DNA of 64,000 bases from Acidobacteriota bacterium (GCA_046726375.1 JBKPAJ010000062.1:2498-66497); one strand, 5' to 3'; shown: positions 1 to 64,000, counted from the stretch's first letter. Notes: generated by a model not told the origin, from the sequence alone. Numbers and translations: made by a program.

Positions 1-640
1 TGATCTCCGTATCGACGCCTGGTTCGTCGATGGCGCCGAGCACTTCGACGATGCGGCCGACTGGACCGCGTGATGGTGTCGGCCAGCGCGTGATTTCCAC
101 GGTGACCATATCGCCGGGACTGGCCTCCGCCGCGTCGCCGCGTGGGACATACACGTCGGCGTTGACACGACGATCGAACGGCAGGACGAAACCGAGCCCC
201 GCGCCGTCGAGGTCGTAACGGCCCACTGTCGTTTGCGCCCGGCGCTCGAGCACACGGACGATGCGTCCTTCGACGCGGCCATCGGGCCGATGCTGCTCGA
301 TTCGGACGACCACTCGATCGCCGTGCAACGCTTCCTTGAGATTTGCGGCAGCGATATAGATGTCGCCCTTGGCGCCTTCAATCGGCCGCTCGGGCGTAAC
401 GAAGGCGAATCCGCTTGGGTGTGCTTCGAGACGGCCCACCACGAGATCCATGCGATCGGCAAGGCCATAGCGATTGCCGCGGACCTCGACGATCTCGCCA
501 TCGGCGACGAGCGATCGCAGCAGGCGCTTGAGCGCCGAGCGCCCTTCGCGCGGGATTTTCAGGACTTTGACGAGCTCGCGGGCGGTAGCGGGATGATGAA
601 TGCGTTCGCGCATGGCGCGAAGCAACTGATCGCGAGACAT
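1..640 (-). CDS. rnr: Ribonuclease R, N-terminal part (5' partial; continues off the window)
   Basis: Absent from the ORF track because it runs off the window. Reverse translation from ATG (complement of 638-640) gives MSRDQLLRAMRERIHHPATARELVKVLKIPREGRSALKRLL...SGFAFVTPE...HGDRVVVRIEQ...GRIVEVLG. This is the HTH plus cold-shock/OB N-terminal layout of RNase R. Confidence 0.8.
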   Translation of the reverse strand, partial: MSRDQLLRAMRERIHHPATARELVKVLKIPREGRSALKRLLRSLVADGEIVEVRGNRYGLADRMDLVVGRLEAHPSGFAFVTPERPIEGAKGDIYIAAANLKEALHGDRVVVRIEQHRPDGRVEGRIVRVLERRAQTTVGRYDLDGAGLGFVLPFDRRVNADVYVPRGDAAEASPGDMVTVEITRWPTPSRGPVGRIVEVLGAIDEPGVDTEI

Positions 641-652
641 TCAGCTGATTGT

Positions 653-768
653 AAAAGGGCCTGCCCCATTAGTTACATTTCGAAAACAAACCCCGCACTT
701 CCTGCCGATTCGGGTCGCAGTATTCGCCAACTGTGCAACGCGATGTAACTAATGGGGCAGGCCCTTTT
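653..768. repeat. 116-nt element with perfect 25-nt terminal inverted repeats (copy 1 of 2)
   Basis: AAAAGGGCCTGCCCCATTAGTTACA (653-677) pairs perfectly with TGTAACTAATGGGGCAGGCCCTTTT (744-768). The interior is 66 nt. The second copy is at 56077-56194. The right end overlaps the stop codon of the 767-2008 gene. Confidence 0.85.
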
Positions 769-2008
769 AGGGTGTCAGCAGAATCTGCAGATCACCGACG
801 TTGGTGCTGGTGGGGCCCGTCCGGATCAGATCGCCGAGCGCATCGAAAAACGCGGACGAGTTGTTATCGTCCAAGTAGCTCTCGGGCGCATCAAGACCAA
901 GCTGGGCTGCGCGCGTCAGCGTGGTCGAATCAATCATCGCGCCAGCGGCGTCGGTTGGACCATCGATACCGTCCGTACCGACACTGGCGGCAACGGCATC
1001 GCGTCCAAGCCCGGCAAGCGCGCGGACCAACGCCAATGCAAACTCCTGATTGCGTCCGCCGCGGCCGTGGCCGGTCACGCGCACCGTGGTCTCGCCCGAC
1101 GAAATCACACAGAGGCGGGCGGCGTTCGCCACCCGCCCAACATACGCGAACCACTCGGCAGCGACCAGCCGCGCTTCGCCAGTAACCGGCTGCGTGATGA
1201 CCAGGGCACGATACCCAAGCTGCTCGGCCGCTGCACGCGCGCCGCGCATCGCGTCGACCCTGCTCGCAATTACGCCTGCCTCCGCGCGCGCGATTGCCGG
1301 ACTCCCGGGTTTCGGCGTGTCGGCGATATCACCTGCCAACCCCTTCTCCATCGTCACGCGCACCGAAGGAGGCTGATTCTGCTGATCGACGTGGCGATCG
1401 AGCGCAGCCGCCGCATCGGCCCAGGTGGAGGAATCCGGCACGCCGGGGCCCGATCCGATCACGGCGAGGTCGTCGCCGACGACGTCCGAAATCGCAAGCG
1501 TGATGGTGCGCCCTCGGCAGGCTGCGGCCAGGCGCCCGCCCTTCACTTCTGACAAATGCTTGCGAACAGTGTTGAGGGCATGAATGTCCGCGCCGCCGCG
1601 CAGCATCGCCTGCACGATTTGTTGTTTGTCGGCGAGGGCGATGCCGTGCATCGGTCGTGCGAGAAGGGCGGATGCGCCGCCGGAGAGGAGGATCACGAGC
1701 AAGCCATCTGGCGGAACCGCGCGTGCGATCTGCAATGCCCGCGCGGCTGCTTCCACGCTTCGTTCGTCGGGCACAGGATGACGCGCTTCGCGCCACTCGA
1801 CGACGGTCGGAAGATCGACATTGCGATGTGTGCCGACGGCGAGCGCTTGCACGGTTTTTATTTGCGGAATGGCGAACCACGCAGCCGTCATCGGCGCGGC
1901 CGCCTTGCCTGCCGCAATGAGATGAACGGTCGCAGTGGTTAGGTGCTCGAACTGGCCCTCATCGGCGAGGGCACGCGAGAGCGCAGCGGCAGCGCCGGCC
2001 GCACTCAC
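767..2008 (-). CDS. Glycerate 2-kinase / hydroxypyruvate reductase-like protein (DUF4147 + MOFRL family)
   Basis: 413-aa ORF with AAGKAAAPM near the N-terminus, LLSGGASALL, and SSGETTVRVTGHGRGGRNQEFALA, which is typical of TtuD/GckA-type glycerate kinases. Confidence 0.85.
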   Translation of the reverse strand: MSAAGAAAALSRALADEGQFEHLTTATVHLIAAGKAAAPMTAAWFAIPQIKTVQALAVGTHRNVDLPTVVEWREARHPVPDERSVEAAARALQIARAVPPDGLLVILLSGGASALLARPMHGIALADKQQIVQAMLRGGADIHALNTVRKHLSEVKGGRLAAACRGRTITLAISDVVGDDLAVIGSGPGVPDSSTWADAAAALDRHVDQQNQPPSVRVTMEKGLAGDIADTPKPGSPAIARAEAGVIASRVDAMRGARAAAEQLGYRALVITQPVTGEARLVAAEWFAYVGRVANAARLCVISSGETTVRVTGHGRGGRNQEFALALVRALAGLGRDAVAASVGTDGIDGPTDAAGAMIDSTTLTRAAQLGLDAPESYLDDNNSSAFFDALGDLIRTGPTSTNVGDLQILLTP

Positions 2009-2056
2009 ACCCGCACGGGCGATCGTGAGCAGATCCTGACGAGCGTGCGCGAGCGA

Positions 2057-2101
2057 CTGACTCAGTGTTGCCTGACTCGGTGTCGCCTCGCTCAGTGCGC
2101 C
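2057..2101. repeat. Three tandem 15-nt units
   Basis: CTGACTCAGTGTTGC / CTGACTCGGTGTCGC / CTCGCTCAGTGCGCC. The last unit overlaps the stop codon (2092-2094, minus strand). Confidence 0.75.
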
Positions 2102-2376
2102 TTATGCGGATCTGACCAGGCCGACAACTTCGTGACCACATCGATTTCCCGCAAAAGCTTCGCCACCACCTGATTGGCGTCTTCTTTTGCCGATAGCTTG
2201 TCGACCTGGGAAATGATGCGAACGAGGGCGGATTCGACGTCGTTGATGGCCTGTGCGGAGAAGAATTCCCGCTGCTGCTGGAGGCAGCGATGATGTTTCA
2301 GAAACTCTTCTTTGTAGAACTCAATCAGCGGCGAACTGGGCGACGGACCTGGACGATCGATAAAGGGTCGCGGCAT
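2092..2376 (-). CDS. Hypothetical small protein (possible independent gene within the 2092-2652 ORF)
   Basis: An internal ATG (complement of 2374-2376) is preceded by AAAGGAccgt. The product is MPRPFIDRPG...EFYKEEFLKHHRCLQQQREFF...VAKLLREIDVVTKL, which looks helical. No family recognised. The upstream part of the long ORF is FtsX C-terminal sequence. Confidence 0.3.
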   Translation of the reverse strand: MPRPFIDRPGPSPSSPLIEFYKEEFLKHHRCLQQQREFFSAQAINDVESALVRIISQVDKLSAKEDANQVVAKLLREIDVVTKLSAWSDPHKAH

Positions 2377-2496
2377 ACGGTCCTTTGAAGCCCTCACGAT
2401 TGTGGAGACAATTTCAGTGTAAGAACTTCGAGAGGCCGTGTCAACGGCGAGGCCCGAAAAATCGGGTGTTTCGACCGATCGTTCAACGAACGGCAC

Positions 2497-3371
2497 ACGC
2501 GAGACCAGCGTGCCGGTCAGGCCACCCACCGCAAGCGCGGCAACTACCACGATCGTAATTTCGCTTGCGGCAAGAAAGCGAACGTCCGCGAGTGTGCCGA
2601 ACGCAGTCAGCAAGTCACCCCATCGGCTCTTCGCAGTATTGAAAGCGCCCATAGCAGCAGCAACGCCAGCGCCGCCCCTGTGCCGCCGATGAGCGTGCCT
2701 TCAGCGATCGAAGGCCCGCGGATGAAGGCGAACGGCGCGCCCACCATCCGCATGATTTCAATTTCGTCACGACGCGCGAAGAGCGACAGACGCACGACGG
2801 CGGTAACCGTGAACGCGGCGCCAAGCACGAGCCCCCCGCCACCGTCAAACCCACCACGCGCACACCGGACACGATCGTCAACAAACGTGCTAGCCACTGG
2901 CGGTCGCAACGAACATCAGCGACGCCCGCGCGCGCAGCCAGGTCGGTCGCCAGGCCGTCAGCCGCGCCAATTGCCGTGGCATCCGTTCGAAGGCGCAGTT
3001 CGAACGAGGCAGGAAACGGATTGCCGCCGCCGGTGTCCGCGACGTCGGCGAGCTCAGGGAAGTCGGTGCGGAACCGTGTCTTTGCCTGATCCTTCGACAC
3101 GTAATCAACACCGGCAACAGCAGGGTGCGCCGCGAGTTGCGATGCGACAGTCCCGCGCGTGGCTTCGTCCACGTCGTCGCGGAGGAAGACCCGACATCTC
3201 CGCCGCAGACGCCACCTGATCGACGAGGCGCTGCAAATTCGCGGCAGGGAGGAGAAAACCGGCGAGCGTGAGAAACGCCACCGCAACGGTGCCGATCGAC
3301 ATCGACGCCGAACGTCCGGCACGCTTCAGCGTGATCAACGCTTCCCCGATCGAATAGCGCAGCGTCCGCAT
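2497..3371 (-). pseudogene. ftsX: Cell-division ABC permease FtsX, interrupted by at least three frameshifts
   Basis: FtsX-like sequence is spread over four frames. Segment 1 is MRTLRYSIGEALITLKRAGRSASMSIGTVAVAFLTLAGF. Segment 2 is VFLRDDVDEATRGTVASQLAAHPAVAGVDYVSKDQA...QWLARLLTIVSGVRVVGL. Segment 3 is GLVLGAAFTVTAVVRLSLFARRDEIEIMRMVGAPFAFIRGP. Segment 4 is FNTAKSRWGDLLTAFG...ITIVVVAALAVGGLTG. The switches sit at short homopolymers (CCC 3190-3192, C6 2832-2837, AAA 2642-2644 on the plus strand). Confidence 0.75.
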
Positions 3372-3418
3372 CACTGCCAGGTCCGCTCCGTGGTTTCCGG
3401 TTCGGGCTCGCCGGGCAT

Positions 3419-4071
3419 CTACGACAGTCGGCCGTTTTCGAGATGAATCGTGCGCCGGCCCACCCACTTGATCAAGTCGCGATCGTGCGTCGCCACCAGC
3501 ACGGTGGTGCCGCTCGAATTGATGTCGCGGAACGGCTTCATGATCTCGAGCGACAGGTCGGGGTCGAGATTGCCAGTGGGCTCGTCGGCCAGCACGATCC
3601 GCGGCTCGTGACCAGGGCCGCGGGCAATCGCGATGCGCTGCTGCTCGCCGCCTGACAGCTGCAACGGATAGGCCTGCTGGCGGTGCTGCAGACCGACCCA
3701 CTTGAGGACCTGATACGTGCGGCGCCGTTGCTGATCGATCGGCATGCGCCGAGGACACGGGACACGAAGCTCACGTTTTCAAAAACGGTTTTCGTTGGAA
3801 TGAGCTTGAAGTCCTGAAACACAAAGCCCACCGACCGCCGATAGGCCTGCACTTCAGTCCGCGACATTCGTACCAGGTTGCGGCCATTGACGATGGCCGT
3901 GCCTTCGCTTGGCCGATCTTCGAGGAGGAGCAGACGAAGCAGCGTGCTCTTGCCGGCGCCGCTCGGACCGGTCAGAAAGACGAACTCGCTCTTCTCGATG
4001 TTGATGGAAACGTCACGAAGCCCGTAAATCCCTTCCCCGTACGCTTTTCCTAATCCGTGGGTTTCAATCAC
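3419..4071 (-). pseudogene. ftsE: Cell-division ABC ATPase FtsE, single frameshift
   Basis: The N-terminal half is in the 3538-4071 ORF, with Walker A (LTGPSGAGKST). The C-terminal half is in the 3419-3745 ORF, with [14 protein letters not shown] and Walker B ([11 protein letters not shown]). The two frames meet at ~3746-3747 (..SRVLG / MPIDQQRRR..). The GTG start overlaps the upstream stop (GTGA). Confidence 0.8.
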
Positions 4072-6492
4072 CGCGTGTAGTCTACTAGGTCTGCGCGCAC
4101 CCGACCGAAGCCGGCTTCGATCGTCGCTCGCAACGGCACCCTGCGCTCGTCGTCGCTAAGCCAGATGGTGAGGGTGACCGGACGCCGTCGCTCGATGCGG
4201 CGTGTGAGTCGCGGCTCGACACGAATGGCGCGATACATGTTTCCACCCACCTCGATGGTCTCCTTATCGGCAACCGACACTTGCAGCAGCAATGCCGAAC
4301 CGGCCTCGTTGATCGGTACGGTGACGATGGTGCCTGGTTCCAACGTCAGCGTGCGCGCGTAGTAGAGCGCGGTGATGGCGTCGCGCGTGGCGGGCACGCC
4401 GAGCGGCAGCGCCACGGCCTCCGGCTGCCGCGCTTGACCCGGAGTTTCGCCCATGCGCACGACCCGCGCCTCGCGATCGAACACGTACGTTCGATCCAGC
4501 GCTCTTCGCCCCTCGCGAACCTCGCGCGTGTGCTCGATCGGCTGCAACTCGCGATCGGCGGTGGTGACGAAGCGGTCGCGTGCCTCGAAAAAACTCGACA
4601 CCCAGTCGGCGGTTTCGGCGAGCGCCTCGAATTCCCACCGCTCGCCGCCGGGCTCTCCGTCGACGACGCGCAGCGTGGCGCGTCCTGCAGCGAGATTGAG
4701 CGGACCACCATCCCAGTGCACTTCGTAGATCGCGCGCTCGCCTGCGCCGAACGGCGGCACGCCGGGCGGTGGCGGCAGCTCCGGTATGACGTCTTCGAGC
4801 GACGCCTCCGCTTCCGGCGTCCAACGCAATTCGTAGACGATGCCGTCGGCGAGACGCGCGCGCTCGACGAGCGGCGAGCGTGGATTACCAGCGCCGCCGA
4901 TCGCCGACTCGCTGACGACAAAACGAACGTCGAGCTCTTTCAGCGTGAGAAGGGCTTCCGCCGAGGGGATGTCCGCCAGCGCGTTGACCAGCGCGGCGTA
5001 AAAGTCGGGGCGCTGACCGCTATAGCCGTTGACGATCGGACGGCCGTGCTCGAGCGACTGGAGCATGAACGTCGTGTTCTCAATGTCCATCGTCAACGGC
5101 AAGTGCACGACCGCTCCGGGTTCGGGCGCGTTTTTCAGCCACGCGGCCACTTGCGTGGATCGGGGAGGCGCGGGCGCGAGGGGAAGCGAACTGTTGATGT
5201 ACTCCAGGAGTGCAGCGGCGACGAGGATTGTAGAGATCCAGCGGACCGCGCCAAAGCGCGCTACCGATTCCCGCCTGCTACCAGGCAGCTGTCGGAGCCC
5301 AAGGGCGGCAAGGGTCGCGAGGCCGAGCATGGCGATCACGGAAAAGCGCGCGGGCGCGCGGATCGCGCGAAAGCCAAACACGTTGTCATGCAGCGGCGCG
5401 TAAAGGCCACGAAAGCCTTCGGGACCAAACGACAACACGATTCCAACCACGACGAGCGCGACGGAGGAGAGCACGAGCGGGCGCGAATCGCGATTCCAGT
5501 TTCGCCACACGCCAAGGAGAGCGAGCGCCGTCACAACGAAGCCGGGAAACAGATAGTGTTCGACACCGGTGCGATCGCGTGTGCCCGGCGGCGACGACGG
5601 TGACGGCGCAAGAACCCCAGTCCTGCCGTATGCCAGATTGGTCGGTGGCACTTGCACGTAGCTGCGCGGGTCAGCTGACTGCTGTGACGCTTCATACCGT
5701 GTCCGGCCGAAGCCTTCGGATTGCTGCGACCGGACGTACGGCCACAGCAGCGGCGCCGCGCACACCACCGCCGTCACACCGGCCACGACAAATCGCACCC
5801 ACAACTGGCGGCTCCTCCACTGTCCGGTCGCGATCGCCAGCAGTGCGCCGCTCGCGACGATCACAACGGCCATAATCACGCCGTAGTAAACGCTCGCGAT
5901 CGCCTGCAACACAGCGATCAACCCCAGGGCGAGAGCGTCGCGCCAGCGTCGTCCCGCAACCAGCCGATGGACACACAGCAACGCCAGCGGCATGACATAC
6001 AACGCCTGAAGCTGGATCTGCGGCAAATGCGCGGTGCGATACGGCCAGCACGCCCAAGCGAGTCCGGCGAGCAGCGCTCCGCGCGCCGACCCCGTCACCG
6101 CGCGCACGAACGCGTGCATTGCCCACCCGCTCAGCGCAATCGACAGCATCACGAGCAGGTTGTAGCAAAGCAGGGCGTTCCCAGTTGCGGCGTAGACCGG
6201 CGACAACGCGAGCGACTGCAGCAGGAAGTGATCGGAATACGCCAGAGTGTTTTCTGCAGGAAAGAAAATGTTGGCGTCGAACACGCGGCCGGTGAACACA
6301 CTTGCGGGATCAGTCGTCCAGGCGCGCAGTCCCCAGCCAAGGACCCAAAGATTGAGAAACGGATCTCCCGGCCCTTGTGGCGCGCCAATGCGGTCGGTGA
6401 GATGAACCGCAAGCGGCCACGTCATGATCACGGCAGCGGAGCAATACGCCGCGAGCACTGCGGGATGACGTCGCCACCGCATCACCGACCGG
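4068..6492 (-). CDS. Large polytopic membrane protein with a DUF3108-like C-terminal domain
   Basis: Continuous ORF. The likely start is MRWRRHPAVLAAY (complement of 6490-6492), just after the stop of the upstream kinase gene. The N-terminal ~450 aa form many hydrophobic helices and look like GT-C/YfhO-type proteins. The C-terminal part (ERAIYEVHWDGGPLNLAAGRATLRVV...) resembles DUF3108. Confidence 0.65.
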
Positions 6493-6504
6493 CACCACTG
6501 GACG

Positions 6505-9231
6505 TTACGTGAGCAGATCGGCTTTCCACAACCGCTCCCGCACGGAGGTGAAGAACGCCCAGGTCGCGAGCGCCACGGGAATCGCAATAACGAGGAAGGT
6601 CGCGCCCAGATACCACGCCGACGATTCGGTGGTTGCGGGGGCCACGAGCAGCAGATCGGCTACAAGAACGCCGACGGTCAACGTGGTGAGCCCCCAGCGC
6701 AGGACGGCAATCGCGGACATGGCGAAGTACAGAAAACTCGTCGCGCCTTCGATCAGCGGTGTTCGGCTATCGAGCGCGTCGAGCAGACCGAAGATGAACG
6801 CAAACACGATCGCGGCGGCCCACTGATTGCGCAGGAGAACGCGAAGCAGAAACAACAAAAAGAAGACGAAGAGCGCGTTGCGGACGGCATAAAGCGCATG
6901 CATCACGATCTCACCGGCAGAACTTCTCAAGCCAAGCAGCAGTTCGAGTGGCGGCCAACCGGCTTGATCGGTCCACAGAATCGTGCTCCTGACCAGCAGC
7001 GCAGTGGCCACACCCAGCGCGACGCCAAACAGAACGTCGCGTCCCACGATAGGATCGCGAACGCGTCCGCCGAGCACCGTGGTCCACGACACGAGCGTCT
7101 GGGGCCAGTAACGCCGCACGAACGGTTCGAGCGCGAGATAAGTAGACCAGAAGAGCGCGCCATAGAACACCGTCGTGACAATGGCGAGAAGAAAAATCCC
7201 GAGCATCGACGTGGAGGCGACGAAATGCGCCTGGCAGATCCAGAGCACCCACAGAGCGGCCACGATTGACGTGGCGAGCTGCAAGGCGCCGCGCTGGTCA
7301 CCTCGCCGCTCGCGCAGGTTCTTGCGCGCGAGCAGCGTGCCGCCGATCACCACCGTGAGCGCGAGAGCGAAGATGACGACAAGCATCGCGGTCTCGCCGT
7401 CGCTGCTGTTGGTGGCCATCCGCCACGGCTTCGTCCAGGGACCGATCAGGTGAAACGCGACCGGCCGGCCGTCGAGCGACGCGCCTTCGATGCGCAACGG
7501 CAACATCGTGCCGGGCCACGTGCCGGTCCACGCGATACGCGCATCAGCAGCCGCGAGCCAGTGCCACTCTGGCGTCGCCGGCTGCAACGACGCCGCGTCG
7601 AGACCCGCCATCTTGAGCAGCATGGTCCAGTCCACGGTCACAGATTGTTCTGTCGCTTGCTGAACCTGCGGCGGAATCGCTTCCAGCGCAGTCAGGAATC
7701 CTTGATGATCGAGCGTGAGCTGGATCTGATTCGAGTAGATTGGCGGGGGGTCAAGCGCGTCGACGAGACCTGGCGTCAGCAGATCGTGATGAAACTGGAA
7801 CCCAATCATCGCGAACGGGCTTCGCCGATATCGGAAGACGAGCGGGGACGGTCGCTGTGATAGAAGCGCACGCCACGGCAACGCGTTGCGCGAATCGCGA
7901 CTGAAATCGATCAACGAGTCGTCCCAGCCAAACCAGTAGGCTTCGTCCTGCGGGCGGTCGGCGTAGCCGATCTGGCGCAGCGCGTCCCGCGCTTTTTGCG
8001 CGAGGACGTCGGCGTTGTATTCCGGTCGCAGACCTTCGAGCGGGCTCGTGCGCAGCGCCATCCCGTACGAAGCAGCGACGCCAAGCAGGATCGCAATGAA
8101 GACCGGAACCGCCACGCGCCCACGCAGGCCGGCGCCTTCCCCCGCCGCCGCAACGATCTCGGGTGACGGGGTCTCGCCCGCCGCCAGCGCCGCGGCCAGC
8201 GGATCGCCTCCAGGCAGCGCGGCTGACAGCGCCAGCGCCGTTGACGGACGCCGTGCGGGATCAGGATCGAGACAACGAAGCATCGCACGCTCGATGGCAG
8301 GATCGAGCGCGGTCACGATCTCACTCGGCGGCGTGAGACGGCCGCCTTGATGCTGCTCGATCAACTCGTTGAGCGTGGTCGCACTGAACACCCGCCGTCC
8401 CGTGAACAACTCGTAGAGCACGAGGCCAAGCGCGTAGATGTCGCTGCGCGCGGTGACCTCGCGCCCGAGGAGCTGCTCCGGCGCCATGTACGCCGGCGTG
8501 CCGGCGCGAATGTTGTCGACCGATCCCGCTGCGGCAAGGCCGAAATCCATCAGGCGGACCTTGCCGGTGTCGTCGAGCATCACGTTTGCGGGTTTCAAGT
8601 CGCGGTGAACGACACCGCGCTCGTGCGCCGCGGCAAGACCGGCGCACAGCTGCCGCGCGATCTCGGTGGCTTTGTCTTCCGGAAACCTGCCGATGCGCCG
8701 CAGCGAGGTCGAGAGATCCTCGCCAGCGACAAATTCCATCGAAAGAAAAAGGCGACCGTCGACTTCGCCGATGTCGTACACGCGGCAGATGTTGGGATGT
8801 GAAACCTGACGCGCGGTGCGCACTTCGTTGTGAAACTGCGCCAGGCGCACCGCGTCACTGCCAACGCTGTCGGGAAGGAACTTCAGTGCGACCGGCTGAC
8901 CGAGGCGAAGGTCGTCAGCGCGATACACCTCGCCCATCCCACCGCGTCCGAGTAGACCGACGATCCGGTAGCGACCGTCGAGCACGGCGCCGGGCGGAAA
9001 CCGGCCGTGGCTGATGGAATCGGAGGATGTCAGCCAGCCGCCCGAACTGGATTTGTGACCGGAAGGCGGCGATGGACGTGCCAGAGCGTCGGCCGCGGCC
9101 GCGGCCGCTGGCGCGAACGTCCGCTCTTCTAGCGCAGCCAGGGTCGCTTCGTCTGCATCCACCGCCAAGCCGCAGGCGGCGCAGAATCGCGCTTGCGCAG
9201 GCACTGTGGCGCCGCACCGAGGGCACGACAT
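6505..9231 (-). CDS. Ser/Thr protein kinase with N-terminal zinc ribbon and C-terminal multi-pass membrane domain
   Basis: MSCPRCGATVPAQARFCAACG, then LGRGGMGEVYRA, HRDLKPANVML, DFGLA and GTPAYMAPE (Hanks kinase motifs). The C-terminal third is hydrophobic. Confidence 0.9.
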   Translation of the reverse strand: MSCPRCGATVPAQARFCAACGLAVDADEATLAALEERTFAPAAAAAADALARPSPPSGHKSSSGGWLTSSDSISHGRFPPGAVLDGRYRIVGLLGRGGMGEVYRADDLRLGQPVALKFLPDSVGSDAVRLAQFHNEVRTARQVSHPNICRVYDIGEVDGRLFLSMEFVAGEDLSTSLRRIGRFPEDKATEIARQLCAGLAAAHERGVVHRDLKPANVMLDDTGKVRLMDFGLAAAGSVDNIRAGTPAYMAPEQLLGREVTARSDIYALGLVLYELFTGRRVFSATTLNELIEQHQGGRLTPPSEIVTALDPAIERAMLRCLDPDPARRPSTALALSAALPGGDPLAAALAAGETPSPEIVAAAGEGAGLRGRVAVPVFIAILLGVAASYGMALRTSPLEGLRPEYNADVLAQKARDALRQIGYADRPQDEAYWFGWDDSLIDFSRDSRNALPWRALLSQRPSPLVFRYRRSPFAMIGFQFHHDLLTPGLVDALDPPPIYSNQIQLTLDHQGFLTALEAIPPQVQQATEQSVTVDWTMLLKMAGLDAASLQPATPEWHWLAAADARIAWTGTWPGTMLPLRIEGASLDGRPVAFHLIGPWTKPWRMATNSSDGETAMLVVIFALALTVVIGGTLLARKNLRERRGDQRGALQLATSIVAALWVLWICQAHFVASTSMLGIFLLAIVTTVFYGALFWSTYLALEPFVRRYWPQTLVSWTTVLGGRVRDPIVGRDVLFGVALGVATALLVRSTILWTDQAGWPPLELLLGLRSSAGEIVMHALYAVRNALFVFFLLFLLRVLLRNQWAAAIVFAFIFGLLDALDSRTPLIEGATSFLYFAMSAIAVLRWGLTTLTVGVLVADLLLVAPATTESSAWYLGATFLVIAIPVALATWAFFTSVRERLWKADLLT

Positions 9232-9249
9232 CGGGAGATTCTATGGGAA

Positions 9250-9328
9250 AGTTACAAGTTCAAAGTTCAAAGTTCAAAGTGAAGAACGCTCCAACTAACT
9301 TTGAACTTTGAACTTTGAACTTGTAACT
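9250..9328. repeat. AT-rich heptamer-periodic palindrome, (GTTCAAA)n / (TTTGAAC)n, copy A
   Basis: AGTTACAAGTTCAAAGTTCAAAGTTCAAAGT (9250-9280) pairs perfectly with ACTTTGAACTTTGAACTTTGAACTTGTAACT (9298-9328), with a 17-nt loop. It lies 1 nt from the gatB stop codon. Confidence 0.9.
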
Positions 9329-9329
9329 G

Positions 9330-10778
<1,449 letters not shown>

Positions 10779-10784
10779 CGTGGT

Positions 10785-10890
10785 CAGTTCAAAGTTCAAA
10801 GTTCAAAGTTCAAAGTGAGTTTTAAAGTTCAAATTGGGAACTCAAAAACTTCTCAACTAACTTTGAACTTTGAACTTTGAACTTGTAACT
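10785..10890. repeat. AT-rich heptamer-periodic palindrome, (GTTCAAA)n, copy B
   Basis: The left arm is CAGTTCAAAGTTCAAAGTTCAAAGTTCAAAGT. The right end, CAACTAACTTTGAACTTTGAACTTTGAACTTGTAACT, is identical to copy A. It touches the pckA stop codon (10890-10892). Confidence 0.9.
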
Positions 10891-12488
10891 TACACCTGCG
10901 GTCCCGCCTTTATCACCGCAGGATCCACGTCCGCTTCAAACGTCTTGAAGTTCTCGATGAACATCGACGCCAGCTTTCGCGCCTGCGCGTCGTAGGCATC
11001 CTTCTCGGACCACGTGCTGCGTGGATCGAGCACTTCGGTCGGGACGTCGAGGCAACTGCTCGGCACTTCGACATTGAAAATCGGGTGCCGCTGATAACCG
11101 ACATCGTCGAGCGTGCCGTGCAAGGCCGCGGTGATCATCGCCCGCGTGTAAGCGATCTTCATCCGCGTGCCGACGCCGAAGGGCCCACCCGTCCACCCGG
11201 TGTTCACCAGCCACACGCGTGCGCCGTGGCGCGCGATGCGCTCGCCCAGTCCGCGCGCATACACATTCGGATTCAGCGGCAGGAACGGCGCGCCAAAGCA
11301 CGTACTGAACGTTGCAGTGGGATCCTTGACGCCCTTCTCTGTGCCCGCGACCTTGGCGGTGTATCCGGACAAGAAGTGATACATCGCGCCTTCCGGCGAA
11401 AGCCGCGCAATCGGGGGCAGCACGCCAAACGCATCGGCTGTGAGCATCACGATATTTCGCGGATGGCCGCCCATGCCCGATGGCACCGAGTTGTCGATGA
11501 AATCGATTGGATAGGCGCCGCGCGTGTTCTCCGTCAGAGACGCATCGTCGAAATCGAGCTCCCGTGTTTCGGGGTCCATGACCACGTTCTCGAGCACGGT
11601 GCCGAAACGCCGCGTCGCTTCGAAAATCTGCGGCTCCGCTTCCTGCGAGAGTCGAATCATCTTCGCGTAACAGCCGCCTTCGAAATTGAAGACGCCGTGA
11701 TCGCTCCAGCCGTGTTCGTCGTCGCCAATCAGACGCCGCTGCGGATCGGAGGACAACGTTGTCTTGCCCGTGCCCGACAAGCCGAAGAACAAGGCCGTGT
11801 CGCCGGCGGTCCCGATGTTGGCCGAGCAGTGCATCGACAGCACGTTCTTGAGCGGCAGGATGTAGTTGAGCACCGTGAAGATCGACTTCTTGTTCTCGCC
11901 CGCGTAGCTCGTGCCGGCGATCAGCACCTCGCGCGTGCCCAGATTCAGCACGATCCCGACCTCCGAACGCGTGCCGTGTTTCGCCGCGTCGGTCTTGAAG
12001 CCCGGCGCCGTCAGCACCATGAACTGTGGCTCGAAACCAGTGAGGTCCTGCTGGGGCGGAACGATGAAGAGGTTGCGGACGAACAGGTTGTGCCAGGCAA
12101 GCTCCTGAACGAAACGCACGGGCAGGCGATATGACGGGTCTGCGCCCGCATACAAATCCTGCACGTAGAGCTCTTTCGACGACAGATACGCGAGCATGTC
12201 GCGCTTGAGCGTATCGAACTTCGGCTGCTCGATCGGTTTGTTCACCTTGCCCCAATGCACATGACCTTCGCTCGAGGGTTCTTTGACGAAAAATTTGTCA
12301 TTCGGCGACCGGCCCGTGTGGGCGCCGGTCCCGCAAACCAGGGGCCCGTCTTTGGCGAGCTCACCTTCGCCACGCCGGACGGCGTGTTCGTAAAGCGCCG
12401 CGGCGGACAGATTCCAATGAATCGGGCCGGACGTCCGCAAGCCGTGCTGCTCCAAGCCGCGCGCGTGTCCTGCCTGCACGATGCTCAT
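10890..12488 (-). CDS. pckA: Phosphoenolpyruvate carboxykinase (ATP)
   Basis: 532 aa with GAHTGRSPNDKF and FFGLSGTGKTTLS (kinase-1a). Collinear with ATP-dependent PckA. Confidence 0.95.
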   Translation of the reverse strand: MSIVQAGHARGLEQHGLRTSGPIHWNLSAAALYEHAVRRGEGELAKDGPLVCGTGAHTGRSPNDKFFVKEPSSEGHVHWGKVNKPIEQPKFDTLKRDMLAYLSSKELYVQDLYAGADPSYRLPVRFVQELAWHNLFVRNLFIVPPQQDLTGFEPQFMVLTAPGFKTDAAKHGTRSEVGIVLNLGTREVLIAGTSYAGENKKSIFTVLNYILPLKNVLSMHCSANIGTAGDTALFFGLSGTGKTTLSSDPQRRLIGDDEHGWSDHGVFNFEGGCYAKMIRLSQEAEPQIFEATRRFGTVLENVVMDPETRELDFDDASLTENTRGAYPIDFIDNSVPSGMGGHPRNIVMLTADAFGVLPPIARLSPEGAMYHFLSGYTAKVAGTEKGVKDPTATFSTCFGAPFLPLNPNVYARGLGERIARHGARVWLVNTGWTGGPFGVGTRMKIAYTRAMITAALHGTLDDVGYQRHPIFNVEVPSSCLDVPTEVLDPRSTWSEKDAYDAQARKLASMFIENFKTFEADVDPAVIKAGPQV

Positions 12489-12624
12489 TGATTACTCCCG
12501 AGGGGACCGCCAAATAATTGCTAGATCGTACCGGCTGGAATCGCGCTAAGTCAATATCGCAGACCGATTTGCCTCGATCCTGTTACAATCGCGGTAAACA
12601 CCCCGCAGCTCGACCCCGTAAGTC

Positions 12625-13278
12625 ATGTCAGGACGCCCGATCGCCGAAGCCGAAACCCGAGCCCCGCGCCGCGTCGCCGAGACGTCGCTGTCCACCGCGT
12701 CGGTTTTAGCGGCCGAAATCAAGGCCCTGGTCGCCGCCGGCGAGCGCGACGCCGCGCGGGAGCGATTTGGCGCGCTCGTCGCGCTGCTTCAGCGGCGCGG
12801 ATTGCGCATTGCGTATCACTATTTGCGCGATGCCGCCGACGCCGACGAAGTCGTGCAGGACGCCTTTGTCAAGGTGTTCCTTCACATCGAGCAGTATCGC
12901 GAAGAGCTGCCGTTCGATGTGTGGTTCATGCGGATCCTCGTCAACACGTCGCTCGACCGGCTGAAAAGCCGCGGGCGGCAGCAGCGATGGATTACGGGAC
13001 CGAGCGAGGATTCACTCGACGCGCGTCCGGTGGAACAGGCGGCCGACGATCATCCCTCGAGCGAGCATCAGCTGCTCGCGAAGGAGCGTTGGCAGCAAGT
13101 CGTCAAGGCGGTGGCCGCGCTGCCCGATCGGCAGAAGCTGGTGTTTACGCTCTCGCACATCGACGAGCGGACCGCAGCCGAGATCAGCGAGGCAACCGGT
13201 ATGAGTCCGGCAACGGTGCGTGTGCACCTGTTCCGGGCCATTCGCAAGCTCAGAATGGTCTTGGGAGTAGAGAAATGA
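12625..13278 (+). CDS. ECF-type RNA polymerase sigma factor
   Basis: Region 2 (ADADEVVQDAFVKVFLHIEQY, FDVWFMRILVN) and region 4 (LPDRQKLVFTLSHIDERTAAEISEATGMSPATVRVHLFRA). Confidence 0.9.
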   Translation: MSGRPIAEAETRAPRRVAETSLSTASVLAAEIKALVAAGERDAARERFGALVALLQRRGLRIAYHYLRDAADADEVVQDAFVKVFLHIEQYREELPFDVWFMRILVNTSLDRLKSRGRQQRWITGPSEDSLDARPVEQAADDHPSSEHQLLAKERWQQVVKAVAALPDRQKLVFTLSHIDERTAAEISEATGMSPATVRVHLFRAIRKLRMVLGVEK

Positions 13279-13907
13279 CCGTACGCGGATCCTGCGTGCC
13301 TTTCGATCGCTTGACGGCACTGGCGCTCACCGCCCGGGCGCCGGAAAGCGATTACGAGCGTCAACTGCTCGTGCATGTTGGCGGCTGCGATCGGTGCGCC
13401 GCGACACTCGCAAGGCTCACGGCGGACGTGGACGCGATGCGCGACGAAGCGTGGCAGGAAGCGGATGCCCTCTTCGACGAGTCGGCGCTCGAGACTCAGC
13501 GCACGCGCATTCTCGACCGGCTCGCGCACCTCGGACAGGCCGCTCGTGTGCTGCGCTTCCCTGCTCGTTCGCGCGAAGCGGCCATGCCGGTGTCGCCGAT
13601 CAGCCGCCGTTGGATCAGCGTCGCCGCCGCGGCCGGCCTCATCATCGGCCTCGTCGCGGGACAGGTGATCCACTTCGTGCCGTGGGATACGGGCTTGCAC
13701 CGCAGCACGCTTCAACAGCCGACAACGCGCGCCGCGCCGCGCGGAGCGTCGGGGCCGATCATCGTGCAGGCGAGCTCCACTCTCGCGGGCACGGACGATG
13801 ACCTGCTCGACGAAATCGATCAGGCGATGGAGCTGCGCCGCGCTGCGTCGATCCGCGCGCTCGACGCGTATACCCCGCGGGTCGGCGACCTGGTCGAGAT
13901 TCATTAG
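13275..13907 (+). CDS. Anti-sigma factor (zinc-binding HxxxCxxC type) with one TM helix
   Basis: The ATG overlaps the sigma stop (ATGA). HVGGCDRC matches the ZAS motif. There is a single TM segment (WISVAAAAGLIIGLVAGQVI). Its position directly after an ECF sigma gene supports the call. Confidence 0.75.
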   Translation: MTVRGSCVPFDRLTALALTARAPESDYERQLLVHVGGCDRCAATLARLTADVDAMRDEAWQEADALFDESALETQRTRILDRLAHLGQAARVLRFPARSREAAMPVSPISRRWISVAAAAGLIIGLVAGQVIHFVPWDTGLHRSTLQQPTTRAAPRGASGPIIVQASSTLAGTDDDLLDEIDQAMELRRAASIRALDAYTPRVGDLVEIH

Positions 13908-15130
13908 TGCCGCCAGTTGTCTTCCGGAAGGGGCTCGACCTCAAGCACGAGGTGGCGGGCGTTCTTGCCGAGAGTTATCACAGCGCGCTCGTTCAACAGA
14001 TCAAAGAGAGCGACTACCGCTACGAATCCGGGCGGCTGAGGATCCATCTCGCACGCGAGTTTGGCTTCTGCTACGGCGTGGATCGCGCGGTTGATTACGC
14101 CTATCAGGCGCGCCGCAGATTTCCTGATCGCACGGTGTATCTCACCGGCGAAATCATCCACAACCCGCACGTCAACGATCAGCTGCGCGCGCAAGGTATT
14201 CGCTTTCTGAGCGATCCCGGCGAAAGCGAACGGACACTCGGCTCCGACGAGGTCGTCATTCTGCCGGCGTTCGGCGTGACGATCGACGAGCTGCAGCGGC
14301 TGACGCGCGCGTCGTGCACGCTCGTCGACACGACCTGCGGCTCGGTTCTCAATGTGTGGAAGAACGTCACCCGCTACGCGCGCGACGGCTTCACCTCGAT
14401 CATTCACGGCAAATACTGGCACGAAGAAACCCGCGCCACCGCTTCACAGGCGCTGCAGGTCGAGGGCGGCCGCTACCTCGTCGTGCTCGACAAGGCGGAA
14501 GCCGGGATGGTGTGCGACTACATTCGCCAGTCATCGACGCCTGACGACAAGCGCCGCGCCGCGTTTCTCGATCGCTTTCACGACGCGTGCTCGCCCGGCT
14601 TCGATCCCGATCGCGACCTGCAGCATGTCGGATGCGCGAATCAAACGACGATGCTCAGCTCGGAGTCGCTGGAAGTCGGCGAGATGTTCCGCGATGCGAT
14701 GCGGGTGCGCTACGGCGAATCGGCGCTGACGGCGCGCTTCCGTGCCTTCGACACGATTTGCAGCGCGACGCAGGACCGGCAGGATGCGGTGATCGAGCTG
14801 CTCGACACGGTGGCGCTCGATTTGATGATCGTGATCGGGGGCTATAACAGCAGCAATACGTGCAACCTCGCCCGCATCTGCGCCGGCAAGGTGCCCACTT
14901 TCCATGTCGCCGATCCCGACGGGCTCGTGTCCGAGACGGAGATTCGGCACCGTGATGTGTCGTCGAAGGCCGACACAATCAGCCGCGGGTGGATGCCCTC
15001 AGCTGGACCAGTCACGATTGGCCTGACATCGGGAGCGTCGACACCTGACAACCTTGTGGAGATTGTGGTTCGAAAGCTGGAGGCCTTTTGCCTGGCCGGG
15101 CTCAAGCCCAGCCCCTCTGCCGTCCCTTAG
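13907..15130 (+). CDS. ispH: 4-hydroxy-3-methylbut-2-enyl diphosphate reductase (long form)
   Basis: LAREFGFCYGVDRAV...TGEIIHNPHV...DTTCGSVLNVW...NQTTML...GGYNSSNT. The conserved cysteines and motifs of IspH/LytB are present. Confidence 0.9.
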   Translation: MPPVVFRKGLDLKHEVAGVLAESYHSALVQQIKESDYRYESGRLRIHLAREFGFCYGVDRAVDYAYQARRRFPDRTVYLTGEIIHNPHVNDQLRAQGIRFLSDPGESERTLGSDEVVILPAFGVTIDELQRLTRASCTLVDTTCGSVLNVWKNVTRYARDGFTSIIHGKYWHEETRATASQALQVEGGRYLVVLDKAEAGMVCDYIRQSSTPDDKRRAAFLDRFHDACSPGFDPDRDLQHVGCANQTTMLSSESLEVGEMFRDAMRVRYGESALTARFRAFDTICSATQDRQDAVIELLDTVALDLMIVIGGYNSSNTCNLARICAGKVPTFHVADPDGLVSETEIRHRDVSSKADTISRGWMPSAGPVTIGLTSGASTPDNLVEIVVRKLEAFCLAGLKPSPSAVP

Positions 15131-15339
15131 CGGGCGGGCTCGACTACCAATCGGACGGTCTCGCCGGCGTGAGCTTTCAGCCACGGATGCTCCGGCGAGC
15201 CGGGTCGAACCAGAATGAATAACGAAAGCCAACGCCGCATTCCTGCCCTCCGGGGTGCCGTCACTGCGAAAACGCCGCGGGTTGTAACGTCAGCCGTAAA
15301 CAGGCCGTCCGGCGCCGTCGTAACCCCTTCGAAGCGCCC

Positions 15340-15798
15340 ATGAATATGTCCCGTAAGTTGTTTGTTTGTCTCACGTTGTCTTTGCTGGCCTTCGTCATCG
15401 GGGCGCCCGCGGCCGCGGCTCAGAGCTTCAAATGGTGGAAGGACGAACGCTTCGTCAAGGAGCTGGTGCTCACGCCTGATCAGAGCTCCCGGATCGAAGC
15501 CATCTTCCAGGCTGTGCAGCCGGCGCTCCGTGCGCAGAAGCGCGCGCTCGATAAGCTCGAGGATGAACTCTCGAACATGATTCACGACGCCAAAGTGGAC
15601 GAACCCGAGCTCGAACAGTTCGTCGGCCGCGTCGAAGCTGCGCGCGCGGATTTGAGTAAAACCCGAACCCTCATGCTGGTGCGGATGCGCCGCATCCTCA
15701 CCGCGGAGCAAAGCACGAAGCTGCATCAGCTCTTCGAGAAGGACGAAAAGCAGCATGGCCGCCCTCGTCCGCATGGCTCGGATCGGAAGCAGCGGTAA
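15340..15798 (+). CDS. Periplasmic Spy/CpxP-family (LTxxQ) protein
   Basis: Signal peptide (MNMSRKLFVCLTLSLLAFVIGAPAAAAQ), LTPDQ and LTAEQ motifs, helical composition. Confidence 0.7.
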   Translation: MNMSRKLFVCLTLSLLAFVIGAPAAAAQSFKWWKDERFVKELVLTPDQSSRIEAIFQAVQPALRAQKRALDKLEDELSNMIHDAKVDEPELEQFVGRVEAARADLSKTRTLMLVRMRRILTAEQSTKLHQLFEKDEKQHGRPRPHGSDRKQR

Positions 15799-15820
15799 CT
15801 CCTTCAATTCGGAACGGAAT

Positions 15821-17590
15821 ATGACTCTGCAATCTCGTTGTGCGGCCGCGGTCGCGGCCTTCCTCGTCTGCTCTGTCTCGGCCTCGGCCCAAACGCCGGC
15901 GGCTCCGCCCACAAACAGCACCGATTCGGCGCGTCAGGACACCCTCGTACGCGAGGCGGTCGCGCGCTACGAAGCGGGGCTTCAGCAACTCGAGACTACG
16001 CCCGACCCACAGCGCCCCGCCGGCACACCGGCGCCTGGCGGCATTCGCGAGCTGCGGCTCGCCGATGCCGTGCAGCTGGCGCTCGAGAAGAATCTCGACA
16101 TCGCGGTCGAGCGTTTGAATCCGCAGTCGGTCGATTTGCAAATTGCCGCGGTAAAGAACCAGTACCGTCCGGTCGCATCCTCCACGATCGGCCAAAGCGC
16201 ACTGATGCGGTTGCCGAACACCTTGTTGACCGGCGGTCAGCGCGTCAACAACGACACCACGCTCTACAACTTCGGGTTCAACCAGTCGCTCTCGAAATTC
16301 GGGGGCAATTACTCGCTGTCGTTCACCAACAGCCGCGTCGACACCACGGACGCGTTTGCGAACTTCAATCCTACCTACACCGCGGGTCTTCGCCTTGCCT
16401 ACACGCAGCCGCTGCTGCGCGGACTCTTGATTGACAACCTGCGCCAGCAACTGCTCGTCACGCAGATCAACCGCGAGATTTCGGAAGAGAACCTGCGCGG
16501 TACCATCGCCACTACCATGGCCAACGTGCGCAGCGCGTATTGGGACCTCGTGTTTGCGCAGAATGCCGTCGATGTCGCGCAACGGGCCCTCGATCTCGCC
16601 GACAAGCTCGTCGAAGACAACCGTGCACGCGTCGAAGTCGGCACGCTCGCGCCGCTCGATATCGTTCAGGCGGAAGCGGAAGCGGCCACACGCCGTCAGA
16701 CGCTTGCAGCCGCCGAAGCAACCATGCAGACGGCGGAACTCGCGCTCAAGCGCTACATCGTGACCGGCACCGAGGACCCGCTGTGGCGGCAACAACTGCA
16801 GCCGATCGACCTGCCATCGCTCGATCCTGCTCCGACCGATATCGAGGGCGCGGTGCGGCGAGCGCTTGAACGCCGCACCGATCTGGTCAGCGCGCGCAAA
16901 AATCTCGAGAGCAACGACGTCTCGATCAGATACTACAGGAATCAAAGTCTGCCCGCGGTTGATCTGATCAGCAGCTACGGCGCGCAGGGTATCGGTGGTA
17001 CGCAATTCCAGCGTACCGGCGATAGATTGAACAGCGTCGTGACCGGTACGATTCCAGGCGGCTACGGTGACGCGTTGAACCTCTTGACGCGACGCGATTA
17101 TCCCAACTGGAACTTGCAGGTGAACGTGTCCTACAACATCGGCGAGAGCCAGTCCGACGCTCAGTACGCACGCGCCCGCGTGCAGCGCTCGCAATCGCAG
17201 GCGCGTTTGCGGGCGCTCGAATTGCAGGTGGCCACCGAGGTCACCAATGCCGCGATCACGGTGCAAAGCAACTTGAAGCGCGTCGAGGCGGCGCAGGCCG
17301 CGCGCGAGCTGGCCGAGAAGCGCCTCGAAGCGGAACAAAGCAAGTTCGAGGTCGGCATGTCCACCAACTTCTTCGTCGTGCAGGCGCAGCGCGATCTGCG
17401 TGACGCGCAAAACACCGAACTGCGAGCGCTCGCCGACTATCGCAAGTCGCTCGTCACGTTCGAGCGCGCCCAGGAGGCGCCCGCCGGCGGTGGTGCTGGC
17501 GGCGGTGGCGCGACGGCGGGCGGCACCGCGACGGCGGGCGGCACCACAGGGGGACAGGGAACTGCTGGGAACACGCAACAGCAGCAGTAA
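15821..17590 (+). CDS. TolC-family outer-membrane efflux protein
   Basis: The start is set at MTLQSRCAAAVAAFLVCSVSASAQ (signal peptide). It has the duplicated TolC repeat pattern (LSLADAVQLALEKNLDI..., ...AARELAEKRLEAEQSKFEVG). It ends in a Gly/Thr-rich tail. Confidence 0.9.
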   Translation: MTLQSRCAAAVAAFLVCSVSASAQTPAAPPTNSTDSARQDTLVREAVARYEAGLQQLETTPDPQRPAGTPAPGGIRELRLADAVQLALEKNLDIAVERLNPQSVDLQIAAVKNQYRPVASSTIGQSALMRLPNTLLTGGQRVNNDTTLYNFGFNQSLSKFGGNYSLSFTNSRVDTTDAFANFNPTYTAGLRLAYTQPLLRGLLIDNLRQQLLVTQINREISEENLRGTIATTMANVRSAYWDLVFAQNAVDVAQRALDLADKLVEDNRARVEVGTLAPLDIVQAEAEAATRRQTLAAAEATMQTAELALKRYIVTGTEDPLWRQQLQPIDLPSLDPAPTDIEGAVRRALERRTDLVSARKNLESNDVSIRYYRNQSLPAVDLISSYGAQGIGGTQFQRTGDRLNSVVTGTIPGGYGDALNLLTRRDYPNWNLQVNVSYNIGESQSDAQYARARVQRSQSQARLRALELQVATEVTNAAITVQSNLKRVEAAQAARELAEKRLEAEQSKFEVGMSTNFFVVQAQRDLRDAQNTELRALADYRKSLVTFERAQEAPAGGGAGGGGATAGGTATAGGTTGGQGTAGNTQQQQ

Positions 17591-17658
17591 TTCACGGGGT
17601 CGTGTTCCTCTGGACGGACCTTCGCGGAGTGAGGTGCGTTAAGATTGTTGGTTTTCAT

Positions 17659-19242
17659 ATGCGGAAATTTGTAGCGATTGGCGTCGTCGCCGTCCTTGTC
17701 GCCGGAGCGGCCGTCTACTTCGGATTCCTGCGGCGCGAGGAGGCAGCAGCGGCTGCCGGCACCCAGGCCGATGGCGGCCAACGTGACGGGCAAGGTGGTC
17801 GTGGCGGACGGGGCGGCGCACAAGGCCAGGGCGGAGTTCCGGGCGGGGGGTTTGGCGGCGGGATGGGCGGTCCGGGCGGCGGCTTCCGGCCTCCGATGAC
17901 CGTGGAAATCACGAAGGTGTCGCGCGGCAACGTCTCGGCGTTATTGACCGTTGTAGGCAACCTGATCGGAGAGCAGACCGTCGACGTCGTCCCGCGGGCA
18001 GCCGGCCGCATCACGGCGCTCAGCGTCAAGCTCGGCGATCGCATTCGCCGGGGACAGGTGCTGGCGAAAATCGAGGATCGCGAGCTCGTCGAGCAGGTGC
18101 GCCAGGCGCAGGCCTCGCATCAGGTTGCGGAAGCCACGATTCGTCAGCGGGAGGCCGATCTCAATCTCGCGGAAACCAACGTCGAGCGCTCGCGCAATCT
18201 GTTCGGCCGTCAGTTGCTGCCCAAGCAGACGCTCGACGACTCCGAAGCGCGCTACATATCTGCGGTCGCGGCGCTCGACCTCGCGCGCGCCCAGCTCGCG
18301 CAATCGGAGGCGCGACTCGAGGAGCTCAAGATCAACCTGGCCAACACCAACGTAATCTCTCCGGTGGATGGCTTCGTGAGCCGCCGTAATCTCGATGTTG
18401 GTGCCTTTGCCTCGCAAAACCAGCCGGTCGCGTCGGTGGTCGATATCTCGTCGCTCCGGCTCGTGGCCAACGTCGTGGAAAGGGATTTGAAAGCTGTCAA
18501 CGTCGGCGACCGCGCGCAGGTCGAAGTGGACGCTTTCCCGGGCGAAAAGTTCAGCGGCCGTATCGCGCGCCTGGCGCCGGTGCTCGATCCATCGACGCGC
18601 ACGGCGCCGATGGAAATCGAGATTCTCAATCCCCAGTTTCGACTCAAGCCCGGTATGTACGCGCGCGTCGATCTCACGGTCGAAGACAAGCAAAACGCGC
18701 TCGTCGTGCCGAAGATCGCGCTCATCGATTCGCAAGGCGAACGCGGCGTGTACCAGCCGAGCGAAGACGGCCGCGCGAAGTTCAAGGCGGTCAAGGTTGG
18801 GATCGAGAACAACGATCAGGCCGAAATCCTCGAGGGCCTGACTGAGGGTGAAGTGATCGTTTCAACGGGCGCGAGCGCGCTTCGCCGCGACGATCAATTG
18901 GTGATTGCCGGCGGGGCCTCCGGCGGGCCGGGCGGCCGCGGCGGACGTGGCGGACGCGGCAATCGCGGCGAAGGATCCGGCGCGTCAGGCGGCCGCGGAA
19001 CGCCGTCTGATCCTGGCGCGGGCGCAGGTGCGGCGGGCGCCCTTGGACAGCGCCAACCGGGCCAGGGGTTGACGCGGCCCGAGGGTCAGCCCGGTGAGGG
19101 AATTCAACGCGGTGATGGACAACGCGGCGGTCGCGGTCGCGGGCAGCGTCCGGAAGGCAGCGGGCAGCAGGACGGACAAAATCCCGCCGGCCGGCGTCCG
19201 CCTCAAAGCCAGAGCCTCGAGCAACAGCGACCAATAGCGTGA
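17659..19242 (+). CDS. RND efflux periplasmic adaptor (MFP/HlyD family) with Gly/Arg-rich extensions
   Basis: MRKFVAIGVVAVLVAGAAVYF anchor; VVPRAAGRITALSVKLGDRIRRGQVLAKIED (lipoyl-like); ISPVDGFVSRRNLDVGAF; coiled-coil hairpin. RGG-type low complexity at both ends. Confidence 0.9.
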   Translation: MRKFVAIGVVAVLVAGAAVYFGFLRREEAAAAAGTQADGGQRDGQGGRGGRGGAQGQGGVPGGGFGGGMGGPGGGFRPPMTVEITKVSRGNVSALLTVVGNLIGEQTVDVVPRAAGRITALSVKLGDRIRRGQVLAKIEDRELVEQVRQAQASHQVAEATIRQREADLNLAETNVERSRNLFGRQLLPKQTLDDSEARYISAVAALDLARAQLAQSEARLEELKINLANTNVISPVDGFVSRRNLDVGAFASQNQPVASVVDISSLRLVANVVERDLKAVNVGDRAQVEVDAFPGEKFSGRIARLAPVLDPSTRTAPMEIEILNPQFRLKPGMYARVDLTVEDKQNALVVPKIALIDSQGERGVYQPSEDGRAKFKAVKVGIENNDQAEILEGLTEGEVIVSTGASALRRDDQLVIAGGASGGPGGRGGRGGRGNRGEGSGASGGRGTPSDPGAGAGAAGALGQRQPGQGLTRPEGQPGEGIQRGDGQRGGRGRGQRPEGSGQQDGQNPAGRRPPQSQSLEQQRPIA

Positions 19243-19380
19243 GTTCAAAGTTCAAAGTTAGTTGGGGAAGTTAACGAGTTGAGTTGGCAAGGTCAGTTGC
19301 GAAGTAGTTGGAACGACTTGTTCGAACTTACAACTTTCAACTTGGAACTAACTTTTAACGTTGAACTTTGAACTGTAACT
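19241..19380. repeat. Degenerate heptamer-periodic palindrome, copy C (20 heptads in register)
   Basis: GAGTTCA AAGTTCA AAGTTAG ... GTTGAAC TTTGAAC TGTAACT. The left half is AGTT-rich and the right half AACT-rich. It starts on the MFP stop codon and ends 15 nt before the RND pump ATG. Confidence 0.8.
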
Positions 19381-19395
19381 GGTATCGGAGACTCC

Positions 19396-22300
19396 ATGAG
19401 CATTCCTCGCCTCGCCATCCATCGCCCGGTTACGATGTTCATGATCAGCTTCGTCGTGATCCTGCTGGGCGCTATCTCGCTGGGTCGACTGCCGGTGGAC
19501 CTGATGCCTGAAAGCGAATTCCCGAGCATCACGGTCCGCGTCAACTATCAGGGTGTCGGCCCGCTGGAAATGGAGGAGCTCGTGACGCGGCCGGTCGAAC
19601 AAGCCGTGTCGGCGATCGCTGGTCTCGAACAGGTCAATTCGACTTCGTCGGAGGGCAACAGCAACGTCCGGCTGCAGTTCGCCTGGGGCACGGATTTGAG
19701 CGAAGCGGCAGACGAGGTCCGCACCCGAATCGATCGCATCCGCGCTCGCCTCCCAGAGGACGCGGACGCGCCGACCGTGTTCAAGTTCGACTCCAACGCG
19801 ATGCCGATCATGGGCATCGGCGTCGAAGGCGACTACGATCCCGTCACGTTGCGTGAGATGGCGCAAAACGAGCTGTCGCCGCGCCTGGAGCGTGCCGAGG
19901 GTGTCGCGTCGGTCACGATCGACGGCGGCCTGCGACGTCAGATTCGTGTCGATCTGTCGAAGGAACGTGTCACGGCGATGAATCTGCCGGTCGATCGCAT
20001 CGTGCAGTCGATCCGATCGGAGAACGAGAACATCCCGCTCGGCGAAGTTGAAGACGCGGACCGCCGGTTCCTGCTGCGCAGCCCGGGTCAGTACAAGGAC
20101 ATCGACGACATCAAGAACCTGATCGTCTTCACGCGCGGCGACGTGCCGGTGCCGGTGTACCTGAAAGACATTGCCAACGTGTATGACGGCACCGAGGACC
20201 GCCGCAACGTCACGCGCATCAACGGCCGGCCTGGCGTGCGCATGCGTGTCCAGAAGCAGTCGGGCAAGAACACGGTGCTGGTTGCGCAGGCCGTGAAGAG
20301 GGAAATCGAGCGCATCAACCAGGAAGTGCCCGGCGTGCGCCTGTCGGTGCTCGACGATCAGTCCAAGTTCATCGAGCGCGCGATCAACAGCGTGAAGGAG
20401 CACGCGGCGATCGGCTGCGTCCTGGTCGTGGTGATCATCTTTCTGTTCCTTCGCAACGTGCGGTCGACGATGATCATCTGCACGTCGATTCCGATCTCCG
20501 TGATCGGCACGTTCGCGCTGCTCTACTTCGGCGGCTACACGCTCAACACGATGACCTTCGGCGGTCTTGCGCTTGGCATCGGCATGATCGTGGACGCGGC
20601 GATCGTCGTGCTCGAGAACACGTATCGCCATCTCGAGATGGGCAAAGACCGGATGACGGCGGCCATCGACGGCAGCGAAGAGGTATGGTCGGCGATTCTC
20701 GCTTCGACGCTGACGCATATCGCCGTGTTCGTGCCGATGCTCTTCCTCACCGGAGTGTCGAGCATCATGTTCGGTCAGCTCGCGGCCGTGGTCTCGTTCT
20801 CGCTGGCGATGTCGCTCTTCGTCGCGGTCACGATCGTTCCGGTGCTGTGCTCGCGCTTCCTGGATCCGCCGGATCACGGTGAAGGCCGCAAGGGCGTGCT
20901 CGGCTCGGTCTATCGGTTCAGCGATCACGTGCTCGTCGGCATCGACCGGCTCTACGCGCGCTTCCTGCACGCCGCGCTCGCGCACCGGCCGACGGTGTTT
21001 GCCACCGGCGCGGTGCTGTTCGCGATTGCCCTCGTGCTCCTGCAGCGCGTCGGTTTCGAGCTGCAACCCATCACGGATGAAGGCGAAGTGACGGTGGACG
21101 CCGAACTCGCGGTAGGCACGCGGATCGAGCGCACCGAAGAAGTGTTGATTCTGCTCGAGGAGCGCATCCGCGAGCTCGTGCCCGAGGCGACGATGCTCAT
21201 CACCTCGGCCAACGGCGGAGGCGGGATGGGCGGCGGCGGCTTCGGCGGCGGTGGCAACCGCGGCAACGTCAACGTTCGTCTGGTGCCGAAAGACGAGCGC
21301 CGACGCTCGAGCGAGCAGATTGCCATGGCGCTGCGCCGGGATCTGGCAGGGTTGCCTGGCGTGATTGTGCGCGCGCGACCGTCCGGCGGTCAGCAGATGC
21401 GCGGCATGCCCGGCGGCGGCGGACAGAATCAGGACGGCCGGTTCGCGGTGGAAATCCGGGGTCACGATCTCGAGGAATCGCGGCGGGTCGCGCAGGACGT
21501 GAAAACGCTGCTCGATTCCACGCCTGGCATCGCCGACTCGCGCGTGGGCCGCGAGGAGGGGCGGCCCGAGATCGCCGTCATCGTCGACCGCGACAAAGCA
21601 GCGCTGTTCGGGATGACCGTCACGGGGGTGGCCAATACGATCCGGACGAATCTCGCCGGCACGCAGGCGGCGATGTTCCGCGAGGGCGGCAACGAGTACC
21701 CGATCGTCGTCCGCCTGCGCGAAGAGGATCGCAACGAGCTCGCGTCGGTCGGCGATGTGTTGATCGACACGCCCAAAGGGCAGGTGCTGCCCGCGCGCAG
21801 CGTCATGGCGACCTCGCGCGAACAGGGTCCGGTGCAGATCGAGCGCAAGAACCAGGAGCGCATCCAGCGTGTGAACGCCGAGGTTGAGACCACGCTCAGC
21901 CAAGCCGTGGATGCGGTCCGCGCTCGTCTGGGCGAGTTGCAGCTGCCGCGCGAATTCTCGGCCGGCTTCGGCAACGAGGTCGAGGAGCAGGCGCGTTCGT
22001 TCCGCGAGCTGCAGCTCGTGCTGATTCTCGCGATCGTGCTCGTCTACACCGTGATGGCGTCGCAGTACGAGTCGCTGCGCGACCCGTTCATCATCATGTT
22101 CTCGATTCCGCTCGCGGCCATCGGCGTGGTCGGTGCGCTTCTGCTGACGAATACGCCGTTCAGCATGCAGGCTTACATCGGAGTCATCATGCTGGCCGGC
22201 ATCGTCGTGAGTAACGCGATTCTGCTGGTCGATTACGCCAACACGCTGCGGCACCGCGACAAGATGCCCGTCCGCCCGGCCATCGAGACCGCGGGACGGC

Positions 22301-22539
22301 ACCGCCTGCGACCGATTCTGATGACGGCGGGCTGCACCATGCTGGGTCTGGTGCCGATGTCGCTGGGGATCGGCGAAGGCTCCGAGCTGCAGGTGCCGCT
22401 CGCGCGCGTCGTCATCGGCGGCCTGCTCACGTCGACGTTGATCACGCTGGTCTTCGTGCCGGCGATGTACACGTTGTTCGAGGAAGGCTGGCGCGGCATT
22501 TTTAAGCGCGCTCAGCCTGCCGGCGGAACCGCGCAGTAG
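19396..22539 (+). CDS. RND (HAE1/AcrB-type) efflux transporter permease
   Basis: 1047 aa, beginning MSIPRLAIHRPVTMFMISFVVILLGAISLGRLPVDLMPE. It has the 12-TM plus two large periplasmic loop layout and the conserved GGYTLNTMTFGGLALGIGMIVD. Confidence 0.95.
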   Translation: MSIPRLAIHRPVTMFMISFVVILLGAISLGRLPVDLMPESEFPSITVRVNYQGVGPLEMEELVTRPVEQAVSAIAGLEQVNSTSSEGNSNVRLQFAWGTDLSEAADEVRTRIDRIRARLPEDADAPTVFKFDSNAMPIMGIGVEGDYDPVTLREMAQNELSPRLERAEGVASVTIDGGLRRQIRVDLSKERVTAMNLPVDRIVQSIRSENENIPLGEVEDADRRFLLRSPGQYKDIDDIKNLIVFTRGDVPVPVYLKDIANVYDGTEDRRNVTRINGRPGVRMRVQKQSGKNTVLVAQAVKREIERINQEVPGVRLSVLDDQSKFIERAINSVKEHAAIGCVLVVVIIFLFLRNVRSTMIICTSIPISVIGTFALLYFGGYTLNTMTFGGLALGIGMIVDAAIVVLENTYRHLEMGKDRMTAAIDGSEEVWSAILASTLTHIAVFVPMLFLTGVSSIMFGQLAAVVSFSLAMSLFVAVTIVPVLCSRFLDPPDHGEGRKGVLGSVYRFSDHVLVGIDRLYARFLHAALAHRPTVFATGAVLFAIALVLLQRVGFELQPITDEGEVTVDAELAVGTRIERTEEVLILLEERIRELVPEATMLITSANGGGGMGGGGFGGGGNRGNVNVRLVPKDERRRSSEQIAMALRRDLAGLPGVIVRARPSGGQQMRGMPGGGGQNQDGRFAVEIRGHDLEESRRVAQDVKTLLDSTPGIADSRVGREEGRPEIAVIVDRDKAALFGMTVTGVANTIRTNLAGTQAAMFREGGNEYPIVVRLREEDRNELASVGDVLIDTPKGQVLPARSVMATSREQGPVQIERKNQERIQRVNAEVETTLSQAVDAVRARLGELQLPREFSAGFGNEVEEQARSFRELQLVLILAIVLVYTVMASQYESLRDPFIIMFSIPLAAIGVVGALLLTNTPFSMQAYIGVIMLAGIVVSNAILLVDYANTLRHRDKMPVRPAIETAGRHRLRPILMTAGCTMLGLVPMSLGIGEGSELQVPLARVVIGGLLTSTLITLVFVPAMYTLFEEGWRGIFKRAQPAGGTAQ

Positions 22540-22613
22540 AACCAAGAGCGAGAACCAAGAACGAAATCTCGCCCAGCCCGAAGCTCGAACCGTTGAGCGA
22601 GCGAAGGCCGGAC

Positions 22614-23105
22614 CTACGAACCGTCGATTGGCACCTGTCGACTGTCGCGTCGCGACGCACGGCGAAGAAACAAGTCGCGAATTGTCGTGCCGGTGATCGG
22701 CTCCACCCAATCGGGGGCGAGTTCCACCAACGGCTCCAGCACGAATAGCCGTTCGCGAAATCGTGGATGAGGAACCAGCAAACGGGGTTCCTCGATCACC
22801 TCATCCCCGTAGAGAATCAAATCGAGATCGAGTGTGCGCGCCGCTCCGGCGTACGGCCGCTGGCGGCCGCGCTCGTTCTCAATCGCAAGGAGCCGCTGCA
22901 GCAGTTCGCCCGCAGAAAGCGCTGTCTCGCCAATCGCCGCGGCGTTGAGAAAGCGCGCCTGCCCGGCGACGCCCACCGGCTCTGTTTCGTGAAATGAGGA
23001 GAGACGAAACCCGGCGAGGAATTCGCGCAGCCGACCGGCGGCAAATGTCAGGTGGGCGACACGATCGCCAAGATTGCTGCCAAGCGCTATCGCGACAGGA
23101 GGCAT
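22614..23105 (-). CDS. folK: 2-amino-4-hydroxy-6-hydroxymethyldihydropteridine diphosphokinase
   Basis: VAIALGSNLGDR...ETEPVG...FLNAA...RTLDLDLILYGD...LLVPHPRFRERLFVLEPL, typical HPPK. Confidence 0.9.
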   Translation of the reverse strand: MPPVAIALGSNLGDRVAHLTFAAGRLREFLAGFRLSSFHETEPVGVAGQARFLNAAAIGETALSAGELLQRLLAIENERGRQRPYAGAARTLDLDLILYGDEVIEEPRLLVPHPRFRERLFVLEPLVELAPDWVEPITGTTIRDLFLRRASRRDSRQVPIDGS

Positions 23106-23201
23106 TCAGCTCTCAGCTCTCGGCTCTCAGCTCTCAGCGCGGAGCTTTCAGCTTTACAAGTGCTTTTGCTGACAGCTGAAAGCTGAGCGCTGACCGCTGA
23201 A
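23106..23201. repeat. Heptamer-periodic palindrome, (TCAGCTC)n / (AGCTGAR)n
   Basis: Seven left units (TCAGCTC TCAGCTC TCGGCTC TCAGCTC TCAGCGC GGAGCTT TCAGCTT), a 19-nt centre, and four complementary right units. It fills exactly the spacer between the stop at 23202-23204 and the folK ATG at 23105. Confidence 0.85.
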
Positions 23202-23753
23202 CTAGTCCCCAACCCATCGATCGGCGAGGACCTTGCCGCGCCGTTCGTGAATGGTCATCGGCTTTCCGATGATGTCGGTGCGTCCCTGAGATGCCTGTTC
23301 GAACAATCGCTCATGCTCGAGCATCTCGCCGAGGATGACGCGCAGCATGCCCTGATGGCGCGCGTGCGTCACCTGCTCGATGCGCTCGCGCCACTTGTCG
23401 ACGAACTGCTTGTTGCGGCGCGCGTCCTCGCCCGCGAGTTCGAGGACGGCCGCGGCGCCTTTGCGCGACGGCTTCACGTCCTCGGCCGCCGGCGTGGCCG
23501 GCAGTTCGGCGCCGAGATCAACGAGCGCGTGCTGTAGCCAGGAGATATACGTTTCCTCCCGGCTGATGACGTTTTGGTAGGCGTTGTTGACGTCGTAATC
23601 GGTGACAAATCGTGCTGCCGCCTCGTGACGCATCAAGAGCGCGAGCCGTTCGACGTAAAACTCCTGCAGCAGCTGTTGCAGTTCGGTTGGAGTCACGCCT
23701 GCTGCTGTCAGCCTTTCTGTTTTTCCTTGCAGGTGATGCACACCCGCGTCCAT
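23202..23753 (-). CDS. Hypothetical protein (helical)
   Basis: 183-aa ORF with good GC3. The start is uncertain because the ORF overlaps the DksA-like gene by 46 nt. No family recognised. Confidence 0.5.
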   Translation of the reverse strand: MDAGVHHLQGKTERLTAAGVTPTELQQLLQEFYVERLALLMRHEAAARFVTDYDVNNAYQNVISREETYISWLQHALVDLGAELPATPAAEDVKPSRKGAAAVLELAGEDARRNKQFVDKWRERIEQVTHARHQGMLRVILGEMLEHERLFEQASQGRTDIIGKPMTIHERRGKVLADRWVGD

Positions 23754-24052
23754 GGAATCGCGTTCAAGCGCGCCTCGGCGATCGGCTCGCCGCAGTCGCG
23801 ACAGATTCCAAACGTGCCTTTTTCGATGCGCGTGAGCGCTTCGTCGATGGCCTGCAGAATTTTGGCGTCGGTCTGTTTGAGGCGCAGCTGAATGTGCACC
23901 TCGTTGTTGCCGGCGGCCTGATCGGCCATGTCCCCCTGACGCCCGTTGTTGTGCTCCATCGAGGTTTGCAGGGGGCGCAAGCCAGCGGTCTGCTCGAGTT
24001 CAGCCCGCTTTGTCAGCAGGGCGTCGCGGTAGGTCGCAACGTTCATCTTCAC
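23708..24052 (-). CDS. DksA/TraR-family C4 zinc-finger protein
   Basis: Coiled-coil N-terminus plus the C-terminal CRDCGEPIAEARLNAIPWTRVCITC (CxxC-N17-CxxC). Confidence 0.85.
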   Translation of the reverse strand: MKMNVATYRDALLTKRAELEQTAGLRPLQTSMEHNNGRQGDMADQAAGNNEVHIQLRLKQTDAKILQAIDEALTRIEKGTFGICRDCGEPIAEARLNAIPWTRVCITCKEKQKG

Positions 24053-24178
24053 TTACTCCCACTGCCCGGCGCACGCCGGACAAGCTAAGAGGTCATCATA
24101 GCACGCCGCTTGGTCGAGGATGTCCGCCGAGGCGAGCCCCAGATGAACACAGTGGCCAGAAGTCAGTATCCGCCTTTT

Positions 24179-24245
24179 ATCTGCGTTTCATCTGCGTTCC
24201 CATCTTTTCTCATCTGCGTTCCCATCTGCGTTCCACCCGCGTCCC
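24179..24245. repeat. Six tandem 10-12-nt direct repeats (ATCTGCGTTCC-type)
   Basis: ATCTGCGTTTC ATCTGCGTTCCC ATCTTTTCTC ATCTGCGTTCCC ATCTGCGTTCC ACCCGCGTCCC. The array ends on the stop codon of the permease gene (24245-24247). Confidence 0.8.
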
Positions 24246-26788
24246 TATTCCGCGCGGAGCGTGGCCAGTGGCTTGCGCTGCAGCACTTCCCAGGACGCCA
24301 TCACGCCAACCGCCGCCACGAGCAACGCGCTCACGGCGATGCCGCTCGCGCTCACCAGCGGCAGCGCGCGCCACGGAATATCGAGCGCGAAGCGGCTGAT
24401 GCCCCAGGTCAACGCGATCGCGCCGAGCGAACCAATCGTGCCGGCGAGCGCGCCCAGTACGCCGTATTCGAGCAGCAGCACGCTGGCAATCATGCCGCGC
24501 GTGGCGCCAAGGGTCTTGAAGATCGCCGCTTCGTAGATGCGCCGGAACTTGGTCATGGCGACGGCGCCGACCAGGATCAACAGCCCGCTGAACATCACCA
24601 GCGTGCCGACCACGGTGACCGCCAGCGTGACGTTGTCAATCACGGTGCGGATGGCGTTGAGCATTTCGCGGCCATCGATGACCGAAACGTTGGGATATTT
24701 CGCCACGAGCTCGCCCTGGAGCGCGGCCCGCGTCCGCGGCTCATCGGGGCCGCGGAAGAACGAGATCGCGCCGTGCGGCGCGTTCTCGAACAGGCCCGGG
24801 CGGAACACGAACATGAACCCGCCGGCGCGGCTGTCGGACCACTCGACATGGCGCACGCTCGTCACGCGCGCGCTGATCGTCCGGCCCATCACGTCGAAGC
24901 GCATCGCGTCGCCGACGTTGATCCGGAAGCGCTCGCGGAGCGATTCTTCGATCGAGACCTCGCCAACGTCAGCAGGGTCAACAGCGCCCGCCGTCTTGTC
25001 CCAAAACTTACCTGCGACCACTTTCTCGTTCCGCTCCAGCGACGGTCGATAGGTAATCGTGTATTCGCGTGCCAGCGAGCCGCGGCCGCGCACGTCCTCG
25101 TAATTCTCGAGTGCCACTTCCGTGCCCTCGATGCCGGTGACACGAGCACGCAGGACCGGTATCACCCGGACGTCGGTTCCCGGCCGCTTGTACCTTTCGA
25201 GGAGCGATCGCACGCCGGCGGACTGATCCTGCTGGATGTCGAGCAGAAACATATCCGGCGACTCGGGAGAAATGTTGACCGTGAACTCGCGGATGAGACT
25301 TTCCTGCAGCGAGCGCACGCCGACGATGAAGAAGCTGCCAAGGCCGACGGCGAGAAGCACAATACGCGCCTGGCTGCCCGGGCGACTGAGCTGCAGCACC
25401 GCATGGCGTAGCGCGAACCAGCGCGTATGTGCAAGCGGCGCGATGGCCTTGATCAGGAGAATGCCGGCGAGGTGAAGAATCGCAGCCGTCGCCGCAAACC
25501 CGACCGCGACAACGAGGCCGACGCGTAGCGATCCCGCCTGCCACACCGTGAGCGCGACGAGACCGACGACGACAACCAGCGTGATGACGATCTGAAGCAG
25601 GTCGGGCCTCCGCGACGTCTGTTCTGCTCGCAGCAGTAACGACGGCTTGACGTGCCGGACGTCCAGCAACGGCACCATCGAGAAGAGAACGGCAACTAGC
25701 AGCCCGATGCCAAATCCCTGCAGTACCGCAGGCCCGGTCAGGCCGTAGTTCACGATGACTCCGGGCGTAGCCGCGGCCGCCAGCGTCGAAGGAATGGCGC
25801 GAATCGCCACGCCGGCGAGCACCACGCCAAACGCACTGCCGGCGATCCCGAGCGCGATCACTTGCGCCATATAAATCGCAAGCAACTGCCACGATCGTCC
25901 ACCGACACACTTCAGAATCGCGATGCTGCGGATTTTCTGCTGCACGAATACGCGCGTCACGCTCGACACGCCAATGCCGCCCAGAATCACGATCACCAGG
26001 CCGACGAGGCTCAGATAGTTCTCCGCTCTCGTGAAGTCTTCGCCGATGTCGTCTTCCGTCGCCTTGTACGACCTCACTCGCGCAAACGAGTTCCGGAAAT
26101 CGCCGCGCAGTCGCTGCACGAGCGCATCCAACTGATCATTCGGAACCTTCAGCAGGCGCTGATAGCTCGCACGGCTCCCAAAACCAAGCAGCCCAGTCTG
26201 GCGAAGATCCGCGAGATCGACAAACACACGCGGCCCGAGGCTGAACGCGCCCAGCCGCCGGCCAGGCTCCGCTTCGATGACGCCGCGGACCGTGAACTCG
26301 TGCTTGCCGATCATCAACCGATCGCCGACCGTCATCCCGAGTTGCGCCAGCAATTCGGGACGGACCAGCGCGCCGAAGTTGCGGAGCAGCCCGTGGTGAA
26401 AGGGCTGGCCTTCGAGCTTCAGCGCGCCGTAGAACGGAAAACCCTCCTCGACGGCGCGCAACTCCACCATGCGCGCGACTCCAGTGCGGTCCACCGGCCT
26501 CACCATCGTCCCGACTTCGACCGACGAGACGCTCGTTGCCCGGGCCTCACCCAGGCGTTGGTCGATCGTGCGCGTGAGGTCGTCCGTGAACGGCCGGTTG
26601 CTCGAAATGATCGCGTCAGCGGTCAGAAGCGATCGTGCTTCGCCATCGAACACCGCGCGCACACTCTGAATGACCGATCTGATCGCGACGATCGCGCCGA
26701 CGCCGATTGAAAGGCACAGGAAGAAAAACAGCAGCCGGCGCCACGAGGCGCGCATTTCGCGCAGCGTCATCGCGGCAATGAAGCTCAC
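24245..26788 (-). CDS. ABC transporter permease with two FtsX-type domains (YbbP/MacB-like)
   Basis: 847 aa with a duplicated 4-TM FtsX-domain pattern. It is translationally coupled (GTGA) to the upstream ATPase gene. Confidence 0.9.
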
Positions 26789-27480
26789 TGCACGACCCCC
26801 AAGGCCGCCGCGGTGGTCTCATCGCTGACCGCTTGCCCATCGCGTAACGTGAGCTGCACGTCCGCGATAGCGGCAATCGATCGATCGTGCGTCACGAGCA
26901 CGAGCGTGACGCCGCGCGCCCGCCGCACTTTCAGCAGCAGATCGAGGATGTGGCGCCCGTTCGTGCTGTCGAGGTTGCCAGTCGGCTCATCCGCAAGAAT
27001 GAGCGGCGGGTCGTTTGCGAGCGCACGCGCGATGGCAATGCGCTGCTGTTCTCCACCAGAGAGCTGCGACGGGTAGTGATGTCCGCGATCGCGCAGCCCG
27101 ACCTCGTCGAGCAACATGGGCGCCCGGAAGTTGGCGTCCCGTCGGCCGGCGATCTCCATCGGAATGAGGATGTTCTCGAGTGCGGTGAGCGACGGGACAA
27201 GGTGAAAAAACTGAAAGACGAACCCGATCTTCTCGCCGCGCAGACGCGCAAGCGCATCTTCGTCGAGCGTGGTGATGTCCACGCCATCGATCAGGATGTG
27301 GCCCGACGAGGGCGCATCGAGGCCGGCGATGAGCCCGAGCAGCGTGGACTTTCCGCTTCCGGACGGTCCCACAATCGCGAGACATTGCCCGGCAGGCACG
27401 GCGAGATCGATTGGATGGAGGATGGTGAGCGGCCGATCGCCGCTCTGCACGGTCTTGCTGACGCCGCGCAGCACAATCAT
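26785..27480 (-). CDS. ABC transporter ATP-binding protein (YbbA/LolD-like)
   Basis: The start is set at MIVLRGVSK (ATGA overlap with the esterase stop). [26 protein letters not shown] and [12 protein letters not shown] are present. Confidence 0.9.
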
Positions 27481-28193
27481 CTGGCGGCCTGATCTTTCTT
27501 CACGACCGGTTCGAGCGTCCGCCACACGAGTTCAGCCACGACACGGGCACCGCGCTCGTTGGGATGAATCCCATCGGCCTGATTGAACGCGGGATCGCCG
27601 GCGACCCCTTGCAACAGAAACGGGATCAGCGGCACGTCGTACTGTTTGGCGAGATACGAATACGTGTTTCGAAACGCGGCCGTATACTCCGGTCCGTAAT
27701 TCGGCGGCGCCTCCATGCCGGCGAGAATCACCGCGAGCCCGCGGCGTTGCGCGGCCTCGATGATCGCTGCAACGTTCTTCTCGAGTTCAGCCGCGGGCAA
27801 CCCGCGCAGACCGTCGTTGCCGCCGAGCGCCACAACGAGGATGCGTGGATCGCCTTCGCCCAGTGCCCATTCGAGGCGGCGCAATCCGCCCGCTGACGTG
27901 TCGCCCGAAACACCGGCGTTGACGACCGAATAGTGATAACCGGCCGCCTTCAGACGCTGATCGACTAATGCTGGAAAGCTGTCGTCGATGTCGAGTCCGA
28001 GACCCGCGGTGAGACTGTCGCCGAGGAAAATCACGCGGGGCGAGTTGTCCACGGGGGTCCGCGGCGTCCTGCGACCCGTCGGCGCGGCGGCTTCAGCTCG
28101 TGTGTCGCTGCGCGGCGGCTCAATCTTGTCGGACGCACAGGCCGCAGAGCCTATCGCGCACAAAAGCACGAGCAGAATCAGGCGCGGAAGCAC
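27477..28193 (-). CDS. SGNH/GDSL arylesterase-lysophospholipase (TesA-like), probably lipoprotein
   Basis: VIFLGDSLTAG (block I), GGNDGL (block III), DGIHPN (block V). Signal peptide LILLVLLCAIGSAAC. Start uncertain: GTG at 28193, or an ATG that overlaps the PP2C gene. Confidence 0.85.
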   Translation of the reverse strand: MLPRLILLVLLCAIGSAACASDKIEPPRSDTRAEAAAPTGRRTPRTPVDNSPRVIFLGDSLTAGLGLDIDDSFPALVDQRLKAAGYHYSVVNAGVSGDTSAGGLRRLEWALGEGDPRILVVALGGNDGLRGLPAAELEKNVAAIIEAAQRRGLAVILAGMEAPPNYGPEYTAAFRNTYSYLAKQYDVPLIPFLLQGVAGDPAFNQADGIHPNERGARVVAELVWRTLEPVVKKDQAAR

Positions 28194-28200
28194 TCTTTGA

Positions 28201-28947
28201 TTATACGAACCGCACCACCACCACAGTTGCATTGTCGCAGCCACCGGCGTCAAGCGCGGCGCGAACGGCGCCGTCCGCGGCAGCGGCAGGCGAGGCCCGG
28301 CCCAGCGCATCCGTCAACACATCGTCGTCGATGTAGCCGTGCACGCCATCCGAGCACAACACCCAGCTGTCGCCCCTGGCGATGTGATGCTCGCTGACGA
28401 CGGGCGTAACGTCCTGACGCATCCCGATTCCGTTCGTCAACACGTGCCGCATTGGATGATCGTCGGTACGGGCGTTGGGTTCGGCGGCCCGCATAGCGGC
28501 GACCCATGTATGGTCGCGTGTCATCTGCTCGAGGCATCCTGCGTGAAAACGATAGGCCCGGCTGTCGCCCACGTGCGCGATCACCATACGCTCCGCATCG
28601 ACGAGCGCCGCAACTAGCGTGGTGCCCATCCCGGCGAACTGCATTTCGGAGTGACCGGCATCGTAGACGCGCTGGTTCGCCAGACGCAGCGCCACTGACA
28701 AGCGATTGGCCGCAATCGACAATTTGGGATTGAGCGCAAACGGCCACGTCAGGTCCCGGCTGGTCGCCGTGGCGTTGACGAACTGCACCACGGTTTCTAC
28801 AGCGAGCCGGGACGCAACTTCGCCCGCGTTGTGGCCACCCATGCCGTCGGCGACGACAAACAGCCCGAGCGCCGAGTCGCAGAAGAAGGAGTCTTGGTTG
28901 AGGGAGCGAGGGCCGCGTTCGGAGCGGCCGGCGAACTGAAGCTGCAA
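28201..28947 (-). CDS. PP2C-family Ser/Thr phosphatase
   Basis: RSLNQDSF...FVVADGMGGHNAGEVAS...GTTLVAAL...VGDSRAY...CSDGV..., typical PPM motifs. TTG start. Confidence 0.9.
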   Translation of the reverse strand: MQLQFAGRSERGPRSLNQDSFFCDSALGLFVVADGMGGHNAGEVASRLAVETVVQFVNATATSRDLTWPFALNPKLSIAANRLSVALRLANQRVYDAGHSEMQFAGMGTTLVAALVDAERMVIAHVGDSRAYRFHAGCLEQMTRDHTWVAAMRAAEPNARTDDHPMRHVLTNGIGMRQDVTPVVSEHHIARGDSWVLCSDGVHGYIDDDVLTDALGRASPAAAADGAVRAALDAGGCDNATVVVVRFV

Positions 28948-29018
28948 GCTATAAGCACAATAACACTACACGGTTCCGGGGTTGGGGACCCTCGGGACCT
29001 TGGAAACCTCCGCCCCTC

Positions 29019-29043
29019 TGGATACTTGGTATACTCTCGCCCG
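29019..29043 (+). promoter_or_regulatory. Candidate extended -10 promoter (TGgTATACT), possibly giving a leaderless transcript
   Basis: TGGATACTTGGTATACT: TG-n-TATACT at 29027-29035, with the GTG start codon 7 nt downstream. A near copy of this segment follows the gene at 32002-32022. Confidence 0.3.
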
Positions 29044-31985
29044 TGGTGAGTTCCCCCATGCAGGCCGTGCTGTCGCGCGCCACTGGCCATCTCGAGCGTG
29101 GACAGGCGCCTGCGGCAGTCGAGATTCTTTCTCCCATTCTCCAAACGTCCCTCAAAAAAGACGACGAGCTCGCAATCAAGTGCTCGCTGGCAGAGGCGCT
29201 TTTGCTGTTGGGCGATCTGTCCCAAGCGAACACCGTCTTGGGGCGGTCACCCGACACGATTCGTGAGGCCGTTCCACCGGTTCTGCTGTCTACTCTGTGG
29301 CGCCTACACGGTCGCGTGGCGTTCGGCCGGGGTGAACAATCGCGCGCGATCGCGCTCCATGGCCGCGCGCTCAAGCAGGCGCAGATTGCGCACGATTCGC
29401 GCGCGATCGGGCGCGCGCACTACGAACTCGCGCTCTGCTACAAGCAAGTCGGCGACATGACCATCGTGCGCGAGCACATCGCCGAAGCCGCCGCGGCGCT
29501 GCATGCCGCCGGCGACCGGCGCCACCTGGCGCAGGTGCATGCGCTATCCGGCACGATGCTCGCGCAGAGTGGCCGCTACGACGAAGCCACCGCCGCGTTG
29601 CGTCAGGCCGAGCGGCAAGCCACCTCGCTCTCGGCGGACGATGTCCTCGCCACAGTCTGCGGCAATCAGGCGATTGTCGCGATGCTGCGCCATCGCTACG
29701 AGCAAGCTTACGCGCTCGCGGAGCGCGCCGTCGCCTTGCAGGAGGGACTCGGCCAGCCTCCCGGCCTTGCCGTGTCCCTCGCCACACTTGGACAGATCTG
29801 CGTGCGCATGGGCAACCTCACGCGCGCCGAAACGGTGCTGCACCGCGCGCTGCAGGTGCGGAGCGCCGTGCAGTTTCACGAGACCACCGGCGCCGTCTAC
29901 GACACGCTGGCGCAGATGTCGCTGATGCGCGGCGACTACGAGCATGCGTCCGAATATCTTCACCGCGCCGCCGAAGCGTATGGCGCGTATGGACGTCAAA
30001 CCAGCTCGTGGTACGAGTGGTCGGTGCGCATCATCTCGGCGCGCCTCGCCACACGTCGCGGCACTCCCGACGCCGCGCTTGCGATCGCCGACGAAATCGC
30101 GCGTTCGTTGGTGGCGCCGCCGGCCGAAGTGATCGAAGCGGAGCTGATCGCCGTCGAGGCGCTGCTCGCCGCAAATCGGCTCGAAGAGGCGGAGCATCGG
30201 CTCGATCACGTCGAGAGCCGGGTGGATGCGCGCAACATGCCTGGCGCCTGGGGTGAGTTCCTGCGGCTGCGCGGCGATCTGCGCTCTCGTCAAAACCGCA
30301 CGACCGAGGCGTATCACGATATCGCGCAGAGCTCGAGTGTCTTCGAGCTCGTCGGCGAACGCTATCAATCAGGCGTCAGTCAGCTCGCGCTCGGCCGTCT
30401 CGCGGCGCACGTCGGCGCACGTTCGACCGCCGATCGCCACTTCGAGCAGGCGGCGCAGGTGTTCAAGTCGCTCGGCGCGCAGCGCGATCTCGAAGAGGCG
30501 GCCGCGGCGATGTCAGCGCCGCTGCCGGTCGGCACTGGCGAATACGTCGGCTCCCCCGCCGATGCCGACGACGCGTTGGTGCGACGGCTCGTGGATGCCG
30601 CGATTCTTCCCGAGTTGCTCGCGCGCGAGCTGACCGCAGCGGTGCTCGAAGCAGTCGCCGCCGATGTTGTCGTTGTGTTTGCGCAGCTGTCTGGAGGTGA
30701 CATCCGACTGATTGCGCACAGCGGATCGGATGTCGACGCTGCGCGCTCTGTCGCGCGCAACGCCGTGCAAGGCAACGCCAACGGCAACGGCGTGGTCATC
30801 GAGAACATCGGACGCGAACCCGAGGGACCACGTCTGCTGGTGGTGGCGTCCAACCGCGCGATGAGTCCGCATGTGTTGCGCCGCACTCGCATGATGGCCG
30901 CGGTGGCGCGGCAAGGGTTCGATTTGTGCGGGGCGCGCGAGCGGCCGACGCAAGCGGCGGACGCGCCCACGGAACGTCCGCTGGAACCGCTGCTCCCCGG
31001 CTTCGTCTGCGCGAGCGCCGCCATGTCACGCGTCGTCGATCAGATTCAGCGCCTGCAGGGCAACGACCTGACCGTCCTCATCACCGGTGAGAGCGGCACA
31101 GGCAAAGAGTTGGTGGCGCGCGCAATCCATGTCGGTTCGCCACGCAGCGCCGCCGTGTTTCTTCCCTATAACTGCACGACCACGACGCGCGAACTCGCGG
31201 ACAGCCAGCTTTTCGGGCATCGGCGCGGCGCGTTCACCGGCGCTGTCTCGGATCAACCGGGACTGGTGCGCACGGCGGCGGGCGGCACGCTGTTCCTCGA
31301 CGAAGTTGGCGATCTTCCGCTCGACGTCCAACCAAAGCTTTTGCGCTTTCTCGAACAGGGCGAGATCATGCCTGTTGGCGAGACGCGGCCGCAGCGTGTC
31401 GATGTCCGTGTGATCACCGCCACCAACGCTGATCTCGAGCAACGGGTGGCCGAGGGGAAGTTTCGCGAAGACTTGTATTACCGCTTGAGCGTGATTCGCA
31501 TTCACGTGCCGCCGCTGCGCCAGCGGCGCGAGGAAATACCGCATCTGAGCACGTTTTTCCTGCGCGAAGCCTCCGAGCGGTTGGGCAAACCTGATATTCA
31601 GCTCAGTTCAGATGTACTCGGACTGTTCGCCAGCTATTGGTGGCCGGGCAACGTCCGGCAGCTCCGCAATGAAGTCCAGCGGGCGGTCGCCATGGCGCCG
31701 GCCGGGGGCCTGATTGCGCCGGAACACCTCTCGCCTGACCTCAGCGAGCAGCAGCCGACGCCTTCCGGGCAAACGTCTGGCCCACCGAGAATCGCGCTCC
31801 GCGGCGGGCAAACGCTCGCCTCCGTCGTTGACGATATCGAACGGGATCTTATTCGAGACACGCTCGCCCGCCACCGCGGCAATATTTCCGAGAGCGCCCG
31901 CTCCCTCGGACTTACTCGTCGCGGACTTTACCTAAAGTTGAGGCGGCTCGGCTTGGAAAGCCCAGCAGAAATGAATACTAAGTAG
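29043..31985 (+). CDS. Sigma-54-dependent transcriptional activator with long TPR-like and GAF-like N-terminal region
   Basis: AAA+ core: VLITGESGTGKELVARAIH, GAFTGA, LFLDEVGDL, RVITATN, REDLYYRL. C-terminal Fis-type HTH (NISESARSLGLTRRGLYLKLRRLG). The N-terminal ~500 aa are helical repeats. Confidence 0.9.
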   Translation: MVSSPMQAVLSRATGHLERGQAPAAVEILSPILQTSLKKDDELAIKCSLAEALLLLGDLSQANTVLGRSPDTIREAVPPVLLSTLWRLHGRVAFGRGEQSRAIALHGRALKQAQIAHDSRAIGRAHYELALCYKQVGDMTIVREHIAEAAAALHAAGDRRHLAQVHALSGTMLAQSGRYDEATAALRQAERQATSLSADDVLATVCGNQAIVAMLRHRYEQAYALAERAVALQEGLGQPPGLAVSLATLGQICVRMGNLTRAETVLHRALQVRSAVQFHETTGAVYDTLAQMSLMRGDYEHASEYLHRAAEAYGAYGRQTSSWYEWSVRIISARLATRRGTPDAALAIADEIARSLVAPPAEVIEAELIAVEALLAANRLEEAEHRLDHVESRVDARNMPGAWGEFLRLRGDLRSRQNRTTEAYHDIAQSSSVFELVGERYQSGVSQLALGRLAAHVGARSTADRHFEQAAQVFKSLGAQRDLEEAAAAMSAPLPVGTGEYVGSPADADDALVRRLVDAAILPELLARELTAAVLEAVAADVVVVFAQLSGGDIRLIAHSGSDVDAARSVARNAVQGNANGNGVVIENIGREPEGPRLLVVASNRAMSPHVLRRTRMMAAVARQGFDLCGARERPTQAADAPTERPLEPLLPGFVCASAAMSRVVDQIQRLQGNDLTVLITGESGTGKELVARAIHVGSPRSAAVFLPYNCTTTTRELADSQLFGHRRGAFTGAVSDQPGLVRTAAGGTLFLDEVGDLPLDVQPKLLRFLEQGEIMPVGETRPQRVDVRVITATNADLEQRVAEGKFREDLYYRLSVIRIHVPPLRQRREEIPHLSTFFLREASERLGKPDIQLSSDVLGLFASYWWPGNVRQLRNEVQRAVAMAPAGGLIAPEHLSPDLSEQQPTPSGQTSGPPRIALRGGQTLASVVDDIERDLIRDTLARHRGNISESARSLGLTRRGLYLKLRRLGLESPAEMNTK

Positions 31986-32001
31986 CCGGTTACCGGTCGC
32001 G

Positions 32002-32022
32002 CTGGATACTAGGTATTCTCGC
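32002..32022 (+). repeat. Direct repeat of the 29018-29040 segment
   Basis: CTGGATACTAGGTATTCTCGC versus CTGGATACTTGGTATACTCTCGC. Both contain ATAC-N3-GTAT. Confidence 0.7.
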
Positions 32023-32195
32023 TGTGTTCGGAAATAGCTCGACGTTCTGTCATTTAAAGTCATCTATTTACATCTCAACGACACAAGATATCCAGTGTAA
32101 GTCGTTGCACGCAGATTCGGCCTGAAGTTTGGAATAGTGCGCAACGCGAGGAAGCGCTCGTTCTGCGCGCTCTCTCCACCAACCAACCGAATTCC

Positions 32196-32615
32196 TTGGG
32201 GGACACTGTGGCCGATACACGTCTGACGCCACTCACTCGCCAGCGCTCATCTGAGCGTCGGCGCCTGTCACTTGCCGCGCGCCTGACCTGGAAAGATGCC
32301 TCGGGCGCTATTCGCTTCGCCTCGGTGACGACCCGCGACATCAGTGAGGCCGGGGTCTTCGTCGAAGCGGACGGGGCGGCCGCGATTCCTCTCTATCGGC
32401 TCGTGCACGTGCAACTCGAACGCGGCGCGCGCGACGCCGAAGGCGTTCCGAATCGGCTGCGCGAAGGGCGTGTCCTCTCCGCGGTGTGGCGTGTGGGCCC
32501 GTGCCGGTCTACCACGGGCACGCCGTCGGGCTACGCATTGCGCTTCCTGGTGGAGCCGCAGCACAATGCTGGTGTCAGCCATGCCGCCCCCGCGCGCATG
32601 GCCGTCGCCAGTTGA
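32196..32615 (+). CDS. PilZ-domain protein
   Basis: SERRRLSL (RxxxR) and TRDISEAGVFV (D-x-S-x-x-G), spaced as in PilZ c-di-GMP binding domains. Confidence 0.7.
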   Translation: MGDTVADTRLTPLTRQRSSERRRLSLAARLTWKDASGAIRFASVTTRDISEAGVFVEADGAAAIPLYRLVHVQLERGARDAEGVPNRLREGRVLSAVWRVGPCRSTTGTPSGYALRFLVEPQHNAGVSHAAPARMAVAS

Positions 32616-33856
32616 TCAAACTCTCAGCAGTCGCCATCGCCGCTGCGGTCGTCATCGTCTGGATGACCGCGGCGCGCGTTCCACAGTCAATCGCCCCGCT
32701 ACGCGCGCTTCCCACTCCAGCGGCAGCGCCACGCGCACAACCGCAACTCGTCGTCGATCACGACGGACGTGTCGTTCTCAGCTGGCTCGAGGATGCGGGC
32801 AAGACCACCTCGCGCGCGTTCCGCTACGCGTATCGCGATGGGGATCGGTGGACCGAGCCGAGCACGATCGTCGAACGCGATCGGTTCTTCGTGAACTGGG
32901 CGGACGTCCCGTCGGTGTTCCCGATGGGCGGTGGAAAGCTGGCGGCGCATTGGCTGCAATACAACGGTCCGGGTCACTACGCCTACGACGTGCGCATCTC
33001 GACGTCGGACGCCCAGGGTAAGAACTGGTCGGCCGATGCGGCGCCGCATCGCGATGGGACAAACGCCGAGCACGGGTTCGCGTCGTTCTTCGAATGGCCA
33101 GGCGGCGGCACCGGCGTGGTGTGGCTGGACGGGCGGGAGACGATCGGTTCGCACGACTCGAGCCATGGTGGCGATCACAACGCCGAACCGCGCGGATCGA
33201 TGACCCTCCGTGCCACGCGCATCGCGCCTGACGGCACCATCGGTGAAGAGGTGAAACTCGATGGGCGCGTTTGCGAGTGCTGCCCGACGACGGCCGTCGC
33301 GACGACCCGCGGCGCGGTCGTTGCCTACCGTGATCGGTCGGATCGCGAGGTGCGCGACATCGGTGTGATTCGCCTCGAGAACGGCCAGTGGCAAGAACCG
33401 GCGCTCGTACATGCCGACAACTGGAACCTCAACGCGTGCCCTGTAAACGGACCTGCGCTTGCCGCCACCGGGGATCGCGTGGCGCTGGCGTGGTTCACTG
33501 CCGAAGGCGACCGGCCGCGCGTCAACGTCGCGTTCTCATCCGATGCGGGCAACACCTGGGCAGCGCCGATCCGCGTGGACGAATCAAAATCGCTCGGCCG
33601 CGTCGACGCTGTGATGCTGGAAGACGGCCGCGCGGTTGTCATGTGGATAGAGCATCTTGATAACGGCTCCGAGCTGCGCGCGCGGGTTGTGAACGCCGAC
33701 GGCACGCGCGAGCCGTACGTGACCATCGCCGCCACGACCGCCGATCGCGCGAGCGGCTACGCGCGAATGGTGCGCACGGGCAACGAGCTGGTGTTCGCCT
33801 GGGTTTCGCCGAAGCCGACTTCGCAGATTCGGACCGCGGTCGCCACAGTGCAGTGA
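32612..33856 (+). CDS. Secreted/anchored BNR (sialidase-fold) repeat protein
   Basis: TM anchor (LSAVAIAAAVVIVWM). Repeated S-x-D-x-G-x-x-W-like motifs (STSDAQGKNW, SSDAGNTWAAP). Start uncertain: a TTG overlapping the PilZ stop, or a downstream ATG. Confidence 0.65.
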   Translation: MIKLSAVAIAAAVVIVWMTAARVPQSIAPLRALPTPAAAPRAQPQLVVDHDGRVVLSWLEDAGKTTSRAFRYAYRDGDRWTEPSTIVERDRFFVNWADVPSVFPMGGGKLAAHWLQYNGPGHYAYDVRISTSDAQGKNWSADAAPHRDGTNAEHGFASFFEWPGGGTGVVWLDGRETIGSHDSSHGGDHNAEPRGSMTLRATRIAPDGTIGEEVKLDGRVCECCPTTAVATTRGAVVAYRDRSDREVRDIGVIRLENGQWQEPALVHADNWNLNACPVNGPALAATGDRVALAWFTAEGDRPRVNVAFSSDAGNTWAAPIRVDESKSLGRVDAVMLEDGRAVVMWIEHLDNGSELRARVVNADGTREPYVTIAATTADRASGYARMVRTGNELVFAWVSPKPTSQIRTAVATVQ

Positions 33857-33978
33857 CCACTACACGGTTCGGAAGGCCTGCGCGGATTGCGCGGAGTACG
33901 CGGAACGGGGAACGGCAAATTGCACCGATTTGGATTCGAAGGACTGCGATCTCGCAAACCGTGACTTGAGATCGATAT

Positions 33979-34302
33979 ATGAAGCTGAAATACGTCTACC
34001 TGGCGCTGTGCGTCCTTGGCACCGTGTGGCCCTACCTTCAGTTCATCGAATTCCTGCGCGACAACGGTTTAGACCTACGGGTATTTCACGATCAACTCTT
34101 CCGCAGCCATGCGAGCGCGTTCTTCGTCCTCGACGTGATCGTCTCATCGATCGTCCTGTGGGTACTCGTCTTCACTGAAGGTCGAAGATTGGGGATGCGT
34201 CACCTCTGGGCGCCCGTGGTCGCGAACCTCGCGGTGGGCGTGTCGCTGGGTTTGCCGCTCTTCCTCTATCTTCGGGAGAGACAGCTCGAAAAATCTGCGT
34301 GA
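33979..34302 (+). CDS. Small membrane protein (DUF2834-like)
   Basis: 107 aa with 3-4 TM helices (MKLKYVYLALCVLGTVWPYLQFIEFL...). Confidence 0.6.
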   Translation: MKLKYVYLALCVLGTVWPYLQFIEFLRDNGLDLRVFHDQLFRSHASAFFVLDVIVSSIVLWVLVFTEGRRLGMRHLWAPVVANLAVGVSLGLPLFLYLRERQLEKSA

Positions 34303-34486
34303 TGGCCAATGGTTCGCTGGTGCAAACGCAAAGCTGATTCCGTTGAGACGATGCTCGTCGGCGCGATCCCGAGCCGCGTGAGATGCGCTGCTCCTTCTGC
34401 AACAGGCTTAGAACGAGGTTCGAAAACTCATTGCCGGGCCGACCGTGTTGAGTTCACGTACGAGACCGTTGACCAAGTGAGCGTAA

Positions 34487-35377
34487 TTACGCGGCGCGTT
34501 TGCGCCAGTAGCGCGCGAGCCCTAACCACAATTGATCGAACGGCGCGGCGGTTTCGAACGAGCGTGCTTCGTCTTCGGGCATGTCGCGCGCGATGTCCGC
34601 GCGCATCTCCTCGACGTAGCGCTTGATTCGATCGTCGTCCGTTCCCTCGGTCGCCAACGTGGCTTTCACGCGGCGCGCCGAGGTGTCCAGCACCTGGCGA
34701 AAGCGGCGCAGATGATCGGCCACGTCGTGCGCACGACCAAAGTGCGTGAGATAGAGCGCTGATGGTCGCCAGCTCTCGATTGTCTGCAGGCTGGCCGCCC
34801 ACGCTTCGAGGTCGATGTCAGGAGGCGGTGTCGGCGCCACGATGTAATCGCGCACGCGGCGGATGCCGGCGGTATCGCCCACGTAGGCAACGCCGCTGGA
34901 ATGATCGAGATAGCTGACGTGATGCGACGCGTGACCTGGCGTATATGCCACCTGCAGCGTCCGCCCGGTGAGATCGAGCCGCTCACCGCCGGTGAGCACG
35001 TGCAAACGATCGGCAGATACGGGACGCATCTCGCCCCAGAGTTCGTCCATGTGATCCCCGTACAGCCGGCGCGCGCTGTCCATTAGCTTGGTGGGATCGG
35101 CCATGTGCGGCGCGCCGCGCTGATGCACATAGACCGGCACGCCCGGCAATCGTGCGGCGAGGGTTCCGCTCGCACCGGCGTGATCGAGATGGATGTGCGT
35201 GAGCAGAAGCGCCTTGACGTCCTTCAACTCGTGACCGAGCGCCTGTAAACCGGACTCGAGCGTGTGCAGCGTGCTCGACGGACCGGGATCGATCAACGCG
35301 ATTCCAGACGGACCTTTGAGAACGGCGGTCGCGATCACGCGCGACCGGCCCTGAAAATGCAGGTCGATGGTTTTCAC
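34487..35377 (-). CDS. MBL-fold metallo-hydrolase
   Basis: LLTHIHLDHAGASG (HxHxDH) plus later His/Asp ligands. Confidence 0.85.
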   Translation of the reverse strand: MKTIDLHFQGRSRVIATAVLKGPSGIALIDPGPSSTLHTLESGLQALGHELKDVKALLLTHIHLDHAGASGTLAARLPGVPVYVHQRGAPHMADPTKLMDSARRLYGDHMDELWGEMRPVSADRLHVLTGGERLDLTGRTLQVAYTPGHASHHVSYLDHSSGVAYVGDTAGIRRVRDYIVAPTPPPDIDLEAWAASLQTIESWRPSALYLTHFGRAHDVADHLRRFRQVLDTSARRVKATLATEGTDDDRIKRYVEEMRADIARDMPEDEARSFETAAPFDQLWLGLARYWRKRAA

Positions 35378-35934
35378 TCGTGGTAACGGAGCGCGCGGAT
35401 GCTCTGCTGATATCGTCCATCTTCGCGCGGCACGAAGATTCTGCAGCCGTCCAGATTGCCGCCGTAGACATGAAGCGTGAGCGACGTGGCGTCCGGCTGC
35501 GCGTTGGCGAGCACGTGATAATCCGTTGGCGGAATCAATCGTCCCGCCGTGCCGACGCCAGCCGCGATTGGAGCGCCAATGGCGCGGACGCGGAACCCGT
35601 CAGCCTCGGGCTGCACATCGTACTGCGTCACCGCCATCTCGCCTTCCACGACGCCTTCCACGCACCACAGGCCGCCATGATCGTGGACGGGCGTGCCCTG
35701 CCCGGGTCCCCATGTCATGACGACTGCGGTATATCGCTGCTCGGGATCTTGATACAGCAATCGCCGCGCGTAGTAGTCCGATCGGGTCTGGCGGAACCGA
35801 TCGGGCAGCACCAACACGGATCGACCGAGCAGATCCTCGAGATCCGCCTTCACACGCGCCGTGATGGCCTCAGGCGAGCGCGCGGCAACCGCTTCGTCGA
35901 GCCGCGCAACCAGTTCTTGGAGTCCAGGACACAT
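35374..35934 (-). CDS. Cysteine dioxygenase type I-like cupin
   Basis: Cupin core (WGPGQGTPVHDHGGLWCVEGVVEGEM...TLHVYG). 4-nt overlap with the MBL gene. Confidence 0.65.
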   Translation of the reverse strand: MCPGLQELVARLDEAVAARSPEAITARVKADLEDLLGRSVLVLPDRFRQTRSDYYARRLLYQDPEQRYTAVVMTWGPGQGTPVHDHGGLWCVEGVVEGEMAVTQYDVQPEADGFRVRAIGAPIAAGVGTAGRLIPPTDYHVLANAQPDATSLTLHVYGGNLDGCRIFVPREDGRYQQSIRALRYHE

Positions 35935-36029
35935 GCGGTCAATTGTACGTCGCAGTGGTGCGCGGCGTGCCGTTCTTCAGGTTTTCTTCAAACAGCTTGA
36001 GAATCCGCTTGTATTCGTCTTGCAAGAGT

Positions 36030-36551
36030 CTAACGCAGCGCCCGGTAGGCGCCGAACAGCAGCTGATCGCGGACGCGGCCGTCTTTAACGCTGCTTTGCG
36101 GCAACCGGCCCTCGAGTGAGTAGCCCGCCTTCTGGAGCACGCGAATCGACCCTGGGTTGTCGGCGAACGGCAGCGCGAAGATGCGCAGCAGATCAAACCG
36201 CCGGAATATTTCGGGCGTGATCGCCGTCACCGCTTCGGTCATCACGCCTCGGCCCCAATACGCGCGACCGAGCCAGTAGCCGATTTCAGCAGAGACACGT
36301 TCGACGTCGGATTGCAACTCGAGGCCAATCCCCCCGGCCGCCTCGCCATCCACTTCAATCGCCCAGACGAGCGCCGGCGACTGTTTCCCCACGTACTCGA
36401 GAAACTTGCGCCCGTGCGCCTCGAGATACGGATATGGAAATCGATCGCGCAGTTGAATCCACACGTCGCGATCGTTGGCGTGCCGCACCAGCGCAGAAAG
36501 GTCGTCCGGATCCCACCGGCGCACCGTGCACGATTGCAGCGGCAGATGCAT
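36030..36551 (-). CDS. GNAT-family N-acetyltransferase (RimJ/RimL-like)
   Basis: IGYWLGRAYWGRGVMTEAV...NPGSIRVLQKAGY, typical acetyl-CoA binding motif A. Confidence 0.85.
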   Translation of the reverse strand: MHLPLQSCTVRRWDPDDLSALVRHANDRDVWIQLRDRFPYPYLEAHGRKFLEYVGKQSPALVWAIEVDGEAAGGIGLELQSDVERVSAEIGYWLGRAYWGRGVMTEAVTAITPEIFRRFDLLRIFALPFADNPGSIRVLQKAGYSLEGRLPQSSVKDGRVRDQLLFGAYRALR

Positions 36552-36556
36552 CGCGA

Positions 36557-37609
36557 TCAGTGTTTCTGCACACGTGGCGCCAGCGCGCGGATGCGGGCGA
36601 GAAGCGCCTGATCGTTTGGGAACAGGCCGGCAGCGGGCAGACGCAGCAGCAGTTCGGCCCAGATCGGTTCCTTCGCGAACACTTGCTTGAAGATCGGTTG
36701 CGCCTCTGCTTCGCGGCCGATCGACGCCAGCGTGACCGCATGCCGGAACGGCAGCTCCAGCACTTCAGGCGCGAGCCGGCTGGCAGCGGCGTATTCCTTG
36801 AGCGCGTCTTCGATGCGCTTTTCAGTCATCAGCTCGTCGCCGTGATTCGCGTGGTTGTACGCGCGCTGAAAACGCACCAGCCGCCGCAATTCTTTCAGCG
36901 GCTCCGGATGATCCTCGACGCGCAAATCGAACAGGCGATCGGCCCCCGACCAGGGACGGCCGCTCCCTTTCGCTTTCACCACCAGCAGTGCCGCCGACTG
37001 TTTGCCGCGCACGTCGCCGCCGACTGTCTGCGCGGCGTCGAGCGCCGCCATCAAGCGATCGGCAAGATCGCCTGCCACAGTCTCGTACGCGCGCGACATG
37101 GCCGGCCACACTTTGTCGTTGGCCATCATGTTTGCTTGAACCGAGTAGCCCGAACCCACGTAATGACCGGCGGCGGCGATTGCGGCTTTGCCCGTGTACG
37201 CGTCCACACGTCCGTGCGCATCTACCATTGCCACTTGCCGGCCGTCTGGCTGCGGATCCGCCTTGACCAGTTGCCGTAGCGCATCAGCCGCGCTCACGCC
37301 GTTGCGCATCAACTCGAGACCGCGCATGCCGTAAGCGGGATCGACAAACGACTGCGTGGCGACGGCGCCAACGCCCGCTTCCGCCCAGGTCACGATCGAG
37401 CCCACAGAGAACCAGTGCGACTGGACAGCGACGCCGATCTCACCGGTGGACGGGTCGCGCGCGACGATCGAAAAGGTATGAACCAGCGGATCGGCATGGG
37501 CGCGCCAGCCGTTCGTGAGAGCGAGCGTGGTGCAGGCGACAGCGAGCGCCGTGGTTCCGTGAAGTCTGATCACCGCTACACGGAACCACGGACCGCCATG
37601 AAAGATCAA
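36557..37609 (-). CDS. DUF1028 (Ntn-hydrolase-like) protein with C-terminal helical domain
   Basis: HTFSIVARDPSTGEIGVAVQSHWFSVGSIVTWAEAGVGAVATQS is the DUF1028 signature. N-terminal signal peptide. Confidence 0.8.
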   Translation of the reverse strand: MIFHGGPWFRVAVIRLHGTTALAVACTTLALTNGWRAHADPLVHTFSIVARDPSTGEIGVAVQSHWFSVGSIVTWAEAGVGAVATQSFVDPAYGMRGLELMRNGVSAADALRQLVKADPQPDGRQVAMVDAHGRVDAYTGKAAIAAAGHYVGSGYSVQANMMANDKVWPAMSRAYETVAGDLADRLMAALDAAQTVGGDVRGKQSAALLVVKAKGSGRPWSGADRLFDLRVEDHPEPLKELRRLVRFQRAYNHANHGDELMTEKRIEDALKEYAAASRLAPEVLELPFRHAVTLASIGREAEAQPIFKQVFAKEPIWAELLLRLPAAGLFPNDQALLARIRALAPRVQKH

Positions 37610-38226
37610 GAGATGGGAACGCGAACGGCGATCGGCGACGTGAGCCGCGTGGTCACGACTGTGCCGCGCGGCAACGCCACCTCTTTGCCGCGCGTGGCGA
37701 GCACAACGCCCGTCCCGCCTCCCGCTCCAGCCGCGCTGCCAATCGCCGCGCCTTTCTTGCCGCCCGCGATCGCACCGACCACCGCGCCCGCGCCTGCACC
37801 AACGCCAATCTTCACCGCGTCTTGTTTTTTCGTGCCGGGTGCCTGACGCGCAATCGTCGTCGTGTGAATGCTGTAGCGGGTGCCGTTGGCGCGGAGGGAG
37901 GTAAAGCGAACGCCAACGCGCGCGCGACCCTTGACGCGACCGGATCGCGTGGCCTCGGTAACGTAACCGCTCACAGGCGCACCCGCCGGCAACACGGAGG
38001 CGCCCCGCACCACAACGGGACGCCGCAACGTAGCATTGACCGCGTCCTCCACCGAGCTGCCCTTCGAGGACACGCCTGAGCTCAACACAAGGCTGAGTGT
38101 GGTTCCGGCTGGAACTGTCACCTCTCTATACCGTGTCTCGGAAGCCGTCGCAGCGGTCGTGAGCACCTCGGCCGGACCTAGTACGACGATAGAAGTTGCG
38201 AGAAAAGAGACGATAACGCTTCGCAT
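37606..38226 (-). CDS. Secreted hypothetical protein with glycine-zipper segment
   Basis: Signal peptide. GVGAGAGAVVGAIAGGKKGAAIGSAAGAGGGTGVV is a glycine zipper. Confidence 0.6.
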   Translation of the reverse strand: MRSVIVSFLATSIVVLGPAEVLTTAATASETRYREVTVPAGTTLSLVLSSGVSSKGSSVEDAVNATLRRPVVVRGASVLPAGAPVSGYVTEATRSGRVKGRARVGVRFTSLRANGTRYSIHTTTIARQAPGTKKQDAVKIGVGAGAGAVVGAIAGGKKGAAIGSAAGAGGGTGVVLATRGKEVALPRGTVVTTRLTSPIAVRVPIS

Positions 38227-38448
38227 ACGCCTCCTCTTATGAAGCTGCCGAGCTTAGCGCTCCAGCTGGCAGCAACAGGGCCGGTGCAAGCGACTCGCCA
38301 ACCAAGCCGCTGCGGACAGGCAGGTTTTGGGCAGCGCTCATCCCTGCGCCGACGTATGGACATGAGTGTGGACCCCCGTGGGAGTAAAGCGGTTGAGCTA
38401 GGATTGCGGAGAAGCCGGAACATAATGCCCACTTTCTCCGAGGCCCCG

Positions 38449-40509
38449 ATGAAACATGTATTGACCTGGATCGTCTCTAGTGCCCTTGTCTTCGCGGCCG
38501 GTTGTTCGGGCGAATCGCGGCCCAATGCCGCGGCTCCTGCGGCGGCGCCCAAACCGTCGACTTCGGGAATCGACATGATGTCGGTCGAGAAGAACGTCCG
38601 CCCGCAGGACGATCTCTTCCACCATGTGAATGGCGCCTGGCTGTCGAAGACCGAGATTCCGGCAGACAAGTCGTCGTATGGCGCGTTCGACATGCTCGTT
38701 GACAAAGCGCAAGACGATCTGCGGGCCATCGTCGAGGACGCCGCCAAAAGCAGCAACAAGCCACTCGGATCGGACGCGCAGAAGATCGGCGACTTCTACG
38801 AGAGCTTCATGAACGAATCACGCACGAATGAGATCGGCCACAAGCCGCTCGAGTCGGAGCTGGCCGCCGTCGACCGCATCGCCAGCAAGACCGACCTTGC
38901 GCGCTACTTCGCGCGTATGTTCAAGCTGAATTTGATCAACCCGCTGGTCGGCTTCGTGGATGGCGACGCCAAACAACCCGATCACGACATTCTGTATGTG
39001 CATCAGGGTGGCCTCGGCCTGCCGGATAGGGATTACTACCTGAAGGACGAGCCAGCGCTCAAGACCTACCGCGAGAAATACGTCGCATTTGTCGCGGACA
39101 TCCTCAAGCAGGCCAACCAGCAGACTGCCGACCAAACGGCGCGGCAGATCTACGACCTCGAAGCGCGGCTTGCGCGCGCGCACTGGACCAACGTCGAGAG
39201 CCGCGATGCGGTGAAGACGTACAACAAAGTGGCGCTCGCCGATTTACCGACGCAGTTCCCCGGTTTCGATTGGGCTGCCTGGACAGGCGAGCTCGGAATC
39301 AGCGGCGCACCTGCGGTCGTCATCGCACAGCCAAGTTATGTCAAAGCGTTGGCCGCCATCGTCAACGAGTTGCCGGTCGATCGATGGAAGCCCTATATCC
39401 GCGCGTCCATCCTGAACGGATTTGCGCCCTATCTGAACAAGTCGATGGTAGACGCCGAGTTTGGCTTCTACGGGCAAACGCTGCGCGGCGTCAAAGAGAA
39501 CGAACCGCGTTGGAAACGCGCCATCAAGACGATCAACGGCAACCTTGGCGAGATGCTCGGTAAGCTCTACGTGGCGCGGCATTTCAAGCCCGAGGCCAAG
39601 GCACGCATGGAGCAGCTCGTCGAAAACCTGCGCGTCGCGTTCAAGGATGGCATCGACCAGCTCGAATGGATGACGCCCGAGACCAAGAAGCAGGCACAGG
39701 AGAAGCTCGCCAGGTTCCGGCCGAAGATCGGCTATCCGAACAAATGGCGCGACTACTCACGCGTCAACGTGATCAAGGACGATCTCGTCGGCAACGTCAC
39801 GCGCGCGTTCATCGCGGAAAGCGAGTTCCAGCTCGCCAAGGTCGGCAAACCGATCGACCCGGAGCAATGGGGCATGACGCCACAGACGATCAACGCGTAC
39901 TACAATCCGGTCCGCAACGAAATCGTCTTCCCCGCGGCGATCCTACAGCCGCCGTTCTTCAATCTCGAAGCGGATGATGCGGTGAACTACGGCGGCATCG
40001 GTGCGGTGATTGGCCACGAGATGGGACACGGCTTCGACGACCAGGGACGCCGCTACGATGGCAGCGGCGTGCTGCGCGACTGGTGGTCGCCGAAAGACGC
40101 GGAGGAATACACCAAGCGCGCCAAGCTCCTCGTCGAACAGTACAACGAGTTCGAGCCGCTCAAGGGGCTGCATGTCAACGGCGCGTTGACGCTCGGCGAG
40201 AACATCGGCGATCTCACCGGCGCAGTGATCGCCAAGCGCGCTTACGAGTTGTCACTCGGCGGCAAACCGGCACCCACTATCGATGGGCTGAATGCGGATC
40301 AGCGGTACTACATGGGATGGGCGCAGATCTGGCGCGCGAAGCAGCGCGACGATGCAATGCGACAGCAGGTGATGACGAATCCGCATTCGCCCGAGATGTA
40401 TCGGGCGAACGGACCGCTGCGAAATATCGCGGAGTTCTACAGCACCTTTGACGTCAAAGAGGGCGACAAGATGTGGCTGACGCCGGAGAAGCGCACGAAA
40501 ATCTGGTAG
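38449..40509 (+). CDS. pepO: M13-family zinc metallopeptidase (PepO / endothelin-converting-enzyme-like), lipoprotein
   Basis: The start is set at MKHVLTWIVSSALVFAAGCSG (lipobox). NAYYNP, GAVIGHEMGHGFDDQG (HExxH) and ENIGDLTG are present. Confidence 0.9.
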   Translation: MKHVLTWIVSSALVFAAGCSGESRPNAAAPAAAPKPSTSGIDMMSVEKNVRPQDDLFHHVNGAWLSKTEIPADKSSYGAFDMLVDKAQDDLRAIVEDAAKSSNKPLGSDAQKIGDFYESFMNESRTNEIGHKPLESELAAVDRIASKTDLARYFARMFKLNLINPLVGFVDGDAKQPDHDILYVHQGGLGLPDRDYYLKDEPALKTYREKYVAFVADILKQANQQTADQTARQIYDLEARLARAHWTNVESRDAVKTYNKVALADLPTQFPGFDWAAWTGELGISGAPAVVIAQPSYVKALAAIVNELPVDRWKPYIRASILNGFAPYLNKSMVDAEFGFYGQTLRGVKENEPRWKRAIKTINGNLGEMLGKLYVARHFKPEAKARMEQLVENLRVAFKDGIDQLEWMTPETKKQAQEKLARFRPKIGYPNKWRDYSRVNVIKDDLVGNVTRAFIAESEFQLAKVGKPIDPEQWGMTPQTINAYYNPVRNEIVFPAAILQPPFFNLEADDAVNYGGIGAVIGHEMGHGFDDQGRRYDGSGVLRDWWSPKDAEEYTKRAKLLVEQYNEFEPLKGLHVNGALTLGENIGDLTGAVIAKRAYELSLGGKPAPTIDGLNADQRYYMGWAQIWRAKQRDDAMRQQVMTNPHSPEMYRANGPLRNIAEFYSTFDVKEGDKMWLTPEKRTKIW

Positions 40510-40510
40510 C

Positions 40511-40531
40511 GAGGCCGCACGGCGCGGCCTC
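40511..40531 (+). terminator. Stem-loop directly after the pepO stop
   Basis: GAGGCCGC acggc GCGGCCTC (8-bp GC stem). No U-tract follows, so its function is uncertain. Confidence 0.35.
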
Positions 40532-40570
40532 ATCGAGCGGCGGGTGTATCGAAATGGTGGCGCGCCTCAG

Positions 40571-40705
40571 GTAGCGGCGGACCTCGATGTCCGCCGGACC
40601 CCTTGCAGCCTGCATGTAGCGGCGCATGCAGCCCTCATGTAGCGGCGGACCTTGAGGTGCGCCCGACCGGCGCGGCTTCATGTCGCGGCGGACTTTAGGC
40701 TCGGC
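40571..40705. repeat. Cluster of four GTAG-headed REP-like palindromic units
   Basis: GTAGCGGCGGACCtcgatGTCCGCCgg (40571), GTAGCGGCGCATGCAG (40616), GTAGCGGCGGACCTTGAGGTGCGCC (40639), GTCGCGGCGGACTTTAGG (40682). The cluster lies between convergent genes. Confidence 0.65.
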
Positions 40706-41563
40706 CTATGGCCGCGCGGCGTTGAACGTATCGCACGCGTTGAGATCGCCCGTTTGCAACCCTCGCTGCAGCCAACTGGCGCGCTGCTCCGACGATCCGT
40801 GCGTGAACGATTCAGGCACGACGTAACCTTGCGTCTTGCGCTGCAGGCGATCGTCTCCGATCGCTGCTGCGGCCCGAAGTCCTTCCTCCACGTCGCCCTG
40901 CTCGAGCAGTTGGCGTTGTTGGGCGTGATGGCCCCACACACCTGCGAGACAGTCGGCCTGCAACTCCATGCGAACCGACAGCTCGGTCGAATCCGCCTCC
41001 GAGCCGCTCTGGCGGGCGCGCTGCACGCGGTCAGAAATGCCCATCAGTGTCTGCACATGGTGTCCGACCTCGTGCGCGACCACATACGCTTGTGCAAAGT
41101 CGCCCGGCGCGCCAAAGCGCCGATCGAGATCACGGAAGAACGAAAGATCGAGATAGACCTTATGGTCGCTCGGGCAATAGAACGGGCCCACGGCCGCTGA
41201 CGCAAAGCCGCACGCCGATCGCACCTGCCCATCGAACAACACGAGCACCGGCTCTTCGTAGCTCCTGCCCTGCCTTGCGAAGATCTGGTTCCACGTGTCC
41301 TCGGTGTCGCCGAGAACGGCCGCGACAAATCGCGCCTGGGGATCGCTCGGATCAACGCCCGTCGTAGGTGCCGACGTGTCGGCCGGCGCCGGAGCGGTTG
41401 AGTCGACTTGAGAAAGCAGCTCGAGAGGATTCCGTCCGGTGATAAAGGAAACGAGCAGCACCAGGATGAGCATCCCGATGCCGCCACCGCCGATCATGGT
41501 GCCGCCGCTCATGCCGCGACGGTCCTGAATATTGGTGCTCTGCCGAGCGCTTTCCCAGCGCAT
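40706..41563 (-). CDS. ypfJ: YpfJ-family neutral zinc metallopeptidase
   Basis: MRWESARQSTNIQDRRG...TM...CGFASAAVGPFYCPSDHKVYLD...VVAHEVGHHVQ... Confidence 0.85.
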   Translation of the reverse strand: MRWESARQSTNIQDRRGMSGGTMIGGGGIGMLILVLLVSFITGRNPLELLSQVDSTAPAPADTSAPTTGVDPSDPQARFVAAVLGDTEDTWNQIFARQGRSYEEPVLVLFDGQVRSACGFASAAVGPFYCPSDHKVYLDLSFFRDLDRRFGAPGDFAQAYVVAHEVGHHVQTLMGISDRVQRARQSGSEADSTELSVRMELQADCLAGVWGHHAQQRQLLEQGDVEEGLRAAAAIGDDRLQRKTQGYVVPESFTHGSSEQRASWLQRGLQTGDLNACDTFNAARP

Positions 41564-41622
41564 GAGTTTCCCTCCCCTGGCGGCTGTGGCCGCCGAGGAG
41601 GGGAAAGCAACTCAGGTACCAC

Positions 41623-42156
41623 CTACGGCTTCTTCGATTCGAGATCCTCCAGCCGTTTGCGCAGCTCGTCCATCTCTGCACGCAATGCCTCCAGCGGACT
41701 CGTGTTCATTGCGGCGTCGGGCCACGCGCCGAAGCCCGCGTCAGGGCGGAGCGGGCTGATGCGCGGCCCGCCGGGGCACGTCACGCCGGGGTTGAACTGA
41801 AAGATGCCTGTCTGGTTTGCGTTGTCGGACCATGAACCGCTGAAGGTTGACAGGAAGATCGTTGCTCTCGTGTGAAGACCGTACCCTTGTTCGGTGATCG
41901 TCGTCAGCCCGATGATCACGCTACCGTTTACCTGTGGCACCGCAACGCCCCACGCCGGCAAACTCGCGTTGCCTCCGCATTGCGCCTCGAATCCATTCAA
42001 CAGGTATACGGCGCCCTGTTGAGTGACATTTAAATTGAGCACGCTGCCGAACGGCTGCAGCTGCCAGCGAAAGGTGCCAAGCGGCTGCGCGAACGCGCTG
42101 CCGGCGGTGAAAGCGAACGTGGCGAGCATCAGTACTGCGATCCGACGAAGAGTCAT
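41623..42156 (-). CDS. Secreted hypothetical protein
   Basis: The start is set at MTLRRIAVLMLATFAFTAGSAFAQ (signal peptide). The C-terminal tail is helical (LEALRAEMDELRKRLEDLESKKP). Confidence 0.55.
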   Translation of the reverse strand: MTLRRIAVLMLATFAFTAGSAFAQPLGTFRWQLQPFGSVLNLNVTQQGAVYLLNGFEAQCGGNASLPAWGVAVPQVNGSVIIGLTTITEQGYGLHTRATIFLSTFSGSWSDNANQTGIFQFNPGVTCPGGPRISPLRPDAGFGAWPDAAMNTSPLEALRAEMDELRKRLEDLESKKP

Positions 42157-42209
42157 GTGGCCTCCATTGACGGGCCACACACTAGATCGTCTGTGGACAC
42201 GGCGCAAGC

Positions 42210-42633
42210 ATGAAACGCGCGCGGGCCGAACCGAATCCGGCAGACCTTCCGACCTACCGACCCGACATGCGCTCCTTGCGCCGCCGCAAGGCTCTGCCCG
42301 GCGAGCTTCAGATGTTCAAGGCGCAGTTCTTCCGGGCACTCGCTCATCCCACGCGGATCCGAATACTGGAGATCCTCGTGCGAGGCGGACGTATGGTGCA
42401 GGAGCTGCAGCAGAACTCGCGCTCGACCAGCCGATCGTGTCGCAGCAGCTGGCGGCACTCCGCAATCAGGGCATCGTGTCGGCGCAAAAAGGAGGGATTG
42501 TCAGTGCGATACGCGCTGCGCGACCCGCTCGTCGGCGCTCCTGCTCGATGTGGCTCGGAGAATCGTTGATAACCGACTGGGCAACTCGACGGGGTGGCTC
42601 CGTGAACTGCGGAGAGAGAGCCGTCGAGGATAA
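42210..42633 (+). pseudogene. ArsR/SmtB-family transcriptional regulator, three frameshifts
   Basis: The wHTH sequence is split across frames. Frame 0 gives FRALAHPTRIRILEILVRGGRMVQELQQ. Frame 2 gives ELALDQPIVSQQLAALRNQGIVSA. Frame 0 then gives KKEGLSVRYALRDPLV. Frame 1 gives ALLLDVARRIVDNRLGNSTGWLRELRRESRRG*. The switches are near 42411-42416, 42486-42490 (A5) and 42531-42540. Confidence 0.75.
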
Positions 42634-42740
42634 CGGGCGAGCGGGATGTCAATCGTCAAGGGCTCGCGGGGAATTCACGGTCGAGGTTCGACGCCAAAAC
42701 CTCGTCGCGACCTGAATTTACGCTTAGACTGACCGGGCTC

Positions 42741-45545
42741 GTGTCTCTTGCCCTCGGCACTCGTCTCGGCCCGTACGAGGTGTTGTCGCTGCTTGGAGCC
42801 GGCGGTATGGGCGAGGTGTATCGCGCGCACGATACGCAACTGAAGCGCGACGTGGCGATCAAGGTTCTGCCGGACCCCGTTTCCGAGGATCCGGACCGGC
42901 TCGCCAGATTCCAGCGTGAAGCGGAACTTCTCGCAGTTTTGAATCATCCGAATATCGCTGCCGTCTACGGGCTCGCAGAAGCCGATGGTGTTACCGCCAT
43001 CGTGCTCGAGCTCGTCGAGGGTGAAACGCTGGCAGAAAGAATCGACGCGTCGAGGGCGACAGGCTCGGGGCTCGCCGTCAGCGAGGCGCTCGATATCGCG
43101 AAGCAGATTGCCGACGCGCTCGAAGCGGCGCACGAGAAGGGCGTCATCCATCGCGATCTGAAGCCCGCCAACATCAAGATTACGAACGACGGCACAACCA
43201 AAGTCCTCGATTTTGGTCTGGCAAAGATGCTCGAACCGCCCGTACGGTCCCCGGTGCTGACGATGTCACCCACCTACGGCGTCCACGCGACCCATGCGGG
43301 GGTGATTCTGGGTACGGCGGCTTACATGAGCCCCGAGCAGGCGCGCGGAAAACCCGTGGATCGCCGCACCGACGTCTGGTCGTTCGGGTGCGTGCTGTTT
43401 GAAATGCTCACGGGCGCGCGGCCGTTCGACGCCGGCGAGACGGTGTCGGATGCCATTGCGAGCATTCTCACGCGCGAGCCCGACCTGAACACGCTGCCGC
43501 CGGACACGCCGCCGAACATCCGTGTGCTACTGCGCCGCTGCCTGCAAAAAGATCCAAAGCGGCGGCTGCCGCACATCGGCGTCGCGCGGCTGGAGATCGA
43601 AGAAACTGCCACCTCGGCGTCGATGGCCGCGCCGCCGGTTCCCGCGGCCGCAACGACCGGCACGCTTTTGCGCCTGGCATGGGCATGCGCTGGCGTGGCA
43701 GCCGTCGTCGCCGCCGTGCTCGCCGCGATCATGCTTCAGCATCGCGAGCCCGACGCTCTAGGCGCCGTACGGTTTGCGATCGAACCGCCAGCGGGCCTGC
43801 GGATCGGCAGCAATGTCGCTCAACGTGGGCCTGGTACTCCGGCTGCGCACTTCGCTCCATCTCCCGACGCCAGTCGCATCGCGTACGTCATGCACGGCGA
43901 CAGCGAGGCGCCGCGTCTCTGGGTGCGCCGTCTCGACGGGAACGAGGCACAGGCGGTGGCCGGAACCGACGAGGCCTCCTTTCCATTCTGGTCGCCCGAT
44001 AGCGCCGTCATCGCTTTCTTCGCTCAGGCCAAGCTGAAAAAGATTGCGGTCTCGGGCGGCGCCGCGCACACCATCTGCGACGCCGCAGCGGGTGAAGGCG
44101 GCACGTGGAATCGCACGGGCGACATTGTCTTTGCGCCCGGCGAAGGGACTGGATTACTGAAGGTGTCGGCATCGGGCGGCATACCCACGGCCGTGACGAC
44201 CCTCGATACCGCCTCTGGCGAGACGGCGCACAGCTGGCCACAATTCCTCCCCGACGACCGTCACTTTCTATACCTCGCACGATTACGGCAGCCGCGAGGA
44301 ACGACAGGGCCCGGTGACCAGTCTCGCTTCGCGGTATACGTTGCCTCCCTGGACTCAACCGATCGAGCGCTGATTCTCTCTGATGCCCCGCGCGCGCAAT
44401 ACGCCGCAGGTCATCTACTGTTCGTTCGCGACGGAACGCTGATGGCGCAGCGATTCGACGTTGCCTCTCTCCGCTTGACCGGCGCGCCGACGTCAGTTGC
44501 CGAGCAGGTCGCAACCAACGTCGGCAACGGCCGGACAGGTTTTGCGGCGTCGCAACACCTGCTTACGTATCGATCGGTCGCGACTCAGGATATCGGAAAT
44601 GTCCTGTCCTGGTTCGACCGTACGGGAAGACGGCTCGAATCGATCGGCGGCCGTTCGCCGTACGCGACGGTTCGACTGTCGCCCGACGGGAAGGCGCTCG
44701 CGGCACATATCACGCACATCAGTACCAGCGCAGCGAATGTCCTCACCGCGCCGGGAGATCTTTGGACCTTTGATCTGACACGGGGCGGAATCCCGTCGCG
44801 GCTCACGGCCACGCCTGAGGAGCGCGAAGACGGTCTCGTGTGGTATCCCGACGGCAGCCGCATCGCGTTCGCCGCCGCGAAAGGTGGAGGCCCAACTACG
44901 GTTCTGATGCAGCAGCCCAGCAACGGCGTGGGCGACGCCGAAGTGCTGCTCGACTCGCCTGAAACAAAGCGGCCGTGGTCCTGGTCGCCCGATGGACGAT
45001 ACATCGCGTTCTATCAGGTGAGCCCGAAGACTCTGGGCGATATCTGGCTGCTCCCGCTGTTCGGTGATCGCAAACCGTCTCCGTTCGTTCAAACCGAATT
45101 CAATGAAGGTATCCCGATGTTCTCACCCGACGGGCGATGGATCGCCTACCAGTCGGACGAAGCGGGCGGGTCTGCGCCGGGACGCGCAGGAATCTCAGAC
45201 ATCTACGTGCGCTCATTTCCGTCAGGCGACCGCAAGATTCGCATCTCGCAAAGCAGTGGATCGTACCCGCAGTGGCGAGCGGACGGGAAGGAGTTGTTCT
45301 ATTTCGACGCGGCCGGACGCGCCCTCTTTGCCGTGCCCATCAAGACAGAACCGACATTCGAAGCGGGGTTACCCCGCAAACTGTTCGATGCACCGGCCCG
45401 CAGCGGCCCTGCGATCGGGCAATACTCGATCACGCCGGATGGATCGCGCATTCTGATGATTGAAACCGGTGAATCGGTGCGAGCCCCTGCGGATGCGCCG
45501 ATTATGGTCGTCGTGAACTGGGCCGAGCGGCTCGCGGCTCAGTAA
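42741..45545 (+). CDS. Ser/Thr protein kinase fused to a TolB-like beta-propeller domain
   Basis: LGAGGMGEVYRA, HRDLKPANIKI, DFGLAK and GTAAYMSPEQ, then one TM segment. The C-terminal part has repeated SPDG..IAF/..SPDGR.IAY motifs, as in TolB/WD40-like propellers. Confidence 0.9.
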   Translation: MSLALGTRLGPYEVLSLLGAGGMGEVYRAHDTQLKRDVAIKVLPDPVSEDPDRLARFQREAELLAVLNHPNIAAVYGLAEADGVTAIVLELVEGETLAERIDASRATGSGLAVSEALDIAKQIADALEAAHEKGVIHRDLKPANIKITNDGTTKVLDFGLAKMLEPPVRSPVLTMSPTYGVHATHAGVILGTAAYMSPEQARGKPVDRRTDVWSFGCVLFEMLTGARPFDAGETVSDAIASILTREPDLNTLPPDTPPNIRVLLRRCLQKDPKRRLPHIGVARLEIEETATSASMAAPPVPAAATTGTLLRLAWACAGVAAVVAAVLAAIMLQHREPDALGAVRFAIEPPAGLRIGSNVAQRGPGTPAAHFAPSPDASRIAYVMHGDSEAPRLWVRRLDGNEAQAVAGTDEASFPFWSPDSAVIAFFAQAKLKKIAVSGGAAHTICDAAAGEGGTWNRTGDIVFAPGEGTGLLKVSASGGIPTAVTTLDTASGETAHSWPQFLPDDRHFLYLARLRQPRGTTGPGDQSRFAVYVASLDSTDRALILSDAPRAQYAAGHLLFVRDGTLMAQRFDVASLRLTGAPTSVAEQVATNVGNGRTGFAASQHLLTYRSVATQDIGNVLSWFDRTGRRLESIGGRSPYATVRLSPDGKALAAHITHISTSAANVLTAPGDLWTFDLTRGGIPSRLTATPEEREDGLVWYPDGSRIAFAAAKGGGPTTVLMQQPSNGVGDAEVLLDSPETKRPWSWSPDGRYIAFYQVSPKTLGDIWLLPLFGDRKPSPFVQTEFNEGIPMFSPDGRWIAYQSDEAGGSAPGRAGISDIYVRSFPSGDRKIRISQSSGSYPQWRADGKELFYFDAAGRALFAVPIKTEPTFEAGLPRKLFDAPARSGPAIGQYSITPDGSRILMIETGESVRAPADAPIMVVVNWAERLAAQ

Positions 45546-45747
45546 GCGCGTGCGCGCCTGCGCTTTCCGGACGACAGCGTCCATCCCTTCGAGTTCGGAG
45601 ACGAGGACCTGAGGATCGACCTCCGCAACCGCCGCGCGCACCGCGCTCGCAATCTGCGCTGTATCGCCCGCCGTTCGGACCGCCCATCGGTTCACCCCAC
45701 CGCCAAGAAACTTCTCCACGACGTACACCTGTTCCCGGCCTGGTTCT
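45546..45747 (-). pseudogene. Remnant of an ADOP/MacB-type permease periplasmic domain
   Basis: The minus-strand translation is GREQVYVVEKFLGGGVNRWAVRTAGDTAQIASAVRAAVAEVDPQVLVSELEGMDAVVRKAQARTRL. It matches the conserved segment just before the last FtsX domain of these permeases. No TM part follows, because the fragment abuts the kinase gene's 3' end. Confidence 0.5.
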
Positions 45748-46313
45748 CAAAGCGACGTCACACGCTGACAGTCTTGGCGCTGCGAAAACTTGCGCAGAAC
45801 TGCACACGGTGTCGACAGACGCGCGCGCGCCACTCGCGGCGATGCAGAGCCTTTCGTCTGCCTCGAAGCAGACATTCACCTCCCGGCACGGTCGCTCCAG
45901 AGTGAATCCGCCATTTTGCGGCTGGCATTTGCATTGCTCTTTGAAAGTCCGCCGCATGAAAGCGCTTGGACGCAACGACACGTCTGAGTTCCTGGTCCGC
46001 GAACCACCGGAGCTGCACGCCCTTGGCTGCTTTGTGCACGGGGCTCTGACCGCGCTGCACGCGCTGGGCGCGGTGTACAACTGCCGACGCCGTAACTGGT
46101 GGGATGTGGCCGCGCACATTGCAGCCGCCCTCTATGATGCGCGCTCGGTGCATCACCACTATCGCACCGAAAAAATCGCGAGGCGCCGAGTGTCGGCCGC
46201 TCGCGCGACCTTGGGCTCACGTTCCTCGCGATCAAACGCCGAAGTCGCGACCGAGTGCGTTGTGCAAGGTGCTGGTCAATTCAGCCAGAATGCCCCTTGT
46301 CGCCATCCGGCTA

Positions 46314-46479
46314 CTAGTCCCCTGGAAACGAGAGGCGTTGCATAAGTCCCGGAGCGCGGCGCCCGGATCGCAAGGCGCGCCGACCGCGCATGTTGCGCAT
46401 ATGCAAGGGAGAAGCAACGCCCCGAGCCGGGATGCCCCGCCCGAGAATTATGCGATGCCTCTCGTTTCCAGGGGACTAG
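46314..46479 (+). other. ~166-nt imperfect long inverted repeat / candidate structured RNA
   Basis: The 23-nt perfect arms are CTAGTCCCCTGGAAACGAGAGGC and GCCTCTCGTTTCCAGGGGACTAG. The pairing is extended by GTTGCATAA:TTATGCGAT and GTCCCGG:CCGGGAT, which is possible only with G-T (G-U) pairs on the plus strand. Two internal hairpins are present. Confidence 0.4.
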
Positions 46480-46584
46480 CCCCGACGAGCCTTCAGCAGC
46501 GCAACGGCGTTTATCGCTAGTCGAAGCGTCGAACCGGTAAAGACTCAATACTCCGCCACGCAATTTGTCGATGCCTTCCATGCC

Positions 46585-47931
46585 TCACTGCGGTGGAAGA
46601 TCCCGCAACAGGTACACGGCCGATGACAGGTAGTAGTTTCGGGCGATGGCGTTGATCTGCCGCTCGCCGAGCTCAATGAGTGCCTGGGCCTTGATCCTCT
46701 TCGCGCCAGTGTTTGCGGTGTCATTCTTCAAGACGTAGTCGGCAAGTTCGGCCGCCCACTTGAAGTCGCTGGCGGCCAGCGCCGCGCGCCCGCGTGCCAA
46801 CACCTGGTCGGGACCACCAATCAGGGCGACCAGCTTTGCTGCGCGATCCTTCTCAGGAAGGGGAGACAGGTTGGTGGCGTTTCCGTCGAACCAGCCGACA
46901 CGGTCCGCGTAGATGCCGCGCACGGTCCACTCGACGCCGCCGTAGAACTCCTGGAGGTATGGGTTCTCCGCCAGAGGGGGTGGAAGCTTGACGTGCTGCA
47001 CCAGTTCGTCGGGACGTTGGCCCTGCTTCATCCCCTGGATCGTCTGATCGAGAATGGACTTGATGCCATCGCGGTACGCCGTGAGCGCGGCGCGCGCGGC
47101 GGCGCCACCCAGAACGGGGCGCGTGTGGCTCGGCACCACGTCCTCCGGTCCCAGCTCGATCATCTTCTCCAGACTGGCGATCCAATCTTCGGGAGTACGT
47201 GGCCGCGCGCCCCGAATCGGGCTGATGTTGGGGAAGGCGCGCAGGAAGTCGTCTCCGGGCATCAAGACGCGCTTCTCAGGCAGCCAGACCGAGATTGCGT
47301 CCGCGGTCTCGCCGGGTGTGTACAGAAGCTGCAGCCGCACGCCGGCAATCGTCAGCAGCAGTTGGTCGCCGCTGAACGTGCGCGTGGGAGGCAGGTGCCC
47401 TTCCCGAGTAGGAGGCGTGACCCGCCCATATTCCATTTGAACGCCCGCGTTGATATACATCGGCTCCGGCAGCGCCATGCCGAACTGGTCGCCGCCATCG
47501 CGCCCGGCGCGGCCGATGTCCAGCACCGCCTCGACGAGCCGCTGATGGCTAAAGATCTCAGGATGATCCGTTCCGGCAAAAACACGCGCCCCGCCGGTGT
47601 GGTCCGGGTGGGAGTGGGTGTAGATGATCGCACGCACCGGCGCGCGGAGTAGATCGCCGAACGCGGTCCTGATGGCGCGCGCGGCCACTGGGTCCGTGGC
47701 CGTATCCACGAGGATGGACCCGGTGTCGCCCTGGATCAGGATCACGTTGCTGGCCGAGTAACCCACGGCCACGTACACACCGTCGGTGACCCGGATCACT
47801 TCCTTGCGGAACTCGTTCGACTGCGCCCGTAATTTCTCGCGTTCGGTGTAATCCTGGGCAGCCGCAGAGATGCACGAGGCGAGGAGCACCGTCATCGCCA
47901 CTGCGGATGTCCGACAAACCCAACCCTGCAT
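46585..47931 (-). CDS. MBL-fold alkyl/aryl-sulfatase-like protein (no SCP2 tail)
   Basis: Signal peptide. NVILIQGDTGSILVDT...AIIYTHSHPDHTGG. The C-terminal helical part resembles an alkyl-sulfatase dimerisation domain. Confidence 0.75.
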   Translation of the reverse strand: MQGWVCRTSAVAMTVLLASCISAAAQDYTEREKLRAQSNEFRKEVIRVTDGVYVAVGYSASNVILIQGDTGSILVDTATDPVAARAIRTAFGDLLRAPVRAIIYTHSHPDHTGGARVFAGTDHPEIFSHQRLVEAVLDIGRAGRDGGDQFGMALPEPMYINAGVQMEYGRVTPPTREGHLPPTRTFSGDQLLLTIAGVRLQLLYTPGETADAISVWLPEKRVLMPGDDFLRAFPNISPIRGARPRTPEDWIASLEKMIELGPEDVVPSHTRPVLGGAAARAALTAYRDGIKSILDQTIQGMKQGQRPDELVQHVKLPPPLAENPYLQEFYGGVEWTVRGIYADRVGWFDGNATNLSPLPEKDRAAKLVALIGGPDQVLARGRAALAASDFKWAAELADYVLKNDTANTGAKRIKAQALIELGERQINAIARNYYLSSAVYLLRDLPPQ

Positions 47932-47989
47932 CTGATTCTCCCGTTAGTGTGTCTTAAGGATAAGACTCAGACGCCGAGGATTTAGACCC

Positions 47990-48331
47990 CTATTTCGCCG
48001 TTGGAACCGGCAGGACCTGGAGATCGATCTGAACGATGTGACGGCGATTCGGGCGGTGGGCCTTCAGCGCGTGGTGGCCGTGCGTCAGGGCACCGAGCGG
48101 CCCATGTGCGAGGACGCGGGTCTCCGCCCAGCGGGTCCACTGGCCGTTCCTCGCCTGGAGCCATCGCATCTTGACGATCCACTGACGCGTGGGTGGTTGA
48201 CGTTTTCGCGGTGTGCCGTGCCGGTTGCAGGTGCCGCAGGTATCGCAGTAGCTACGCTGACGGCACTGACGGCAGGTTTCGAGGTTCTGTGCGCCGCAGG
48301 TGGCGCAGTGTCGGTGTTGTGTGTCTCTCAA
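47990..48331 (-). CDS. Cys-rich hypothetical protein (putative zinc ribbon)
   Basis: 113 aa. TTG start, 5 nt after GGGAGG. HCATCGAQNLETCRQCRQRSYCDTCGTC contains seven Cys in CxxC-type spacing. No family recognised. Confidence 0.4.
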   Translation of the reverse strand: MRDTQHRHCATCGAQNLETCRQCRQRSYCDTCGTCNRHGTPRKRQPPTRQWIVKMRWLQARNGQWTRWAETRVLAHGPLGALTHGHHALKAHRPNRRHIVQIDLQVLPVPTAK

Positions 48332-48372
48332 GGTAACCTCCCTTTGCAGAACAAGGGAGTTACCTGAGACAC
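48321..48372 (-). promoter_or_regulatory. Hairpin sequestering the SD and start codon of the Cys-rich ORF
   Basis: The minus strand reads GTGTCTC-A-GGTAAC-TCCCTT gttctgca AAGGGA-G-GTTACC-TTGA-GAGACAC. The 3' arm contains GGGAGG and the TTG start. Confidence 0.4.
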
Positions 48373-48521
48373 TATCGGGCCGAAGGGGTGAACGCCTACG
48401 GCGTCATGCACGCGCAGGCGGGCGCACGCGGCACACCCCGTGCCAAGGGTTTCTGCGGACTGCGCCGTCAGCAGCGTCAGCCCCCTACCCTCTCGGGTTG
48501 TTCACTCAGTGGGATCGCCCC

Positions 48522-48788
48522 ATGCCTACCCCGACTAAAATATGCACTTGCCGCTGCCCGGCTGATGCCCGTTCGGACGGTGCGATGATCATGCTCATTA
48601 CCGCGCTTGCACTGATTGCTGTCGGTGTGCTGATCACCGTTTGTGGCTTGGCTCCGTGGTCGTTTGACTTCTCCGTTGCCGTCATGAACGGCTGGCATGT
48701 GACCGTCTTTCCTCCGCCGCCGCTCGTCGGTTTGGTCGTGATGATGAGTGGCATCGTTGCCCTGCTCGCGTCCCCTCTTTGGCGGTGA
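48522..48788 (+). CDS. Small two-TM membrane protein (hypothetical)
   Basis: MPTPTKICTCRCPADARSDGAMIMLITALALIAVGVLITVCGL...LVGLVVMMSGIVALLASPLWR. Two clear hydrophobic helices. Weak RBS. Confidence 0.35.
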   Translation: MPTPTKICTCRCPADARSDGAMIMLITALALIAVGVLITVCGLAPWSFDFSVAVMNGWHVTVFPPPPLVGLVVMMSGIVALLASPLWR

Positions 48789-48974
48789 GCCAATTTTCCG
48801 CGCTTCACGAAGGTTCCTTCGCTACCAGGCAGCACCGCACGTCGCAACTGCGTCAGCCCTACCCCACCTCCGCTTTTCCTGCACCCCCGCCGCCAGAGAC
48901 AAAGTGACATCGGATTTTTGATCAGCCCCACGCGAGTATTGCAGGGAGCCGTGTGCGATGTGATCCTCTGACTC

Positions 48975-49696
48975 GTGGCTCGACGCTGCATTTTCTGCGG
49001 TGGTGAACCGACAACACAAGAACATGTAGAGCCGCAGTGGTTGATCAGACTGTTTCCCGAGAGCACCATTCAGTCCATCGCGGCGAGCGCAGCTGGCTGG
49101 CACGAACCATTGAACTGACCTTCGGCGTTGCCTGCGCGAAATGCAACAACAGCTGGATGTTGCAGCTGGAGAGCATCTGCCGGCCAATTCTGACGCCAAT
49201 GGTGCTGGGGGAGGTCGTGAGCCTTTCACGCGAGGAGCGGATCATGGTAGGCGCTTGGACGGTCAAGACCGCGATGGTGGGCGAGCAGACGGTCGAAGAC
49301 GCGCAACCATACTGGCGTGATGATGAGCGACAGGCGTTCCGAGAGACAGGCCGCACTCGCGGCGACACGCAGGTCGTCGCGGCGGCCTATCGTGGCAGCG
49401 GCTTGGTGTTCATTAATCCGGGCCTATTCGTCGTGAAACGCATTTCCGCCGAAGGCGAAGCCGCTCCGGCGGTCAATACGACCCTGATGGTGGGCGCTTT
49501 GGTCCTCCAGGTCAGAGCGAATCGGTACACTGAAGTCACGGGGCGCATATTGTTAAACTTGCCTAGTCCCGGCGTGGATCGGACTATTCTTCTATGGCCA
49601 CCAGGCGGGGACAGCGCCGTGCAATGGCTACGTCCAGGCACCGTGCCATTTGACACCGAGGCGTTGCACCTGTTCGCACACGGGCGTCCCAGCTGA
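48975..49696 (+). pseudogene. HNH-like (CxxC...EH..P / CxxCN) protein, frameshifted
   Basis: The frame from GTG 48975 gives VARRCIFCGGEPTTQEHVEPQWLIRLFPES... and then stops at 49116-49118. The 49037-49696 ORF (a different frame) continues with ...ELTFGVACAKCNNSWMLQLES... The two halves together resemble HNH_5-type nucleases. The frame switch is near 49056-49075. Confidence 0.5.
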
Positions 49697-49957
49697 GCGT
49701 CGGCTTACCCAAACCCAGCCATCCGCCCAACATCCCGAAACATGTCCTCTGGACGCGGACGAAGAACTCACGCATTGCGGAGGCTCGCGTGCGGCAGACC
49801 GCTAACGGCCCGGAGCTGCGCCTAGCAGACACCGAGGTCAATGATTTCGGCTAACCTCCGGCTAACCGTCGCGCTGCATGGCCCACTTCTGCGCTGCATA
49901 GCTGCAGACGCTTCATCTTTCCTTGAGGTTTTCCACAACTCCGGCCGGAGTTGCGTG

Positions 49958-50041
49958 TGCCGGGGGCGGGGATCGAACCCGCACGGCCTTGCGGCCTCAG
50001 GATTTTAAGTCCTGTGCGTCTGCCAGTTCCGCCACCCCGGC
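49958..50041 (-). tRNA. tRNA-Leu (anticodon UAA)
   Basis: The minus strand reads GCCGGGG TG GCG GAACTGGCAGA CGC A CAGGA CTTAAAA TCCTG AGGCCGCAAGGCCGTG GCGGG TTCGATC CCCGC CCCCGGC A. It folds into a full cloverleaf with a long variable arm. CCA is not encoded. Confidence 0.9.
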
Positions 50042-50107
50042 TCGGCCTTCAATTGTACGAGCAATCGGCGGATCGACGCCGCGGCGCGCAAGGGCTACGC
50101 TTTACGG

Positions 50108-50821
50108 ATGCACCGGGATATTGCCGTTCGCGTCGCTGCGCTCGAATGGCCGACACTCGCTGAGAGCCTCGCGAGTCACGGTTATGCGAAAACTGCTGCC
50201 CTGCTCACGGCCGAAGAGTGCCGCGGACTGGTTGCGTCGTACGACGATGACGTTCGCTTTCGCAGCCGCATCGACATGGCGCGGTTCCGGTTTGGCGAAG
50301 GTGACTACAAGTACTTCGCGTATCCACTGCCCGCGGTGGTCGAGCAGCTGCGGCGCGCGTTGTATCCGCATCTCGCGCCGATCGCCAACCGATGGTGGAG
50401 CGATCTCGGTGAACGCGATCGCTTTCCTGAGACGCTCGATGGACTGCTCAAACGGTGTCATACGAGCGGGCAACAGCGGCCAACGCCACTATTGCTGCAA
50501 TACAAAGAAGGCGGCTACAACTGTCTCCATCAGGATCTCTACGGAGACGTCTATTTTCCGCTGCAGGTCGCTGTCTTCCTCAGCGCGCCCGATGTCGATT
50601 ACACCGGCGGCGAGTTCCTGCTCGTGGAACAACGCCCGCGCGCGCAATCAGCGGGGGAAGCGATCCGGCCGAACCAGGGAGAGGCAGTGATCTTCACGAC
50701 GCGCGTGCGGCCAGTGCAAGGCACGCGTGGGTTTTATCGCGTCAACGTGCGGCACGGCGTGAGCCGGGTGCGGTCGGGCAGGCGGCACACCCTTGGAATC
50801 ATCTTTCACGATGCAAAGTGA
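50108..50821 (+). CDS. 2OG-Fe(II) oxygenase family protein
   Basis: LHQDLYGD (HxD), GGEFLLVEQRP, and RHGVSRV...LGIIFHDA (distal His/Arg). Confidence 0.8.
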   Translation: MHRDIAVRVAALEWPTLAESLASHGYAKTAALLTAEECRGLVASYDDDVRFRSRIDMARFRFGEGDYKYFAYPLPAVVEQLRRALYPHLAPIANRWWSDLGERDRFPETLDGLLKRCHTSGQQRPTPLLLQYKEGGYNCLHQDLYGDVYFPLQVAVFLSAPDVDYTGGEFLLVEQRPRAQSAGEAIRPNQGEAVIFTTRVRPVQGTRGFYRVNVRHGVSRVRSGRRHTLGIIFHDAK

Positions 50822-51203
50822 CGATCGATCTTCGGACGAGCGCACATGGGATGATTGTCCAATCGGATCTGCGATCCCAAATCTACAATCTGCAATCGCT
50901 GTCTCCGCCAAGCTCTCCCAGACGCTCCACGTCAAAAGGACCGACTGACGGCCAACTGAAGAATCGCGGCGGAGTCGAGCTGACGGTTCGCGAGGTGCCG
51001 ATAGATCTGGTGGCGGCTTGGACGCCGAATCGCGGCCTGAGGCGAAAATCGATCGTTGCCAGCGGCACCGTAAGGTCGGTGCGCTCGTCGAGCGGATTGG
51101 CGCAGGCCGCTCACGTTTGCGCAAACGAGCTCGCGGCAGTGCCGAAGACCCAACACCACCGCGAGAATCGAGAGTTGCAATCGAAGTCATTATTGCGCAT
51201 CCT

Positions 51204-52604
51204 TCAGACCCGTTTCAGTTTCCAGCGTCCTTGGCGGAACAACACCGCGCTGACAACCGCCACCGTGGAAAACGCGACAGTGATCGCGATGTAAACACCG
51301 CGCGGGCCCATGTCGAGCCGCAACGCGAGCAGCCATGCCAGCGGGATCTCCCACAACCAGAAACAGCCGAAGTTGATCCACGTCGGCGTCCAGGTGTCAC
51401 CAGCGCCGTTGAACGACTGCGTGAGTACCATGCCGTAGGCATAGAACACGTATCCCGACGCGACGATCCGCAGGCAGTTGATCGCATGTCGCGCGACCTC
51501 GGGATCTGCCGTAAAGATCGACACGATTGCCGGCGCAAACGTGATGAAGACGATCCCGACGCACCCGAGAAAGATGAAGTTGTAGAAGCCGGCTGTCCAC
51601 ACGGCACGCTCCGCGCGTTCCGGCTTGCCCGCCCCGAGCGCCTGACCCACCATCGTGGCCGCGGCGTTGCCGAGCCCCCACGAGGGCAGCAGCGCGAAGA
51701 TGATGGTGCGGATGCCGATGGTGTAGCCCGCGAGCGCCGTGCTGCCAAACATCGAGATCACTCGCACGAGACCAATCCAGCTCGTGGTCTGCAGGAGGAT
51801 CTGCAACAAGCCGGATCCCGACAACCGGCACATGCTCCACATCACCGACGGGATCACTCGCAGATGGCGTCGCTGCACGTGGATTCTGCCCTGCCCCGAC
51901 ATGAGGACCCAGAGCTGCACGAGCACCGCGGTCCCGCGGCCGGTTGTGGTGGCGACGGCGGCACCGACGACGCCCAGCTCGGGGAACGGTCCGAGACCGA
52001 AGATCAAGCACGGATCGAGCAAGAGATTGAAACCATTGGCCAACCACAGCACGCGCATGGCCACCGCGGCATCGCCGGCGCCGCGGAAGATCGCATTCTG
52101 CAGGAACAGCAGCATGATGGCGGCGTTGCCGCCGAGCATGATCATCGTGAAGCGCGCGTTGTCGCCGAGCAGCGCGGGCTCCGCGCCCATCAGCGCCAGC
52201 AGCCGCCGTGCGTTGAGCACGCCGAGGATGCCAAGCGCCGTCGACACCAGGAGTCCCAGCGCCAGCACCTGCACGGCGGCCTGCGCCGCGCCTTCGAGAT
52301 CCTTCTCACCAATCCGCCGCGAGACCGTGGCCGTCGCCCCGATGCACAGCGCCATCGCCACCGAGTAGATGATCGCGAGCATCGACTCGGTGAGGCCCAC
52401 CGTCGCCACGGCATCGGGACCGAGGCGCGCGACGAAGAACACATCCACGATGGCGAAGAGCGACTCCATGCTCATCTCCATCACCATCGGAATGGCGAGG
52501 ACGACGATGGCCGGGCCCACCGGACCTTCCGTGTAATCGCGCGCGGATCCGCGCAACGCTTCTTTGACGAGCGTCCAGCTCATATGAAATACCTGCACCG
52601 GCAC
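51204..52604 (-). CDS. MATE-family efflux transporter
   Basis: 12-TM pattern with IPMVMEMSMESLFAIVDVFFVARLG...GTATVSRRIGEKD and a duplicated half. The start may instead be the ATG at 52583 (MSWTLVKEAL). Confidence 0.9.
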   Translation of the reverse strand: MPVQVFHMSWTLVKEALRGSARDYTEGPVGPAIVVLAIPMVMEMSMESLFAIVDVFFVARLGPDAVATVGLTESMLAIIYSVAMALCIGATATVSRRIGEKDLEGAAQAAVQVLALGLLVSTALGILGVLNARRLLALMGAEPALLGDNARFTMIMLGGNAAIMLLFLQNAIFRGAGDAAVAMRVLWLANGFNLLLDPCLIFGLGPFPELGVVGAAVATTTGRGTAVLVQLWVLMSGQGRIHVQRRHLRVIPSVMWSMCRLSGSGLLQILLQTTSWIGLVRVISMFGSTALAGYTIGIRTIIFALLPSWGLGNAAATMVGQALGAGKPERAERAVWTAGFYNFIFLGCVGIVFITFAPAIVSIFTADPEVARHAINCLRIVASGYVFYAYGMVLTQSFNGAGDTWTPTWINFGCFWLWEIPLAWLLALRLDMGPRGVYIAITVAFSTVAVVSAVLFRQGRWKLKRV

Positions 52605-52808
52605 AGCGATCTGCGCGGCTGCCGAACCGAGTTACGAGACCGACGGGATTAGGAGAGAGAGCCGACGCTGCGCACGGCGGCGTCGTGCGTGGTAATCCCG
52701 ATGGCGGCAATGACTGCCGGGTGGCACGGCACGAACATGGAGGTAGTGAGCCGTTTCATGGGATTGACCGGAGCGAGCATCGTAACCGCAAACGATACCC
52801 GCACGCAA

Positions 52809-53174
52809 CTAATGGACGGAAGTCGAGGCGGAAGAGTTCCGCATCACGCGCTGAATCATCGACGTGAGCTTGTCTTCGCTGATGTCGAGCGGCCCGGCGC
52901 TCGCGCTGCCCATTTGCATCTCGAGGTGAACGAGCACGCCGCCGGTTTCGTACGGACTGACGATCCAACTGAACCCGCGCAGCGTGACCTGTGGCGGCTC
53001 GCCGCCTGGATTCTTCTCGCGCTCGAGCGCGAGCAGCATTTCTGAAAGCAGCTGGTAAACTTCCTCATCGGTCCAGTCATCGGCCCGTGACGGCAGGTCC
53101 GTAATGCTGTGGGTCGTCGCGTGCTCGGTGCCGCGTACCCAAACATCCACTTCGATTGATCGGGGCATCGTCAT
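52809..53174 (-). CDS. Hypothetical protein
   Basis: The start is set at [15 protein letters not shown] (ATGA overlap with the upstream crotonase gene stop). No family recognised. Confidence 0.5.
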   Translation of the reverse strand: MTMPRSIEVDVWVRGTEHATTHSITDLPSRADDWTDEEVYQLLSEMLLALEREKNPGGEPPQVTLRGFSWIVSPYETGGVLVHLEMQMGSASAGPLDISEDKLTSMIQRVMRNSSASTSVH

Positions 53175-53935
53175 GAGTCGTGCCATTCCGGCGCCCGCTT
53201 TGCAAGCCACGCCTCGATCCCTTCAACCGCGTCAGCAGTCTGAAGCAGTCGATCGAGGTATTGCCGTTCCGCGGCGGCAAGGGCCGGCTCGGCGACCGCC
53301 CGCAGCGTGAGACGCGAGGCTTCGGCGGCGTGCGACAAGGCAATTGCCGAGCGTGGTGCGAGATGCCGATCGAACCAGTCTCGTGCAGCGTGAACCAGGG
53401 AAACGTTCGCAGCGACGATCGAGAGCAGTCCTGCCTCGTGCCAGTACTGCGCCGGCCGCGGCTCGCCGGTCACGATCGCGCGCCCCGCGCGCGATGCGCC
53501 AACACGCGGCGGCAACAGCGCTGCGCCGCCGGGCGGGAATGCCGCCAGCCGAATCTCGGGAAAACCAAGCGTCGCGCCAGCATCGGCAATGATGTCGTCG
53601 CACGCGAGCGCGAGCTCGAAGCCGCCGCCGAGACACCGGCCTTTCACAAGGGCCGCAGTCGGGGCGGGGAACGCGAGCAGTTCGTTGAGCAACGCGTGCG
53701 TCTCGCGGAGCAGATCAGGCAGCCTCGAAGGGAGATGTTCGGGGATGCTCGCGCCAAAACTGAAGTCCTCGCCGCTTCCCTCAATCGTCAGCCACTTCAA
53801 CCCGCGACGGTGGCGCGCGTCAGCAAGCGTTTTTCTCAACACTCGAATGACGTCGAGCGATAACACGTTGCCCGGCGGCGCCGCCAGGCCGATGCGCAAC
53901 CACCCGCCGTTACGCTCGACCAGCGTTTCGATCAC
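53171..53935 (-). CDS. Enoyl-CoA hydratase/isomerase (crotonase) family protein
   Basis: [16 protein letters not shown]...[15 protein letters not shown]...[10 protein letters not shown], the crotonase oxyanion-hole pattern. Confidence 0.8.
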
Positions 53936-56073
53936 GCGAGCCTCGCCGGATCAGTGGTCGGCACGTCGCACGTAAAGTTCCGACAAATATAGGCGGCCGC
54001 GGTTCCCCCGATTGGCGCCATCCCGCTGACCCACGGCAGCAACGCGGCGAGCCGGTGCTGCGCCTCACCGGCCTCGACGCGGAACACCTGCGCAAACGGC
54101 CGGTATCGACGATTCGCCGCCCGCCACAGAGCGCCCGTTTCATCCGAACGATCGCCCACCACGACGATCTGCTCGGGAGGAGCCAGGGCCACAGACAATG
54201 CCGCGGCCATCATCGGTAGCGTCCGGCCATGCGCGAGCAGCCGTGTGCCGAACGCGCGAAACACTTCGTCTGCACGCGTCTGAAACGTCGTGTCTCCGGT
54301 AAGGTGCGCGAGCGCGAGCAGATTGTGGACTCCCACCGAACTCGCCGATGGCTCGGCGCCATCGTAATCCTCTTTCATCCGCACGAGCACCGACGGATCT
54401 TTGCCTGTGGTGCTGTACCAGCCGCCACCCTCTGCATCCCAGAACAGCTCGTCCTGACGCCGTTGCAGCTCCACCGCCCACGCGAGCCACTCAGCGTCCC
54501 CGCTGGCATCGAAGAGCTCGATGAGACCGAAGATTAGGTAGGCGTAATCCTCGGCGTAGCCGTCGATCGCCGCATCTCCCGCGCGGTAGCGTCGTCGGAG
54601 CACGCGACGCTCGGCATCCCACATCCGCGACTTGAGAAATGCCGCCGCTCGCCGCGCGGCCGCGAGATGACGCTCCCCGGGATCATGACCAACGTCCTGC
54701 GCCAAAGCCTCGCCGCCGGCGAGCACGCGGGCGCCGCGAGCGAACGCGCCAATCATCAGGCCGTTCCATCCGGTAAGCACTTTGTCGTCGAGATACGGCC
54801 GAGGCCTTGTGGCGCGCACGCCGAACAGCCGACGCCGCGCGCGCATCAAGGCTTCGCCGACGCGCTCCGCTTCGAGGCCGAGCTCCTGTGCGATTTCAGC
54901 GATCGCGCGCGCCGTGTAAAGCAGGTTTTTCCCCGTGAACTCGTTTTGCGGATCGAATGGCGCGTTGCCGTCCGGCAGAATGCCGAAGCGCAGCTCGAAC
55001 GCCTTACTGTCGTCGCCGAGCGCGTCACGGATTTCCTGTTGCGACCAGATGTAGAACGCACCTTCGCTTTTGTGAGGATGCGGATCACGCACCTGCTCGG
55101 GAGGGACGCTATCGGCGTCTTCGGCAGAATAAAAGCCGCCATCCTTGTCGGTCAGCTCGCGCGCGACATATTGGAGCGTATCTTCGGCGACCTGTGCGTA
55201 GAAGGGATCGCCCGATACTTGCGCAGCTTCGAGATATGCCAGCACCAGTTGCGCCTGGTCGTACAACATCTTCTCGAAGTGGGGCACGCGCCAATTGCCG
55301 TCGACCGAGTAGCGATGAAAGCCGCCGCCGATATGATCGCGCATGCCGCCGAGCGCCATCGCGCGCAGGGTGATCAGCACCATGTCGCGTGCGCCTTCGT
55401 CGCCGCTCCGTGCGTGCTCGCGCAGCAAGAACAGCAGCTCGCTTGGGCGAGGAAACTTCGGGGCATCACCGAAGCCGCCGCGGCGACGATCGAAGGTCAT
55501 CTGGAATTGGCGCAGCGTTGCGGTAAGTGCGTCGGCCCCGGGCATCGCACTCGAGGCGTGCCCGGCATCGGCGCTCCCCATTTCCTGCAAACGCGCGGCG
55601 ATCGTCTGCGCCGAGTCGAGCACGTTGCCGCGCGCTTCCCGCCAGGCGCGCGCGATCTCGAGCAGCACTTCGCGAAAGCCGGGACGGCCCCACTGCGCGG
55701 CTGGAGGAAAATATGTGCCACCGTAAAACGGCGCCAGGTCGGGCGTCAACCACACGCTCATCGGCCAGCCGCCGGCGCCCGTGGTCGCCTGCACGAATGC
55801 CATGTAGACGCGGTCGACGTCCGGCCGTTCCTCGCGATCGACCTTGATCGACACGAAGTGATCGTTGAGGATGGCGGCGATCTCTCCGCTCTCGAACGAC
55901 TCATGTTCCATCACGTGACACCAATGGCAGGTCGAGTATCCGATCGACAAAAAGATCGGTTTGTCTTCACTGCGGGCGCGCACAAACGCCTCGTCGCCCC
56001 ACGCATACCAGTCAACCGGATTGTGCGCGTGCTGAAGAAGGTACGGACTCTGCTCCGCGGCGAGGCGATTCAT
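53932..56073 (-). CDS. Thioredoxin-domain protein (DUF255 / YyaL-type, with six-hairpin glycosidase-like C-terminal region)
   Basis: [22 protein letters not shown]...[23 protein letters not shown] is the DUF255 signature. 713 aa. Confidence 0.9.
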
Positions 56074-56076
56074 CGC

Positions 56077-56194
56077 AAAAGGGCCTGCCCCATTAGTTAC
56101 ACTTCAGACTCACACTTCGCAACTTCTGCCACACTCGCGTGGAATTTCTGCCAACTCTGCAACGCGGTGTAACAATGGGGACAGGCCCCTTTTT
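56077..56194. repeat. Terminal-inverted-repeat element, copy 2
   Basis: The left arm is identical to copy 1 (AAAAGGGCCTGCCCCATTAGTTACA, 56077-56101). The interior is the same 66-nt length. The right arm is degenerate (TGTAACAATGGGGACAGGCCCCTTTT). The element lies between the stop at 56195-56197 and the start at 56073. Confidence 0.85.
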
Positions 56195-57076
56195 TCACGT
56201 CGTCGCGGGTGACGCTTCGCCGGCGATCTGCGCGTGCTTGAGGGCGGCGGCGCGCAGCCGCGCGTATGCCGCCGTCATCTCCACGCCGTACAGCAGAATG
56301 ACCGCGGAGACGTAAATCCACAGGAGAAAGATCACCACCGCCGCGATCGAGCCGTGAATGAGGTTCCACGCAGCCAGGTCGCGCGCGTACCAGGAAAACG
56401 CGGCCAACGCGCCGCGCCACAGGAGTCCGGTCACGATCGCACCCGGCCACACATCGCGGAACCGCATATCGGTGTTGGGGATGAAATAAAAGAGCAGCGC
56501 CACGCAGCCGATGAGGAGCGCCGTTGCGCCGTAATCCGCGCTGTTCTGCGTAATCCACACGAACCACCGATTACGTTCGAGCACGCCCCAGAGCCAGTGC
56601 GTTGGCGCGATGCGGGCGACGCTCGCAAGCGCCAGGGCGATCATGAAAATCGCGCCGGCCGACAGCATCATCAAAAACGAGACGAAGCGGTGCATCAGGA
56701 AGCTGCGGCGTTTCTGCACGCCCCAGGCGTGATTGACCGCCGAGGAAATGGCGTTGAACACGCCCAGCGAGGCCCACATCAGCGCCAGCAATCCGCCGAC
56801 GCCGAGTTGCACCGTCTGGCCGCGAAAAGCGTCGAGCTGCCGCGTCATGAAATCGAACTGGCGTGGAAAGTAGTGGAAGACGAACCCGACCACGGCGTCG
56901 CGGTCCGACGCGTCGCTGGTGAACGACCCGAGAATCGACAGAATCAGCAGGATGAACGGGAATAGCGAGAGCAGCGCGTAATACGCGATCGAAGCTGCGT
57001 GGGTGAGACCTTCGCTGTTATACAGCTCACCCACGCCGCGCCAAGCTGCTTGGAGAACCAGCCGAAGCGGTTTCAC
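56195..57076 (-). CDS. YihY/BrkB-family membrane protein
   Basis: SEGLTHAASIAYYALLSLFPFILLILS... with a six-TM pattern typical of YihY/virulence factor BrkB. Confidence 0.85.
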   Translation of the reverse strand: MKPLRLVLQAAWRGVGELYNSEGLTHAASIAYYALLSLFPFILLILSILGSFTSDASDRDAVVGFVFHYFPRQFDFMTRQLDAFRGQTVQLGVGGLLALMWASLGVFNAISSAVNHAWGVQKRRSFLMHRFVSFLMMLSAGAIFMIALALASVARIAPTHWLWGVLERNRWFVWITQNSADYGATALLIGCVALLFYFIPNTDMRFRDVWPGAIVTGLLWRGALAAFSWYARDLAAWNLIHGSIAAVVIFLLWIYVSAVILLYGVEMTAAYARLRAAALKHAQIAGEASPATT

Positions 57077-57108
57077 ACCTCACATTATGTTTCACACCTC
57101 TCATTATG
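57071..57108. repeat. 19-nt tandem duplication spanning a stop/start junction
   Basis: TTTCACACCTCACATTATG / TTTCACACCTCTCATTATG, with one mismatch. It contains the YihY GTG start (57074-57076) and the YtxH TAA stop (57104-57106). Confidence 0.85.
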
Positions 57109-57334
57109 CGGTGCGTTGCCAGCCCGATTGCGACCCTCGAATCTCGGCCACGCCACTCCGGACCTGATCGATTGCGCCCAGGAACTTTTCCGCCTCGCGG
57201 GCAAGGCCATCGAAGTTCGCCTCGAGCTGCTCGCGGAGCTGCCGGCCTTCGTCGGTAAAGAACAGGTATGACGCCGTCACGCCGACCACGGCCCCGATGA
57301 TGCCGCCTGCTATCAGAGTGTTTTGATTGCTCAC
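57104..57334 (-). CDS. YtxH-domain protein
   Basis: MSNQNTLIAGGIIGAVVGVTASYLFFTDEGRQLREQL..., the Gly-rich TM plus helical tail typical of YtxH. Confidence 0.7.
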   Translation of the reverse strand: MSNQNTLIAGGIIGAVVGVTASYLFFTDEGRQLREQLEANFDGLAREAEKFLGAIDQVRSGVAEIRGSQSGWQRTA

Positions 57335-58872
57335 GATCCCTCCGCCTCGCGCGATACCAGTTCGTTGGCTCGGGCGTCGCGCGCCGCGCGCGCCGCGCGC
57401 CCCGGATCTTCGATGCCGTGCTTGCGCATCTTGCTGTAGAGCGTCGGCCGGTACAACCCGAGGATGTGCGCCGCCTCTTGCTTGTTCCAGTTCGTGCGCT
57501 GCAGGGTTTGCAGGATCGCCATCTTCTCGATTTCTGCCAGCGAATGATGCGGCGGCACGAGGAATTCCGGATTGGCCGCGGCTTCGTCGCGCAACGTCTC
57601 GGGCAAATCCGTTGGCTGAACCTCAGCGCCTTTCGCGACCAGGACCGCGCGCTCGAGCGCGTTTTCCAGCTCGCGCACGTTTCCCGGCCACCGGTTGCGA
57701 ATGAGCAAACGATAGGCAGCCGGCGAAATGGCTTTCACCTGCTTGCGATAGCGCTCGTTGAACTTCTCGATCAAGTGCGTGCACAGCAGCGGCACGTCTT
57801 CCGCCCGCTCGCGCAGCGGCGGCACACGAACCGTAATGGTGTTGATTCGGAAGTAAAGATCTTCGCGCAATCGTCCCTCACGCAACGCCGTGTCGAGGTC
57901 GATGTTGGTGGCGCAAATCAACCGGAAGTCGACCTTCACGGTGCGATCGCTCCCGACCGGCCGGTACTCCCGCTCCTGCAGGACGCGCAGAAGCTTCGTC
58001 TGCAGGAACGGCGGCATCTCTCCGATCTCGTCGAGCATCAGCGAGCCGCCGCTGGCGGCTTCGAGCAGGCCGATCTTGTCGGTGACAGCTCCGGTGAATG
58101 CTCCCTTCTTGTAGCCGAAGAGCTCGGATTCGATCAGGTCCTTGGGAATCGCCGCGCAGTTGATCTTGATGAACGGCCCTTTGGCGCGATTGCTCCGCAC
58201 ATGCAGCGCATTGGCGATGAGCTCCTTGCCGGTACCGTTTTCGCCCTGAATCAGGATATTGGCGTCGCTCGCGGCGACCGCCTCAACGAGCTCGAAGAGC
58301 TCGCGCATCTTCTTGCTCTTGCCGATGATGTTGGAGAAGGAATACTGGCTGCGAACCTGTTCCTTGAGCTGCTCGTGCTGCAGCCGCTCGTCGTGGAGCG
58401 ACGTGGCCCGCTCGAGGATGTTGACCAGCCCCGCTGGATCCAAGTCGGATTTCTCGACGAAGAAGAACGCTCCGGCTTGACCCGCTTCCAGGGCGCGCCG
58501 AATCGTTCCCTGTCCGCTGATAACGATGATCTGCGGACCAGGATCCATCGACTTCATTTTTTTCAGCAGCGCGATGCCGTCGGTGTCCGGCAGCAGAAGA
58601 TCGAGGAGCACCACAGCCGGCCGCCAGTTTTGATAGAGCTCCTCGGCGCGCGCGCCGTGGCTCGCCGTGCGCACTTCGTATCCCGGCTCGCCCGGCGCTT
58701 GCTCGACAACCATCTTGAGCCAATCGGTGACCATCGGCTCGTCATCGACGACGAGCACGCGTTTCCGCTGTCGGCGACCGGTCTCTGTTGAATACACGCG
58801 TCCTCGGACTGGCTCATCCGCCGGCCGGGAGCCGCGCAGCGGAGAGCGAAATTGTGTCTGATTCGAATACAC
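57331..58872 (-). CDS. Sigma-54-dependent response regulator (NtrC family)
   Basis: REC (VLVVDDEPMV...LLDLLLPDTDG), AAA+ (ILIQGENGTGKELIANALH, GAFTGA, LMLDEIGEM, RLICATN) and a Fis HTH (NKQEAAHILGLYRPTLYSKMRKHG). Confidence 0.9.
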   Translation of the reverse strand: MYSNQTQFRSPLRGSRPADEPVRGRVYSTETGRRQRKRVLVVDDEPMVTDWLKMVVEQAPGEPGYEVRTASHGARAEELYQNWRPAVVLLDLLLPDTDGIALLKKMKSMDPGPQIIVISGQGTIRRALEAGQAGAFFFVEKSDLDPAGLVNILERATSLHDERLQHEQLKEQVRSQYSFSNIIGKSKKMRELFELVEAVAASDANILIQGENGTGKELIANALHVRSNRAKGPFIKINCAAIPKDLIESELFGYKKGAFTGAVTDKIGLLEAASGGSLMLDEIGEMPPFLQTKLLRVLQEREYRPVGSDRTVKVDFRLICATNIDLDTALREGRLREDLYFRINTITVRVPPLRERAEDVPLLCTHLIEKFNERYRKQVKAISPAAYRLLIRNRWPGNVRELENALERAVLVAKGAEVQPTDLPETLRDEAAANPEFLVPPHHSLAEIEKMAILQTLQRTNWNKQEAAHILGLYRPTLYSKMRKHGIEDPGRAARAARDARANELVSREAEGS

Positions 58873-58882
58873 AGTCTATCAG

Positions 58883-59338
58883 TTAGCTGGCCTTCCGCAC
58901 GGGAACGTTGCGCAGTAACGCATCGCGTAGCGTGGCGGCGGCCGCATTGCTCCCGCTGGCGTTTCCACTCACGACGTCGTTGGACGTGAGCGGCTGCCCG
59001 TAGAACCGAGTATTGGCATCGCGGTCTTCAGCGACCGACGATCCGTTGAGCGTCGCGCCCGCGAAAAGCCCCCGGCTGCGCGAGCAGCTCAGGATCTCGG
59101 AGCGGATCTGAATCTCAGTGCTCGCGCTGGCTTCACGCCCGGCGGGCCCGGCCGTCGCCGAGGCTTCCCCGCCGATTTTGAATTCGTTGCACAGGCGGTT
59201 CTCCACGCCGCGGCGTTCATCACCACGAGAACAAGTAATACCGACGAAGTCATAGCATGCAAGAGGCCGCGGCCGTGTTGGCGCGGCCTGACTGCTGAGC
59301 GCGGCAATCAGAACACCTGTTGCCCAAATCCGCACCAT
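58883..59338 (-). CDS. SYLF (Ysc84-like) domain protein, short form
   Basis: FKIGGEASATAGPAGREASASTE...SRSRGLFAGATLNGSSVAEDRDANTRFYG matches the C-terminal half of SYLF domains. The region after the signal peptide is shorter than I would expect. Confidence 0.6.
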   Translation of the reverse strand: MVRIWATGVLIAALSSQAAPTRPRPLACYDFVGITCSRGDERRGVENRLCNEFKIGGEASATAGPAGREASASTEIQIRSEILSCSRSRGLFAGATLNGSSVAEDRDANTRFYGQPLTSNDVVSGNASGSNAAAATLRDALLRNVPVRKAS

Positions 59339-59360
59339 TGCCTCTCGGGGTTGCGGAGAG

Positions 59361-59488
59361 CCGGGGTTCCTGGATTCCGGGGTTCGAGATTTCGAGTTCC
59401 TGGATTCCTCAGTTCCGAAGTTCGGATGAACCTCGGAACCTCGGAACCCTCCGAACCTTGGAACTTTGGAACCTCGGAACTTCGGAAA
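59361..59488. repeat. Octamer-periodic palindrome, (NNNNTTCC)n / (CYTYGGAA)n
   Basis: The left half is GGGGTTCC TGGATTCC GGGGTTCG AGATTTCG ... TCAGTTCC GAAGTTCG. The right half is CCTCGGAA CCTCGGAA CCCTCCGAA CCTTGGAA CTTTGGAA CCTCGGAA CTTCGGAA. It ends 1 nt before the stop at 59490-59492. Confidence 0.8.
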
Positions 59489-59489
59489 G

Positions 59490-59639
59490 TCAAACCGGAC
59501 GACGTCCCTGGATCACGCGGATCAACACGATCGCAATCGCGATGATCAGCAGAACGTGAATGAACCCACCGAGAGTATAGGAGCTCACCATTCCCAACAG
59601 CCAAAGAACGATGAGCAGCACGAGAATCGTAGTCAGCAT
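59490..59639 (-). CDS. lmo0937-family small membrane protein (49 aa)
   Basis: Not in the ORF track because it is under 60 aa. The product is MLTTILVLLIVLWLLGMVSSYTLGGFIHVLLIIAIAIVLIRVIQGRRPV. AAGGAG lies 8 nt upstream of the ATG. Confidence 0.7.
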   Translation of the reverse strand: MLTTILVLLIVLWLLGMVSSYTLGGFIHVLLIIAIAIVLIRVIQGRRPV

Positions 59640-59665
59640 CTGAATGGCTCCTTTGTTGGTTCCAC

Positions 59666-59998
59666 TTACACGCTGGGTGCGGTATTTGGCATACGGTCGG
59701 TCGTAGTCGTCGTGGACGTCGACGTCGTACGATCGGCGCCCGAAATCCGGTCGGTCACCGACGACACACGGTCGGATAGCTGGCTGGAGATCTGCTGGCC
59801 GCGCTCGCGTGCCTGCTGGCGCAGTGTCTCGGTCGCGTCGTTCACGCGATTGGCGAGTCCGCGGTACTGCTCTCCGAGGAGCTCGCGTGTCTCTGATCCC
59901 GTCTTTGGCGCAAAGAGCAGCGCCACTCCGGCGCCGATCACGGCGCCTGCGAACAACCCCAGCGCGAAGCTGGCTCCGGTCCCTTCCTCTCGATACAT
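59666..59998 (-). CDS. YtxH-domain protein
   Basis: FALGLFAGAVIGAGVALLFAPKTGSETRELL... AGGAGG RBS. Confidence 0.75.
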   Translation of the reverse strand: MYREEGTGASFALGLFAGAVIGAGVALLFAPKTGSETRELLGEQYRGLANRVNDATETLRQQARERGQQISSQLSDRVSSVTDRISGADRTTSTSTTTTTDRMPNTAPSV

Positions 59999-60015
59999 GA
60001 TCCGCTACCTCCTAT

Positions 60016-60405
60016 TCACCCTTCGACTATCGACATGTTCGATTGCGTCCGTCTCGGTGCGCGCCAGCGCTTCACCATGCGCAGCAGTCCGCCCGCAACG
60101 CCCGCGGCCACCGCCGCGCGCGGCCACACCAGCGCGCCAAGCCGGCCGGCAGTGTCGTTCACGGAATCGATCGCACGGCTCACATCGTCGGTGCGGGTGC
60201 GAACGACGGCGCTCGTGTGTTCGAGATTCGTCAACACGCCTTCGACGCGCAGCAGCAACGGTGACAGCTTCGTGTCGAGAGTGTGCGTCGCGCCTTGATA
60301 CGTGCGAAATACAGCGATGGCGGCGGCGATCATGAAGAGCGTCTGCACAACGCTCGCAATTGCGAGCACGACGAGGATCATGTTTGTCGTATCGAGCCGC
60401 TCCAT
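60016..60405 (-). CDS. DUF948-like membrane protein
   Basis: The start is set at MERLDTTNMILVVLAIASVVQTLFMIAAAIAVF. One TM helix followed by a long helical region. GAGG lies 5 nt upstream. Confidence 0.6.
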   Translation of the reverse strand: MERLDTTNMILVVLAIASVVQTLFMIAAAIAVFRTYQGATHTLDTKLSPLLLRVEGVLTNLEHTSAVVRTRTDDVSRAIDSVNDTAGRLGALVWPRAAVAAGVAGGLLRMVKRWRAPRRTQSNMSIVEG

Positions 60406-60436
60406 GCCTCTGCCTCTGTAAAGCCGTCGAGCCGTA

Positions 60437-60453
60437 ATGCAGGGTTCATGCCC
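60437..60453 (-). promoter_or_regulatory. Sigma-54 (-24/-12) promoter
   Basis: The minus strand reads GGGCATG-AACC-CTGCAT. The GG and GC dinucleotides have the canonical spacing of TGGCACG-N4-TTGCW. It lies ~30 nt upstream of the DUF948 ATG. A near-palindrome, CAGAAGTCGCGACCTCTG (60459-60476), is adjacent. Confidence 0.55.
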
Positions 60454-60542
60454 GCGTCCAGAAGTCGCGACCTCTGCCGTCAAGTGGCTTGGGGAGTAGT
60501 GTGAAACTCGCGCCGCGCCGGGCGGCTCAACTATCCAACCGA

Positions 60543-60974
60543 TTACCTGTTCTGGCTAAACCGCTTCACAACCGGCTCAGCGTGGCTGCGTCCGTGTTGC
60601 AGCAGCCATTCGATCTCCGCGACGAGGGCTGCCGGATCGCACGGCTTCACGACGATCGCGTCAAAGCCGGAAGCACGTGCTTGGTTGAGCTGTTTGACGT
60701 GCGAATAACCAGTTGCTGCGATCAAGGGAATATGCTGTGTGTCGGGCGCCTCGCGAAGACGAATTGCCGCTTCAAAACCCGTAATTCCGGGCAATTCTAG
60801 GTCGAGCACAATGACATCCGGCATGTGGCGATGCGCCTGCTCAACGGCCGCTAAACCATCCTCGGCCTCAACGACGTCATACCCGACGGCTCGGAGATAC
60901 AGACCCCAGATCTCGAGTGCATCGGGGTAATCATCGACGAGGAGAATGCGCTTCGGCGGCACGACAACTTCCAA
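60543..60974 (-). CDS. Stand-alone response-regulator receiver protein
   Basis: ILLVDDYPDALE...VIVLDLELPGITG...IPLIAATGY...KP (CheY-like D/D/T/K pattern). Confidence 0.85.
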   Translation of the reverse strand: MEVVVPPKRILLVDDYPDALEIWGLYLRAVGYDVVEAEDGLAAVEQAHRHMPDVIVLDLELPGITGFEAAIRLREAPDTQHIPLIAATGYSHVKQLNQARASGFDAIVVKPCDPAALVAEIEWLLQHGRSHAEPVVKRFSQNR

Positions 60975-61031
60975 AGTCAGGATCGCCGGGACTACCCCGG
61001 GATCTCTCCGCAGAGGCTGACTTCAAGCTGC

Positions 61032-61742
61032 ATGCCACGGGCGACGGTGGTAGGCTCACGTGGCATGTCGGTTGATATCAGCGACGTTCTGCATGTGCTT
61101 GCGCATGAGCTTCGAGGACCGTCAGGCATCGCGCAGGGCTATCTCCGCATGCTGCTGGAAGACCGTCTGACCGATTCAGCGGATCGGCGCCGCGCCCTCG
61201 AGCAGACGCAACGCGCATTGGCGCGCGTGAGCGAGTTGACCGCAGAAAGTACGCAACTGGCGAACTGGTTCGACACACAACGCGAGAACAAGGCGGTTGG
61301 CCACGTTGATGCGCGCGCGTTGATCGAGCGCGTCGCAGCGAATACGGGCATCGAACCCGCCCCGACCACCCGCATCGATGTGATGCCGGCGAGTGCGTCG
61401 GTGCCGACCGGAAACGAAGACGCACTCGCCGCGGCGCTGGTCGCGTGCGTGAAGGCGACCGCGCGCGAGCTGAAAGGCAAGCCGGTGACCATTGCGGCGC
61501 GCGTCAACGGCAACCATGCGCTGGATATTTTGATTGGCAGCGATGAACAGCTCGTCGCGTTGTCGCAAGGGCCCGATGCCGCCAATGCCGGACCGATCGC
61601 GCTGGAGCGCGGCGGTCTCGGGTTGTCGCTAGTGCTCGCCGCAGTAGTTCTCGAGGCGCACGGCGCCGCACATTGGACGACGAACGGTTCTCGCAATACA
61701 GTAGGAATTCGATTCCCGTTGGAAGAAAGGGCACATCAGTGA
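61032..61742 (+). CDS. Small soluble histidine kinase-like protein
   Basis: H-box LAHELRGPSGIAQGYLRML. The C-terminal part has GGLGLSL (G2-like), but the N/G1 boxes are weak. Confidence 0.65.
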   Translation: MPRATVVGSRGMSVDISDVLHVLAHELRGPSGIAQGYLRMLLEDRLTDSADRRRALEQTQRALARVSELTAESTQLANWFDTQRENKAVGHVDARALIERVAANTGIEPAPTTRIDVMPASASVPTGNEDALAAALVACVKATARELKGKPVTIAARVNGNHALDILIGSDEQLVALSQGPDAANAGPIALERGGLGLSLVLAAVVLEAHGAAHWTTNGSRNTVGIRFPLEERAHQ

Positions 61743-63304
61743 CCCCCGCGAAACTTGCGCTGGTCGACGACGATCAGCAGTTCGTTCAGTATCTCGATAC
61801 ACTTCTGCGTTCACGCGGATATGACGTGCAGCCGTTTACCAGTGGCAGCGAGTTGTTGCAGGCCATGCACACCGACGCTCCGCCGGATGTGGTGCTGCTC
61901 GACGTCTCGATGCCCGGAATGGATGGGCTCGAAACGTTGAAGGCCGTACGTGTGGCGCATCCCAACGTGCAGGTGGTCATGCTTTCGGGTCGCCAGGCAC
62001 CGTCCACAATCGTCGACGCGATGCGCCAGGGCGCGGCGGACTACGTGGTCAAGCCGGACGATCCGGACGGCGTGGGGGAAGCAGCCCTCGAATCCGCGAT
62101 CCGCAACGCGGTTGAGAAGACCGTGCTCACCAGCGAAGTCGCGCGCCTGCGCACGCAGGTTGGCGAGGACCCCGAGGGCGTGACGTTCTGGGGTCCCGGA
62201 CCCGCCATGCGCAATGTGATGGCGATGGTCGAACGCGTCGCCGACAGCGATATCGGCGTGCTGCTGCGCGGCGAAAGCGGCGTCGGCAAAGAAGTGATCG
62301 CAAGAGAGTTGCACCGCCGCTCCCCGCGTCGCACCAAGCCGTTCGTCAAAGTCAACGCCGCAGCGCTCCCGTCGGAGCTTTTGGAGAGCGAGCTTTTCGG
62401 TCACGAACGGGGCGCGTTTACCGGCGCGCAAAACGCCCGCATCGGCAAGTTCGAGTTTGCAAACCACGGCACGCTGATGCTCGACGAGATCGGCGAGATG
62501 CCGCCGGGCCTGCAGGCCAAGCTGCTGCACGTGCTTCAGGATAGCGAGTTCACAAAGCTCGGGAGCAACAAGCCGGTGTCGGTCGACGTCCGCATCATCG
62601 CCGCGACCAACCGCGACCTCGAAGCGATGATGCGCGCGGGATCGTTCCGCGAAGACCTTTACTACCGGCTGCAGGTGATAGAGATCTTCATTCCGCCGCT
62701 GCGCGAACGGCGCGAGGAGATTAACCAGTTCATCGAGTTCTTCTTGGTCAAGTACTCGGAGCGCTATGGCCGGCCCTTGCGCAAGCCGTCGGATGCGCTG
62801 CGCGACACGCTGCTGAACTATGCGTGGCCCGGCAACGTCCGCGAGCTTGAAAACGTCATCAAGCGATTCGTCATTCTGCAGGACGAGGCGCTTGTCTTGG
62901 CCGAGTTGAAGCGCGCACGCACGGTTGCGGCCGAACATGCGGCACCTGTCGGCGTCGCCGCGGCCGCCGCTCCGGCGCCGATCGCGCCGCCTGTTCATGC
63001 CGCGCCGCCGCCACCACCACCACCACCACCGCCGGCGCCCGCTCCTGTTAGCCCAACCAGTGCAACGGCCGCTGACGAGTCGGACAATGATACGGAACCT
63101 GATAATGCGCCGGCGGCGCCCGGGCACGTGAGTTTGCCGGAACTCGCACGGGAAGCGGCAATGAAGGCCGAGCGCGCCGCCATCCAGCAGGCGCTCGACC
63201 GCTTCCGCTGGAATCGCCGCAAGGCTGCAGACGCGCTTGGCGTGAGCTACAAGACGCTGCTCAACAAGATGAAGGAGTGTGGCATCAGCGAGCAACAGCT
63301 TTGA
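61739..63304 (+). CDS. Sigma-54-dependent response regulator (NtrC family) with poly-Pro linker
   Basis: The GTG start overlaps the kinase stop (GTGA). REC (LALVDDD...LLDVSMPGMDG), AAA+ (VLLRGESGVGKEVIAREL, GAFTGA, LMLDEIGEM), a run of 11 Pro, and a Fis HTH. Confidence 0.9.
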   Translation: MTPAKLALVDDDQQFVQYLDTLLRSRGYDVQPFTSGSELLQAMHTDAPPDVVLLDVSMPGMDGLETLKAVRVAHPNVQVVMLSGRQAPSTIVDAMRQGAADYVVKPDDPDGVGEAALESAIRNAVEKTVLTSEVARLRTQVGEDPEGVTFWGPGPAMRNVMAMVERVADSDIGVLLRGESGVGKEVIARELHRRSPRRTKPFVKVNAAALPSELLESELFGHERGAFTGAQNARIGKFEFANHGTLMLDEIGEMPPGLQAKLLHVLQDSEFTKLGSNKPVSVDVRIIAATNRDLEAMMRAGSFREDLYYRLQVIEIFIPPLRERREEINQFIEFFLVKYSERYGRPLRKPSDALRDTLLNYAWPGNVRELENVIKRFVILQDEALVLAELKRARTVAAEHAAPVGVAAAAAPAPIAPPVHAAPPPPPPPPPPAPAPVSPTSATAADESDNDTEPDNAPAAPGHVSLPELAREAAMKAERAAIQQALDRFRWNRRKAADALGVSYKTLLNKMKECGISEQQL

Positions 63305-63360
63305 GGAGCTTGCGTCGCCGAAGCGCGGAAGCACTGCCACCGAACGACGGCGCGAACCGC

Positions 63361-64000
63361 CTAGTCATCGCGGCGCGACGCGCCGTTCATGAATGCATGC
63401 GATAGCCGCTCGAGCCGGGCGGCCACTTTTGCAAGGCGGCGAATGTTCCGATCGAAGAGTGCGAGGAGATGGGCCAGCTCCATGTCGCCTTCTCGGACCG
63501 GCAATAGCGCGGGCATGACCTGAAGCACGCTCAGCGGCTGCCGCATTTCCTGACCCACCAGCCGGGCCACGCCGACCAACTGCGCCTTTTGCCGCTCGTT
63601 GGCGTCCGTGTAGATCGCCACGAAGGTTCCCACCGTCTGTCGCTGGAGCGCGCGGATTGTCGCCGTCACCCGTCGCATCGCACGCAGCGCATCGTCCAAC
63701 GGCATGCCCTCCGGCCGAGCTGCCTCGTGCAGAACGAACTCCTCGAGGACGTCGGCGAGCGTGTCGTACTCCTGCAAGAGCTGATAAACGGTTGCACCTT
63801 GATTGAAGCGCAACCGTCCCAACGCCGCGGCCTGGCGCATGACGCTGTCGTGAACTTCGCGTCTCTCTGCGATTGGCGCGGACAAGCTTTCCGCGATCTC
63901 GACGATAAAAATCTCCGCGTGTCGAGTCAGATCGTGCGCTGGAGGGAGCGGCCAGTCGCCTGCCGTCAGCGCCTCGGCCACCCGGTCGAACCATGTTGCT
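63361..64000 (-). CDS. Hypothetical signalling-type protein with HisKA-like segment (5' partial)
   Basis: The frame stays open to the window edge (…ATWFDRVAEALTAG…). The segment LVGQEMRQPLSVLQVMPALL resembles an H-box but has Gln where the His should be. Confidence 0.45.
   Translation of the reverse strand, partial: ATWFDRVAEALTAGDWPLPPAHDLTRHAEIFIVEIAESLSAPIAERREVHDSVMRQAAALGRLRFNQGATVYQLLQEYDTLADVLEEFVLHEAARPEGMPLDDALRAMRRVTATIRALQRQTVGTFVAIYTDANERQKAQLVGVARLVGQEMRQPLSVLQVMPALLPVREGDMELAHLLALFDRNIRRLAKVAARLERLSHAFMNGASRRDD

Follow-up and report, generated by a model that had tools for sequence, protein, structure and literature searches.

Repeat elements adjoining stop codons in tight gene junctions of an Acidobacteriota genome

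In the 64,000-nt stretch of DNA from a soil acidobacterium (Acidobacteriota) that we analyzed (GCA_046726375.1, JBKPAJ010000062.1:2498-66497; hereafter the window), ten repeat elements begin on or next to the stop codon of the gene upstream. This placement is real and non-random when compared with a naive null model, but it is probably in large part forced by how little sequence can be changed in such junctions. Alignment with related genomes shows the added DNA to be lineage-specific and to lie between an unchanged stop codon and a start-proximal block; it likewise shows that the number of repeat units changes quickly between relatives.

We took the gene calls from assembly GCA_046729875.1, which is 99.9% identical to the window, and checked every start and stop codon. 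A preliminary description had listed ten elements between genes of the same orientation and had proposed that nearly every repeat in the window starts at the stop codon of the upstream gene. The positions of the ten elements hold up, each lying 0-1 nt from the upstream stop or containing the stop codon, and the gene map bears out the co-directional setting for all ten spacers. The set comprises five hairpins whose arms are built of tandem 7-8-nt units (three of the five belong to one AGTTCAA family that is dispersed), two copies of a palindromic element of 118 nt with 27-nt terminal inverted arms, and three direct tandem duplications of gene ends (z, folding relative to shuffled sequence):

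Element 1, 652-769, minus strand: copy 1 of the 118-nt palindrome, with perfect 27-nt arms (TAAAAGGGCCTGCCCCATTAGTTACAT) and a 64-nt interior; z -7.4.
Element 2, 2057-2102, minus strand: direct tandem of a 15-mer (3.1 copies), with the TGA stop of the upstream gene (2092-2094) within the first unit.
Element 3, 9248-9328, minus strand: AGTTCAA-family hairpin with perfect 31-nt arms between gatB and a Ser/Thr kinase gene; z -8.5.
Element 4, 10783-10893, minus strand: AGTTCAA-family hairpin between pckA and gatB; z -9.1.
Element 5, 19241-19380, plus strand: degenerate AGTTCAA-family hairpin between an RND membrane-fusion gene and acrB; z -4.6.
Element 6, 23106-23201, minus strand: hairpin with arms of TCAGCTC/GAGCTGA heptamers; z -4.7.
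Element 7, 24179-24247, minus strand: direct tandem of a 12-mer (GGAACGCAGATG, about five copies) running from the MacB TAG (24245), with 132 nt to the dksA start.
Element 8, 56077-56194, minus strand: copy 2 of the 118-nt palindrome, with arms about 80% matched; z -5.6.
Element 9, 57070-57108, minus strand: a 19-mer in direct tandem (2.1 copies), by which an entire tight junction is duplicated.
Element 10, 59361-59488, minus strand: hairpin with arms of 8-mers (TTCCGAGG/CCTCGGAA type); z -3.6.

TRF reported a period of 7 at 9248-9328, 10786-10891, 19242-19374 and 23106-23201 and a period of 8 at 59428-59487. Compared with shuffled sequence, folding is much stronger in all seven hairpin-type elements (z -3.6 to -9.1) but not in the three direct tandems. 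Apart from a tRNA at 49958-50041, an Rfam search of the window matched no family at the gathering score. The ten elements do not vary in copy number between the two near-identical assemblies, whose differences lie elsewhere; the GatB protein is not identical between them.

The hairpin-type elements span essentially their whole spacer and leave only 0-22 nt before the next start codon. The TAA of the glycerate kinase gene (767-769) constitutes the first 3 nt of the 27-nt arm of element 1, whose stem leaves 11 nt to the ATG at 640; element 8, the second copy, adjoins the BrkB TGA (56195), with 3 nt separating it from the ATG at 56073. Element 3 lies 1 nt from the gatB TAA (9330) and 18 nt from the kinase ATG, while element 4 shares bases with the pckA TAA (10890) and ends 4-6 nt before the gatB ATG. 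On the plus strand, element 5 starts as TGA|GTTCAAAG, sharing the A of the TGA at 19240-19242, and ends 15 nt before the ATG so that the GGAG ribosome-binding site is left free. Element 6 fills exactly the space from the TAG (23202) to the folK ATG (23105), and at the base of its stem the stop-adjacent bases are paired with the start codon. Element 10 is positioned 1 nt from the TGA of a DUF5670 gene (59490) and 22 nt from the Ysc84 ATG.

Among the direct tandems, the stop codon is found inside the first unit in two (elements 2 and 9) and arguably in the third. In element 9, unit 1 contains the YtxH TAA (57104) and unit 2 contains GAGG and a GTG (57076) that is probably the true BrkB start, as judged from N-terminal homology with the BrkB of locus L210. 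Element 2 is kept in the 92% relative L206 and shares the reading frame of the conserved glycerate kinase N-terminus (ATPSQ/ATLSQ); for these reasons its status as a purely intergenic element is doubtful, and it may lie within the N-terminal coding region of the next gene.

The window contains further repeats, some of which limit the proposed rule:

22537-22564, plus strand: in a convergent spacer, two copies of a 13-mer (AGAACCAAGAACG) that begin on the TAG of AcrB.
33879-33904, plus strand: array of 2.9 copies of a 9-mer, 22 nt after the stop codon in a co-directional spacer.
40571-40705, no strand assigned: a cluster of four REP-like palindromic units with GTAG tags in a spacer between convergent genes, the only one of its kind in the window.
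46314-46479, no strand assigned: 166-nt element with CTAG-ended inverted arms in a co-directional spacer of 465 nt, 105 nt from the stop.

The rule that nearly every repeat adjoins a stop codon describes the ten elements but has two co-directional exceptions (46314-46479 and 33879-33904); within the first of these lie five of the few places where the two assemblies differ. Its restriction to co-directional spacers fits all ten elements, yet the 13-mer pair on the AcrB TAG sits in a convergent spacer; hence, the rule is not confined to co-directional spacers. The further statement that convergent spacers carry GTAG units instead is correct for the cluster at 40571-40705 and has that single cluster as its basis. 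The three AGTTCAA sites of the window have a common GTTACAAG...CTTGTAAC end motif, and more copies of the family are present in the 92% relative L083. The 118-nt palindrome had no further copies in the other loci searched.

Comparison with relatives at 82-85% protein identity revealed six junctions of 1-32 nt (74 nt in one case) that contain no repeat. At the glycerate kinase junction (element 1) the spacer of L207 measures 14 nt, with the empty site TAActacaatcaacacaATG, and the 'caatca' of this site is kept in the window on the start side of the insert. For the pckA-gatB junction (element 4) the length is 2 nt in L207, 0 nt in L126, -4 nt in L127 and 1 nt in L132; in other lineages the same junction carries different heptamer arrays or hairpins (ATCAGCA, CAATCNN, GCNCAAT, CCAACNN). 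Between the membrane-fusion gene and acrB (element 5), L207 has a spacer of 32 nt in which, as in the window, a 'tcggaga' block precedes the ATG; L208 has a 10-nt spacer between hyp164 and folK (element 6) and an array-free spacer of 74 nt between MacB and dksA (element 7), and L210 has a 29-nt spacer without the palindrome between BrkB and DsbH (element 8) and a single nucleotide (TGAcGTG) between YtxH and BrkB (element 9). Relative to L208, element 7 is part of an insert of about 125 nt between TAG(g) and a kept 'ccatcccgacc' that is followed by the conserved dksA upstream block. The start-proximal block is recognizably conserved at three of the six compared junctions, with the added DNA between the stop and the block, and where ancestral bases can still be recognized (elements 1 and 7) they are found only on the start side of the insert. 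In two cases a gene and its hairpin are missing together: L206 and L207 are without both the kinase gene and element 3, of which L204 has an expanded orthologue, and L210 is without both the Ysc84 gene and element 10. How quickly the unit number changes is seen in a spacer that measures 84, 105 and 111 nt across three relatives, in the element 7 array, which is much longer in the 92% relative L209, and in a hairpin of 14-mers that measures 326 nt in L204 at a place where the window has 68 nt. Among relatives, the search for carriers of such hairpins yielded MAGs of uncultured organisms only. These junctions form a natural series of repeat origin that leads from junctions of 0-2 nt through spacers of 20-30 nt with two to four units to hairpins of 80-330 nt.

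When each element was allowed to fall uniformly within its present spacer, the observed proximity to the stop codon gave a Fisher combined p of 1.7e-4 for the ten elements and of 2.5e-4 when the two exceptions were included. With 20 nt before the start codon reserved, the placement of the hairpins becomes uninformative (p = 1 in the window), and only the direct tandems, which have 35-132 nt of slack on the annotated starts, stay significant (p = 1.4e-3). In an independent sample of 524 kb of high-GC loci, for which gene calls were crude (89% precision on the window), the hairpins gave p = 0.13 when 12 nt were reserved and p = 0.78 when 20 nt were. At the six junctions with a known empty site, the new DNA starts 0-1 nt from the stop although 1-32 nt (or 11 nt before the conserved block) were available, and a null model based on these ancestral spacers gave a joint p of 1.2e-3 with 12 nt reserved. 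Hairpins were nearer to the stop than to the start in 6 cases versus 0 in the window and in 10 versus 1 in the other high-GC loci, that is, in 16 of the 17 informative cases, and whatever the distance to the start, they began no more than 13 nt from the stop in 7/7 cases in the window and 12/12 in the independent sample. For AGTTCAA arrays from many phyla, a long reading frame ends between -3 and +9 nt of the 5' edge in 17.6% of cases versus 2.4% for random positions, a sevenfold enrichment of gene ends at the array edges; at other loci, similar arrays were found in convergent and divergent spacers too.

Intrinsic termination was considered as a function of the elements. A scan for canonical terminators covering 40 kb of the window revealed no excess over shuffled sequence (15 versus 18.7 and 8 versus 14.3 expected), and no intrinsic (Rho-independent) terminator was flagged at any of the eight elements that the scan covered (1-5 and 8-10). 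The heptamer hairpins have A/T-rich stems and no T-run, and in the 118-nt palindrome T4 follows a GC-rich foot, but the interior measures 64 nt. Three further candidate signals were discarded: a promoter in the 3' arm (TTGAAC-N17-TAACTT) fell below the scan threshold and was not flagged; TAACTTTG resembles the -7 motif of Bacteroidetes, but in elements 3 and 4 it is on the wrong strand; and the absence of a Shine-Dalgarno motif after the hairpins does not discriminate as a sign of coupling, since only 18 of the 56 genes in the window have this motif.

Two observations hint at a function. The arms of element 4 are identical at 63 of 64 positions to those of L204 and L206, while the 4-fold degenerate sites of pckA are 80% and 68% identical. 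Moreover, the sense strand folds better than the antisense strand by more than 3 kcal/mol in four of the seven hairpins, and in none is the antisense strand favored to that extent; the gain amounts to 11.6 kcal/mol for element 5 and 12.4 kcal/mol for element 8. The preliminary description had also proposed a role at transcript 3' ends or in coupling with the next gene; the conserved stems and the sense-strand folding bias only hint at either role. The conservation of the stems far beyond neutral sites makes some role of the hairpins in the mRNA plausible.

A preference of such repeats for stop codons is not new: it has already been reported for intergenic heptameric repeats in Xanthomonas (GGGAATC) and Nostoc (GGGGAYT; Rehm et al., 2015, PMC4692102), a class whose over-representation was pointed out by Mrazek et al., 2007 (as cited in PMC4692102). 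Like these repeats, which are 7-nt units present in few tandem copies mostly between co-directional genes, which form 70-75 inverted pairs capable of stem-loop formation per Xanthomonas genome, and whose site is kept while their length varies among close relatives (PMC4692102), the tandem-armed hairpins of the window have arms of about three or more tandem copies of a 7-nt unit (8 nt in element 10) outside coding sequence, occupy the first bases after the stop in co-directional spacers, often overlapping it, and occur as inverted pairs that form stem-loops, with paired complementary arrays in other loci as well. They differ in that their units are A/T-rich, not G-rich, and are therefore without quadruplex potential, and in that the host belongs to another phylum and has many different units per genome. 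The empty ancestral junctions and the conservation of stems beyond neutral sites described here are not addressed in that work (PMC4692102). The direct TAACTGA repeats of Beggiatoaceae, cyanobacteria and Bacteroidetes (MacGregor, 2015, PMC4679880) and the STRR heptamers of Calothrix are likewise abundant intergenic arrays, of two to six units, in distant phyla and with a proposed action in mRNA (PMC4679880), but they are direct instead of inverted, lie just upstream of starts and not on stops, and one heptamer dominates each genome. AGTTCAA itself does not appear to be a special cross-phylum heptamer, for the same loci hold dozens of others, and a yield of more than 119 matches is unremarkable for a search of 596 Gb when there are about 1,200 classes of heptamer.

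In E. coli, many REPs are found no more than about 15 nt away from a stop codon. Along with REPINs and MITEs, they resemble the elements of the window as short dispersed spacer palindromes that are transcribed with their neighbors (Di Nocera et al., 2013, PMC3733652; REPINs, PMC3116915), but in the window the arms are themselves tandem repeats, families have two or three copies, and no GTAG/CGTC tag, target-site duplication or RAYT gene is in view. The conserved GTAG or CGTC head of REPs and REPINs, which are imperfect palindromes of 20-40 nt with high copy numbers, is missing from the ten elements; such a tag was found only at 40571-40705. Terminal inverted repeats and dispersed copies (two of the 118-nt element, three of AGTTCAA) are features shared with MITEs; no consistent target-site duplication was found at the 118-nt and AGTTCAA copies examined. 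Integron attC sites were rejected as a further class, with the ends AGTTACAAG...CTTGTAACT not fitting the RYYYAAC...GTTRRRY core sites, the flanking genes being syntenic housekeeping genes (pckA, gatB), and no integrase in the window. By analogy only, the hairpins resemble translational coupling by unmasking and the ribosome shunt of the cauliflower mosaic virus leader, a eukaryotic mechanism, in that folding brings a stop at the 5' foot of a long stem close to a start at its 3' foot.

Three other readings compete with the account that we favor. It is quite unlikely that short spacers alone suffice, with repeats filling whatever spacer they occupy and the stop merely being the nearest landmark. 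For the hairpins this would do once 20 nt are reserved (p = 1 in the window and 0.78 in the independent sample, with 0-22 nt left before the start), and the arrays in convergent and divergent spacers are in line with it; but the three direct tandems begin on the stop despite 35-132 nt of slack (p = 1.4e-3), hairpins lie nearer to the stop in 16 of the 17 informative cases, gene ends are sevenfold enriched at array edges, and the ancestral-spacer comparison speaks against it as well. Insertion directed to a target would be another way to place repeats at gene ends: the palindromes would then be non-autonomous mobile DNA whose machinery is encoded elsewhere and whose target resembles a stop codon (T-R-A then G), and the rule would reflect target choice, not tolerance. 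The dispersal of the AGTTCAA family over three window sites with a common end motif and its further copies in L083, the almost constant fusion of the stop to GTT (TGA|GTTCAAAG, TAA|GTTACAAG, TGA|AGTTACAAG), the ancestral bases left only on the start side of elements 1 and 7, the ancestral-spacer p of 1.2e-3 and the location of both 118-nt copies on a stop would all fit. We nevertheless consider this reading unlikely: a consistent target-site duplication is lacking (TA..TA surrounds only copy 1 of the 118-nt element, and neither copy 2 nor the AGTTCAA copies have a consistent one), Pfam matches of the window genes include no transposase or RAYT-like gene, TAA, TGA and TAG are all in use, and unrelated one-off hairpins (TCAGCTC, TTCCGAGG) and plain tandem duplications are placed in the same way. 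In addition, the different heptamers found at the very same junction in relatives point to local birth. The proposal of the preliminary description that insertion targets gene 3' ends, taken here as insertion or birth of repeats there, is thus partly supported: by the ancestral-spacer test, the start-side remnants and the duplicated gene ends, but not by the position of the hairpins, which is uninformative when 20 nt are reserved. Much of what that description named as counterevidence, repeats simply filling spacers of any kind, applies here as well.

The elements might instead be functional stem-loops held at the stop by selection, as terminators without a U-tract, as barriers to 3' exonucleases, or as structures that render downstream translation dependent on termination; as an explanation of the whole pattern we find this conceivable but doubtful. 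In E. coli, REP elements no farther than about 15 nt from a stop codon reportedly reduce translation of the upstream gene (Liang, Rudd and Deutscher, 2015), which would agree with it, as would stems conserved well past synonymous sites while the loops vary by insertions and deletions, a sense-strand folding gain that stems from G-U pairs, the lack of enrichment of canonical terminators (15 vs 18.7, 8 vs 14.3 expected), the start of all 7 window and all 12 independent hairpins within 13 nt of the stop, and the pairing of the stop region with the AUG at the stem base of element 6. Xanthomonas transcripts, moreover, start or end more often at such repeats (PMC4692102). Against it stands the absence of the elements from relatives (82-85% protein identity) in which 1-32 nt are enough for a working junction; this absence marks the elements as dispensable. 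Their sequences also vary by site and by lineage, an operon would be disrupted by a terminator placed between genes whose counterparts in relatives overlap, and homogenization may account for the conserved stems. A far-reaching extension, which we regard as very improbable, would make the tandem-arm stop hairpins a widespread class of mRNA elements: with the stop at the 5' foot and the start at the 3' foot, downstream expression would depend on upstream termination through unmasking or re-initiation across the stem, and each 7-nt unit would be the site of one cold-shock-domain protein (B. subtilis CspB binds as one protein per heptamer; PMC4679880), such proteins melting the stem and switching the junction.

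The account that we consider probable, though by no means assured, combines the tolerance of tight junctions for inserts with hairpins that are tolerated, and probably active, mRNA stem-loops. Many junctions of this Vicinamibacterales (Acidobacteriota) genome, once of near-zero length, would recently have gained DNA of three kinds: palindromes with arms of 7-8-nt tandem repeats, including the AGTTCAA family with its GTTACAAG ends; the 118-nt palindrome with 27-nt terminal arms, present twice in the window; and plain tandem duplications that copy either the final 12-19 nt of a gene or an entire junction. The elements would begin at the stop mainly because the only bases of a tight junction that can be interrupted lie between the stop and the block in which the next gene has its ribosome-binding site or promoter. 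Direct duplications would have the stop in their first unit because a duplication spanning the stop keeps the reading frame intact, and the hairpin would be a tolerated shape because its fold in the mRNA would hold the stop and the next start near each other, a ribosome terminating at the stem base presumably opening the stem. The hairpins would probably serve as stop-proximal stem-loops of the transcript, be it as a 3'-end barrier, a processing site or a termination site, which would explain why stems are kept while loops drift.

Several observations sit uneasily with this combined account. Pure geometry predicts an insert anywhere in the free segment, and elements 1 and 7 lie directly at the stop; reserving 12 nt does not rescue the ancestral-spacer null (p = 1.2e-3); and the three AGTTCAA sites with the same end motif have the look of copying and not of independent local birth. 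With regard to function, no U-tract follows the heptamer hairpins, and homogenization among family copies, instead of selection, could have kept the stems alike.

Heptameric repeats are among the most over-represented and least understood features of bacterial spacers, and our analysis extends the stop-codon rule to Acidobacteria and to A/T-rich units. For genome annotation it carries a warning, in that starts and spacers around such elements are easily miscalled. The stems remain constant while synonymous sites diverge by 20-32%. If this constancy reflects selection, the hairpins would add to post-transcriptional control in soil bacteria a layer that is common but unannotated; otherwise, the elements would be a useful marker of how little of a gene junction can change.

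The window has a G+C content of 63.6%. An NCBI protein matches its PEP carboxykinase exactly, and the closest named relatives come from MAGs of Vicinamibacterales or Acidobacteriota. Pfam matches were combined into a map of 58 features with the gene calls of the sister assembly GCA_046729875.1, two contigs of which are 99.94-99.98% identical to the window; all start and stop codons of this map were verified against the window sequence. An Rfam search of the window yielded a single match, one tRNA, and no other RNA family. The preliminary description had placed ten repeat elements on or next to stop codons, and its coordinates proved correct in all ten cases when the codons were checked in the window sequence. 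The elements are heterogeneous and comprise seven long hairpins and three direct tandem arrays:

652-769 and 56077-56194: 118-nt palindrome with 27-nt arms, two copies
9248-9328, 10783-10893 and 19241-19380: hairpin family of AGTTCAA units with GTTACAAG...CTTGTAAC ends, three copies
23106-23201: hairpin of TCAGCTC units
59361-59488: hairpin of 8-nt TTCCGAGG-type units
2057-2102, 24179-24247 and 57070-57108: three direct tandem arrays, of 15-, 12- and 19-mers

The seven hairpins have folding z-scores of -3.6 to -9.1 (equal folding in 0-1 of 200 shuffles); the three arrays showed no significant folding in this shuffle test. Each element either lies 0-1 nt from a stop codon or contains it, and the next start codon follows after 0-22 nt (hairpins) or 35-132 nt (direct arrays). 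The claim that nearly every repeat sits at the stop of the upstream co-directional gene is thus a fair one, although two repeats in co-directional spacers (46314-46479 and 33879-33904) break it. The contrasts drawn with other spacers did not hold: co-directional junctions are the majority, the AcrB stop carries two copies of a 13-mer in a convergent spacer, and the GTAG-type units said to replace the repeats in convergent spacers form one cluster only in the window. Where the window has this 13-mer pair, the acrB/folK spacer of an 85% relative (contig L207, 59-158) contains a textbook GC-stem and T-run terminator that the window lacks. The 166-nt element at 46314-46479 has inverted arms ending in CTAG (CTAGTCCCCTGGAAACGAGAGGC...), and it contains a cluster of five of the few positions at which the two near-identical assemblies differ. 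Another difference, a 15-nt indel at ~51171-51185 (TTCGATTGCAACTCT, CGATT-flanked), shares a convergent spacer with a weak GCAGATT heptamer run (~50859-50902).

Several gene boundaries deserve comment. By comparison with relatives, the start of BrkB (57034-57076), and probably also that of the GDSL lipase (28053-28200), is annotated too far downstream, so that two apparent spacers are really shorter than annotated. At 2009-2101, upstream of the GTG annotated as the start (2008), an open frame encodes the conserved N-terminus of glycerate kinase (…RQDLLTIARAG…) but contains no ATG, GTG or TTG; either the gene has a non-canonical start or it is truncated. An unannotated 152-aa open reading frame (15340-15798) corresponds in both location and size to the Metal_resist/LTXXQ gene that the related contigs L204 and L207 carry. 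The sister assembly, in which JBKPHN010000176.1 stops and JBKPHN010000104.1 starts at about window position 15630, does not call it.

When each element was placed uniformly within its own present-day spacer, Fisher's combined p was 1.7e-4 for the ten elements and 2.5e-4 once the two exceptions were added (hairpins alone, 0.025; direct arrays, 3.8e-4). Under a stricter null that reserves 20 nt before each start codon for translation initiation, the hairpins have zero slack (p = 1), and significance persists for the direct arrays alone (p = 1.4e-3). Hence, the present-day geometry tells only that the hairpins fill their spacers.

Comparison with relatives proved the most informative. Contigs L204-L206, whose PckA is 92-94% identical, share the gene order of the window, as do relatives with 82-85% protein identity (L207 and L208, which belong to one genome, and L210, which belongs to a second). 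In the latter, the junctions are short and repeat-free.

Junction lengths in the 82-85% relatives and in the window
pckA-gatB: relative 2 nt, window 111 nt
Membrane-fusion gene to acrB: relative 32 nt, window 153 nt
Glycerate kinase to next gene: relative 14 nt, window 126 nt
hyp164-folK: relative 10 nt, window 96 nt
MacB-dksA: relative 74 nt, window 198 nt
BrkB-DsbH: relative 29 nt, window 121 nt
YtxH-BrkB: relative 1 nt, window 69 nt as annotated

In more distant metagenomic relatives the pckA-gatB spacer measures 0, -4 or 1 nt; some have 2-4 copies of another heptamer at this junction (ATCAGCA, CAATCNN), and still others full hairpins of further heptamers (GCNCAAT/ATTGNGC, CCAACNN). A start-side block is recognisably conserved across the insert before acrB ('tcggaga..ATG'), before the gene after glycerate kinase ('caatca') and before dksA (~62 nt); at the other three compared junctions ancestral bases are not recognisable. 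At the glycerate-kinase and MacB junctions, bases of the ancestral spacer can still be made out between insert and start codon, so the new DNA entered 0-3 nt from the stop. Had insertion been uniform within the ancestral spacers of these six junctions, all inserts would lie at most 1 nt from the stop with a joint probability of 1.7e-6, or 1.2e-3 with 12 nt reserved before the start; this null presupposes that ancestral bases no longer recognisable have not just been lost. Two genes are missing from relatives whose gene order otherwise agrees with the window: the Ser/Thr kinase gene (6505-9231) in L206 and L207 and the Ysc84 gene (58883-59338) in L210. In the window, the upstream junction of each carries a repeat-arm hairpin (9248-9328 and 59361-59488), so that gain or loss of a gene coincides with a hairpin at two of two such sites.

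The direct arrays bear the marks of local duplication. In the 19-mer array, the YtxH TAA lies in unit 1, and GAGG plus a GTG that is the real BrkB start by N-terminal homology lie in unit 2; the array thus duplicates an entire tight junction. The 15-mer array, kept in L206, has a TGA in unit 1 that matches a TGA/CGA position of later units, and it may be read as coding sequence of the next gene. Units of the 12-mer array are similar to the final bases of MacB (GCGGAATAG versus GCAGATGGG/GCAGATAAA), and this array is far longer in a 92% relative. Such arrays overlap the stop because duplication across a stop codon leaves the protein unchanged.

We conclude that these elements were added recently, immediately after the stop codon, to junctions that were ancestrally tight. 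The stretch behind the stop would be where a tight junction can be interrupted, and for tandem arrays duplications across the stop would be harmless. The preliminary description had suggested insertion targeting of gene 3' ends, or a function at transcript 3' ends or in coupling, and this interpretation is partly supported: tight-junction tolerance and harmless stop-spanning duplications probably account for most of the pattern. A residual signal for true stop-anchoring exists, which fits either preferential targeting or a stem-loop that is selected near the stop.

The pckA-gatB hairpin bears on the latter. It is orthologous across the window, L204 (7600-7683) and L206 (4044-4148), in spacers of 111, 84 and 105 nt; its loops vary by large indels, and the pckA stop, TAA or TGA, is always fused to the first repeat unit. 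Its arms are 63/64 identical between the window and either relative, as against 80% and 68% of pckA 4-fold degenerate sites (binomial estimates for at most one arm change, ~1e-5 and ~6e-10). Either selection has kept the stem, or slippage, templated repair from one arm to the other or conversion among the copies of the family has homogenised its units. When both strands of the seven hairpins were folded as RNA, the sense strand was favored by >3 kcal/mol in four and the antisense in none, with gains of +11.6 and +12.4 kcal/mol in the two most degenerate hairpins, which weakly hints at RNA-level constraint. A scan covering 40 kb of the window showed no enrichment of canonical terminators (15 versus 18.7 expected; 8 versus 14.3). 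Larger structures occur in relatives: a 326-nt hairpin with arms of ~14-nt units (GGTTCCTCACG.../...CGTGAGGAACC) fills the OEP-MFP junction of L204 (624-949), and looks like an expansion of a simple hairpin, the window junction being 68 nt with one copy each of gttcctc and gtgagg. In L054 (16-170), from a 92% relative, an AGTTCAA hairpin lies inside a perfect palindrome extending 25 nt past the repeats on each side.

More than 119 contigs from a wide range of phyla contain the 18-mer AGTTCAAAGTTCAAAGTT, often with the identical hairpin plan, (AGTTCAA)n, loop and (TTGAACT)n. A reading frame of at least 80 codons ends within -3 to +9 nt of the 5' edge in 23 of 131 arrays (17.6%), compared with 2.4% of random positions, the stop typically overlapping the first unit (TGA-GTTCAAAG, TAA-GTTCAAAG or TAG-TTCAAAG); for the opposite orientation, most frames terminate at the TGA that is present in all frames of (TTGAACT)n. 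An independent sample of 81 high-GC loci (524 kb; crude GC3-based gene calls with 89% precision on the window) contained 48 arrays or hairpins in co-directional spacers, at a median of 10.5 nt from the stop and at least 48.5 nt from the start; 33 lie nearer the stop and 14 nearer the start. All 12 paired-array hairpins of this sample begin at most 13 nt from the stop, and 8 convergent and 12 divergent spacers hold arrays, too. AGTTCAA is not special, because these loci hold dozens of different heptamers. AGTTCAA arrays and hairpins and the variants GGTTCAA, AGTTCCA and AGTTCGG were found across loci L005-L123, from Acidobacteriota, Verrucomicrobiota, Planctomycetota, Bacteroidota, Cyanobacteria, CPR, Chloroflexota, Latescibacterota and others, and many of these loci have several different heptamer hairpins.

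The stop-codon rule is already known in kind. About half of the E. coli REP elements reportedly lie at most 15 nt from a stop codon and influence translation of the upstream gene (Liang, Rudd and Deutscher 2015). Heptameric repeats (GGGAATC in Xanthomonas, GGGGAYT in Nostoc) share the bias towards stop codons and coincide with transcript starts and stops more commonly than controls do (Rehm et al., PMC4692102), and TAACTGA arrays lie immediately upstream of start codons, heptamer repeats being bound by B. subtilis CspB with one protein per unit (MacGregor, PMC4679880). Novel in the present case are the host phylum, the A/T-richness and high diversity of the units, a junction series running from empty through nascent to full, and the conservation of the stem; judged from these sequence comparisons, a function for the elements is plausible.
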